Assembly: GCA_040954595.2 (NCBI GenBank)
Contig: CM082597.2
Location: forward strand, 5,089,244-5,153,243
DNA from: Balanoglossus misakiensis
Taxonomy: Eukaryota > Animalia > Hemichordata
Reading direction: 5' to 3'
DNA length: 64,000 nucleotides
The position numbers and the translations under genes are program-made. Below are positions 1-64,000 of this stretch, one piece after another (position 1 is the stretch's first letter; the number at the start of each line of letters is the position of its first letter). The notes beneath the pieces were generated by a model. It had not been told where the DNA came from and did no database searches. It was given only the letters and a program-made list of their open reading frames with translations.

Positions 1-65
1 GATGAGAACAGCAAATGTATATTATTTGCTCGACATTTTGCTGACTCAGCATCCTGTGTACTCAC

Positions 66-255
66 AGACAGTATTCACACTTGCGACAATCCGCAACGCG
101 TTGACATCCCTCGCATTCTCCGCACCGCCGTCTCCTCTTCCGGGGCTTGGCTGGAGTGTCTTCCTTGGGAACTGTCTTGGTCTCCCTCTTGGGAATCGTC
201 TTGTTCTCCTTCTTGGGAGAGAGTTGGGGTGTCTCGTCGTCACTCACAACAGGCT
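66..255 (-). CDS. KMT2A: KMT2A-like exon 5 (start of the CXXC zinc finger)
   Basis: RKRRRRCGECEGCQRVADCRKCEYCL; acceptor ttttgtcacAG (phase 1), donor CT|GTGAGT. Confidence 0.88.
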
Positions 256-3200
256 CTGTGACAAAACGGCAGGGAAAATGTTGGTGCTTGATTATAGCGA
301 TCTGAGAAACCACTTGAAAGTGAATTTGTTACAGTACGCAATCAACTGACATACATGCAAGCCTTTGATGAAAAATCAGCAATGAAAATGAGAAGACAGA
401 TATAAACTTTGACTAAACCCATGTCAACATTTTACTTATCCATTACATTTTTGAAATTTATTTTATTTAAATTTTATTTCTGTTTGCAGTGGAACAAGAA
501 AATCGCCTTTGGTACACAGAACACAAATACTGAAATTAAAACGCAAAGTTATAGCTAATGTCCCCTTTTAATGGCCACAACCAATTCTGTGCAGCTCAAA
601 CCATTTTCCTTGTAACACTGCAAATCCTCACACTTACTTTCCTCTTTCTTTTCTCTCAGTTTCTCCTTCTCTCGTTCCGGCAAGGCACTTAGTCTGAGTT
701 CATGGTTGTCGTCTCCAAAAAGCGCCCTGGACTGCCCCAACACGACCGCAGCTCTGCGGCAGACATGTTTGATCCGAGGCCCCCTAGTTGAGTTGCTACT
801 CGTAGTGCTGACGTTGTCCGACGTATCTGCGTCATCATCCTGTATGGGCTATAACAATTTGAGACAAAACGTGCACATCATTTGGTGTCTTATCACCCCC
901 GTATCAATCTGACAGTGGAACAATCTCAATCCCCTCACGCGAGACAGATATGAAAGTCCAAATACTGCAATTTTTAGTGGGAAAACAACATCACAGCACA
1001 ACAAATCTTTAGGACGTTTTATAAACTATTGAAAACTTACACTCTCTCTGGTAGGCTGGTTTTCCTTCACTTCAGGCTGTGACATGTTTGCTGAAAAACG
1101 AAGAGATATAGAATACTTATTATTATTATATCAAATCACCTTCATGAAATTACATACGTACATTGTAAGTTGTAAATTACAACTTGACTAGCAACTGAAT
1201 CATGACAATCTTATAAGTCATTTCCTTTAATCAGGTTTAACTGTAATAACATTATGAAATTCTGTCTTCCTGTTTTCAAGAATCATCCATCCTTGAAAAA
1301 TAAGCTTAAAGGTATATGGTCACCTCCAATTTAGATACGCCCATATTTGGCTGAAGTGGCGTATTGTAGCGTTCTAAAGAACAAATAGTTGCGCTCTTTT
1401 TTTCGCGTGTGCCACCCACTGAAAATCTGTGATTGGTTAGATTTCAATTCGCCATGATAACTATAGCTAATTTTCCATAGGTGACCGTATACCTTTAACC
1501 CTTTCACCACCATGGTTTGGTCCAAATGATGACTCACCTGTTTGTAGAAACTCTGGCGATTCTGTATGGGTGGCCTGTGTTGCATTGTCGCTGCTGTTCA
1601 TATCGACCAGCGACTCCAGATTGACGACCGGGAACGACTTGAGATCCACCGGGCTGTGAACCCTCTTCTGCTCCATCTCCAGCTGCATGTTCAGTTTCAC
1701 CAGCTGGTCCTTCTTGACGGCCTCCGCCTGCTTCACGGCCTTGCTCAGCGCGGCCTTGTGCAGCTGCAGCTTGGCCTTCTTGACGAGCTCCGAGGGCCTG
1801 CGCGAGCCGGGCTTGCCTCCTTTCTTCGCGACCGCGGCTGTCTTCGACCTCGAACTTGCTTCAGTGGCAGCATCGTCGTCCGCTTTCGGTTTGCGGTCTC
1901 GCCCGAGCAGCTTGGCGACCGACGACTTGAGCAGCACTTTCCGCTTGGATCGCCTCTCCGGAGTCACGACTTGACTGCTGCTCGCCGGACGTTCGACCGG
2001 TTCCTCCTTCACGCCGGCATCGTTCGCGACGGCCGTTTCGGGAACGCGGTCACCGGACACATGATCTCCCTCGTAGTTCTCAACGTCCATCAGCTGCTCC
2101 TGCTTGATCTCCTTTTCGACCGCCGCCTCCTGCTGAGCCTCGTTTCCCGACTCGCCACTTCCGGCCGCAGGGGGCGCCGCCGCCTTCTGCAGCTCTACCG
2201 ACTTCTTGGCGACGTCCTGCCTGGCTTTCTTCGTCAATTTGGCCGCAATCTCCTCCGTCTTCTTCTTTTCCGGAGATTTCTCTTTCCGCCGACCAAGTAC
2301 CGCTTTCTTGTACCTCTGACTTGAGCTTTGCACATCTCCTTTAGCACCTCTCCTCGCGTCATATGGTGTTGGTGCTGTTTCACTACTTGCAAGTGGCTGC
2401 TGTGTCTTATCCGCATTGCTAGTGTCCGTACCTCCATCCACTGCTTGCTTAGAAGCCCCAGCAACCGTCGTCGCCACGTCCAGCCTGGGTAGTTTGGCAC
2501 TAATGGTCGGTAAACTGTTATCCTCAAATAAACGCTTGTTAGGTTTAATCACACGCGATGACCGCGCACTGACCATCGGCAAGACAAACTTCCGCGCACC
2601 TTTGAACGCAGTCACTCTCACTGACGAGACCTCTGCAGTACTGTCTTGTGTCGTTGCCCTATCCGAACTGTTCGCAAGCTTACCTTTCTCCAAAGCATCT
2701 CCATCTAGTTTTTCAGCCTTCACTTTCCCCTTAACAGTCTTGGCAGCTGGTTTCGCAACGGTGTCTTTACACGTCCTTGACTTTTTATCAGATTTTTCCA
2801 GAATCTCGTTCTTTCCACCAGGTCTTATGGATTGCTCCTGTCCCAGCTGAGATTTCGCCAACATTTTAGCGGACTTCGTTCCTCTTGCTACCCTGGTTTG
2901 CGATTTACAATCATCCCCTGCTGTTGTTTGAGAGTTTGAAAATTCGGATAATGCAGCCAGAGATTCATTTGTCCTTTGTAACGAGGATTGCAATTTGGAG
3001 TAGGTACGAGTTTTTGCGACTGTTGACGATGACCCTGTCCTGTCTTTTTGAGACCTTATATTTGTCGTGATCGGCGGACTGACTGGTTTGGGGTATTTTC
3101 GCGGCCTGCCACCTTTAGCCTTTTGGAGTATCTGTTGGACGACCTTAGTGTCAGCTTTCTTTGTCGCGGGAAGGACCCTGACTCGCCTTGCAATGCCTTT

Positions 3201-6200
3201 CCTAGGTCCAACGACAGCCTTGGGTTCGGTTTTCTCCGGGGATATGTCCCCCACTGCCTGCTCTTTCTCCGAAGCGCTCCTTTCATAAATAGTCGGCCTC
3301 CCGGGCCCCCGAACGATCTTGCCTTCCCGTCCATCGCTGAAGAGGCGTATCTTCAGCTTTTTCAGTTTGGGCACGAGCGACACCGTCTTCTGTTTGTTCT
3401 TCGCGTTCCCTCGCGTTGGCGACCGCGCGGCGACGCGGTCCTCGATCTCCTTCACCCGCTTGATGACGTGCGTGGTGGTCCGGAACTCGTTCGACTCCTC
3501 CTTCTTCAGGTCCTTGTACGACTTCCGGATGAGCGTCTTCAGCCGGCTGCGCGTCCGCTCCGACGCCGGCAGGGCCTCTAGGCTCAGCCGGGCGTGCGAC
3601 AGGCGAGTCGTGATGCAGCTGCCGTGTTGCAGTGTCTCGGAGCTGAGCGGCAGACTCGGTATCGGCTCGCTGCTCTGTCTGCGCGTTCCTCTTGTTGACG
3701 TTCGCCTGTAGGCTTTGATTCCGACTTCCTCGGCAGAAAATCCAACAAATTCTTCCTCCTGTCAAAACGAAAGAGAACATAATCCCTTATTACACTGATA
3801 CACATTATTCCATTGTATTTAAAAATGTCTTTAAAGGGACAAAATTTCTCTCTCACTGCCTTTTTCTAGTAATTATGTATGATACAAGACAAGTTGTTTA
3901 TGTTATACTACATGTGGATATATAGTGAATCAACGTTCCACCACACATAATTTAAATGGAAAAAGGGCAGCAAGAGAGAAACTTTGTCCCTTTAAAAAAT
4001 GCGATCATTGGCAGCAAATTGTTCATTTCAATTAGTTTTATCCCGATTCAGTGATTATAAACAGCTACCTATGGATATGTGTCAAGTAACTGTTCTCTAA
4101 CATTAACATTACAATTCAGCAGGCTGTACACGTGGCCTGTAATCCATAACCTCGATTTAAAATGTTCTTTTTATAGCTACGCCCTTTGACATAATGCAGC
4201 ATAAGCCTGCTCACCCCGAAATAACATATCTTGTTGACTTTAATTTTTAGTTTGAAAAAATAATTTGCATTGTACATGTACACAGGAAATCGTGATATGG
4301 GTCAAAGCAATATATACACCTGTCGTGTGCTTGTTATATTCCGAGCAATGAAATTTGTACGCCACATTCAAGTTCCTGTCTTCCCCGAGAGTTTCAATAC
4401 AGCCTGCCTATCCCCAGAAACGAAAATTTACTGCCCGATACAGAATACAGGTCATTCCAATTTCCTGTTTTCACTTCAGGCAAACTGTGGCAGGAAACAC
4501 CGACAGGTTTTCATATCCTGTGAACTCTTTGCTCACGTTTCCACCGATCATGAAATCACTTGAAATTGATTGACCGAGATTTCATGGTTATCAGTGGATA
4601 TTTAGTGAATCTGGTCTTACATTAATTAACACCAGCTTTTGGCATACTAACTTCTCATCAGAAATTTCTGATAATAGTATCAGCCAATTTGCATATAACA
4701 ATATACTGGTATAATAACCAGTATATTGACATTTGTCAATTTTTTTTATACAAAAATGATTTATGCCAAAATTATAATTTGGACAGGTTCCAACTATGGA
4801 ACATGCATATTACATGTACAAATATAAAACCATCAGGTTTACCTGTTACCGTTAGTGAGCATTCTTATTTCCAGGTAGCTCAGCTTACCGAGACATTTTA
4901 ATTGCATATCATGTACAAAGTACCCACAACAGTTCAGTAATCAGTCTAATTTTAACATCATTAAATCTAGATGTCTTCAGCTTTGATGGATTTGACAGTA
5001 CATTGAGCAGCTTTTCTGACGAGCAGATGTTCTATTGAGGATAAAGCTGAAATCAAGTTAAATGGATACGTGTTTCCATTTCCTACAGAAGTCACTGATG
5101 TGTCTCACATACAAGAGAACTTACAATGTAATTACAATTTACAAATTATGTCCAAGTGGTGATTTGTGCAATATTTCCCACAAGTACCATCAGCGAGAAA
5201 ACCTCCATCATCTCACGAACCACTTCACGAAAAACAATCCATCGATAATCATGAACGTCACTGACATCTGGCATTAAGTTTGTTTACACAGTGATACGTT
5301 TCTCACCCCTGAATAATTATATTACGTTCCTGGTGCTGCGTGCTCACACACCCACATACATATCATTTATGGCTGACATAGTTTTGCCTTCTCCATGTTT
5401 TATGTAGTATGTTCTGTGTGTTATGTGCACATGTTCTCTGTTTATGAATTATGTTTATGAATTATGTTTACAAAATCATACTGCGGTTGATGGAATTTTG
5501 TTTCACAAAATGCAGTTTTGCAATCCATGGTCAACAGTGTCTGATACAAAGCAAATAAACTTATTAGTGATCGTTTCTGTGTTCCGACAAAAAAAAATCA
5601 TTTAATCAGAAAAAGACGCTAAATATCTATGCTGGTCTGAAATAAACTGTCCCAGACAACAGGACTGAGAAACTCTGTTAAGGGGTTCAGCTATGACCTG
5701 ATAGCAACAAAAGCCAGGTCGCGTAATTGTGCGACTCCCTTCATGACCCCTTTGAGGCGTTAACTACTCCTGTCACATGTCAATACATGTCCAATATAAC
5801 CTAGAATCACTGCAAACATGTCAGGGAAACCAAATAAACAAAAAGATCTGAAGAAAGGAAGTCTGAAACAAAGTGAATACTGAATAAAATATATGGTTTA
5901 CCATAGATATAACTGCTGTGATTAATCGTAATATCTTAAAACTGGGTCAATCCGTAAATGGGTCAATTTATGCAAATACGGAGTGTAGATTTTTTCCCCA
6001 ACAGTTTGGGACTGTAAGAAATAATTTTAGGTCACACGACATGTCTGGAAATGAAGAGACTTGTTTGGGAAGCTATAGTTTCAGAATGCAACTCACGTGA
6101 AACAGACCACATGTTTTGAAATATACGCACTTTACTGACAATTTGCATATCGCATGTGTCAAGACCAGACCTGGCCCGACAACTGGGCACACAGGGGGTG

Positions 6201-7899
6201 GGGGTGGGTGGGGGCAGAGGGTGGATGTCTTCCGTGTAAAGTCGGGTCAGAAACAATTGCAATATCGCTATGGCAACCGGAGAGGCAAGTAACTGATTGC
6301 AGAGACCCAGTAACGCTAATGGAGTCAAGACTGGAAATGCTTGACACTCTGAAGTAACCAAACAAATTGCTCGTAACGATATTCTGACATTTACACTGAG
6401 CTAAACCCTATGCATAGGTGGGTAGGGTGTAGCTCACTGTGTTTTTCCAACTTTTTTACACAATAACTCATCAAAACTCAATCTACACCAGAATGAAAAC
6501 AATGAATTAAACAACTCACCTTAAACCAATTTAAACAAGCAATTAATATTACCCATGGTAAAAACAAAAGACTATTTAATTATAGAGGTTTAATTATAGC
6601 AGTACGTATATATCATTATTCAGCCTTTCTGAAAACAATGCAAAGGAACTGATGTCTTCCTTTTCATTGTTTGACAACTTGTGATCAGCATTAAATATTT
6701 TTTTCTAATCAGAGAGCATTCTGCAGTCAATATTACTCATTGACAAATGTGAATTCTTGAACACCAGTTTTATCACACCACTGTTAAGTATTATTATTAT
6801 TGTAAAAATATGGATTGCATAAACTTTTTCAATATCAAGCCTGCAAAATACAAATTTTACAGGAATACCAGGAGTTTCCATGTTATATATTGATCAGTCA
6901 AAATACCAGGAGAATTTTAAATTATCCATCCCCTTCTGGATCAATTGTGTCTTTGTGTGGGAAAAATGATTGTATTTCTACTATAATGTATTCATACTGT
7001 ATATATTTACTGAAATGGTAACCCCCAAGTATATAGCCACTTATTTAGCTACATGTAATGTAGCAAGTTCAGTATGTGAAATACACACAGGTACACATGT
7101 TAAAATTTGGATGTGTTGGAGGAGGGCCAAATGTTTATTTCACAACAAATCTGTGACATAAATGGTCGATATCTGTACTTAATAACCAGACTCCTCCATT
7201 CAGCAATATTTTGTGATTATATCGATGTGAGGGTGATTTGAAAACGTTTTCCTTTCATGCACACAGTTCCTTTTCTGTACACGGCTATCGAACTCTTCCC
7301 GCCCCTGGCGCTATTTCCGTGGTCCCATGGACCTTTCAAAGTGCGATCAACTAAACTTATGTGGCCAAACAAACCGTGTAACCTGTCGTTTATGACATAC
7401 TAGGTGATCTAGTCATCCAGACGACAGCGAGTTTTTTTGAGGCCCACCCAAAAAACACGCGATTTGTACACGGAATATTTTGGAAGGTGAAATCTACAGC
7501 CTTCCTATCTCGTAATTTATTACGTTTTATTTCACTTTGTGGGCACATAGCTTGACCACAAAAATCTCCCCAGAATCGTCACACAGTGGGGATTCGTAAG
7601 AGACCGGGCAATTCAGAGAAAACGTTCCCAATTTTCGTATATTGGTGAAATGACCATAAGGTTTAAAACCCTGAAATGAACAACATGGCCGCGACTCGCC
7701 AGCGTTACGTGGAATTAGTGCGAGAACTTACCTCATCTGACTCGCCTACGAGCTCACGAAATCTCTTCAAACCTCGCTGAATACTGCCTGCATAAATACT
7801 GGTTGGATCGTGAAAGTTTCGTGCCTCTTCCGATGTGAAAACAGCTCCCGATCGGCCAACTTTATGGCCTGGTCGACCTGGAAAACGATAACGCGCCAT
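66..7899 (-). CDS. KMT2A: Histone-lysine N-methyltransferase 2A/2B (MLL1/trithorax) ortholog, 5' part: join of 7732-7899, 1538-3758, 1041-1090, 638-839, 66-255; continues off the left edge
   Basis: N-terminal MARYRFPGRPG (cf. MLL1 menin-binding RWRFPARPG); FRELVGES..EEEFVGF (LEDGF IBM); AT-hooks GRP/GRPRKYP; SNL1 RKFVLPMVSARSSRVIKPNKRLFED; GPRIKHVCRRAAVVLG..LSALP; CXXC RRRCGECEGCQ..DCRKCEYCL. All junctions are GT-AG and phase-consistent (0,1,0,1,2). Confidence 0.95.
638..839 (-). CDS. KMT2A: KMT2A-like exon 4 (SNL2 region)
   Basis: GPRIKHVCRRAAVVLGQSRALFGDD..LSALPEREKEKL closely matches MLL1 GPRIKHVCRRAAVALG..LSALP; AG/GTAAGT boundaries. Confidence 0.92.
1041..1090 (-). CDS. KMT2A: KMT2A-like exon 3 (50 bp linker)
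   Basis: tttttcAG acceptor and GTAAGT donor; converts phase 1 to phase 0 as needed to join exons 2 and 4; open frame NMSQPEVKENQPTRES. Confidence 0.8.
1306..1498. mobile_element. TTAA-flanked MITE (Kolobok/piggyBac-type), family A copy 1
   Basis: TIRs TTAA-AGGTATATGGTCACCT ... AGGTGACCGTATACCT-TTAA; a homologous copy lies in the opposite orientation at 61603-61796. Confidence 0.85.
1538..3758 (-). CDS. KMT2A: KMT2A-like exon 2 (2221 bp; IBM FVGF, AT-hooks, SNL1)
   Basis: Acceptor ttttgacAG|GAG GAA GAA TTT GTT GGA TTT is in frame with the 662-aa ORF; donor CAG|GTGAGT at 1538/1537. Confidence 0.93.
3831..3995. mobile_element. TTAA-flanked MITE, family B
   Basis: About 33-bp imperfect TIRs TTAA-AGGGACAAAATTTCTCTCTCACTGCC ... 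GGGCAGCAAGAGAGAAACTTTGTCCCT-TTAA. Confidence 0.8.
6194..6214 (+). other. Potential G-quadruplex in KMT2A intron 1
   Basis: G5-T-G5-T-G3-T-G5 with single-base loops. Confidence 0.55.
7732..7899 (-). CDS. KMT2A: KMT2A-like coding exon 1 (56 aa; menin-binding motif)
   Basis: AAGATGGCG start context; MARYRFPGRPG...LKRFRELVGESDE, then GTAAGT donor, phase 0. Confidence 0.93.
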
Positions 7900-8949
7900 C
7901 TTGCTTTCTTCATCGGCGGCGAAGTGGCCCTGGAACTAGCATACTTTCAATGGTGCATCAGCGCGTCTTTTGTTTACGGTGAGTTTTGAGGTCAAAGGTG
8001 ACGGCAGCAACTTTAGTTTCCACAGTAAAGATAGGTCGAGCTGAACTCGTCCAAATTTTCGGTCGTTCTGTCCGTTTTATGCGATATTTTTTTCGGTTAA
8101 TCTCACATTCATTTCCTAAATCACCAATGGGATGATAAATGAATAGCTAGGGAGTTCGAAAATGACACATATAGGTGAAAACATGTGAAGAAGTGAGACG
8201 CATTTTTTTCACGATGAAAGAAGCCCTTAGGCTTAGGCCTACGCCAGTCCGTTTTAACTTGTCTATAATGTGTTCAAGCATGCCGATTCTATGCATTTTG
8301 CTCAGGTAAACTTGTTCCGAAGAAAAAGAACGAAACATGCATTTTCAGGGACCAGTTTCTGACGGAATACACGACCGACCAGCTTTAAAAACGACACAGT
8401 AATCACCGCTTTGAAATCCTGACACCGGCATGTCAATGTCTTGACATGTACGAACAGCGATGTTCAGTCCATTTCAGGGTCACTCCCTACACATATTGTC
8501 TTCTAGCTACAGTGGAAGATAAATGAAGATACAGTATTATAGGATACACATACAGCATTCGTCGCTAACGGGCACTGTAATGTAAACACCTTACGTATCG
8601 CCCATGCCCACCGCAACCCTTCAATTCCGCATTGACATGACATGAGCATCACAAGTTCAGCTCGCACACCACACTGTACTACGGGTGCAACACCCATCTT
8701 GATGTTGAACTCGACAGAAAATAAAAGAATATATATTAGCACACAATGTCGATCAAAACCAGGTTTTCTACGTGTGACGTGGCTATTTGCATCATGCAAA
8801 CAAACCCACTTTAACCGTTATGACCGCTATATTAAGCTTATCAACATCAATTCGCACCTTTTCCCAATCTGAGAGAATATTTTTAAAACCATATTTTTAG
8901 GCCTATTGGGACTAAGTTATAAATGGTTTATGATGCCTGATCACCAACC

Positions 8950-9033
8950 TGAATGAATGAATGAATGAATGAATGAATGAATGAATGAATGAATGAATGA
9001 ATGAATGAATGAATGAATGAATGAATGAATGAA
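8950..9033. repeat. (TGAA)n microsatellite
   Basis: About 21 perfect units. Confidence 0.97.
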
Positions 9034-9068
9034 GTCAGGTGCCAGGTTGAGTGGCGGGTTGGCTGGGT

Positions 9069-9077
9069 TGATGATGG

Positions 9078-9133
<56 letters not shown>
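9069..9133. repeat. (GAT)n microsatellite
   Basis: About 21 units with one interruption. Confidence 0.97.
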
Positions 9134-12100
9134 CACACACAAATGTGCCTTACCAAGCATTTCTAACGATATACTGTGTCCGATTCAGGCTATGGTGGTT
9201 CTCCCCTGTCTCCATGTTGAATCATCGATCAGTGTAGTCTATAAAGATGCCCCGGTTTATGCGGCTATGTTTGGATGTTGTTTTCAGCGAGGTCGATGTC
9301 TGTATCCATGACCAAGGACACCGCACCGCTGTCGGCAAAGTCCGGGGACGATGGCAGCTGTCATGCACAAGTGATGATATACTAGTAATCGCAACTCAAC
9401 TACAAACTGTGCCCTGTCATTGAAGTCCATGGTCGTATAGGATGTGTAACACTAGCTCAGAAGCCCCTACAAGAATAAGATTGTTCGTCAATATGGCGCA
9501 AACACACGCCTGTGCGTAACCCGGGTAAGATGGCTCCTAGAAAGCGCACACGGTTTCTCTAATGTCAGCAACAACTATACAGTCTTTCAGCTAGCGAGAA
9601 ACGCAGTTCAACGCACACATCTCACTTCAGGGGAAAATTAGCGACCGATACTCACAATAAGATTTCGGACATAGGCCTAGGCCAACAGGAACCCAGGTCT
9701 GGGTCGATCACACACACAAAAAAAACGGGGAAAATCGCAAGTTGGACCAAGGTTTTGACTATGGATGACGTTTCTTCAAATGCCCAGGTATCAGTTTTGT
9801 GCGGGTCACCCAGTTGACATGTCAGGCCGAGATTTTGACATTTATAAATTTGCGGTTTTATGTCCGTACCCAAGGCAACACGACCCAAACATACGTGCGT
9901 ACTGATACGCTGTTGTGTTCCTGCGCACCCAAACCGAGGCACCAATGACTGCGATTCCAACATGTCAACATTGTCGGATTTTGTCCTAGTTTTGTCAGTG
10001 TTGATAACTATAAGCTCTTTGTACGTACAATCTTTACTTTGGTTAGTTAATCAGTGCATAAGTCACTGCCAGGTTCAAGTTGAAAAGACCTATTGATTTC
10101 GGACAACATTCGAAAATTAGCGATCACAGCCATCGTGTGTGTTGTTCAACAGTGCGTATGACGATGGCAATGCATATGACGCTACGTCGGAGGTCATGAA
10201 ATCGTCATCGTCATCTCCAGCATAAGTGTTTATGAAGTAAAAAGACTTTCTTTCAATTTCTCATGATACTGTGAAAATGTCCTGTAATCGAAAATACCGT
10301 ACTGATAGGCAGAATATATTCTGAAGACTTGACTCTTATGGGAGGGGGGGGGGACACAACCGCACCGGCGAAAAACAGCGCTTCGCTGAGCTGAAGGTGT
10401 GCATGAGAAGAAATCGTGCGTTGTAATATAGAGCTTTGCTGTTTGCGTGTGTTTTGACATTTCGTGTCTTGATCGACAGACGTGAAAACACCAAGTCAGC
10501 TTTTGTTTTTGAAGGCTTGAGAGGCGAAAAAACGGCAGATGAAAATCTACTCGCGGGTATATAACTTCTTGGCTTCCAATATCATTATCGACCACGCGTA
10601 GAAAGGCGAAGAGTTACTTCAATCACTGGATGTTGTGTGGTCGAGCGGCGAATCTGGGACGAGGCCACCGGATCGAGATGGGAAAAGCGTTTTAATTCGG
10701 CTAATCGTCCGTCATTATTTCAAGTCTATCTTCATATGTGATTGAAAGTTGATGTCATTAATCAAAGATGTATGTATATCTATTTAAGATTGTTCTCAAA
10801 TTCAATTTTTAAATCGATCTCTCGTCCTTGGGCGAGACTGACCAAGGTATTTCCCAGCCTCTCTTTGAAAGAAATGGCGTGACGTCACTGACCACAGCCG
10901 CAGGATTCCCCTTAAAAACGCAAAACCCCGACCAAAAACCCACTCAGTGATTGTTCAGTAGTTCAAGTGCATAATTATGCTCCCCAGATGAAGTCAAATT
11001 GGTAAAATGTGAGGGAATGCATGTAAATAGTGTTGTTGTTCAATGTGGATGCGCGTTTTCTCGCGTATTTGGCGCAGGCAAAGTCGGTCGTAATCTTTCG
11101 TAACATACATCAACAACAAAATATTTCCTCGTTTCGTGTACTTCGACTCTTTTACACGAATTCTAGGACAACGCAAATATTTGGTAATGTATTTTATACA
11201 CTGTAAGAGCGAAATAACGTAGGAGCTTGTCCGCGTTTTGCAGTTTGGGAGCGCTGGCAACCGTTCCCACCCCAGCGAACATTGCCTGGCGAGTTACGGT
11301 ATTCAGAGTCCGGGCGCAGGATCTGCCCAATCAGCGCAGAGGTGTGCAATTGATAATGGCAGCTTTTGCCGCCAAATCGCTGCGTGGTCACGCAGCTCAG
11401 TTTCCCTGAGAAGATTCAACGCCCTGGCGCTGGACATAAATGTGATGACAGCTCTTGCAAAAGCGGGCGTTGGCTGCATTTGTGATCATTCTACATCCTC
11501 GAATGGGAAATTTAAAAAAACTCCCGTCAGGAGATTCGCTGCGGAATTTCATTCATACGAGGACACTTCCGGGGTTCGTTGTTCGATCCACGGTCACCTT
11601 GGTCGATATCCGTGGCAACTTACACACACTTGCTGCAAGATTCGTTTGTCACGCAGAAATTAAATTCGCCACTAATCTCGTGTATTTTGATCTCCTTTAA
11701 AATGCAAACAATATTAACAAATGCAATAAACTGAAATATTGTAAACTAGTTTCTGTTTATCGCCTGTCCTTTCTTGTTTTCCTCTGTTCGTAACTTTTAG
11801 TTTACACTTTGAAACTTTGTATAGGCCTACACTTTCTGTCAGTGTTTGACCTAGACCTACTTCCGGGGAGTTGGATGACCGAATGAAGAGCTAGATGAAC
11901 CGTTTCTAGTATTTTATTTGATGATGTGGGATACAGCTGCGCACAGGATACCGAAGAAGTAAACGGGGAAATGACAGAATTGATATTGGGGGAAATAATG
12001 AGGGTGCATCGTTCCGTCCGCGTCCTTGGCTACCGAAGTTTGGGGTGGGCTTGAAGTGTTGGTTTTACTTTCAGGGGAAAAGTAGCCAGCAAGCCTAAAT

Positions 12101-12705
12101 CTGTTTTTTAATTGTATAATCCAATCTAAATATGACTATATTAAATGGGCAATGTCCTCAATTTAGAAACGTTTACCATTAAGAAATAGGCCTGCATTGT
12201 CTATTTCTTGATACTTTATGATAATTGTTTGTATTGTTTTCCATGACGCATAATAGAGAATCTATAAGTGCAGTACATGAAGTGTTCAACTGCAGTCCAT
12301 GCCCCACCCCGAAATATCAACAGCAAATCGCCTGGCGTTTATGTGGTGACGATATATACGTTTGTTGCTGGTAGTAGGCCTACATTAATCGCGCGTGTCC
12401 TCTCAACAACTCAGCTATGTGTACTGACTCAGTGAGGCATGCGCACTGATGCCAACTCTGACCTGCAGTTATCTCTCTCTGTCCAGCTCATGAAAAGTCA
12501 AATTTAATACACAATGTCTATATAGTCGTTGTTGTTTTGTGAGATTTAAAAATAATAAAAACAAACATCATTAAACGAGAGAAAATTTGCTGACCAAAAT
12601 TCCCTGAATGATTTTTTGTCTCAGCTATATTCTCTCGCGTGCGTCAGCATTTTTTCACAAAGTTGATAAAACCTGTGTCATATAGGCCCGTTATTTGTCC
12701 TATAT

Positions 12706-13617
12706 GCCGTTGGTGGCGACATTAACAAATCCTGAACAGGACAGGCCCAGACAGACCAGACAGCAGAATTTGCGTCTCGGTTTGTATTTGCATTCTAAAG
12801 GAACGTTCAACCAACAGGTGCGAACCTGTCCAGCGATGTACGCGCGTTTTCAATATATATGCTAATTTTGTGCCGAGCAGTTTGGCTAATTGATTTCGAC
12901 CCCCGACAGTTCTGATTGGCCAATTGCTTTCAGCACACCTGAAGGAGGTATATCACAGCGCTTGTGATTGGCCGGTTGTGAGGGCGGCGCTCTGCACTCT
13001 CTAAACTTGGGAGTGGTGACGTAACGGCGTCGCCAGACAATTCATCACTGATCCAGGAGTCGACCATGTAATGTTTGTCCGCATGTGACAGTTCTCAAAA
13101 TTATTCTTTTGCTCAGTTATTTTTGCTCACGCGTGCACGTGGCAGTCTTGAGTATTTTTCTTCTGTTGGGTATCAAGTTTTGCTCATTATTTTTTTAACT
13201 TTTTTGGTGAACAACCAACAGAGTTAATTAAATTACTTCACTAAGTAATTGCCAGTTATTTAGGTCACAACTAATTTAAATATAAGTGAAGTAAATAAAC
13301 AATTTAGCGGTGGAGGTATCGCCGTTGGTGGCGACATTAAAAAATCCTGAACAGAGATTACAGCCCGCTATAAATGTCAGAACTGAGTCTCAAACTATTT
13401 GCATAATAGGGAGTTTGTACCAACAGGTGCTCGTAGTCTGGCGATGTTTTCAATATATATTTAAATTTTGTGACTTTGAGGTGAACAAGCATCAGAGTTA
13501 ATTAAATTACTTGAATGAGTTATTTAGGTCACAAGTAATTTAAATATAATGAAGTAAATAAACAATTTAGTGGTGACGGTATTTGCCATACTCGACGTTG
13601 GTGGCGACATTAAAAAA
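12706..13617. repeat. Degenerate tandem repeat, about 275-bp unit, 2-3 copies, interrupted by a promoter-like segment
   Basis: (GC)CGTTGGTGGCGACATTAA at 12706, 13321 and 13596; CAGAGTTAATTAAATTACTT...TAAACAATTTAG at about 13219 and 13493. Confidence 0.8.
12880..13070 (+). promoter_or_regulatory. Promoter-like element with CCAAT boxes and a CRE-like site
   Basis: CTGATTGGCCAATTG (about 12912), GTGATTGGCC (about 12964), GGGCGG (about 12982), GTGACGTAA (about 13016) in a CpG-rich setting. Confidence 0.5.
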
Positions 13618-16132
13618 TGGGGCACATGGCCAGATCACGTGATTGATAGTAAAGAATTAGAAGCACGTTTCGGCGACCTCTGAGTGGCCCGGCTTGAATA
13701 CGCCCCCTGCGACGAGTGGACTGCTTTATCTGTGTTCAATACACAGCATTATCTAAGTACACTGCGTGTTTTTATGAAACGTATGTGTGTGTGTTTTCTG
13801 CGCCCAATCATCAAATAAAATATAAAAAGAAGTTGATTAAGCTTCGTTGACAATTGCCTCACCTTAGAGGGCGCAGTCAATATAAACTTACTCGCGATGA
13901 AAGGCACGCGTGACAAATTGTAAGGATGCCGCGAAAATGCGCGAAAGTTTGATTCGCGCAGATTAACGTGCTTTGAGGGATCGTCCGGTTTCCATAGCAA
14001 TGGGAAGGTCAGTCGAGTTCATTGGTCCTAGAGCTTTCATGAGGAAGGTACCCAGCAACAGGGAGATATTGTTGGCTTCAGCTGTGAGCTGGACCACAGA
14101 TACTCGAGTTTTAATTCTGAATACATTTATTTATGTGGCCTTTTTGCGTTGACGTAGAGAAAAACGGACAAAAACTCTCACTGGGGTTTTCAGAAACTTC
14201 TCCCAACCTCAGATAACCATACGACCAGCAAATGTTCACTATTCACCTGGTATCGCGATACTGCGATTGTCCTACCCTTAATGATGAGATCTCGCGTTAT
14301 TTCAACACCTTCTTATCGGCTGGATTACAATTATTTATGCAAGGGATTAAACTAAGATAAGCGAATATGCAGCCGTCTAGTAGACCTGCAAAGAACCACG
14401 TGGACATTTTCCGAGTCGCAATGCCAATAACCATGGTAATGACGGAAGGACGTCGGGTTAAAAGCGATTGTTGGGACGTATACCATCTTGGGCCAAATTC
14501 ATGAAACGACTTCAGTAAAATCTGTTCACCCTTTAGATTTTACTAGGACCAGACCGACGCGAAGACACAGACGAAGACCCTTGCTGACCCAGACAAGTCT
14601 AGGGGGTGTTACTCTAGCATATAACTGTCTTAATATCAATTACTAGAATAATATAATAGAGTTTAAATTTGAAGGCAATAGTAGTATCTCTAGTCTACCA
14701 TGATATGCCTAGTAATTATTTCTACTCTACCACGTGCAACAAGCAAACTCATTTAGCCTCGCGTCGTGTTTCGCGGCGCTACAGAACTCACGGACGCAGA
14801 ACACCCAAAATGCCACGGTTGGTTTGAGGAGCGATTTTTATCGCGCCTTTGTTTGCGTTATCCAGTTTACAAGAACTTTGTTTTTACAAGCCAGCCAGAG
14901 CAGAATCGCCCGAGGCGACTTCGTGGGGTGAATTGGTCACCTTCCAAGCCGCGACGCCCACAAACCCAAGACGAAGGCGTCCTTCGAAACATCTACTCGC
15001 ACTAGCGGTTCATTAAGGGGACCGTTAGGGAAGTGTTGTTAGCACATAATAGCCAAAATAAACATAATTATGTATATGGTAAATGTAACTCATGTTTGTA
15101 TATACCGGGCCAAACTGTTTGTTTACTAGCTACCCACAATGCAGGCTAAGCGTCTGCTGGCTGTGTATTAACTAACATTCGACTCCTCAGCACAGCGATT
15201 TTTAATAACTGCAAAATAATCACCTATCAGTATATAATATTGTAATTGCTGTGGCGTTGACGGAAATTGATTGTTTTTGTTGTAGTGGTTTGTTGACGTC
15301 GTGTTCTGCATGGAACAAGTCTTTACCTCGGAAATGTTTGTAAGTATATCCATGACCGTGAAAAAAAAGTTCATTATAACGGTGCGCGTTGTGGTCATAA
15401 GCACAGAGTTAAGGGGCATGGTGTTATACGCTATCATTTGTGTGCCATATTTGTGGTCATTTCCTATTCATTGAAGGGGGAATTACTCACTTTTCAACTG
15501 GACCTCACAATTTGGGTCGTCGACTTTTTGTCACACCGGCCCTTTCTTGGGCCGTCTTAATGATCGAGATTGTCGACGCGAGCATCCTTGACACGGGAGC
15601 GGGGCTCGGCTCAGCGGGGTGGAGGAGTGAATTGGACGGCCGATTAAATTGGAACACGCTCGGGCAGGTACAGGCCATATAGCGTCGGGGGCGAGCGGAC
15701 CTCTGTTCAATAGTCAACCGTCGACGTGATTTGTTTTACAGCCTGGCATTGTGGACGAGCGTGTAGGTCAGTGTATCGCCCAACCACTGTGCGCCGAACG
15801 TCACGCCGCGCTCTAAACAAATGTTTTTAAAAACCCACGTCATGACCAGGATTTAATCATTTTCATTCACCTGTGCTGGATTGGACGTACTGGCTGTTAA
15901 AACCGATATTGGGATGTAGTTCATTGTGCGGTTTGGGAATTGGAGCGTTTTTCTCTCAACCTTACTGAGAAATGGAGTATTTTTGTCGACGCACGAACCT
16001 GTTGAAGCCCAATACACGGTAACTTACGCGTCCGTGGTGGTAACAGTTTCAGGTTATATCACAACGCCTTTCTTGAAAGGTTGGAATTTCTGTTAAGTGA
16101 GCGGTGTGTGTGTGTGTGTTTTTCGATTGAGT

Positions 16133-16450
16133 ATGCAGTCTCCCAGTAACTCGACCCCGCCGAGTAGCGTCAACGGCGACTCGGGAGTCGAGGTGTCGCC
16201 CAGACCGCGGAGCATGACACCACGCCGCCGCGGCGGACGGGAGATACCGATCCCCGGCGGCATGATCGTCAACGATGACGACGAATCCGACGTTGCCAGC
16301 GACCGCGATTTCCTTATCCGGCCGACGACGCCGGGAGTCAGCCCCAGCCGGCCACCGACGCCTCCCGTGCGATCGGCGTCACCGTCCCCGAGTGCGAATT
16401 GGGGTATCCTCAAACGACATCGAGAACAAACAGAAGAACAACAACAAACG
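16133..16450 (+). CDS. DIXDC1: DIXDC1 candidate alternative first coding exon A (106 aa, Ser/Pro/Arg-rich)
   Basis: GC-rich ORF MQSPSNSTPPSS...RHREQTEEQQQT ends at ACG|GTAAGC in phase 0, matching the phase-0 acceptor at 48508; CpG-island context. Confidence 0.7.
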
Positions 16451-17196
16451 GTAAGCTGAGCTTCAAGTTGTCCCCCTTATAAACATAAAACCGACCTTAA
16501 AACGTCACCCAGTATATTCACTTGGACAGGTATTTCAATGTTCAGACTGTTTGGCCGTTTGCAGGGTTGATAAAATGTTTATGTCTGTGTCTGGTATATA
16601 AAATGTGACCCTATAACCGAGTCTGTTGGATTTTATTAAGTTTTATCCTATTTAAAGACCCACAGTCTGTCCCAGGTATTGTCGAAATAGCCATTCGTGT
16701 TGGTGTAGGTCAGTCGAGGTTTGACATACACGCTACTAGTGTACTCTTAATTAATTTGGCATAGCGATTGAAGTCAGTGACAGACTGACAAAAAATCGAG
16801 GTCTTACGTAAAACAACACGGAAATGACATATACCACTGCGGGTGACAATTATGGGGGAAAGTTAACAAGCTATTCTCAGTGGACTATGGTCATTACAAG
16901 GACGACTGCTGATTCCAAAGCGACTTGGCGCGTCCATGAAGAGAGATTCTCCGTCTGCACTGTGTTCAGAAAACTCCCAGTCGTTCGCTTCGGAGGCCCC
17001 CATGTTTGAAACCGAATATCTTCGACAAACAAGAGAGGTGTTTGGGTTTCAACCCGGCCACAATGGGCTTTCTGTAAACACGAAACGCTTGCCTGTCGAC
17101 GTCTTGGCTCATGCACGATTCGAAGAAGCGGAATATGGAAGCCAAGTTCCTAGCTTTGTCAGTGAGGGGGGCCAAAGTCGCCCACTTTTGACACTA

Positions 17197-17375
17197 CAGG
17201 CGAACCTGTCTATAGTGACCAGTCAAGGGACTTTCCTAAACTGGTCTTTATAGACAGGTAGCCTATATATAGAGGTTAATTAATGCAAATGTGAATTGCA
17301 CAAGGACTGTACAAACTTGGCCACTATATAGAGGTGACCACTATATAGAGGTGACCACTAACAGAGGTTTGACTG
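17197..17375. mobile_element. TA-flanked Tc1/mariner(pogo)-type MITE, copy 1
   Basis: TA|CAGGCGAACCTGTCTATAGTGACC ... CAGAGGTTTGACTG|TA, internal CCACTATATAGAGGTGA subrepeats. Confidence 0.75.
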
Positions 17376-17735
17376 TATTTTGGTCGTTCCCTTGAAATCT
17401 TACTTATGTTGTACAGCTCAATGACTTATACTCAGTGACGTTTTGGCCCTCACAATTGAACTCACACCCTTAAAACTGATATAACACAAGGGTCCTTAAG
17501 TCATTCAATTTTGCTCAATACCAATTTTGTGTGTGTGTTATAGATGTTATGGTCACAAGACGGGGTTTGAGTTCAGTTGTGACAACCAGTCACTGTGCAA
17601 ACTTCAGTGACCAGAACAATCTGCATAAATGAGCTATCAAAAAAACCTAAAAATAACGCCAAAAGTCAGGGACTTTGTTCCTTTAAATATAGCGTTTTTT
17701 TATCATGAAGCCAATTGGGAACCATTTTGTGATAA

Positions 17736-17882
17736 CAGTCAAATCTGTCTATAGTGGACAGTCAAGGCCGAAAGTGGCCTTCACAGACAGGTGTCTTTTG
17801 AAGACAGGTTAATTAAATAGTGGCCACTACTACATAAACGTTTTCACTAATATAAAGGTGGCAATTAACTCCGGGATGACTG
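17736..17882. mobile_element. TA-flanked MITE, degenerate copy 2 of the same family
   Basis: CAGTCAAATCTGTCTATAGTGGACAGTCAAGG ... GACTG|TA; shares AGACAGGT and GGTTAATT blocks with 17197-17375. Confidence 0.65.
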
Positions 17883-19882
17883 TATAAGAAATTTCGTATA
17901 CTATTACACCACCAAAATTCTCTGAAACTGCATTGATATTTTGCAACTTGCTTATTTTCAACATGTTAGAATTACAATTTTTACAACAATACTTAGTAAG
18001 TGGACCAGTGATACGTAGGGACCCAAAACTATTTTCAGACTATTTTCAATATCTTTTTATCACAGAGTAGTTCCAATGGTATATTTTTAGCCAGACCCAC
18101 GGAATTCTGTCTGGCCCCTCTTGAACTGGACTCCTGAACGTGGGATGAAATCGGTCAGGGGTTTAGTGCCATATTTGATCTTCTTAGCAATTCAGGAATG
18201 TTTGTTTCTCTGACATGTGCAGTCGACTCCATCAAAGTGACGTTACCATACTGTCACCAATGCTGCGTTAACGTTGCCGATGACAAGTGACGCCACACGC
18301 ACATCACGACAGAAATGTCTAATGGCTCAGGGCGCCGAACCACACATTCTGGCCGGTTGAACTTCGTGAAACTGGAATAGTGAAAATTTTAACAATTCTC
18401 TAAGTACGCAATGAAATAAGATTCGTCGTTGGTTGACAATACAGAAACGTTCAATCGTGAAACGTCTAGTCCGGAGAGAGATCCCAAAAACTGGCCAACT
18501 ATGGTGACAGTTTGACAGTAATTCGTACAAGGTTTGACGGTCCAGGCATAAACCCCGGCGCCGTATATGTGCATATTGGCCAAGCTGTGGTAAGCTAAAA
18601 GCACAGGGAAAAATCTAATTTATTGTAAAATTGATGAAATTCGTCCAAAAATATCTAATCTCTCGGAATAAAAAATAGGAATGAAGCAGCAGACGACAAT
18701 TTTTGAGCAGCGAGAGTGACAATAGAACAAAGCCCAGCTGGTTCACCACTCTGACCTATAATATGGCTGCCGTAAATAAATCAATGTAACTCCATAAACG
18801 GGAGGTCAGGTAGCCGTGTTTGGAAGGACCAGTCAATACATTGTTAAAATGGCTTCTCGTAATTCGTTCATTACTGAGGCCTTCTTCGGGTGACATTTTA
18901 TGGGGAAGGAAACAAGCCTCCTACAACGTGTACTAGAAAATCCAATTCTATATGTCTCTCCGTTATTTGCCTGCAGTGAAAGTCATCTGCGCATCACGAT
19001 TTTGAAGTTTCTCGAAAACACAAAGCGTATGCAGTGCAAGTACAAATATTTACAAGGAATAAATGCGCAAAATTGCCTCATGTTACAAATAAATATAAAG
19101 TGACAAGCTTTCTAGCGAGTTCTTAAAACGCAAATATGAAACTGATCGATTCTGTATTTTGTGAAGATAATGTATAGACAAACAGAGCTGTTTGAATGGT
19201 GAGAAAATACAAAGACCGTTAAATATGAACTTCTATGCTGAGCTTTGTGTGTTTCTCGGCATATTTGACAACAAGGCACAACAGAGCAACCTGTGGAATA
19301 TTGTAGATAATCATGTAAAGTCTTCTGTCGCTATACAATCAACAGGTGGTTGCTCCATAGACTTTCTATGTGAGTAGAATTGGTTATGTAACTGTAACAT
19401 TTCCATAAATTAACATGGGAGTGGGTGTTTTATTTTTGATAAAAATAATAAATAAATAAATAAATAAATAAATAATAAATAAATAAATAAGTTGGAGTTG
19501 ATGAAATAGATCGAATGTGAAATAGTGAAATTATTATCAAAAGTTACAGCTGCCGTCCGTTTCAACGTTAAAACGCAAATGTCATTCTTTGTGGCTGCGT
19601 AAAGGAAGTCAAGAGAAATAATTATAAACTGGCTGTATCTAGATATAAACGCTGATAATCTAATTGTGATCATGTTATGGTGTTATGGACTTTATTCGGA
19701 GATTTGACAGAACGTGACGAAATTGTCGCTGAGTGAAGAATGACGTAGGTGTTAAATGTGATCATATAACGCCCAAGTTTTCGATCGGTTGTAACGGGTT
19801 CTTTGACACAACAGTCGTTATCCATGACAGTTTATAGGGGGACAGAGAGGAGAGAATGGTGCAATAAAGTTAAACTTTTTCC

Positions 19883-19968
19883 ATGTCATTGACCCACATG
19901 TTGACAATAAATAGCCGTTATTATGACATAATGACGGCTATTTATTGTCAACATGTCAACAATGACAT
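19883..19968. repeat. Near-perfect palindrome/hairpin (30-bp arms plus outer 9-bp arms)
   Basis: 19896-19925 is the reverse complement of 19927-19956 with one mismatch; ATGTCATTG/CAATGACAT outer arms. Confidence 0.9.
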
Positions 19969-20420
19969 TGTTGCATGCATTGGCACCTGTATTGAGGGTT
20001 TACGTCATGTCCTGGCTTGTGATGGTCGCACACACGAACACATCAGTCGGTTGACGTCACCCCAATACACGGCAGCAATAGAACTGTACATCTAAAGTTA
20101 AACTTTGCACCTCCAGCTCGCATTTGTCTCTGTACTGTTGTGATGATGTTAAATGGATCCCCAAGCAGATCCAGTTGTATGCTTCTGCTAGTGATTGACT
20201 TTTTGGTTCCGCCGTGTGGGGTAAAGTGGACACCTCTTTTGCAAACTGATTCGCCCTGAGCATCCATCTCGTGTTGTGTGTGTTCACTATTTTGCTGTTT
20301 TCACGTCTTTTGAAACTCGAACCGGACACGCCAAAAGGAAACTTTCCTATTTAGAGAACCACGGTGTCGTTTTGCGTAACACTAACACCAACGGTGTTGT
20401 TTTCGAAGTAACTCGTCTCC

Positions 20421-20502
20421 TAACCCTGCGTACAGGTCTGTGTGTTCCCGGCGTTACACGGCCGTGTAACGCCGAGAACACACAGACCTGTACGCAGAGC
20501 TA
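20421..20502. mobile_element. 82-bp fully palindromic MITE with a 9-bp target-site duplication
   Basis: 36-bp arms (20426-20461 / 20462-20497, one mismatch, no loop); CTCGTCTCC direct repeats at 20412-20420 and 20503-20511. Confidence 0.85.
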
Positions 20503-23500
20503 CTCGTCTCCGAGTTGGGAGGGATGACGGTCGATTGGTCTTATTTCTCGAGCTGCTTTGTTTAATTGTCGTGTAGACCTACAAAAAAATGAACATTCTT
20601 CGTTAAAATAACCCAGACTGGTAACTCGACAGAATCAGCTGATTAAAGTTCTGACATCAGGTGTTTCATAGTTGAACACTCTGCGGACGACAAGGGGAAA
20701 AACTTGAAGTTAACTCCACTTTTCACTTAACAAACCCAACGATGATAGAGGTTAAATGAGTCAACTACAGCTCCTCAAAAACCGAGTCCCCTGAACACCG
20801 AGTAATTGAAAGAGTCTTCTGGCCATCTTCATCGGCGGTTTGTCGGCGAATTCCTCGCATGGATAGATCTATTCTCCCCCTTGAGTGTCTGATACGGTCG
20901 GTGGGCATCTGTTCATTGTGCGGGATATTGGCATCGGAATGCGGTTCACAATGGACCTCATAACGCGTTACGCCGGCAGAGAATACACTCGCATGTCGGT
21001 GATAATTGTCCTCGTTTTGTGCGCCGTTCGACGTGATTGGACACGACCATTGTGACATCATGGAGGTAAAATGCCACGCAAATTCAGGCAGTGGGTCGGT
21101 GTCGATCGCCTGCTCATAGTGTAGCTGTTTGCCTGGCTGTCGTTGGTATTTTTGTACCGCAGACAAGAACTTTCACGATGGCTTGAGTTGTTAAACCCGA
21201 TACTGATGGAGAAAGTGGTAACATTTATAGTGAAACTGAAAAATGCTATAACGCTCACAGTAGCAGACCGACCGCAAACAGGCAATATTTAAGGAGACAA
21301 AGTTGGTCATCTCGATATTCAATATTATGTTGCAATTTTTGTAAATTGCAAGCAATCCGATTTTTACATCCTAAACTTTGTTGGTTTCCATTATTGACGT
21401 GGGCATTTCTATTGATGTAAGCACGGAACTGTCCATAGGGAAACAAAAGGTCGGCTGTGCATAAGACATATGCACACCCCTTTAACGCAATGACACTGTA
21501 CCATCACAACATCTGGTACGTAGCCTACAATAATTGACGTTAGGGATTTTTCCTAAGATTTTTACCACTTATCAAATTATTAGAGAGTGGAGCTTTAATG
21601 ACTAACATTCAACATGATTCAATACAAAGCTTGCAGTAGAGAAAATATCAGATCAGCTTCACTTGATAGAACAATAAGTATAGTATTAGGAAGCTTGCAC
21701 GACGTTTACAAAGCAGAACTTTAAAGGCGTTAATCAAACAAAGGTGCGAATTGTTTATATGTTTGCTTCCAAAGCGTTTCCTGAAGTGTGTTTGTTGTTG
21801 AAAGATTTTATTTGGCGAACATTAATGTAAGCTTACAGCACTGAGCGGCGAGGTCAACTGTAAGACCCATCACAGCCACTTCATAACATTTTACTGGTTT
21901 TGAGCTTTGGGTAGGGGAAGTTGAGAACTTCCCTTGACAGAGAAATTCCTCGGTGGCCAGAGTTTATGTGGATGTTTTATTCCGGACAATAGCACGCAAT
22001 TTGTCCGTAAACTTTTGTGTCAACGGACGAATAGGGGAGGTCAATGGCATGTCCCTACACGTGTGAATTTGGCACGCGTCCAATATCCCCACTCCAGTCG
22101 GCGAATTCAACAGCGAATTTGCCCGCAAATACAACACCTCTGGTTGACTGTTGCCTTGTTTTGTTCGTTTACAGCCTCACCTCGTTGGATTTTACGACTC
22201 CCTATATGTCGCAAATTCCTTTTCCCCGCAGATGGTCGATACCCACCACCAAATAAGCAATTGATATTGCCAGTCACGCCAAACACGCTCATTACAAAGA
22301 AATTTAGAACATTCGCTCTACTCAATCCCAAAATTGTGACGCAAGACGACAAGGTACTCATTGTCATGACCAGTGTGCGTAATGTGAGCTGATTGCAACA
22401 CCATAGGTTTCAACATGTCTTGAGTAGTTTAATTCCTTTTAAGACATTGAAAAAAGAAACATTTCCCAACTTAAGAAAACGATCACCCAAGTGTGAAAAT
22501 AATATAATCAAAATTAAAAATAGGTTTTAAGAAATGTTGTGATGCATTTACAGTTTGTGCAATGTGAATCGTGAAATTCCACACTGATTTGATGATACCA
22601 TATCATATCATATCATGATATGATACGATACGATTCGATAATGACGTGTTTTTGTTGTGTTATCGTATGATTGCCGAGTCATGTGGGGGAATAAGCTGTA
22701 AGGCCGTTCGAGGGCGTGCTTCAAATGCCTTTCAAGTCACGAGGACACGATCCGCATGGAGCCGTGTATGAAGTTATATACTTCATAGTAAAAAGAGGAA
22801 GACAACAACTATACCTCACTATTATATTGAACTGTTTGTGTATTTCAGAATCCAAACACACAATACTGATTTATGTTGTTGTTTCACTGTTCTCAAATAC
22901 TTACAAATTAATTGACCTCACGTCACTCAAATCACCACCACTAATGTCGCACAGTGCAAATCTGGCGTGCAATATCTTTGTTGCCATGGCAGTGAGATCA
23001 GCCACCGCCATACCTTTGTGACCCGTTAAGCCCGACCCGGGGCGAAATAGCTGTAGTCCTAGAAAATTCTGCTATTTTTATCATTTGTGTGGTGATACTT
23101 CACCCTGTAACTTAATCATTAGTGTGTATGAACAAAACCATCATGCAATGTCCAACAGAAGAAATCAATATCTCACTCTTGATGCGAAACAAAGGTCAAA
23201 GCATTCGACTCTACGTAATCATGGTGATACCAACTATTTTCTTGTTCGACGGTATGTACTGTAACATGATTTATTGCAATGTATAATAGAAGGAGGTTGT
23301 GCGAATGCACGCTTGGTTAAACTTTTTTGTTGTGTTAAAGGGACAGGGCTAACTTTTGATATTATTTTGGTTATATTATTTCAATTTGATAGGCTAGTTA
23401 TGTTGGTCTACTCACGTCATGGCTAAATTCATAACCAACACATGGGTATTACACATGTCAAGCGTGAGGTTGCTGGCGCAAGTTCACTCGATAAGAAATC

Positions 23501-26500
23501 GTCGTTTGGTGATCTTATAACTTTGAGCCTAACCCTCTTGTATTACATAGCAACCACAACACCATATAACGGAATTGGTGATGTTTAGCTTGGAAAAAAC
23601 GGTCTTGACAACGCTACAAGATTTGCGTTACTAATATTTATGGATGTGCGATCCGAAAGATTTTACTGCGTTGGATCTTTGGATTCTCCTTTGTAAAGTT
23701 TTGTCAAAATCCGTTATCAAAATATAGGCCCAGCACTTAGACGATTAATGACAAGAACATGCCGCGTCATTAGTTACGATAACAGTGTAACTGACAACTT
23801 GGCTGTCAATATAATCATAGGGAATAGCGAAGAAGTCCTGAATGATTGCTTTCGGTGCGTGACCTTTCCTACTTTAGTCTAATCAGTAAAATATCTTAGG
23901 CTACATATGTACATGTACATGTATTCTGTAGGAATTTTCGCAATTCTCGACGGAGGGCGCTCCTGGCTGACATGGGCATTGATGTTACCGGCCGGTACTG
24001 GTAATTTTATGTCTGTACCACCGCTGAGGGCATGGAATAATTTCGTGAATGGGTTACAAAGGAGTGAAATCCGTCAGCAAACACACCCCTTCAACGCCTA
24101 CTAAAATAGACCAAGCCAGGGAAGACGTATGCCTCCGTTTCGTCACAATGAATTTTGGTCAGGGGACGTGGTTTGGCGTCTGTCAGACCATAGACCCTAC
24201 GGTCAGACTAAACAACAGAGGACGGTTTCCAACCCTGCAATTCAGATGAATGTATTCTCGTGTGCTGACCCCGAAGTGACCACGGCCACTGATTGCGTTG
24301 GTCAGCGATAAGCGAACCTGTGCACGCTTGTAACACCACTGTCGGCACTTTGTGTGTTGCATAATTACCGACGACGTTAAAGTTAATTAGCATTCGTTGC
24401 ATTCCACTGAGATGTCTTGCGATCGATGAGCGATTCTGGCGGTACTCGAGAAAATACAAAATTATCACGCTTGGTTCTTTTTTTGTAACTAATAAATTAA
24501 CGAAGATTAAGACATAAGCGTTATTGCTATTAAAGCTTAGTAGTATTTGACAAGTAGCTTATGGGCGATGCATTTGATTTCGTAATATCAAATATACAAC
24601 TGTACAAGCACCGGGGTGAAAAACTTGAATATTTTAACGTTTTCATATTTTTTTCCAGAAATTTCGACATTGATTGTTGCGTTGAGTTTTTATTCTTGCA
24701 AGATTCCACATTTGTAGTTTAAAATTAGCTTACTTTGAGCGCACTATCACGCTCAATTGCATTGAAAGGCTGATATACATGCGTTCTCTGTATACATACC
24801 GAAAAAGCACCGACAAGCAATATAAGACGTTACAGATAGTTTCTCGTCAAAGTTTTAGCATGGTCACTCCACGTGGTTTTAGTGAATAAACATACACAGT
24901 TATGATAGTCGCTCCTGTTATCGTGATACAATGTACATGTTATATATCACGCACCCAAACAGACCAATGTGCATGATGTGTGGCTGTGTAAGGAGTAATT
25001 CACGACAGATCCGATTTAATTGGGGATATTCTCGACAGAAGCTTGTTTAGGAATGAACGATATTATTTTACGACAGACAAATGCTTGTTGTGATGTCATT
25101 CCTTACCGTTTTCGTCCATTCTACCTCCTAAGGGATTTAAATTCATTAAACAAACATCTTTCAATCCTCCTATTTCTTTTACGTCTATAGACAGATACTG
25201 TTGGGGGGAACCGTCTCTTTCAAGTTTTGTTTTCGGACTTTACGGGTGAAACCATTTTGTTTATTGTAGACGGGGTACCAGCAAGATAGGCGTAACGAGA
25301 CCTCGTAGATTTTATTGCCTCGTATAGCTATATTGTACGTCGTCTGGATTTCTAATTGTAAAACACGTTAATTAGTCTAGGATTTAGAAACCATAGTGGC
25401 GAACCACACACATTTTAAATGCGTGCAGACGCGCATTTTTCGTATCGTTTCCTCTTGAGAAAATCGGACTGCTCATGAATAATGTATTATCCTTAATCGC
25501 CATTTTGAAATCTTCGACATTGTATGGTAGTAACTGACTTGGTGATTACGGGAACTGTATGTGTGATCGTCGTACAGATCAGAGTGCGAAGAGAGTACAT
25601 TGTGGCCAAATTGCCAGAACAATTCCCTTAACTGGCGAAGACAACGCACGTAATCGATATTGCTCCACTGTGAATGAATCAAAACAGATCGTCGATTGTG
25701 TTTGTATTGATCGGGAGCGAGAATAATAACACCGCCGCGGCACTGACGTTCACGGACGCCGGGAACTGAACGCCGGCAACTCGTACGCCGACGGACACGG
25801 TGGTTTAAGATATTTCAGGTGACCGTGGCTCTATTTTGGAGGATATCCTGGAAATTTTAACTCCGGTGGATCAGGGGATAGTTTGCGCGGCAGAGTAAAC
25901 CTAAATAATCACCGTGACATCAGTTGGATCGACAGACGCTGGCTTTCTCAGGACACGTAAATTTGAATTTTCGCTCCAATTCCGCCATTTTGGATATCCA
26001 AGACGTTGATCCCGAATCCAGTTCAAAAGTCGGTATCTGTTAATATTTAAAACAAATCGCAAATCTGCATTTTATCTGAGTTACTCGACATTTAAAATCT
26101 AGGAGTTCATCGCTACTCGATTTGTCCAAGGACTTCCTTCCGTGGGAAATAAACCTTGTAAAACATACAGGATTCCCTGTTGAGATAGTGGATGGATCAT
26201 TGACAGTAATCGACAGAACCACTATATGTGAGCTTTGGATCGCATGCTGTTGTGTTGTGTTTTTTTATTTCTGAGGTAACTTAGAGCCAAGTCGGGGTTA
26301 CGTAAACCATTTCCTCCAGCAAAAACCAAGCGCGTTGTGTTTTCTGACGCTGAGTTAAAAGCACCGTTAGACTGACAAACAGGTGGTTTCCGTGTGCGCT
26401 TTGCCCATATATATCGCGCACCTAAATTCACATTAATGTGAGTTAAGTTCTTTCTCAACCTCTTACAAGTAAACGGGACGTGACCAAAACACCTGCCGTG

Positions 26501-26854
26501 TCCGATTTGCGAACACAAACAGGGAACCTTATTCAGGGGCTAACTTTTGAATGCGCATAGCGGTCGAGGAGGAGTATTCTTTCACGCAAAGGTCTCTCGT
26601 ATAACAAGAGCGTTTTGTTCGCCAACAAGAATTCCTGCGCCGTTGCTTCTGAAACGCTGCCATGCCGTGGAAAATGCGGCTTTTACACACCTTGGAGATC
26701 GTACCCCTGCAAAGAACATAACGGTAATCGCCTGTGAACGCTTTTTATTAATCCCCCGACAGCGAGAATCTGTTTGTTAACTTCGTCATCGGAACTTAAA
26801 ATCCCTTGGATAAGTATTTAGCCAAACTCTGACAAGTTTTTTTGACTCGGAAAT

Positions 26855-26917
26855 ATGACCACGTCAAGCGGATCGCATCGCCCGAGAAAATCTCAGACGA
26901 CTTGGGAAGAATGGATG
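26855..26917 (+). CDS. DIXDC1: DIXDC1 candidate alternative first coding exon B (MTTSSGSHRPRKSQTTWEEWM)
   Basis: ATG with A at -3; ATG|GTAGGT donor in phase 0; lies at the end of a CpG-rich domain with a YY1 site (CCGCCATTTT, about 25983) upstream. Confidence 0.6.
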
Positions 26918-29900
26918 GTAGGTTTAAAATGATCTCGTTAATGGGTCAACTTAACACTTCATTGAAGTTTTGCGTGACAAATACACACAACTAATACGGT
27001 GTTCCTATTGTCCGTTGTGTTTCACAACTCCTATGCCTACTACTGCGTTTGCTTGTCCGGCCCCGCTACGTGAACTTTTCCCCAACCTCAAGGACCCCAG
27101 TCCCCTTAGATAGCGGACACCGCTTATTTGCCAATACTGATTACAGATTAGGCAGGTGGCCAGAACCGCTATGTTTGTTCGAGCTAAAATGCACACATGT
27201 ACGTGTACCTGATCATTTTTTTTCTTGCAGTGAGGCGCTTTTTTCGTAGAACAGTCTTGCCTTGTCAACATATCACTGTGATAGTGTGGTCGTCTATTCT
27301 AACTGAAATGATAACGCGACAAATCAAAATACGACGCCTATGGTAGTAGTGTTATGAAGGGACGCACACCTCCGATCCGTCTATAATTACATAATATAAA
27401 TCACCAACTTTATTCTTTTTCCATTCACACCATATCCAATTCAGCAGATCATACAATGATCAGTCTCTATAGATCTGTTTCCTGTTGACGTTTTTCTGTA
27501 TACCACTTGCTATCACTGTTCAACTACAGATGGTCAACAACGGTCACTGCGACTTGTAGACATAGCCTGCTTCAAGAACAAGTTCGTGGAACAAACTTGG
27601 CCACGAACTTGTTGACCAGTGGCCAGACAGCCACAAGGCCATTGAACCCAGGGCAGTAATCACCCTAACAACAAATCCCCCAAAATCCACTAACCCCCAT
27701 TGGCTACTTAATATTTAAAGTCAAAATAATATTTGACCTGCTAAGGTTCTTCAACAAACATGGCAAAATGAAACTTTATGTGCAAATATTTGAACTGACT
27801 TGGCAGTCGTCCTGTTGAAGTTTCTCAACAAATATTAAACATGTATTTTGAGTGTGTAGATCTCGCAAAAGTTAGTAAATAGCTAATTAAAAGATTCAGA
27901 GTATGTGTCTTAGGTTTGGAGCGTATTGTCATCATTTGTGTTCTATTGAAACTAATCTATTGAACGCAATTGACGTGAGATTTGGAATGAGATGACATCA
28001 TCTGAAACCGAATACAGGTTCTGATAAATAAAAAATCATAAAAAACTAATATTTCTACCTACTCTAATTCTGAAAAGCATGTTTCCAGAACCAAACAGTT
28101 ATTTTCTTTATTTTGGCCTCGTGGCAAATTGTCAAGTATTGACTGTTACCCCAGTGGCAGGGTCTTGGCTGGGGCCAAGCTGTTTCTACAAGTATTTGTG
28201 TACAACTCTTAAATAGTTTTATGGCGGGTTAATAGGTTGTATTGCTTTGTAGCTAAACTGTCAACCCGACTTGTGTAGTGTCTTGATGACAGGACGCTGT
28301 GGGTCTTTTAGTGCATAAGTTAAGGCAGCGTTGGTGGTCGCCCCGGCAACGGGCCCTCATCTGAGATGGAAATAAGGTGTTGGGTCGCGGCTAATCACCC
28401 GTGACATGAATCACATTACAATCCAGGTATTGTCAGCACTGCCTGTGATGTGTGTGTGGAATGCTACTGGTGAATGCTTTAAGTAGAATGAGCAAATAAT
28501 TGGATGAGATTCTAACAGATGTTTTTGGGAGAATTTGTTTGCGAGTTTAACAGGAAAGTTAAAAATCAAGGTGAAATTTACACTATGTACATGTATGTGT
28601 ATTGCAAAAAAAATCCCCTAAGTTACAACAATCGTCCCTTTAAACAAGGATATATATCAGTATATATTCTCTCTAAAATCATAGTAGTTTCCAGTTTAAC
28701 ATTATTACTTGAATTGAAAGTGATGTTCAATTTTTCATCACAAACATTTTAATCTGCCATTCACATCAGTGTGTGCAAAACACACACATGCGTTTCTCCA
28801 AAATATACAAGAAAAAGTGGATAATATTTTGATAACATGGTTTTGCTTGTAACATATGAGGGGAAAGTAGTAATGAAAACATTTAATGATACAATGGTGA
28901 AAGTATTCAAAATGAACTAATTTTTAATTTATTAAAAACATAGTGAGAGTTATTTATACCAATTTCACCAACTAGATGTATTATGGTTTCTATAATTGAC
29001 AATCTGTATGTTCCACACCACTTTCTACATTTGTGTCTGAACTCAGTAGGAGAGCAGTGTTCAGATGACAGCCAAGCCTAAACTGTGTCAGCACGCAGAC
29101 CCTGAATAAACACAGGCAACTACAACTCTTCACATGAAAGACAGGTAGCCATAACAGTTTGCGCAGACCCACGCAACTCGGGCCCCGGCTTGAAACAACA
29201 CGGGAGATTTGATACGTTGCCTTCAAATGGATTAGTTTTCAAGTGAATAATTTCTAGTGAACCACGCCCCAGCGCAAAGGGACACTGAGTCAACAGTGTC
29301 TGAAATGGAAAGTTGGCGTACTGTGAATGGAGACATTGAAAAGGGGGAGATTTAAAGCCTTTGATCACAATTCCTGTTATACAAACACAAGGATTTTTGT
29401 TAAAGGCTGCGTGAGCGAAAACAGTCTCTGCTTCTAAATCATAAATAACTGCACAGAACTTGGGCTCGTAAATGCTGACTAAACGTAGCATAATGAAGGG
29501 AAAACAGTCAAATAGGGATACTGAACTTGAAAGCTAGATGGTCACAAATGGTGCCCAAACGTAATATACTTTTAGTGTGGTTGTTGAACTTGTACAATAT
29601 TGCCACATTGTTGCAATACTGACGCAAATACACAATGCACTGGTCAGTCCCTTTACAACTGACCTTTGAGGTCATTACCATTGCGCATAATCCCCCCAGA
29701 TTAGCGGATTTAAGGGGGACAGCGACCTTGATGGTGTGCTTCTTTGTCTCCGTGGAAACGTTGGGAAAATGCAGCTGAGAATAATTAGTGGATTTAGCTA
29801 AGGTCAATGCCCCTGTTGTTGTAATGGTGAATTAGTCACCATGGAAACTGGTGACAACACAGGTGATAGTTGTTACAGTTAATTATAGGTGCATTGTATC

Positions 29901-32900
29901 TCATGCTTCATGCTTGTAAGAAGGTTGATATAAACAATATCACCCGTGTGTAAAGGTATGGATAGAAATTTCAACCATATTGGCAAGTTATAGCATTAAC
30001 ATACAGATTGTATGGTTCAACACACTGTGTCCCACTGTTCAGTATACAGATCACATAGAATCTAGTAAATTTTAACTTGTTCAATGAAATATAATGTGTC
30101 AGCCAAATAGCACCAGCTGGATTTTGTGTAGTGTAAAGGTTAAATTTGTAACAAAAATAGTGATCACTTGATGCGGATTGTATCAACACAACTTGGAAAG
30201 TTTATTGCAAGTGTTAGTGACCTGGACATTCCACTGCCAAGAAATAGTACCAAACAAAATGTTTTCGCGACTTAAGTTCAGTATTTCGTACTGGGTACAG
30301 CTTACATTGTTTACAAGTTATGCTTTATTAAGTCTTCACCGGGAAAGCTGTCGACATATCTTACTTTTCAGCACCCTGGTTTGACAGCAAATGGGGTGAA
30401 AGTTTTGAAGAAAATTGAGACCAGTCTGAAGTTGAGTAATTCACAGTGTCAGTGTCTTGCAGTATTATTGTAAGTCTCCGGAAATTGTTGCCATGCCAAC
30501 ATTAATCTGCAAGAAACAGGAATTATGGGTGATTTAATTTTGGCATGTTAGGATGACACTTGATCCTGCACCGATTGTGTAACCATGGCAATGTTAAAAC
30601 TACCATTTCATGCTCTTTGCATATAACCCAGATACATCATTTGCTTCTCTGGTACATACGTGTAGAAAACTCACATACTTACATAGTTGTTGACATCAAA
30701 ATAAAACATGTCTCGGTGTTTACATCTAAATCACATGCAGGAATTTTAACCCAGGCAGTTGATCAATGATCATACACAATACATTTTGACTGATTTTTTG
30801 ATACTATGTAACCATTGACTTAATCTTAAAAAGTTTTAAGTAAAATGTACTTACAATGTATCAAAAATTTCAGATAAATGCACCTTTTGAAACACATAAA
30901 GCACTTCCCAACCATGGACAATTTACCATAAATGTATACAATTGTGCATAATTTGTAAATGGTTTGTGTCTGATTCTGTATCTACAAAATGTCAGATATA
31001 CATATATGCAAATAAAGTGTTACCATTATTCCAAAATGTAGGGCAGTTATGACAGATGCTGTAAAAATATAAAATGGTGACAGTCACATTCAGAAATCAT
31101 ATTTTTCATCTTGAAAATTACAAATTAAAATTCTCAGTGGTATAGATTTCGCCTGTGAATTATTGTAGCTCATCAGAAACATGAAGAAAAGAAAAATTTT
31201 GAACACTGAAGGAAAGTACTAGTATGTGAGAGTGTAGTCATATATGCCGTTGGTTTTGAATTATTAATGTGGGTAATAAAATCGGATGGAGTTGATCCAG
31301 TGAAAACCATCTAGTTTTATTACCACGGAAACACTTTGCCATGTTATGGGCAGCTGTGATCGTTACAGTTGTGAAGGAAATTAGAAGTTCATCAATAAAG
31401 TGTAATGTTTGTGTGTCGAGAATGGTTTGTAGTTGAAGGTACAGGATGTGTATCTAGATTTTATGTCATCCTTCGTGCTATTGTAGGATAACCATCTCAT
31501 TATTCAAAATGAACACTTTTACAGGCGCACCTTCTCATAAGAAATGCAGTAAAAACTGATTGTTAGTGAGTAGATATGTTAGTTAGCAGATTTACAATCA
31601 GTGTGCCCTTTTGCAAGTTTGATTATCAAAATCTTTGAATCAATGTGAGAATTTCTAGAAATTTCTCTGTGGCAGCCGTATACTTTCACAGGTTAAATGG
31701 ATAACTTTCATGTGTTTTCTGAATGTATTGAATAAGTAACATAACTCTTTTTGACAATTTACCGTATTGTTTATTTAGGCTGCAAGTCAAGAGACCCTCT
31801 GGCTTGTAGAAGGTGATATGTCACCCTATTTAATAGGTGAAAGTGTACATGTGATACTAAACAGTGTTTTTGAAATACAATATGTAATCCTATGCTGTTA
31901 ACTAACATAGAATTTTATAAAATGTTGGACAGAAATGAATGAAAACCTCCAGTTTTGTGAAAAATATTGGCGTCGAACAATGTTTATAATGTGACAGAAT
32001 ACATCAATGTTCTGAAGGTGACCTACCAAATGATAATAGAAAAGTTAAACTTCTAAAAGTGAAGTCACACATCATTTGCTGTGGGGTGGGAACTTTTAGT
32101 TTAAAGGGCAAGACTGACCTTCGACCTCTACATCCCTCCGAGGCATCAACCGCTCAATGGATGGCCAGGGGGCTTGTGTTTTGAAACGGAGGACATTACA
32201 TTTGAACACACTGGTTTGAATTCAAAATGATCCTTGTAAAGGTGAAGGAATATTCAGGCAAACCTTGCCCTGTTTTATTTTGACACAGAAAGTGAGCTGT
32301 TTGTTTTGTGAAGAGATGGTCTTTTGTAGATCTGTTTATATGAGAATTTCTGTGATGATGAAGTCAGACATGCTGGCGCATGGATATGAAAAGTTAAGTG
32401 CGTTTGGTGATCCGGATTAATGGCTCTGCCAGTTGGAATCACATCCAGGGTTCTAATAAAACACTGCAATGAAATGATGCGTTGGTTTTGAGGCCTGGAA
32501 AAATTATTGCCACCTACTCTCCCAGCATGGTATTTGTGCAACTTTCATTTCAATGCAAACTATGCATGGTTGTCTGTGCCAGTTTAACAAACCACTCAGG
32601 TGTTGAATTTTCAAATCTCATCACATCAGTTTTTCGGTCACAGCTTGCTATGATGTGATTAATTTAGGCCATTTAAGTCTGTACCAGCGTTTATTAACAC
32701 ACACACTAAAGGGATCAGCTGAATGTAATTTGCAGTATCCCCATATCATAATTGGATTTTACTCTTCACAATTTACTAAATTGATTAATCTCCACCAAAA
32801 TAATTAGTATATAATCCACTTCTGTATGCTATGAAGGATAGTGTTAATAATATTAAACCCTACAGTATCACCAGTCAACTGAACCAAAATCTTACATAAA

Positions 32901-33007
32901 GAACTCAGTAAACTAACTCTGTATAATTATTAATAAAAGCTAAATTACTCCTTATCTTAGTTCATAAAATACTCTTGGAAAATGTATAAAATATATGAAC
33001 CATATAT

Positions 33008-33219
33008 AACTGATGAAAAAACTAAGGATTTTACTTTCATACTAATGGTGTCAAAGTTTCTACAAATTCTAGGTGAAATGTGTGTCGTGTGCTTCACATT
33101 GTAAAGTCGCTGCAACTGATGAAAAAACTAAGGATTTTACTTTCATACTAATGGTGTCAAAGTTTCTACAAATTCTAGGTGAAATGTGTGTCGTGTGCTT
33201 CACATTGTAAAGTCGCTGC
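33008..33219. repeat. Perfect 106-bp tandem duplication
   Basis: 33008-33113 is identical to 33114-33219. Confidence 0.95.
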
Positions 33220-34487
33220 GTCAATGACTAAGTGAATCAACAATAGTATAGTAATGACCCCTAATATCAGCTTAACAATAGTGTGTTGGAATGCACCATT
33301 GGCTGTTTGCCAATATGGCCCCTCACAACAACATAGCTATTTCAACTTTTCAAGTATAATGGTTTTTACTCTGTGTAAAGGCTGATGCATCACACTGGTG
33401 TGTTAAGGTGTCCAGTCGAAATTTGTACCCTGGGGATCAGTTAGGTCAATAATTAGGCATTTAATTATTTTACAATATTTGTTTTTGTCTTAAAAATAAT
33501 GTCATCTGTAAACAAACAACAGCACACAAATGAACATTGCAATGATTTAGTGGTAAGGTTTGAAATTTGACTGCTATTTTTAGCCGTCTGCTTGAACTCT
33601 GGGTTCAATCTTTGGTCTGTATTATTTGATATGAAATAGTGTTCTATTACAATATAACACTGCCACTGGCAAGAATAACTTACAATATAAAACAAATTTC
33701 AAAAGATGTGTTGTTTTATTTCTCATTACAACAGTTATCAATGAAAATAGACAATTATGCTATTGTATCTGTCAAGACCCATGTTATTTGTATATTTATT
33801 TTGGTTTGTAATTAGATTGTTCAGTATTTCCACTACCTACATTGTCGAGAGTGACATAATATAATGTACTGTCCTGTAATGTAAGTTAATGTAGTTTAAA
33901 GGCCAGGATATCACACCCATGTGTAGATCATTCAATAAACAATTTGCGGCAGAGAATTGTTAGCAGGATCCATTGTTAAAAAACTATTCAAAACAATACT
34001 GTACATGTACTATAGTATTCTATATCATGGTATACAGTACTGTTTTCCACTGTATTGTATTAGTGTAGTCAATGTATTATAAGGACGTACATACAATATT
34101 CACTTGTCACAAGACAGGTTTGTGACATATATTTTATAGTTTACCAATATAGAACAACTATAATGTCAGCCATAGTTAGCTTTCAATAGTTTAAAACCTG
34201 TATGTCACATACTTCACTGACGTTGGCAGAAGTCCATAGATACTCTGACATCAAGCCCAGAAGTCTCTGCATGTGTGCAGTGAGTTTTATGCGTTAGTAC
34301 AAAGGGTGACAGAGGTATTGTTAAACCGCTCAGGACAATACAGAGTGATCACTCGAGGGACACAGACTCGGTCTGTGTAAGACACTGTCGCGTCTAGCAC
34401 TTTTCGAGCGCCGGTCACTTTATTCGGAACTTGGCTAAAAAACCCACACACCACATCTACGAGATTGTCATCTTGTCAGACAATGGG

Positions 34488-34502
34488 ATGAATTTCACCC
34501 AG
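34488..34502 (+). CDS. DIXDC1: DIXDC1 candidate alternative first coding exon C (MNFTQ)
   Basis: ATG AAT TTC ACC CAG|GTGAGA, phase 0; local CpG cluster at 34350-34465. Confidence 0.4.
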
Positions 34503-35058
34503 GTGAGAGCAGTTTGATATGTCTTTTAAGTCTGTGACACACAGGATAGTGTGACAGTGCGAATCTTGACACCTATTCTGGTACACACTGACAATATGAC
34601 TTCTGTGCAGACAATAGCAATTGTGTGTGGCGTAGCTACATGCAAGATAACTCCACGGGGAGTCTTGTACTAGCACTTACATTATAATATTCGGTTGTGG
34701 TGTTATAATTTTAGCATTGTTAGCATGCGTATATTATCAGCATGTTGCACGTTTCCATAACTGCCTGTAAGTGTTCAACATAGGTGTGAAATTTCTACAT
34801 GAATACATATAGGTATAGTACCCTTCAAAGGATTCTGGAAGTGTTGTAATTTATGTTGGTTAGTACACTTAGTTTGATGTTGTGCCATCACCATGGGATT
34901 ACGGAATCACCTATTCCCCAGTAACCATCGAGTGTTGTCAAAGTAGTTTGTTTTCAACAAAGTGGTTTGTGTTTGTCTGAATGTGACGCCAAGTGCCGAA
35001 ATGTCCTCCTGGTTGGAAAGACTCTAAGCATGTTGTGACCTGCGTCTCAATGTGTGTC

Positions 35059-35418
35059 CATTGTTGGAAGCCCATGATGTCCCCTGTACACTTTGTACTC
35101 GGGGCTTTTGAAGGTTAGCTCCCACTCTAGATCACTGTCACTGTTTCAGTATAGAACTGAGGTCAAATTGCAGGAAAATCGACGAAAGCATTTGCCAGAT
35201 CATATCATATCCTTAAAATAAAACTGGTATTTGCACTTTTTCTGTTACTTCATTGTTGGAAGCCCATGATGTCCCCTGTACTCGGTGCTTTTGAAGGTTC
35301 CCACTCTAGCTCACTTTAATCACGTCAGTATATAGAACTGAGGTCAAATTGCAGGAAAATCGACGTTAGCATTTGCCATCAAAGATCATATCCTCAAATA
35401 CAACTAGCATTTGCACTT
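35059..35418. repeat. Diverged tandem duplication (about 170-190-bp units)
   Basis: CATTGTTGGAAGCCCATGATGTCCCCTGTAC...AGAACTGAGGTCAAATTGCAGGAAAATCGACG...TTTGCACTT starting at 35059 and 35251. Confidence 0.9.
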
Positions 35419-36741
35419 GTAAACTTTGTCAGTGTTATTTCGCAAATACAGACTTTCAATTGTGATTATATTGTTTCTGTTTTATGATCAAACCTTTGAA
35501 AGGAAAAAGAGAATAGTATAGCCTGTGATGTAACACGAAGAATGGTGTTTGGTGTTTTATGGCAACTCATGCCAATAAAACCTTTGTTGTCAGGCTGCTA
35601 CACATTAGAAACTCAGGTAATATTATTACTGTAGCAAATAAACTTTGTACACCCAAGTCTCAATACATATAGGTAAACAGCTGGGAAGGTCTCTACATAA
35701 GCAGTTGAATACAGTATCACAAAATGTAACAAATTATCTTGTAGTTTATCAAAACACGGGATTCTGCTTCATTTTGCTGCACTGTCAATATACATGTATC
35801 ACGTACCATTATAGGGACATTATCACAGCTGTTTCCATATGTGTAATGAGACTTGCTAGTAAAAAGTTTACTTTCACCAGTAATAAAGAATACAGACCCA
35901 TATTAATTTAATAGGAGAGGAACAATAATAATTCAAGGACAAGACTGATTTCAGAATAGAATACTAAAAGGATACTGAGGAAATTTCATGATTTATACTG
36001 ATTGCACGTAAGAGTTATACAATGATTGTGCTTTGAGGGCACAGTAATATGTTCAGATGAAAGCTTTCGTCGATTTTTATGTTCTCACAATAAAATGTTA
36101 CTGGTGCTGAGTAAAATCTAGTGGCCGTTTCTACAAAACACAGGATGATGTTATCGAAAATGGTTTCTGGTAGTTTTTAGTTTAATTCACCTGTAATGCA
36201 AACTAACTGGCTGAGTTCCACTGGGCTATACTAAAAATATGTGTTATATTGTGCAGATATACTTTGTAGTCTGGTTTCCTGCTATACAATTGCAAAATGT
36301 GGGACTCAGAAAATTGTTTCCCTGGCTATAGCGGAATACAGAAAATCATCTTGAAATCATGTAATGAACATATACATGTAAGTAACACATATATTGGTAG
36401 AATGTATTCCAGCTATTCTATACTTTAGTGACATCTGAATGTGCCTTGGTTTTGAGTGAGAGCAGGTGATTTTGATGTAGAGTCAATTATCAAACCAATC
36501 ACAGCTTTTTGTCAGAATCGAAACTGGGACAAATAATCTCGCCTACCTGAATGAATAAATTATCACAATGAGATCGACGTTAGTGCCAGCAAGCCGTGAT
36601 CCATTACACTTTGACACGCGCGGTGCATATTGTCAAATCGAGCGTTGTCGAGGAAATTGGAATCACTTGCAGCTATATTTCCTTCTCTATGGTGTTCCTG
36701 AGAGTAGATTTGTGTCGTTTTGGAGATTTTCACTGCGGAAA

Positions 36742-36771
36742 ATGAGTGCTCCGGTTAATGGGAAATACGTG
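36742..36771 (+). CDS. DIXDC1: DIXDC1 candidate alternative first coding exon D (MSAPVNGKYV)
   Basis: AAAATG start; GTG|GTAAGT perfect donor, phase 0; CpG cluster and CCAAT box (about 36496) upstream. Confidence 0.6.
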
Positions 36772-39700
36772 GTAAGTACAGTACAGGCTTGTTCGTATGC
36801 ACTGTACAGTGAGTGGGTGTTGCTGTTACATGCAGAATATCTGCAATTTGACTTTCCAGGAATATATTCCAGCCTTAGTTTCCCCTCATTATTTCTCCAT
36901 GTACCTTCAAATTCAGCCGGAAAAAATCCAGACAAAATCTGGTCATTTTTCATTCTGAAACACACCAGTTCTGATTCAGTGTTCGATTAGCATTCTAGCA
37001 ACATTAACTATAACCCTGGAAGTCTTCTAAGGGATTTACGTATTGTTAAGTGGCAAATTTCAAATGAGAAATCCAAGGTTTCAGAACTATGGAAAATCAT
37101 AGCTGCATACCTAATCCATTCTGTAGAATCACATCATGCTAAAACAGCAGTGGTTTAGGATAGATTATTACATTGAATCGGTTTTCCAGTAAGTCGATTT
37201 GTGGTGATAGAGAGAGTATTACAATTACAATGTTAATTGCTCTGAAAGAACCGTCTAATGAGTCTTTGTTATGTCGGAAACATCATCACAAAGAAAGTGT
37301 GATTATCCTATCATTCAGCTAGAGTATGCAAACATTAATTTGATCAGCAGTCTAGTGATGTAACTTATCTGGCAGAAACGTTAGCAGTATTGGTTTTTAA
37401 TCTAAGATGAAACGTAACACTGTGATAATATTTGATTACACAGCAAGAATCAAAACGTGCAGTTGCCTAAGAATCAAGAGGAATCTGAGGAATGTATTTG
37501 TGTACCTTGTATCTTGATATAGTCACTCATTCTCATATTTCATTCTGACAGATAATTTTACTTCAATAGACTATTATTGTCACATATATCAATGCTTTTC
37601 TCAGAACCCCCAGGTAACATTTACCTGGACACTCCCCTTAACAAAAACACAGTATTCAAATGAAGTAGCCTTTCTTTCTGTGAGTGTTCATTATTTTATG
37701 ACTTCTGAAGAACCTCAAAATCCTAACGTTTCCATGGTAACACAGGAGCATTTGTCTTGCAGTCGTTTTAAGGTCAGTGGAGTGACATTCACTTTTATAG
37801 GGAGGTTGCTAGGAAATGTGGATGTAAAGCCATAAATGTCGGAGATATTTGTCTCCATTAGTGACATTAGTCTGAAAAGGTCAGGGTTTCTTTTGCTTGT
37901 GTGCAATGCATACAGGTAATAAATTCTGTGGATGGTAGTATAAAATTATCCACAAGCAATTGGGGGATTAAACACAATTTTTATTGTAATTGAAAATCAT
38001 ATATTTCTATAATATTGACGACTTACATTGTAATCAGGAGAAAAAGTACAGTATAAAATGTCTAAACGTACAGTAAAACCTCAATAAGCTGTACCCTGTT
38101 TAATCTCGAAACCTGTCTTTTATTCTGACATTCCTGACATTGTTACTGAACTCTCTCACTGTTTATAAACTATCCTATGGAAAAGTAGGGCTATAACTTG
38201 AATATCCAAAAAGCACTCACTGGTTTCCCCTAAAATATGGAATCTTGACATACATGTATTGTAAATTTTTATAAATTTCCATTTTTTCAAGCATTAGGTG
38301 TACAGTGTTGGTTTTATACCATGTTTTAGTATAGTGCCATTGATAACCTGTCTTTGCACTGTAACATTCAAAGGTGTTTGCAATGGTATTTGATCAGGAT
38401 AAGCCAATTACCATTAACTGGTAGCGTTTAAGTCAGTACCATGGAGTAAACTTAGCGTCCAATTCCTGTGAGGAATCGTTGCTATTGTACTACAAATTGA
38501 GCAACCTGCTTACAATGCTAATGACATTTACAAGTTAGAATGGATTTGCAAGTCCGAGGCATAAATTGTCGATGGATCTACATTCAACAATACAGTTTCC
38601 CCATTCTTGAGTTGGTATCAGGATGGTGCATCAGCTTATCGTCTTCGTTTTGTTCATTGTTATCCTTTGTTTTTCAAATGACAATTGGCCATTGTTTGAG
38701 GAAAACAATTTGAATTGTTGTGTGCTGGCACTGCAATCAACAGTATTGAGTTCTCTGCGGCAATTACCACCATTGTGAGTCAACTGTAAGTTGAATTCTG
38801 ATGATAGCCAGGGCAAATCTAATCTATCCATTGATGTCTTGTTCTTTTGATAAGAAGACTTAATGCAAATCAAGACTTGAGTTCTCGTATTGTGGTAAGA
38901 AAAAAATGTAGCACAAGAAAGCCATTTCACTCAATTGCTGGACTATTGACGACAGCGCCCTCTAATTTCAAATAAATGTGTTGTAGAGGGCGCCATTCAT
39001 ATAAGAGGTGTCTGTCATGTATTTATAGGCATTTTCTGATAACATGCATTTATTTTGTTGAAGTTAATTAAAGTGACAATATGCCTATTTTTATGAGTCT
39101 GCACAAAAATATAAGAATATACAAAATGATGCACAGGTAAAAAATGCAAAAAAAAATTATTGCTAAATCTGATCAGAGATGATATTTCAGCTATGTTCAA
39201 TCAGGTGATGTGATGTGATTGTGGGTTTGAACTTAAGATATGTATCCATGTCACTGATAACAAATCTTTGTGGAAGTATTTCAAGTGGTTGTTTTGTCAA
39301 ATGCTTTTGTTCAAATTCGGTTCCCTTAGTCAGGTTACCATCCTATAAGGTTTGAACATTTATTTTTTCAATCCAAGTTTGTTTAAACACTGGCATGTTT
39401 GCATTTCAACGGTGGACAGAGCAATTGCTTTGCTAGTGGGAAGTGCAAAACTCACCTGACAAAATAATTCAAAAATGCATGGTTATTTTTTCCACAATAA
39501 TAGCAAGTATTTATTTCCTTTATTTTTAATTTTCTTCTCACCATTATCAACCTTCCCACCCCCAGTTTCTAATACAAAAGTCCAAATACACCACTGAAAA
39601 CAATAGTGGTTTGGACCATTTGCGATGGTTAGGGGGAGTATTTTATAATCTCTTGATGCTGATGGATGAAAATTTTCCAGTATTGTCCCAAATAGACAAA

Positions 39701-40426
39701 GTTATCAACCCTGCAGTTAGGAAAATGAAATTAGATAATCATAAATTTTGACCATCAAAAATAAAAAGTGGGGGGGGGGGGGGGAATGGTATCCTGAAAT
39801 AGTTATAAATTATTTTTGGGTTGTCTATGTGATAACACCATGATTATTTGAAATACAGAAAAGTGTTTATTCTGTACTCTTAGAACTGAAGAGCTGTGAC
39901 GCAGACTTTGCCAGAGTGTAAATACATTTCTATTTTTAATAGAAAATAACATGTCTGTCATCTGTTGCTAAGTAAACGTGGACAAAATGTGTTGACAACA
40001 TGGGTGCTGTTTGCTGGTGATTATTAATGCAGTGGAAATTGATATTAAATTGAAGAGCGTTTTGGGTGGAGTCACTTTTCCTGTTATTCAGGCATCCGAT
40101 GGTGATGATGACGATATGCTAATGATTTGGTAACCATGGCTACAAGGCAGCTGATTCAGAATGTTGCCAATTTGATGACCTTATGCAAACACGACCCCTG
40201 CGAATGGCAGAGGTCAGCGCACATGACCAGATCGCTTCGGGTGTATCATAAATATTCCCCCGAGAGTCGTGTTGAGGGATTCGGTGCAATGTACACCATG
40301 GCTGCGCGTCCTTCCTCCCGTTTTCCTGTCTTACGTCATTCAGTGCGGTGACTGGGGTACACTGTGGTGATTGTTTTCACACGTGGCGTATGTCACTGTC
40401 ACAATGTCCGTACACTGCCAATGATC

Positions 40427-40459
40427 ATGGGGAATGCAAAATCAACCAAAATCACCGAG
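40427..40459 (+). CDS. DIXDC1: DIXDC1 candidate alternative first coding exon E (MGNAKSTKITE)
   Basis: ATCATGG strong Kozak (a weaker in-frame ATG at 40421); GAG|GTGAGT perfect donor, phase 0; CpG cluster at 40190-40410. Confidence 0.65.
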
Positions 40460-43400
40460 GTGAGTCTAGTCATAATTGGGCGTCGTTTAAATATCCCAGG
40501 TGTGTTTCTGAAGTGTGTGCGGCTTAACTGATCAATTTATCCAGCCCCGCATATGGTATATACAATGTATGTATATCTTCACAACACAGCACATTTTACA
40601 GTTAAGGTTTCCGTGCCAAGTACAGCTTGACGGAAGTGCGATGATTACATCGTCCATATGTTAAGTAACGTGATCAGAGCTTCTACCTGTGTTGTCAATT
40701 TCAATTTTTGCAAAAACAATTACAGATTTTGATCTATTATTTTCATTCCAGTTGTACTGCCCAATTTTCTATGTTCTAAGTTTTATAGCTGCAATGTCAT
40801 CATAGGTACATAACTGCCAAACCATTTGTCAATTGATATACAACAGTTATACTGGTGCTCGCGTATCTGTCCAGTGTATAATGATCCCACCCAGGCAATG
40901 CCTGGGTTTGTCCGAACCCATTTCAATAGCTGCTGTTAAATTTATTACGCTGGTAATGTTTTTCATTGTGTAGTCAGACAATAGCCAATGACATACTCAA
41001 TAGTTGCAGGCTGATCGTGAACTCTGTGTGTGTATTAATGCTAGATGTTGAACTCGGCAATGTGACACCATACAATCATGTGGATAACTGTCCATTTAGT
41101 TTCATTAGGGCAGATCAATAACCGTTTGAAGTACGGATAATCTGTTAGAGCAAGCTGGTAATATAGCATAACATAAAATATATATTTCTTTGCTAGTGTG
41201 TGATCAGAAATCTAATTATCAATTTTTTTCTCCAGAATTTTATCCAGACTTATACTTGAAAAAAAAAGTTTGTTCAGAATTATTGTTTACATGTAATACT
41301 GGAGTGCATGCATTTAATTTCTAAAAAGACAATTTGGGGGATTTTGGCTTCACTAATTATATTACCGAAATAAAACCAATAGGATTATAAGTAAGCTTAA
41401 TAGTATCATGCAAGTCTGTATATAAATAAATCAAAAACAGGGAAATATCAGGCTTGCAGTAAAGTCCACAGACTACATGTACTAGTCGTGTAAATTTTCA
41501 CTGTGTACATCTGCCGAACATGTGTAGATTTTAATGAAAATATCTGAGAAAGCTTGTGAGTGTTGAATTCCACCATAGACAACATACAAAATTCATGAAA
41601 AAAGTGACGAAAATGTCACTATGATTGAAAATATCGGCTTAAAAAATAAAAAGTGTACACGTTTGAAGGTTTTATGTTTTATACGCAGTTTGAATTGACA
41701 ACATATTTTTCTGTCTAGGCAAACACAGACTGGTGATTAATCAAATCCTGTTATGCAGTAATCAATATTTGCACATTTGCCTAAAACTCATGCAACAAAC
41801 CTGTATTCATGGAATTGATGACTGAAAAGATTACTATGCTAATTGACTTCAGTTGACCATATCACAACTTAACTGTGATTTTAATGCAAACATGTGATTC
41901 CTGTTTGGGGTGACTTCACAGGGAAACCCAAATTTCCAAATGCCATTTCCACCCAAAGTAGACTGCGAGAAACCAACAGCAAAGTGATAAAGTTACAATA
42001 ACAGGAGACAGATATGACCAAAATGTAACAAATCATGGAAACAGTTGGCACCGGAGTGTCTCCAAGCTTTTGTATTTTGCTACATTGTAGTTTAAATGCA
42101 GTTTATCTATTGCATCAGATCTACAATGTTACAGTTTCATGTGCTACATTTTAGTCAATTTGTCTCCTATAGTGTTACAATTTGTTTCTTCCAACATGTT
42201 TTTGCAATACAATTTATGTTTTGGGTATATATACATTGCAAACGACAGGGTGAAAGAATATTGGAGAGGTTCTAACTGCTTAACTCAAGTGGGATGAATC
42301 CTATAAATTTTCTCTGATTTTTGTGTACTTTGTTCCCAGTGCATTGATTTTTATGTTCCAGCTTGACATGTGTGTAAACAAAATAAATAGTTGCATCATG
42401 GATTGAACTTGATAAAAAGTACTAAAAATGGTTGGCAAAAAATGGCATGAAGGTTGATATGTCGAATATCGTCCACAGAAATTACACTACCAATTGATTT
42501 TATTGTGTGTATGTGATGCAGATGTTAAAGCAGTGTGATATAAGGACCTTTATACAAGGACATGTCAATGACATCATATAGTATCAAACATACTGGTTCG
42601 ATAAAATATTAAACAATCTTGGAGTTCTATGTGTGTATCAATGAATTCTACTGTGTGTGAATATTCACAGGTCTTATCGGTATAGTCGTTTTACTTATTA
42701 GGTAATATTAAGCTAAAATCATGTCAGGGCATAGGGACTTCTTTATCTAACACTGTACTAGTCCCTGGAATTATGTTAAGTAGTGTTTTGCCTGAGGGGT
42801 GTCCTCACTGAAAATTCAGGGTGTGAAATTGTCGTTCATCTTTGGCAGGATTACAAATAGTCCTAGTAAAATGGAAAAAATGACAAAAATAAGCGAACAT
42901 GTAAAAAAAATTTCTGTCTCATGTGGCATATTAATACTACCTGTTTACAACTTCAGTCTGTGTGTTGAAAGTCACAGTTCATAACCTGTGACTATCAGAT
43001 GGGGATAGCTTGACATTTTGATAAATTTGATCGATAAGCATATACCGGTACAGTAATCGTGTTAATGCGTATCAACACATTAGCGAATGATTTGTAACTG
43101 TGAAAAAAAACCTGTGAAAATTTCAGCCCATTGCAGAAGGCTTTACTGCTGAAGGTCACAAAGCATATAGACATACGCAGCAGTCTTAGGACACAGCCGG
43201 TCATCTGAATCATGTGTGTAATTTACGGATTTAAAGATTTCAAACGTCATCATCTGTTTTAAGGATTTTACTATGAAGTAAACACTTGAAACAAAATACT
43301 TATTTACTGTGATTTATCAATAGTGTACGTACACTTTAGTTTTAATTTCATTACAAAATCTTGAATACAAAAAAAATATATGGTCAGAATAAGTTGAACA

Positions 43401-44566
43401 CCTTATGTAATACTCATAATGTAATTCTATCTCATTGATAAACTATCTTCTTTAAAAGTGCATATAAAAATCAATGAATCACTTAATTAATCTTAATGTT
43501 AAATGTCCTATTGAAAGTACAAATGTTACATAGTGTTTGTTGAATTCAAATAAACTGTGTCCTGTAGAAAGTACATGTGCAAATGTTAGATGTTAAATTG
43601 AAATAACCACACCCTGTTACTGTTGTAGCAACCAAAGGCACTATACAGGTATTACTCATATAAGATGTAATGGATGAATAAACTTTTAGATAAATGGAAA
43701 ATATTGGCCAATTGTCATGACAACCAGGTGGATGTTGTGACTCATCATATTGAATCTATCAGGAGATGTTGATAAAAAGTGATGTTATTGCCACACCCAA
43801 GGCCAGTGAACGACATCATTATTTTTTACAATACCTGTCAGTGATGTAGAAAGTAAAAACACCCTCTTTAATTCCTCCATATTTTAATATTTCAGTGGCA
43901 AATATCTTTCATATTTGTGTACGAAATTGTATTTTCTTTTGTCTTCTATTTTAGAAGATGTGTATACTCTATTCTAATAATCTACATTGATGTTTAATAG
44001 TTGCTGGTACGATTATGCTGGAATTAAGACCCTGAATTTAAAAATACATATTTGAAATGCCTTGAAAGTCCTTCAGTTAAATGAAATACATGTGCATACA
44101 TGTTATCACTGAACAACACCCGAGCCATCATAAAAAAATAATTATTTTGTAGTTATTGTTGGAAACCAGTTGGGACCTAAATAGCTCTAAACATAAAAAA
44201 ATGTTTTGCCAAACTACCTAATCTAAATATTGTTTTGTTAATAATAATGAAAAATTTTCAGTGTCAGGACATGTACAATATTTGACACCTCTAACCATGC
44301 ATGATAATTAAATTCCACAAAGGACCGAGTCTGCAACATTGCCCACTTATATACTGGAATTTTAATGTCTATTCTTTTTATGAAACTGTTTTTCTTATTG
44401 TGTTGTAAATCTGTGCGGAAAATCAATAATAGAAAATACCATGGTTGTTATAAAATGTACCACTGACTTGAAATCTTGGGCTTTGTTTTGGGTTTAATTC
44501 CAACAAAGATTTTGGGCTACAGGATATGCCGAAAGACGTTGGCTGAATTATATTTTTCATCAATAT

Positions 44567-44605
44567 ATGAATTCGAAACTTTCTGACTTGGCTATAAATC
44601 CCCAA
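44567..44605 (+). CDS. DIXDC1: DIXDC1 candidate alternative first coding exon F (MNSKLSDLAINPQ)
   Basis: CAA|GTAAGT donor, phase 0; small CpG cluster in a CpG-poor intron. Confidence 0.45.
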
Positions 44606-46873
44606 GTAAGTTGTATGAGCGATATACCGCAACATCCAATAATAGGCGACACCTGGAAAATGAATGCACCACACAAACCTCCAGCTCCAGATTTGCAACT
44701 TTTGTATTTATATAAACAATGTGACCATTGGCATTGTTATCAATGTAGACATTGTATCAAAATAAATTGGAAGTGTGATGAAAAATTTGACACATTGTTT
44801 GCAATGGTGTACAGTGTAATACAAAGTAACAATCACATTGTTTCCAATAATGTACATTATAGCAGTTATACTTGTGGCATATTTTGACTTGCTGGCAATA
44901 TGTGACCCAATAGCCCTCACACCCCACTTCCCTCTTTAGAGGTCTAACCTTACTATAGAAAACAATGGGATTGGACTGAACCATGGTGGTGAAAGGGGTA
45001 ATCTGAAATTGTTGGTTTTATGCTGTTTTCTTACACTGTATAGCTGTCATGAAGCATAGGTCAGTTTCTTTAAACTTATGATCATGATGTAGATCATTGC
45101 ATTAGAGAGTAAATTAAATGATGAATCAAGTCTTTGCCAATGTTTTCTTTTCTCGGATTGCAATGTACCGCTAACTCTAATACATGTGACGGTGTCTTAG
45201 TATTTGGGACACAGATTTTGACATAGTTGTTAAATGGTCACTTACACCAGTATAAGGAAGCTATACAATACAGTTCAATAGGGTGTTGTGTTTGTTTTAC
45301 AGGCTTTTCATTGAGATGTTTCAAATGGGTCACCTTTTTATAGATGGATGTCTTTCACACCCCTTGGCCTATGTCCTCATTGGACTTAAGCATTCAACAC
45401 ACAATTACAGTTTTGAATCGATGTTGATCCATCAGCAACATAATTAAGTATTAAGAAATACAACAAATCAAGCCAATATACATGTAGCCAACTGAAAATG
45501 CAGATTTAATATTGTAAGCATTTCTGAAACTTGCTCCAGGAATATAGGTCGATCTTAGTAGAGGTCAAACAACAATAGGCTGCCTGCATGATCTTTGTGT
45601 AAAATTTAAATCATTTTGTTGCTTTGAAAGTATTTAGATGTTGATGTAGTTGTGCAAGTACAAACATTGTGTCCACATCTGTGACATGTTTTGAACCCAC
45701 CAGGAATTTTAAATGGACATTATTTGATTGACGAAAATTGCCCAAGCTTCTCTTGTAACGTTGAGTGTTCAAAACAAATTACATACGTAATCAGAAATTG
45801 TATATCTGTGTTTGCCGAATTGAAATAAGTGTGTCTAAACGTGATACTTGCAACCTTTTATATCTTTCTGTTGGACATATTTTCATGCACACATATACAG
45901 TTGCACCTGTAATGAAAATCCCCTAGCTATTTTGTGATAGAAATTCCAACTGCAATTAATAAAAGTAGTAAATTAAAATTGATTTCTCCCGATGTCTGGC
46001 ATACAAAAAAATATATTTTGCACTAGTGCCTGTACGCCCAATAGAAGAGTCCACTTGATAGTAATCATCAGATATGGGGTCCCTAGATCTAAGCACTCAA
46101 ATCTCTCTCCCCTTTCATAAATGTATTCTTCCGTAAAGTTAAGAGATCGTGTATTCACCTACTTGCAACACAAGACAGTAGTCCATGACATGCCCTGGAA
46201 ATAAATAATACAAAGTGTAAGACGTCGCCTTGGACAGTGCATGGCCCCACTCGTCAAAAAATGCCATTAAAATTCCTCCAGATCTACCGTATATCTTCTT
46301 TTAGTTTGCAGATTTCATTGTAGTATTATGGACTGACAACATGGCTATACATACATCAAAAATTAATCCAAATCCAAATCATTGTATAGGTCGTTTTTTA
46401 ACTGATGACATCATCATTTTCATTGTCTTAAATCCATGTATTGATTAATTAATGCATTATATCAGAATCTGAATAAAAAAAATACACTTCTACAATAATA
46501 GGTCTTTAAATAAATTTCTAACATTTTCTAAATAAATTTCAACATTTTCTAGAATTTTATTTGAATTTGAAATGTTAACTGTCAATGAAATTGAAAAATA
46601 TATGCCAGAATGTTCAGAAAAGATTTTAATATACAAAATGTGCTTTCTTACATCAATAATCGCATGAATTGAATATTCAGCTTAAAACGAAATTGCAATT
46701 AAGATTTTATGATAGCTGGGTTATATGGTACACATACTCTTTTTGCCCATACGTCAAGCTCACAGGGGACATTTTATTGTATGGCTAGAAATTGAAGTTG
46801 TACGGTAGGAAATTGAATCTGTCTTGAGGCCAAGGAATGTCTGTACGTAAGAGGGATTTGTGTACAATGATTG

Positions 46874-47035
46874 ATGATCTGTACCTACACACAACAGTAC
46901 TGCGGCCATAACTACAGTCAAAGTGTGTCCATTGATGAGCTGTGGTCTGGTTTTCTATCTTATTGGTTGCACTTGCTAAATGCCAAAATTCTGCACTGTC
47001 ACTGGCCGATCGGTTTTCGCCACCGCGCAGCAGAG
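46874..47035 (+). CDS. DIXDC1: DIXDC1 candidate alternative first coding exon G (54 aa, MICTYTQQYC...FRHRAAE)
   Basis: Open frame to GAG|GTAATG, phase 0; CpG cluster at the 3' end. Confidence 0.3.
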
Positions 47036-47839
47036 GTAATGTACTCAACTTGTGATCATATCTAAACTTTAGTTGTCTGGGACTATATACACACAGTCAG
47101 AATTGCGACTGGAATGTACTGTACACTAGCTGTTTGTCTGTTCTTTGGTGGCCATAACTATTGTGTTCAGAAATGCTTTGTTGAATAAGTTGTCTGGTAC
47201 ATTATGTTTATACTCTTGTAGTCGTCAACAACAACAGATTATAGTATCAGAGTTTTTGTATTCGCCAGACACAGGCAATGTTCGTAAATTTTCTCCATGT
47301 ACATACATGGTGTAGTTTTGTGGTCGTAACACTATGGAATGTGAAATTGGTATCCATATTGAAATAGATAGTAGTAATTTATGGTGGTCTCCTTGTCAAG
47401 ATCTGCAGGCTTCATTCTGTGGTTTTTGCATGAATGCAGATCTTTGATTCTGTAATTCAATAACTCATCTCATTGTCCATTTTCCCCCATGTTTAATAGT
47501 GTATTTAATATATAACAAACCTTTGTCTTACACATTCAATGCCTTATAGTATTCAAATATGTATTTAGTCTGTAACACTACACGTCTGCCATGTAGTGTG
47601 TAAGGGGACACTTTCTGATGAATGTCGTAGTAGCCACAAAGTAATTTTCTCAAATATCAGACAAAAACAAACCCATAAATTCTCTCCTATTAGTTTTCAC
47701 ATGAAGGATTTCCTTCAAAAATGAGTAGTAATATTGTAGTTTGTTTGGTTAAGTGATTTAAGTTAAATATGTCAAACACAAAAATGGATCTTACCAGTCA
47801 AATATTTAAGCAAAAATTAATATGGAGACTTGAGTTTAT

Positions 47840-47888
47840 AGGTCATCAGAGGTCAGGACTTCCTGTACCTTTAGGCACTTCCTGTACC
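47840..47888 (+). promoter_or_regulatory. Perfect DR4 nuclear-receptor element followed by two ETS-type sites
   Basis: AGGTCA-tcag-AGGTCA (47840-47855); ACTTCCTGTACC twice (47858, 47877). Confidence 0.5.
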
Positions 47889-48507
47889 AGAAATGAGGCT
47901 AACCCCAATTCTCAAGGCTTACAATAGATTTCCCTTTCAAACAGAAAATCTGTTAAAAGTGACTTAATTATTATAGATTGTGTTTCCCGATGTGTGAATG
48001 TGGTACATTTAATCGAGTATGCCATCAGAAATGCTGATTGATACAAAATGGCCGCATTTGTTTACAGTTAAAGAGAGTAATGACTTCCCTTCCAAGCATG
48101 TCACATTCTTTCCCTTCACTCTGAATATAATCCACATCTGGTCGCCATGACCTCAGAACCACAACAACGTGCATATTTTTTTGCAAAATAGGGAGGTGGC
48201 AGTAAAGTTCAAAGATAATTTATTAAAAGTTAAAATATACTGATGTGTACAAGCTGTAGCTGACATAATTCATTGTAATTAAAAAAAAATGAATATTAAA
48301 GTTACACACAGTACTCATTTAAGCCTTTTGAACAGCTAACATGTTCACATGAAACATGTGATTCCTGACCTGATAACACAGTGGTAATTTCAACCACATA
48401 ACAGGATGTAAGGTCACTCAGACAGTGAATCTTCCAAATTATCGGCCATAATTACATTTGTATGTGATTTATTAATTAATTTTTCGTGTATTTCTGCCTT
48501 TTTTCAG

Positions 48508-48637
48508 CAACAATTACAAGCCTATGTAGCATGGGCTAACTCACAGCTGAAGAAGCGGCCAGGATGTCAGCTGGTGGAGGATCTCAAGCGAGATATGCAA
48601 GATGGCGTGGCATTGGTCCATCTTGTGGAAATTGTCT
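48508..48637 (+). CDS. DIXDC1: DIXDC1 first common exon (CH domain start)
   Basis: ttttttcAG|CAA CAA TTA CAA GCC; T|GTAAGT. Confidence 0.93.
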
Positions 48638-51600
48638 GTAAGTACATTATATTGACCAATGAGCAGCTCTTTCTTGTGTCACTTAATTTCTGTAATGGGG
48701 TATCTGAACACAGTAATTGACTATAGATGTACATGTACATGTATGAGGGTTGTGTGTGTGGCATATTGGAGTCCAATGATGCTTCACATTGAACTTGTGA
48801 AATTCATATCTGACATTCATCGTTTAAATATACCAAGAAATAACATATTTGTGTTTCTTTTTTTTGTTGACAGCTGGAGAGACATTGACAAGGGTTGATT
48901 TTAATCCACAAAGTACAGCTGCAATGAGAGAAAATATAGAAAGCGTGTTACAGTTTATGGCTTCTAAGAGAATACGCATGCATCATACCTCAGCCAAAGG
49001 TAAACATTTCTTGCTTGTCTGACACTATCATTCATGTAGTTTAATTATATTTAGAGGTTATGTTGGATGTATACACTAAGAAGCAGGGGTTAACAAACTT
49101 GACCATTGTATTACTTAGAAACTTTGGTGAATTTTGCTTTTAGAAATACAAGTGCATTATTAATCTTACCCACTTACAGAGTACATGTAAGTTTAAAATC
49201 GATCGAGTATAGTGTGGGTGAATATTTTCTCAAAAATTGAAATGAATACCTGCAATGTTCAAACACTAGAAAGTCTGAATAAATTATTTCTGTCTAATCA
49301 CAATTTAAATATACAGAACATCTCATGCAGAGTGTGTATAGGTATGTGTGTGTTGTCAGGGGTAACAAGGCAATACTTTGGCCATATGTGTGGCTGTATT
49401 GCCAGAGTCAACATTACTGACCAATGATTAATATTTTTTTGTGCTAAGAAAATAAAAACTTCATGATGTTCCATGTATACCTTTATCGAAGAGTTTACCT
49501 ATGAACACCATCACCTTAATATCTATATGCAATGCTGTCAAGTTTTAAAAAATATGAAAACATTTAACAACATGAAATGCATATTTTACCAGTCTGTGTC
49601 CCTGAGGAAAATGTCATATTTTGTAAGATAGCCATCTTGGATGGATGCCCAGCGTTGGACAATTGTGCTTGGCAACTACTTGTGGAATTTGGCTATTACA
49701 CCACACTAATACATTAATGATAACATTATATATTCCTGTGTCAATATATGCTGTGTGGTTGTCCGGAACACAGACATAATTCAACGCAATACATAGCAGG
49801 GCACTGAAATTTTTCTATGTACAGCATATTGTTTGTGGTCATGATCTGTGAGTGATTTAAGATTTAGAGTTTTGGTAAACTGATATGCTGTTTTGTCAGT
49901 GATTCCAGTCTTCCAATTTTCCCTAAGAATGTGTCTAACTGCTTGACAACACAAAATTATGACCAACAAACGTAAATATTATGGACCAGTTTCCCTCCTC
50001 TGTGTCCAAGGCCCTTGACGTTGCCATGTTTCATCTCGACACAGATATCGTCGACGGCAACCTGAAGGCCGTCATGAGACTCATCCTGGCACTAGCAGCG
50101 CACTACAAACCCAGCAGCGTCAAACAATCAGGCTACCAGTCGTCAGGGAAACCCGTCCAGAGGACGCCGTCGGCGGCCGCCGTGGCCGCGAACGTCGCAG
50201 CGGGACTGCGAGACATCCGGAATGAAATGGCCAATGCCGGACAAACGCCGAAGAGATTCCGCGAGCACCATCACCACAGATCATCAGAATACAGGTTTGT
50301 ATTGAAATCTATTTAGTCTAGTCCATGAAAACACTCAATACATTTGCAGAGCAGTCGAATAATTCGAAATATTTGCATTTTTGTTATTTTGTATATTTTA
50401 TTAAACTTTTTTGTAATTGTTGGCTAACAACTAATCTTTTAAATGATTGCAAAAATTAAAAAATTACTAAACGTACTAATTAACTTAGTTATAATTGCAT
50501 ATTATTTACAAACTAACTAACTCACTAACTTTGAAGATATACACAGAGATTTTCAGTGTACACCAATTGCAATAAAAATGTTAATCTTTTATCTTACGTG
50601 ATGCGACCTATGACCTCTGTTTTCTTGAGGCATCTTCCAGTTAGCAACCATCTTTACTTCACAACAATTGCAACATGGGTTCCTAGAAACAGCCCGTCAG
50701 AACACATGGTTGCCCGAGAACAGAAACGTTACTTGGATACTAGGGGCACCACATTTCTTACTGATAAAAATTGATTTGGCAGTTTTCCTAATTGCTTTGT
50801 TATTGTGATCTGTATCCAAATTTATCACAGGCTTGAACTGTTATTTACCATAAATTAAGTTATATAGAAACAATCACGCAATTACCCAAAAGTCATAGTT
50901 CGTATTTGTGTTTAATGTCATTTGGTGATGTGTAGTTTACAAACTTCACTAAAAATACACTTCTACTTGACATTTATTGTGAAATAATCCACAAGACCTC
51001 TGACCATTTTCACTCTTTTGTTCCTGTTTGTATGATCAGTTGAATCCCTGTCCATGCATTGTGAATATTTTTGCGATAAATAATTGTGTGTATTTTTGCT
51101 CTTAATGTTACAGACGTAGCAGTCCTTCACCGCACGGCAGCCCACAATCAGGTACACCAGTCATAGCATCAACGCCAATTCGACCACCCAGAGCCAAGTA
51201 AGTGTGATATATTGTTTTTTTGTATCATGATTGGTAATGATTTTTGATAATTGTATGAGATTAGAATATGTGAAATAAGAAAGTTATTTCTTATATTTGA
51301 GAAGTCACAACTTTGCCATTTATACCATTTGAACACAGTCATAACATTGCCATTTATACTGTTTGAACAAAACATAATACATAAGTTGAAATTCTTGAAG
51401 TATTAAATTATTTAAAATTTAAATCAGCATGAATTAATCTTTGTAAATTTCTGTAATATAGAATATTGATCTTTCCATTTTGTTTATTTCAGGGATAGAT
51501 TTAGTCATATCGAAATTGATAGTCCTAGTCCTGGTAGTAGTCCAAACATCAGTGCTCAACAAAGTCCTACGTCCAGTTTCAAAGGCACACCGCCCTCTAG

Positions 51601-54600
51601 TACCAGGGCATTGGACAGGCGGATGGTACCTCAGACGCTGTCCTATCAATCAAGCCAAGCAAGCAGTATATCAGGGAAAGCTTCAGATTCAGATCAGGGT
51701 AAGAATGGATTCTATTCTCTGCTTGATGTTCTTGGATTAACTTTGTGGGTGAATCTCACAATAGCTCTTAAATCAAGTTATTGGTAACTAAAGGTTAAAG
51801 TATCTTGCATGAGACATTCCAGCCTGACTGCATACAATGTGCCAAACCATAGACTCTAGTTACAAGATTTACAACAGTCAATGCTATAAGGCAGTGTGCT
51901 GTCCTAACAACAGATTAGATGGCGACCACCATAGTCTGTGTCAGAGATCAGGAAAAGACAGCAAATTGGGTGAAAAGAAGGGACAAAACTTACGTCTACT
52001 TTTGCTGTGCGCATGAAATATGGAAGGAAGCAATAACAATCCACTATTTGAATGTGTCGAATGCAAAATTTGCAGAACATTAGAATTGGATGTAATTTTG
52101 GACACACAAAATCACGCACATACGCATAAGACGATCGTCTGTCTTTAACAGCACGTTTTGTTGAATGGATGTTGACTTTTCTCATTTCACAGAAGGTGTG
52201 AATGACAATGATGACAAGAGCTCACAGTGTTCGTCAACGTCGTTTTGGAATGATTTACAAGAAGAACAAAGCGACCTTGCCAAGGAACTGGAAGAAACCA
52301 AGAAGATAGTGGCGACATTGCAAGATTTGGTAAGTGTGGAATGAATAATTTGAAAAACTCTTTTTATTGTAGAAATGACATGTGTTAAAGTCAATAGGTT
52401 GCTATATTAATAATATTGAACACAATTGCATATATTTGAATATAACAGGTTGTTTTTAATGTAATCCAATCATGTCTGTCTCATTTTAGCTATTAAACGG
52501 CCAAATACCAGATGGTGGAGCTTCAGAACCAGAAGAAGATCAACTATTGTTTGAAGGTGCTAATCCCAAGGAACAAGTGGTAAGTGCATGCAGGCTGTTA
52601 TTATCAAATTCTTCCATGGCTGCCATATGTTAAGATAACTTCATGCCTGTTCATCCAATGGTACAAATTTAGAGCAAAGTAGTCCAGCACAAATACTTGG
52701 CAAATGGTATGATAATATCATACTCTGTATATCTGCATGGAAAGAGTGATTTTCATGTCTACTGCATGTTATTAACACTTTCTAACAATTCTTTTTTTAT
52801 CAGGTTGTCCTCAACGCTAGATTAGATCAGTGCCAGGCTGAATGCAGTGATGTCAAGAATCAGCTGACGAAACAGAAACAAGAAAGTAGAAACTTACTAG
52901 GAGTCAAGGTGAGCAGATGGTACAGCTCTTTTCATTGGTAGAAATTGGAAGTAGGATAAAGTACTGACAAGTGAGAACCAATGGCAGACACTGACTCATC
53001 AAGTTTTAGAAGTAAATTAGAATGTTTCAAAGAGACCACAAGAGTAGTGTCCAGTTAATACCGATATTGACCCATGATAAACATCTCTCGCTGTCTTTCT
53101 CTCTCATCCAGGCTGGTTTGCAAACAAGACTCACAGAACAAGACAATTCGTTACTGCAACTGAAGGCTGAATTGCTCAGAATTGGTTTTACGCAGCAAAA
53201 TTTAGAAGCAGAAAATGTAAGTCAATCTAACTAACTTTGAACAATGGCAGCACAATGTCTCACATATGAATGATGAAGGTTGAAACATTGGGACATAGTG
53301 TATTGTAACACATTGTTGCTGAACTTGTCACAAAAAGATATTCTTCGAGACACAAGAAAATATTTGATAATTTATGTAAATACATAGCACTGATAAACAT
53401 TAATTTTAATAATTCAATAAAATGGTTCCTATAATGTACTTAATCAGCTTAGTACTCTCAGTATATATCATAAGTTGAACACAAGGAGTCTTGTGTCAGA
53501 ATGTGTATTACTATCGAAACCAACAAATAAATGTATGTGTCTGGACACATGCTAAACATACAAAAAACAATTATGGACAATAACCTCTGTATTACAGGCT
53601 GAACTCAAAAGAAAATTAGAAGAAAAAAGTAGATCGATATCTGACATGACAAGACAAATTCAACAAAAAGATAAGTTACTTACGCAGCAACAAGTACAAA
53701 TAGAAGAAGTTACGAAGCACTTACAAGAATTAAACGTTTTAAAAGTAAGTAAATTAAAAACCCATTTTTGTCACTTGTTTTATACAGAACTTACATGTAT
53801 GCTATCAATATTGGCAAGAAAAACAAAATCCAATGTAAAGTTGAATGTAGAGGGCGATTAAGAGTGACGTTCTAAGAACATTCGAGTGAGTGAATTGTAC
53901 ATGATGAAAATCTTTTTTTGGACATAGCAGTAGATAAATTGTTCAAATCCAGCACCTTTAACACATCAGATATTGATTTCTTTTCTTTCTTTTATGTAGA
54001 ATGAACTTCAAAATGAAGTCCAACAGAGAGATGATACAACAAGTAGTTTAGAATCGCAAGTTCACGATTTAAGCAGTAGACTAGGCAATCTAGGGTTATC
54101 AGAGGTAAGATATCTCATATATGCTTTGTGTAAAAACTTAATATTTTGTTTTAGTAAAGTGGGGGTAATTGATGTGCAGAAATATTAAAATTCAATGACT
54201 GGGACAGTGGCTTTTCCATGGAAATCATCATTTCCATGTATTATGTGGTGGTTCAGGTAGGGTGGTTCAATATTAATATTTTTTCTTATATTGACTCTTG
54301 CAGTCAAGTTTGTCAGGCAGAATGGCTATGCAGGACAGAATGATGGCTAAGTTAGAAGGCAAAATTTTACAAAGTAATGAAATCGGTTCCAATCTCTATC
54401 ACCACCCAGGTGAGGTAAGTACATTATCAACTATTCAAACCTGTGAGGTGAAGTACAGTCCTTCATAATGACATAACACATAACTATGTCCATCCTGTAA
54501 TTTTTTTTTTAAACCGAAAATTGCATCATACATGTACTATTATTTTTCATGCCTGTATTCATGGTATAAGTTGAGTTGTGCATTAGGTTATTGTGCAGAT

Positions 54601-57600
54601 TTCAGTAGCAGAAAACATCAATTGTCCACCAAAAGAAATTAACCAAAATGAACTCAAAGTCAGCACCTTTGTTCCTAACGTTTTATGATGTTCTGGTGTT
54701 TTCGTTTCTATTTCAAGAGTTTTGTAAGACCGTTTGTCTTAAGCTAATAGCAATGTGTTAATGCATAGCCAGCATTGGCTTTGCTCTCAATTGAAGTATG
54801 GTATACATGTACATGAAGGATAAAGGATAGATATGTAGTGTAATAAGTGTTATGTTTTCTCTTACAGATCAGTGAAGAGTTACAAGTTATGAGAGATTCT
54901 CTGCGAAATCTACGTGCTAGTTTTAGTGGCCATGATCCGCAACATCATACATTAGACACATTAGAACAAGTGAGTTGTTATTTCAGTATCATCGTCATAT
55001 AGGTGACAAGAATGGGATGAGAGCGGTGTTGTTATTCTTGTAAGAGAGAAAATTTGTAGCCATGTGTATGTATGTATGTATGTATGTATGTATGTATGTA
55101 TGTATGTATGTATGTATGTATGTATGTATGTATGTATGTATGTATGTATGTATGTATGTATGTATGTATGTATGTACGGTTGTATGTGCCTATAATTCAT
55201 TCATGTACACATGTCAATGCAAGTGATCTACCAGTGGATTGCAAATATTGTATTAAAAATAATTGTGTAATTACAAGCACTGTATGTCATTGAAGTTTAT
55301 ATTTCAGGCATGGCATATATTGTTAGTGTCAACATGTTTTTAGTAAACTAAGCTTTTTGAAACTGTATAATACTTGTATACATTCATGATGTATTTATAT
55401 TTTATTTCAGAGTATAGCAGCTTTAGTTGACAGAGTCAGGGTATCACGTTCAAGACGAAATAGTGATTCTGTAAGTATGATTGTAACAGGCCAGGCCGGT
55501 ACCTCTTTCAAGATTAGTTCAGTATTTAAGCTATCTATACCCCTCCCTTCTTTTCTCCACCAAGTTCTCTTGTCCATCCAGATTTGTTGCATAACTCTGG
55601 GTACTCATATTATCCTTATTTTCTTATAAATTTCAGAGTTCAACAGAAAGTGTATCAAGGCATGGTTATTTACAAGAAAGAGATCCTAGAAGGTCACCGA
55701 TAACTTCATTCAACAGTAAGTATCATTCCTGGCCAGATCTGAGGAAATCTGATTAGTTTTACTGTCATGGGTTCTAACATGGTCTAATTTGTTTCTAGTT
55801 TTGTCAGCTTGCTCATCCTGTAGTCTTTTTCATGATTGCAAGTTTTGTGACAGTTTATAATGCATCGAAATTACATACACCTGTTTAGAATGCATCGAAA
55901 TCAGTAAAGAGCTAAATTACATACACAGCCTTGTCTGCTTGTGGCTCAAATGTTTGGAAACTCGAACATCTGTCAAACATGGTTAAATGATAAGACAATT
56001 CGCCGTTTATTTTCTCAGTAAAATCATTGGCTTCCATTGAGAAGGAACTCCTCTTTGATCTCCCCACAAGTTTTGATGAGACAGGTATTGTTGATACAAC
56101 TGACCTGTGCATGGGTGACAGGATAAATTCAACAATCGTGGTTTACACGGTATTTTCAAGGCTCCCCCAAAAGGTGTATATTCTCCCAGGTTAAAGTGTA
56201 TGGAAATTATTCTCCCAGCTCTATTCTATCACAAGGTGGCACTTAGATTTCCACCTCAGTTTTGCATGCATCTGTTACTGAAGCTACAATTTTTGATCCT
56301 AGAGCTGGAATTTGAAATAATGCACAGCCTTCTGTTCTATGTTTGTGACTTTTAAGCTTTGTGAAATGTTTATTCCAAACTGGAAAAAAATATTGGGTAC
56401 AGTAAATGTTTTATGCCATTCCCTTGCTAACTTAGCAAGCCTAAACACTGAAAGAATGAGGGTTGCAGATAAAATTACTTTAGGGTAAAAAGGATCTTTG
56501 TTTATGATTTTAAGCAATAATTACCCATTGCCCAATAATTACTTAAAGAGTTATTCAAAGCAATGGAGATACATCAAAGGAAGTTGGTTGAGGGTATAAA
56601 AAATAATTATAAAATAGCTATCTTTCTTTTTATATGCAGTTGTTTAAATTTGTTTTTTAAAATGTTAGTGAGCAATTATGTAAAATGTATATAAACTTGA
56701 TAATGGCACATGCATGTTTCAAACATCAGTTACTTTCTTGCAATTGTCTATATTATGCAGAAGGAAATCATTGAATGTACAATTCACTGGTCCATTTCTG
56801 TTTCCATTTCAGTGTCTGGTGGTGTGTCACCGTACACAAATGGTCCATCATCAGTGCCATGTACCAAAGTTCTCTACTTCACAGAAAGAACCGTCACTCC
56901 GTTTATGTCTTCCATTCCAAAAAGGTGAGTTTATCTGTCCATCTCTCTGTTGCAATATATATCTACTGATGATATTGTGCTTAGTTTTTGTGCATGGCTT
57001 ATGAATGCACACCTTATTTGACAACTACTGATAACAGAACCAAGGTATTTAAAGTTTTCATTGAAGTTGAAATTCAAAATGGCCATCAACCTTTCTGCAA
57101 CTAAATTTGACTCAATTTAAAAATAAAGTGGATAGCAGTTATTGGTTTAGTCATACCTAATATCCCTGTTGGTTGAACTCTAAGTACATGTTATTGTATT
57201 TTGTTTGTTTTTATATTTTCAGGTTAGGTGAAATCACTCTTAGAGACTTTAAAGAAATCTTTGATCGGCTTGGAAACTACAGATTTCACTTCAAAGCTTT
57301 GGATCCAGAGTTTGGAACTGTTAAGGAAGAGGTAACTGAGATGCTTACATTAACTTTATAGTTGTAATGTACAGTCTGGTTCATTTCGATATTTGGTAAT
57401 TGCTATGTTCCTTGTTCCTGTGACTGGGCCAATCAGTACCAGTTGCCAGCCAGTGTGCCATTATGTGTAGTGACAAACTGAAGCAAATTTTGACATAAAG
57501 CACAAACATAACTTGCTGCTTATTTCTTTGATTTATACTACAATTCTGTCTTTGTTGTTTCAGGTGACAAGTGACGATGACATTGTACCGGGATGGGAAG

Positions 57601-57638
57601 GCAAGATAGTGGCGTGGATTGAGGAGGATAATGGATAG
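48508..57638 (+). CDS. DIXDC1: Dixin / DIX domain-containing protein 1 (Ccd1), common coding exons: 48508-48637, 48874-48999, 50045-50294, 51114-51197, 51493-51698, 52193-52329, 52490-52579, 52804-52908, 53112-53216, 53598-53744, 54000-54104, 54304-54414, 54868-54969, 55411-55470, 55637-55715, 56813-56924, 57223-57331, 57564-57638
   Basis: CH domain [53 protein letters not shown]; coiled coil; [17 protein letters not shown]; DIX domain [56 protein letters not shown]. 18 exons, all GT-AG and phase-consistent, 2133 nt. Confidence 0.95.
48874..48999 (+). CDS. DIXDC1: DIXDC1 exon (CH domain)
   Basis: [41 protein letters not shown]; phase 1-1. Confidence 0.92.
50045..50294 (+). CDS. DIXDC1: DIXDC1 exon (CH end plus linker)
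   Basis: [23 protein letters not shown]...; phase 1-2. Confidence 0.9.
51114..51698 (+). CDS. DIXDC1: DIXDC1 two Ser/Pro-rich linker exons (51114-51197, 51493-51698)
   Basis: Open frames with many SP/TP sites; phases 2-2 and 2-1; GTAAGT and GTAAGA donors. Confidence 0.8.
52193..55715 (+). CDS. DIXDC1: DIXDC1 coiled-coil and post-coil exons (10 exons)
   Basis: Heptad-rich peptides ([40 protein letters not shown]); mostly phase-0 junctions. Confidence 0.88.
55066..55176. repeat. (TATG)n microsatellite
   Basis: About 27 perfect units. Confidence 0.97.
56019..56084 (+). CDS. DIXDC1: Candidate DIXDC1 cassette exon (66 bp, phase 1-1)
   Basis: ttattttctcAG|...CAG|GTATTG; open frame (I)[21 protein letters not shown]. 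Confidence 0.45.
56813..57638 (+). CDS. DIXDC1: DIXDC1 DIX-domain exons (56813-56924, 57223-57331, 57564-57638)
   Basis: Canonical DIX motifs; TAG stop at 57636-57638. Confidence 0.95.
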
Positions 57639-58991
57639 ATGGCCGGCCACAAAGCACGGCCATGCTGTATCCAAAAGACTGTGTTAACTACCCACCCCAA
57701 TCACCAACTGTCCACACACAGTGGTGGAGTCCTGACAGTGTTTCCGTTGGTGAAGGTTAATCCATGCTATACTGGATAGGAGTGTTCAGTGGGGTCATAT
57801 TCGTTGGAAACAAAAGTTCACGTCGAAGACTAGTCATAACAGTATACAACTGTGATCGAAAAATCTTTCTGTGTGTGACATCTCAGGCTGTATAATTCAC
57901 AAAGCCTAAGATCCCATGTAGCATAGTATGCCCAAGATGATAGCCACCCTTGCGATGGATGTATTCCACTCTCAACAGAAAATGGCTTTGTGAACCCCAG
58001 TGTAAGTTACAAGTGGTCTTTTGCCACAACTATTTGACAGTATATCTATTCTCTGAAGCTGAACTGAAATCGCATATGTGTGAAATAGACACTTAATGCT
58101 GCACTGTGTCAACCTTTCGATGATGTACCGGTAACGTAAACAAAGTTTGTGTTGTACTGTTGATGCTGTTACACAAGAAGTTCCATGAAGACCAACTACA
58201 TGTAACTGTGGTGTCAGAACTGTAAACATGATGTGGCTGCTAGACTTCATGAACAATACAAATTAGCAGATATAAGTAGCTGAAAGCAGAATGAAGACAT
58301 ACCTGGCTCATGTTGTTTTTAAATTTCCTGACTTTATAGTCATAATGTTGCAATCTTTGTGTTTTTAACCTTTGTTTTTTCTCCTCTGCCTCGTTTTTTT
58401 GTTTGCAACATTTCTTGCCTTATAAACATATTTGCCTTTTTATTTGACCCTTCGTGAAGATCGTTTCTTAAAAATAAATTGGGGTGTTTTACAGAGCAAC
58501 TTAACCTTTATACAATCATTGAGTGGTCCAGATCTCTTTGTTTTCTATGGTAATCTTGGACCACTTCACATCACATAGGGGTGGAGAAGCATAGTTGTGT
58601 GCCATTTTTTTGTTAATATTTTGCACCGTCCAAATAAAAAATAATAAGGTATTAAACTCAGATTTTTTTGCAATTACTTTTGCAAGAAAACCAAAGATTT
58701 TATTACTGCATTTTGTGTTTTTCCCTTATAAGTATTTATACTATAAAAATGAATATATGTATTTACTTTGGTAAATGTAAATATCTATTGTCATGTAAAT
58801 AGCATGCAAATGAGGTCAAAGGGCACATGCAGCTGGTAGAAGCATGAAGAGAAATGGCTAATCACTGTACTTAAAATTTTGTAGTTGTAATTTTGGTTCT
58901 GAACACAATCAGTGTGGCTTAAAGTTATTGAATATATTTCTAGTGTCACTTTCGTTGACTCAGGATCCTTTTATCAAAGCCAGATCATTTT

Positions 58992-59003
58992 AATAAAAAT
59001 AAA
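58992..59003 (+). terminator. Tandem AATAAA polyadenylation signals, likely DIXDC1 3' end
   Basis: AATAAA-AATAAA followed by a T/GT-rich tract (59025-59050), about 1.35 kb after the stop. Confidence 0.55.
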
Positions 59004-59158
59004 CATTTTTTTCAAATGCTATATGACTTGTCTGTCTTCACTTTTTGTTCCACACAAAGTCCAATAGACTAGTGGATGGGACTGTTAACCAGTAGAGCCA
59101 TAACTTATACATGCCTGGACCGATTTCTTTTAGATATTATACAATGAAAATGTACTAG

Positions 59159-59292
59159 ATGGGGTGACTAATACCGTTTCACAATTAAGGGCATGGGATG
59201 ACTAATACCGTTACACAATTAAGGGCATGGGATGACTAATACCGTTACACACTTAAGGTCATGGGGTGACTAATACCGTTACACAATTAAGG
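59159..59292. repeat. 34-bp minisatellite, 4 copies
   Basis: ATGGG(G/A)TGACTAATACCGTT(A/T)CACAATTAAGG(G/T)C units with no spacers. Confidence 0.95.
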
Positions 59293-59450
59293 TTTAGATA
59301 TAATAGTTTGGATCAGACCAAAAATTAAGTGATAGAAGTAAATGTATACATGTTGTATGTCCATGTGTGGGTTGTGCATTGAACTATGGCACGTTCCAGT
59401 GAGTAGATCAAGAAAAATAGCCTATCAAAATTGAATAACCAAAAACTACT

Positions 59451-59468
59451 CACTTTCGCTTTCACTTC
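59451..59468. promoter_or_regulatory. ISRE/IRF-binding element upstream of the GBP gene
   Basis: CACTTTCGCTTTCACTTC = GAAGTGAAAGCGAAAGTG on the minus strand (AANNGAAANNGAAA). Confidence 0.55.
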
Positions 59469-60955
59469 ATATTTTGGTTGGCACATGTTCATCCCATATG
59501 CTGGTGACACACTTATTTCTGCAGTTTAAAAATTTGATTTTAGTTATTTCTGTGTTTGGGTTAATTCAATCTAATTTTAATTCTAATTGGGAATTCAGTT
59601 TAACTGCAAATGCGAAATCATGGAATTTCGCACACATAAACATGTGTACATGTATATAACTTCTCTATCCAAATGGAACATTAGACACGTAAATCACTGG
59701 GGTTAACCCGCATGAAATATGTTGTGCGGCCCACACACCTTCGCTCGGCCATAGCTTATGTTGTTACCCAAAGAGTTATTTGCATATGAACAGAAAAAAA
59801 TCACTTGAACAGCTAAAGGTTATTGAAACCTTTTGCCCCTCATTGGTCGTCGCTTCAGTCATAGACAGTAGAAGGGTTTCACTCAACGTTTGGGGAAGCT
59901 TGGGAGACGAACCCGCATTGATACAAATGTGAGTACCGCATTTTATGATCAAATATTTTATTTCGAAAAAATTATACGTGCTATAATCAAGATTATTTGA
60001 TCAGATTTATTGGGTGTTAGCGTGACCCAGTGCGTAGCACAGTAGTGTCGCAATGTTTAAGGCACTTACAAATTGTTTTGTGAAACCATGGAGCTGCAGC
60101 TGTTATACACCCATGAAACCCAATCGTGTTGCTTAGTCCGTATGGGCGCTTTGTGTGTGCTTATGAATTCCTCTATTAAGCAATGACTTGGTAGCAACTT
60201 GGGGTATAATAGGCTGATATCCGATGGTAAACCACGAGCAGAGAGGTGACTATTTCCGGGTGTAAAGAGCGAGCAAGGTACGGGGTTATCTCTGGGGAGA
60301 CATACCCGCACCAGCGGTACAGAATGTGGCGGTTTATGACTGCTTATGACGAGTTTGAAACTGTGTATTAGTTTATGCTGACATCAGTTTGTAATGCAAG
60401 TGACTTTTCATCAATGTTTGAGACAGATCAACGTCCTTTCATATGTGTGCAATTTTTGCACTTGTATTGTCCATTTTGTAGAGCAACACACATAAACTGA
60501 CCAATATACCATGCCATCGAACTTTGTACACACTCGATGGCACGCAAATAAATTAAAGCCTTTCCGCGTATTACTTGAGTTGACCTCCTCGGAGGTTGTA
60601 AATCATCAGACACTAAATTTCAACTTACATGAATAACAGAAATAAAACTTGAATTTTTAAGTGCACTTTCCTCGTATAGGCAAAATGCAACATGTAGAAG
60701 CAGTAGATAATGGGGGCGTGAGAATGGACGAATTGGAACTTTGACATCTACTATAGATCGTTCATGAGGATGGATGGGTGAACCAAATATATCTATATCT
60801 AACAATTTACTAACATTGACCTATGACATGTGTGCCAAGCAATTGGTCTACACATGATCAGAAATATCTCGTATCTGAATTTTACCTTATCGACATCACG
60901 TGTTATTTTCCAGCGTTTTCTGTTTCTTAATTTATTATAGTTATGCGTTGAACAG

Positions 60956-61220
60956 ATGGACGAAGGTGACATCTTGGGGATTTTGGAACGGCTCGAAGCA
61001 AAGGATGTTGAACACCTATGCGTGCTCTGTGACCTTGACAAGGGGTTCATAGAGCGGCTGTTGGCAGACAGAACAACGGGTTCAGCTGCCAAGGTCACCA
61101 AAGTTATTGAGGTGTTGCTGAAGAAACATAAAGAAGAGACGAACAATATACTCCAAGAAAAGCTCAGTGCATTAGACTTACACCGAACTGACCAAAGATT
61201 CGTACTCGATGATTATCGCG
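60956..61220 (+). CDS. GBP-like gene first coding exon: about 88-aa all-helical death-fold-like (DED/PYD/Death) domain
   Basis: ILGILERLEAKDVEHLCVLCDL...VIEVLLKK...NILQEKLSALDLHRTDQRFV has an amphipathic six-helix pattern; the phase-1 donor G|GTATGT joins the GTPase exons. Confidence 0.6.
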
Positions 61221-64000
61221 GTATGTATTAAACGTTTTAGAAGCTGTTTAAAGTCCATTTTACTTGGGCGTTATGGGAGTATAGGTGTCTTTGTTTTGTA
61301 ATTCACCCGGATTGCACGATTGATGTAGATCTGTAACGCTTATAACATCAAAATCTAGACAAAAGTGCAGATATAGGAAGAAGTTGTCATGATATAAAGC
61401 ATGTCCAACTCAAACATTCTCTTAATTGTTGTCGTCGGCGTTTCTTTACAGGTAGAAAAAGATTAAGCTGTTCTTATGTCCTTGGAGATGCGGAGAGGGA
61501 TGGTGCTCAAGGTAACATAATGACATATCCGCATCTATTGGCAATACTTTCGTGGTTTAAATAGGACATAGGTTATTATGTAGGACACTAACTTGACTCC
61601 TATTAAAGGTATACGGTCACCTATGGAAAAATAGCTATAGTTACCATGGCAAATTGAGATCTAGCCAATCACAGATTATCAGTGGGTGGCACACGCGAAA
61701 AAAAGAGCGCCACAATATGTACTTTAGAACTCTCAAATACGCCATTTCAGCCATATTATGGGCGTGTGTAAATTGGAGGTGACTGTATACCTTTAACTCT
61801 CCATTGACAAGTGCCAAACTCCATGGTCTGTTTTTAGACACAGGATCACAGCATGCCTGTGTACCCCTCTGCTACCCAAGCAATCATTACTGGGACGTTG
61901 AAAAGAGGGAACTGATAGAAACAGACGAAGAGGAAGATGGCAGTTTTGTTGTTTGCCCGGACGCACTGAACATTCTCCGCCAGATAGATGGTCCAATCTG
62001 TCCCGTGGCTGTGATGGGCCCTGCGAGGTCAGGGAAATCGTACATCACCAGTCAACTGCAGGAACCAAGACCGAGTGACTGTATATTCAGAATGTCTAAG
62101 AATATGGATCCAGAAACAAAGGGTATGGTGTATCATATTATTTGCATTCTTATACATGCCCAATATTAGGCCGTCACTGCAAGTTTGACGTTTCAGGGGG
62201 GTAGACAACCGATATTTTAGTTTACTTCAATTCTTCCCCTGGGGCAAGTTTCTAACATTTCCCAGAGAGTAGTCGCACGCAATATCACTTTTGATTAGAC
62301 AGTGCATTTATCTCCATACAGGCAGAGTTTACGAAATTCAATTAACATTTTTTTCACGCTATGTCGAATTACACATAGAATTGCAATTGCTGTGTAGCTT
62401 AAATGGTGAGTTTCGTTTCCATTGTCAGGCATATGGATCAACACTTCTCCTTTTAAGAAGGTACTTGATGATGGAAAGGAAGTCACAGTCGTTCTTCTTG
62501 ACACGGAGGGATTCGGGTCACACGCTGCCTATGGAGATCCAGAGATGAACATGTTTTGCCTGACCGTCCTCTTGTCGTCTGTTCTCATATACAACAGTGT
62601 CGGCGTGCCAAGAGCCGACGATTTGTATAAGTTCAAGTAAGGTCATTGATGTTGCACCATCAGTTGTGTATATTGCAGCTATTTGCGCATGTACTGTGAT
62701 ATTCTGACTGGTACTGTCATTAAAGAACACACTCACGCACACTATTAAATTAAAAGTAAATACACACGGTGTTCGTTGGTATCGGAAGTTGCCGGAATAT
62801 ACATTTTTGTATATGTGCTGTATTATTTTACAGTTGCGCAACACAAAAGATACATATAAGCTTAAAATACTCAATATCACTGTTTACGGTTTTTCCTTCA
62901 GTTGGGTTCTTGAACTCGTGAATTCAATTCAAGTACGGGATGAAGACGACACGTCAGCGGCAGGAGAGTTCATTCACTTCTTTCCAAACTTCCTCTGGTT
63001 ACTACGCGATGTGCAACTGCAGCCGATAATTGACGGGCATGAAGTCAGCATTAAGGAATATGTTCTTACCAAGGTAGACTATTAACTGAGATTTATTTTC
63101 CATGCGAATTTTGAAGGATTTGGTGTCAGTGATATCAGTACCAAGCTGAGTATAAGATGTAAAAATTGCAGAAATCCGCCATCTTGATATTCTGTCGACC
63201 ACATGAGATTTTTACCACTCACCTAGGTAGCAGAAATCTATTTAAGGTATTCAGAATTTACTCACTCACTTAGGTAGCAAAAACCTATTTAAGTTAGTGA
63301 GCATTGGAAACATCACGACTTTCCACGTTCGCCTCCATTGTCAGGTGTTTGGTTTTGAGCCGGAGGGAAAGAAGCGAGCAGCCAAACAGAATAATCAGAT
63401 TCGCACCGCTATGCTAACCTACTTTCCTGATTTTGAAGTCTACGCCCTCCCACTACCGTCTGCTGACAGTGAGGTACTCGGTAACATGGACAGCGGCAGA
63501 TATCGAAAATCGTTGAGGCTGGATTTCGTCGAAGCTGTCGACGCTCTGTCAGCTACTGCCGCCAAAGTCATGAAAGCGAAAACAGCATGGCCCTTTGCTG
63601 GCTACGTCAACGGCATCGGTAAGTACAATACTTGAACCTTAACCAAGTTACTTTCCGACAATTGTTTTTTCCTTTCTAGTGTAATTCATTCACTATTGAA
63701 AACTAATGTTTGAGTGAGAGGTGTATATATTTTATAGTACAGCATTGTCCCAAGAAAATTTTCTCCACAACTTTATGAATCAATTTGCTACATGTTTGTG
63801 TATATAGCTATATCGTCCATGCATGTTACAGTAGTTTCTGATTACCTGCTAGTTATTTTAAATATTTTTTTTCAAGAATTTACCGAGTTATTGACAAACT
63901 ATGTCCAGTGCCTGACGAGTGGACCCGTCGATGTGCTGTCTGTTTGGGACGGCGTCTTGAAGAACGTCTTCAACAAGGCAATCCGAGAAGCATTCAGTCA
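60956..64000 (+). CDS. Guanylate-binding protein family GTPase with an N-terminal death-fold-like domain: join of 60956-61220, 61452-61511, 61838-62122, 62429-62636, 62902-63073, 63345-63618, 63877->64000 (partial)
   Basis: G1 VAVMGPARSGKS, G2 ETKGIW, G3 LLDTEG, LLSSVLIYNS, FFPNFLWLLRD, NNQIRTAMLTYFP..LPLP, LTNYVQCL; every junction is GT-AG and phase-consistent. Confidence 0.92.
61603..61796. mobile_element. TTAA-flanked MITE, family A copy 2 (inverted relative to 1306-1498)
   Basis: TTAA-AGGTATACGGTCACCT ... AGGTGACTGTATACCT-TTAA; the interior is the reverse complement of copy 1 (CAGTGGGTGGCACACGCGAAAAAAAGAGCGC). Confidence 0.87.

What the first reader, a model, noticed from the sequence alone, without database searches (positions are those of the whole stretch)
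16133..48637. Array of up to seven phase-0 alternative first exons feeding one DIXDC1 constant region
Seen: the first common exon (48508) has no ATG and needs a phase-0 donor. The 32 kb upstream holds seven short ATG-initiated frames ending at strong donors, all in phase 0 (16133-16450, 26855-26917, 34488-34502, 36742-36771, 40427-40459, 44567-44605, 46874-47035). Most sit in local CpG clusters within a CpG-poor background. Known: vertebrate DIXDC1/Ccd1 uses alternative promoters, mostly giving CH-plus versus CH-minus forms. Inference: this is a variable-first-exon / constant-region design, loosely like protocadherin or plectin loci, that swaps the N-terminal tag on the CH domain of a Wnt-pathway DIX scaffold. 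Caveat: I searched for phase-0 candidates, so some may be chance.
Basis: partly seen in the sequence, partly recalled or inferred. Interest (0 to 1): 0.8.

Follow-up and report, generated by a model that had tools for sequence, protein, structure and literature searches.

The report
Acorn worm DIXDC1 with swappable starts
An acorn-worm Wnt-pathway scaffold gene (DIXDC1) carries five, probably six, unrelated short starting exons that likely each splice onto one shared body, a layout already annotated in a close relative and widespread in animals, and one start is predicted to add a membrane-anchoring lipid.

Summary
The core finding is real. The window holds an intact 18-exon DIXDC1 constant region (CH, coiled coil, DIX), 88% identical to Ptychodera flava. 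Six P. flava RefSeq isoforms share one identical body and differ only in the peptide before the residue encoded at 48508. Five of the seven candidate exons match those peptides (16133, 26855, 34488, 40427, 46874). 36742 is probable, with a non-conserved frame. 44567 has no support. Sequence alone did not beat chance; conservation did. No RNA run was listed, so splicing in this species and first-exon status are inferred. Corrections: the common exon has an in-frame ATG (48595), and CpG depletion begins only near 27.4 kb. The exons are not paralogous, so the design is plectin/dystonin-like, not protocadherin-like. Several starts at this junction also occur in cnidarians, molluscs, echinoderms and vertebrates (23 of 27 species examined). 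Not found in my paper searches: a WxxW start predicted to extend CH helix A, and an N-myristoylation-consensus start (MGNAKS) shared by two acorn-worm families. The scan index held no DIXDC1 finding but similar notes on navigator genes. New member of a known kind.

The parts
16133..16450 (+). Start exon 1: 106-aa Pro/Ser-rich, probably disordered tag
   Evidence: 77/110 identical columns to P. flava X1, 58/108 to Glandiceps X1, 52/110 to Saccoglossus; no Pfam match
26855..26917 (+). Start exon 2: 21-aa tag ending WEEWM; the widely shared WxxW class
   Evidence: 13/22 to P. flava X3, 10/24 to Glandiceps X2; 54 of 180 unique tags end W-x-x-W-x; begins CH helix A in the model of the P. flava isoform
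34488..34502 (+). Start exon 3: 5-aa mini-tag MNFTQ
   Evidence: Identical to P. flava X6; donor score 6.9; third-highest CpG peak
36742..36771 (+). Probable start exon 4: donor likely orthologous to P. flava X5 (MEKFV), reading frame not conserved
   Evidence: Best DNA match to back-translated MEKFV among 3021 plus-strand GT sites (12.5; next 11.5; best minus-strand control 12), but not among the top four protein-level matches; donor 5.7; second-highest CpG peak
40427..40459 (+). Start exon 5: MGNAKSTKITE, fits the N-myristoylation consensus M-G-x-x-x-S/T
   Evidence: 9/11 to P. flava X4 and 9/11 to Glandiceps X3; strongest donor, 7.6; top CpG peak; consensus from PMC3724820. An in-frame ATG lies two codons upstream at 40421
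44567..44605 (+). Unsupported candidate, likely chance
   Evidence: Donor 5.1, but no matching tag and CpG at the 64th percentile
46874..47035 (+). Start exon 6: 54-aa moderately hydrophobic tag
   Evidence: 25/56 to P. flava X2, score 91 versus control 30; tblastn E 2e-10; not seen in Glandiceps or Saccoglossus isoforms
48508..48637 (+). First common exon: CH-domain helix A onward, phase-0 acceptor, in-frame internal ATG at 48595
   Evidence: Pfam CH E 3.5e-7; 95% to P. flava; ATG list
48874..57639 (+). Remaining 17 constant exons: rest of CH, coiled coils, DIX domain, stop
   Evidence: 18 exons with AG/GT ends give 709 aa with a single terminal stop; 88% to Ptychodera, 74% Glandiceps, 70% Saccoglossus; Pfam DIX
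57640..59003 (+). Likely 3' UTR; AATAAA at 58473, 58633, 58992, 58998
   Evidence: Sequence; the end is inferred
27400..59000 (.). CpG-depleted zone beginning about 0.5 kb after start exon 2; likely gene-body methylation footprint
   Evidence: Change point 27400; CpG o/e 0.45 and 0.43 inside, 1.01-1.04 upstream; GpC o/e unchanged

Best explanation
This is an acorn-worm DIXDC1 gene in which five, probably six, unrelated upstream exons likely each start from their own promoter and splice in phase 0 onto one shared CH, coiled-coil and DIX body, so that promoter choice would set the protein's N-terminal tag. Shown: the frames, the intact body, and the match of five exons to isoform-specific N-termini of P. 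flava. Inferred: splicing in this species, one promoter per exon, and function. The tags likely fall into two kinds. Three conserved peptides would change behaviour: WEEW is predicted to extend helix A of the CH domain, MGNAKS is predicted to be myristoylated and to bias the scaffold to membranes, and the 106-aa tag would add a disordered Pro/Ser-rich arm. The mini-tags (MNFTQ and the 36742 exon) likely supply little more than a start codon under another promoter. The CpG step after 26917 suggests exon 2 is the main, broadly active start.
For: Six P. flava isoforms have one identical 707-aa body and six different tags; four Glandiceps isoforms likewise share one 735-aa body. Five tags map to the named exons with exact ends, far above controls. 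No P. flava or Glandiceps isoform joins two tags, and six candidate upstream acceptors, for five of the exons, give no in-frame read-through. A 5-aa first exon can hardly be predicted without transcript data (inference from how RefSeq models are built; recalled). WxxW-CH fusions appear as about 700-aa proteins on 2.4-3.1 kb Logan contigs, i.e. spliced transcripts of other animals (P0006, P0023, P0077, P0081, P0090). The AlphaFold model of P. flava X3 has helix 17-35 starting at the first Trp of the tag. The fold matches NAV2 and CH1-type domains. CpG peaks sit on three internal exons.
Against: The P. flava evidence is predicted RefSeq isoforms of a relative, not transcripts of this species. 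In oysters the WxxW exon is also used as an internal exon behind other starts (P0190, P0354, P0355), and 40427 has a strong acceptor-like site at 40344 (score 15.5), so 'first exon' may be wrong for some. The Saccoglossus MGN tag lacks Ser/Thr at position 6 and does not align with 40427. An in-frame ATG at 40421 would give MIMG and remove the N-terminal Gly if used. The known actin-binding motif of human DIXDC1 lies at 198-206, outside the tag (PMC13364712 supplement), and is absent from the acorn-worm rows of the alignment, so an effect of tags on actin binding is unsupported. pLDDT averages only 63 over residues 11-20 of the model.
Confidence: 0.75

Rival explanations
1. Promoter array only: the exons are real, but the peptides are by-products and every isoform works alike; only expression place and time differ.
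For: Several tags are 1-5 residues (MNFTQ, MEKFV, Glandiceps MSK, oyster ME, abalone M). The 36742 exon seems to have changed frame relative to P. flava. Tags turn over quickly between phyla. [quoted passage not shown]
Against: MGNAKS is 9/11 identical across two families whose bodies are 74-88% identical to this one; the 106-aa tag is about 50-70% conserved across three families; WxxW recurs from molluscs to amphioxus.
Confidence: 0.25
2. Some tag exons are mutually exclusive or cassette second exons behind one or a few non-coding leader exons (possibly from the promoter shared with the KMT2-type gene near 7.9 kb), not separate first exons.
For: Oysters splice other starts into the WxxW exon. 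Identical WxxW proteins have several accessions in Asterias and Patiria, which suggests different 5' UTRs. Acceptor-like sites at 40344, 40092 and 26763. Plus-strand donors at 7978, 8305 and 9524.
Against: Local CpG peaks on 34488, 36742 and 40427 fit unmethylated promoters. No two-tag isoform in P. flava or Glandiceps.
Confidence: 0.2
3. The mini-exons are chance ATG..GT frames picked by a phase-0 search.
For: Shuffles give 2.5 +/- 1.7 such strong-donor frames against 5 observed. True most likely for 44567.
Against: Five exons match P. flava isoform N-termini end to end, far above controls.
Confidence: 0.03

Closest known systems
Ptychodera flava dixin-like isoforms X1-X6 (XP_070548719.1 to XP_070548724.1) and Glandiceps talaboti X1-X5 (XP_077985604.1 to XP_077985608.1)
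   Same: Same body (88% and 74%), same junction, five orthologous tags with P. flava and three with Glandiceps.
   Different: The 36742 exon is in another frame; 44567 has no counterpart; Glandiceps MSK has no exact match here. These are automatic annotations; I found no paper on them.
Mouse and human DIXDC1/Ccd1 isoforms (Shiomi et al. 2005, not held; seen only as cited in PMC9932814 and PMC5552852, passages)
   Same: Multiple promoters; at least two peptides before the same CH residue (MLACL.. and MGT.. types). The names A-alpha-L and A-beta2-L in PMC5552852 suggest several CH-bearing forms (my inference).
   Different: None of the vertebrate-named tags listed is similar to the acorn-worm tags or ends in WxxW. 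Vertebrates have an internal actin-binding motif at 198-206 that this protein lacks.
Dystonin/BPAG1, MACF1, Drosophila Shot and plectin alternative N-termini
   Same: Unrelated first exons placed before a CH1-type domain; BPAG1a3 carries an N-terminal myristoylation motif and at least four N-termini exist in Shot and BPAG1 (PMC3352950, passages); plectin is listed as a variable-first-exon gene (PMC1885805, passages).
   Different: DIXDC1 has one CH domain, not a tandem pair, and no plakin or spectrin repeats; its output end is a polymerising DIX domain.
Clustered protocadherins, UGT1, GCNT2
   Same: Tandem variable region upstream of shared constant exons, in one reading phase.
   Different: Their variable exons are large, similar paralogues with a shared upstream motif (PMC1885805); here they are 15-318 nt and unrelated.

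Membership tests
DIXDC1/Ccd1 (dixin) | N-terminal single CH domain | tested here: met
   Pfam CH on 48508-48636; NAV2 and alpha-actinin CH are the top CH matches
DIXDC1/Ccd1 (dixin) | Central coiled coil and C-terminal Ccd1-type DIX domain | tested here: met
   Pfam DIX on 57224-57331; the 88%-identical P. flava protein matches Dixin DIX at E 1.6e-41 versus Dvl2 1.7e-14 and models long helices at 299-600
DIXDC1/Ccd1 (dixin) | Promotes Wnt/beta-catenin signalling with Dishevelled | not testable with these tools
   Shown for mouse protein in PMC9932814 (passages)
Plectin/dystonin-type non-paralogous variable first exons | Several coding exons joined in one phase to one common exon | tested here: met
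   By orthology with P. flava isoforms; not by reads of this species
Plectin/dystonin-type non-paralogous variable first exons | Each exon has its own promoter and is first | tested here: inconclusive
   CpG peaks on three of five internal candidates; acceptor-like sites and oyster cassette use argue caution
Plectin/dystonin-type non-paralogous variable first exons | Tags give isoform-specific localisation | not testable with these tools
   Myristoylation consensus in one tag
Protocadherin/UGT1-type clusters | Variable exons are similar paralogues of near-equal length | tested here: not met
   21 tag pairs at chance level; no repeat family among the 20 shown links the exons
Protocadherin/UGT1-type clusters | Conserved motif upstream of each variable exon | tested here: not met
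   Shared 6-8-mers at or below null; 20 of 21 upstream-pair alignment scores within the random range; three recalled CTCF-like patterns absent. A simple k-mer test can miss a degenerate motif
N-myristoylated proteins (40427 isoform) | Met1-Gly2-x-x-x-Ser/Thr6 | tested here: met
   MGNAKS here, in P. flava and in Glandiceps; only 2 of 180 database tags fit; consensus from PMC3724820
N-myristoylated proteins (40427 isoform) | Actual acylation and membrane binding | not testable with these tools
   Needs labelling; the upstream in-frame ATG at 40421 could bypass it

The most novel reading that the evidence does not exclude
DIXDC1 has been a swap-the-tag locus since before cnidarians and bilaterians split, with a fixed splice junction at the start of CH helix A. 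Lineages filled the slot independently with lipid anchors (myristoyl consensus in acorn worms, short Cys-rich tags in echinoderms), so promoter choice alone would switch a Wnt DIX-polymer scaffold between cytosolic and membrane-tethered states. Vertebrates lost the ancestral WxxW tag and gained a separate internal actin-binding motif.
Probability: 0.25. Interest if true: 0.7.

Novelty: new member of a known kind. Interest (0 to 1): 0.4.

Why it matters
DIX-domain signalling depends on local concentration, so a naturally membrane-anchored DIXDC1 isoform would be a simple way to tune Wnt output by promoter choice. The locus offers a matched series (one body, six tags) in an animal group used to study Wnt patterning (recalled). 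It also shows that work on one vertebrate 'long isoform' samples a single state of an old variable slot. Against a higher score: the isoforms are already in RefSeq for a close relative, multiple promoters are known for mouse Ccd1, and thousands of genes have several first exons.

Tried and rejected
No RNA holder was listed for 56813-58990, so no reads were laid; this is no evidence either way. No whole genome is held, and no DNA of relatives was seen, so exon order and promoter conservation are untested. The 16133 tag found 0 hits among 1.84 billion representatives, although relatives were found through full-length proteins; the blank is uninformative. The search of shorter proteins gave no new named acorn-worm tag among the 120 listed of 183. 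Rfam: 0 matches. Rejected: the protocadherin-type duplication model; the idea that the validated actin-binding motif of DIXDC1 lies in a first exon (it is at 198-206); homology of the echinoderm 'RW..L.AW' tag or the Cys-rich tags to any window frame (no convincing tblastn hit in the part shown; that output was cut). Paper searches: (0 papers; the 15 listed of 20 were all plant CCD1 papers; 4 Cdk5 reviews; listing only) showed no paper on invertebrate DIXDC1 starts or a lipidated DIXDC1; the library lacks most subscription journals, including Shiomi 2005. Supplementary file 1 of PMC13364712 could not be read.
Full report
Observation. All seven frames exist as written and end in phase 0 at GT; the exon at 48508 reads in phase 0. 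On an approximate donor matrix, five of the six strongest donors in 16.0-48.4 kb are named candidates. Shuffles give 2.5 +/- 1.7 such frames (max 8) and phase 2 gives four, so sequence alone does not settle it. Three details are wrong or loose. The common exon has an in-frame ATG at 48595. Two donors are not strong (26917 scores 3.8, 47035 scores 2.6). The CpG-poor background starts only at about 27.4 kb.

The gene. Eighteen exons from 48508 to 57639, all with AG/GT ends, encode 709 residues with one terminal stop. Identity is 88% to Ptychodera flava, 74% to Glandiceps talaboti and 70% to Saccoglossus kowalevskii, which belong to three acorn-worm families. The window is therefore most likely an enteropneust closer to Ptychodera. 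CH and DIX domains are confirmed, and the relative's DIX is of the Ccd1 type.

The decisive test. No RNA run was listed, so I used annotated isoforms of relatives. P. flava has six RefSeq isoforms with one identical 707-aa body and six different N-termini, all ending at the residue before QQLQAY. I aligned each against all 1198 phase-0 ATG..GT frames in 4-48.4 kb. Five picked the named exon with the named ends: 16133 (77/110), 46874 (25/56), 26855 (13/22), 40427 (9/11) and 34488 (5/5). Scores were 370, 91, 66, 43 and 27 against minus-strand controls of 16, 30, 14, 11 and 14. Glandiceps shares three of these tags and Saccoglossus one clearly. The sixth P. flava tag, MEKFV, has no protein-level match, but its back-translation fits best, of 3021 GT sites, at donor 36771, by one point, with a control only half a point lower. 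That donor is strong and sits on the second-highest CpG peak, so I call it probable; its near ATG is out of frame here and the in-frame start is 36742. 44567 has no match and no CpG peak and is what the shuffles predict by chance.

How widespread. Among 27 species for which I retrieved two or more proteins (a selection biased towards many isoforms), 23 have at least two different sequences before this junction: two cnidarians, six molluscs, eight of ten echinoderms, three acorn worms and three vertebrates are among them. The four with one were Diadema setosum, Apostichopus, Branchiostoma belcheri and Lingula. Some counts are inflated by an allelic pair, an alternative donor, an internal cassette or two annotation versions. 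Ostrea edulis shows about five distinct ends in 15 of its 25 cluster members, so the acorn-worm number is high but not unique. A tag ending W-x-x-W-x makes up 54 of 180 unique tags and occurs in annelid, brachiopod, mollusc, echinoderm, acorn-worm and amphioxus entries, but in none of the vertebrate- or cnidarian-named ones listed. In oysters this exon is also used internally behind other starts.

Mechanism. Shown: frames, body, orthology. Inferred: one promoter per exon, with splicing of the transcribed donor to 48508. Support is the CpG peaks on 40427, 36742 and 34488, no two-tag isoform in acorn worms, and no in-frame read-through from six candidate acceptors. The AlphaFold model of P. flava X3 starts helix A at the first Trp of the tag (H17-35; residues 1-14 under pLDDT 50, block 11-20 at 63, block 21-30 at 91), and that Trp aligns near the Trp before helix A of alpha-actinin CH1, with a two-residue gap. 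MGNAKS fits the myristoylation consensus of PMC3724820 (passages); only its two acorn-worm orthologues do so among 180 tags. An in-frame ATG at 40421 and the non-matching Saccoglossus MGN tag are caveats. The validated actin-binding motif of human DIXDC1 is at 198-206 and reported from vertebrates only (PMC13364712: passages, section 7, supplement rows), and it is absent here, so I do not claim that tags tune actin binding. The CpG step 0.5 kb after 26917 fits gene-body methylation of constantly transcribed invertebrate genes (PMC11292947, PMC4776710; search listing only) and would make exon 2 the main start; this is inference.

Comparison. The tags and their upstream DNA are unrelated, which fails the protocadherin/UGT1 definition in PMC1885805 (passages). 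The match is to dystonin, MACF1, Shot and plectin, where unrelated first exons precede a CH1-type domain and BPAG1a3 has a myristoylation motif (PMC3352950, passages). Multiple promoters are known for mouse Ccd1 (PMC9932814, PMC5552852; passages; the primary paper was not held). My searches showed nothing on invertebrate DIXDC1 starts or a lipidated DIXDC1. Earlier scan notes report several starts and an MGN start in navigator genes, whose CH domain is the closest solved relative; I did not check them.

Verdict. Real: five exons supported, one probable, one likely chance. New member of a known kind. Interest 0.4; 0.7 if the membrane-switch reading proved true (probability about 0.25).

Noticed in passing
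window 7899 to 62, minus strand: A KMT2A/B (MLL)-type gene lies head to head with DIXDC1: start MARYRFPGRPG at 7899 (resembles the recalled menin-binding motif), a 764-aa open stretch at 1467-3761 and a CXXC finger. Human KMT2A and DIXDC1 are both on 11q23 (recalled), so the linkage may be old.
   Followed up: partly
window 50045-50294: Third constant exon is a sharp CpG peak (26 CpG in 250 bp) inside the CpG-poor gene body; it could mark an internal promoter for a CH-less form.
   Followed up: no
window 28250-28550, 29150-29450, 43000-43300: Three more CpG peaks in the poor zone with no named exon; possible extra promoters, enhancers or repeats.
   Followed up: partly
window 48595: In-frame ATG inside the common exon; a non-coding or out-of-phase leader would give a form lacking CH helix A, as annotated for Glandiceps X5.
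   Followed up: partly
window 60941-63635, plus strand: Downstream gene with a guanylate-binding-protein N-terminal domain (Pfam GBP), preceded by a helical-looking exon at 60941-61220 with no Pfam match.
   Followed up: partly
window 7978, 8305, 9524: Plus-strand donor-like sites (6.3, 3.8, 5.9) close to the KMT2-type start; candidates for a divergent non-coding leader.
   Followed up: no
window 33008-33219: Perfect tandem duplication of 106 nt; also long hairpins at 19896-19956 and 20421-20502 and microsatellites at 8950-9136 and about 55060-55180.
   Followed up: no
proteins P0029, P0043, P0049, P0054: Four echinoderm species have short Cys-rich tags (e.g. W-C-x-C/W-C-x-x-C) at the same junction, suggestive of S-acylation.
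   Followed up: no
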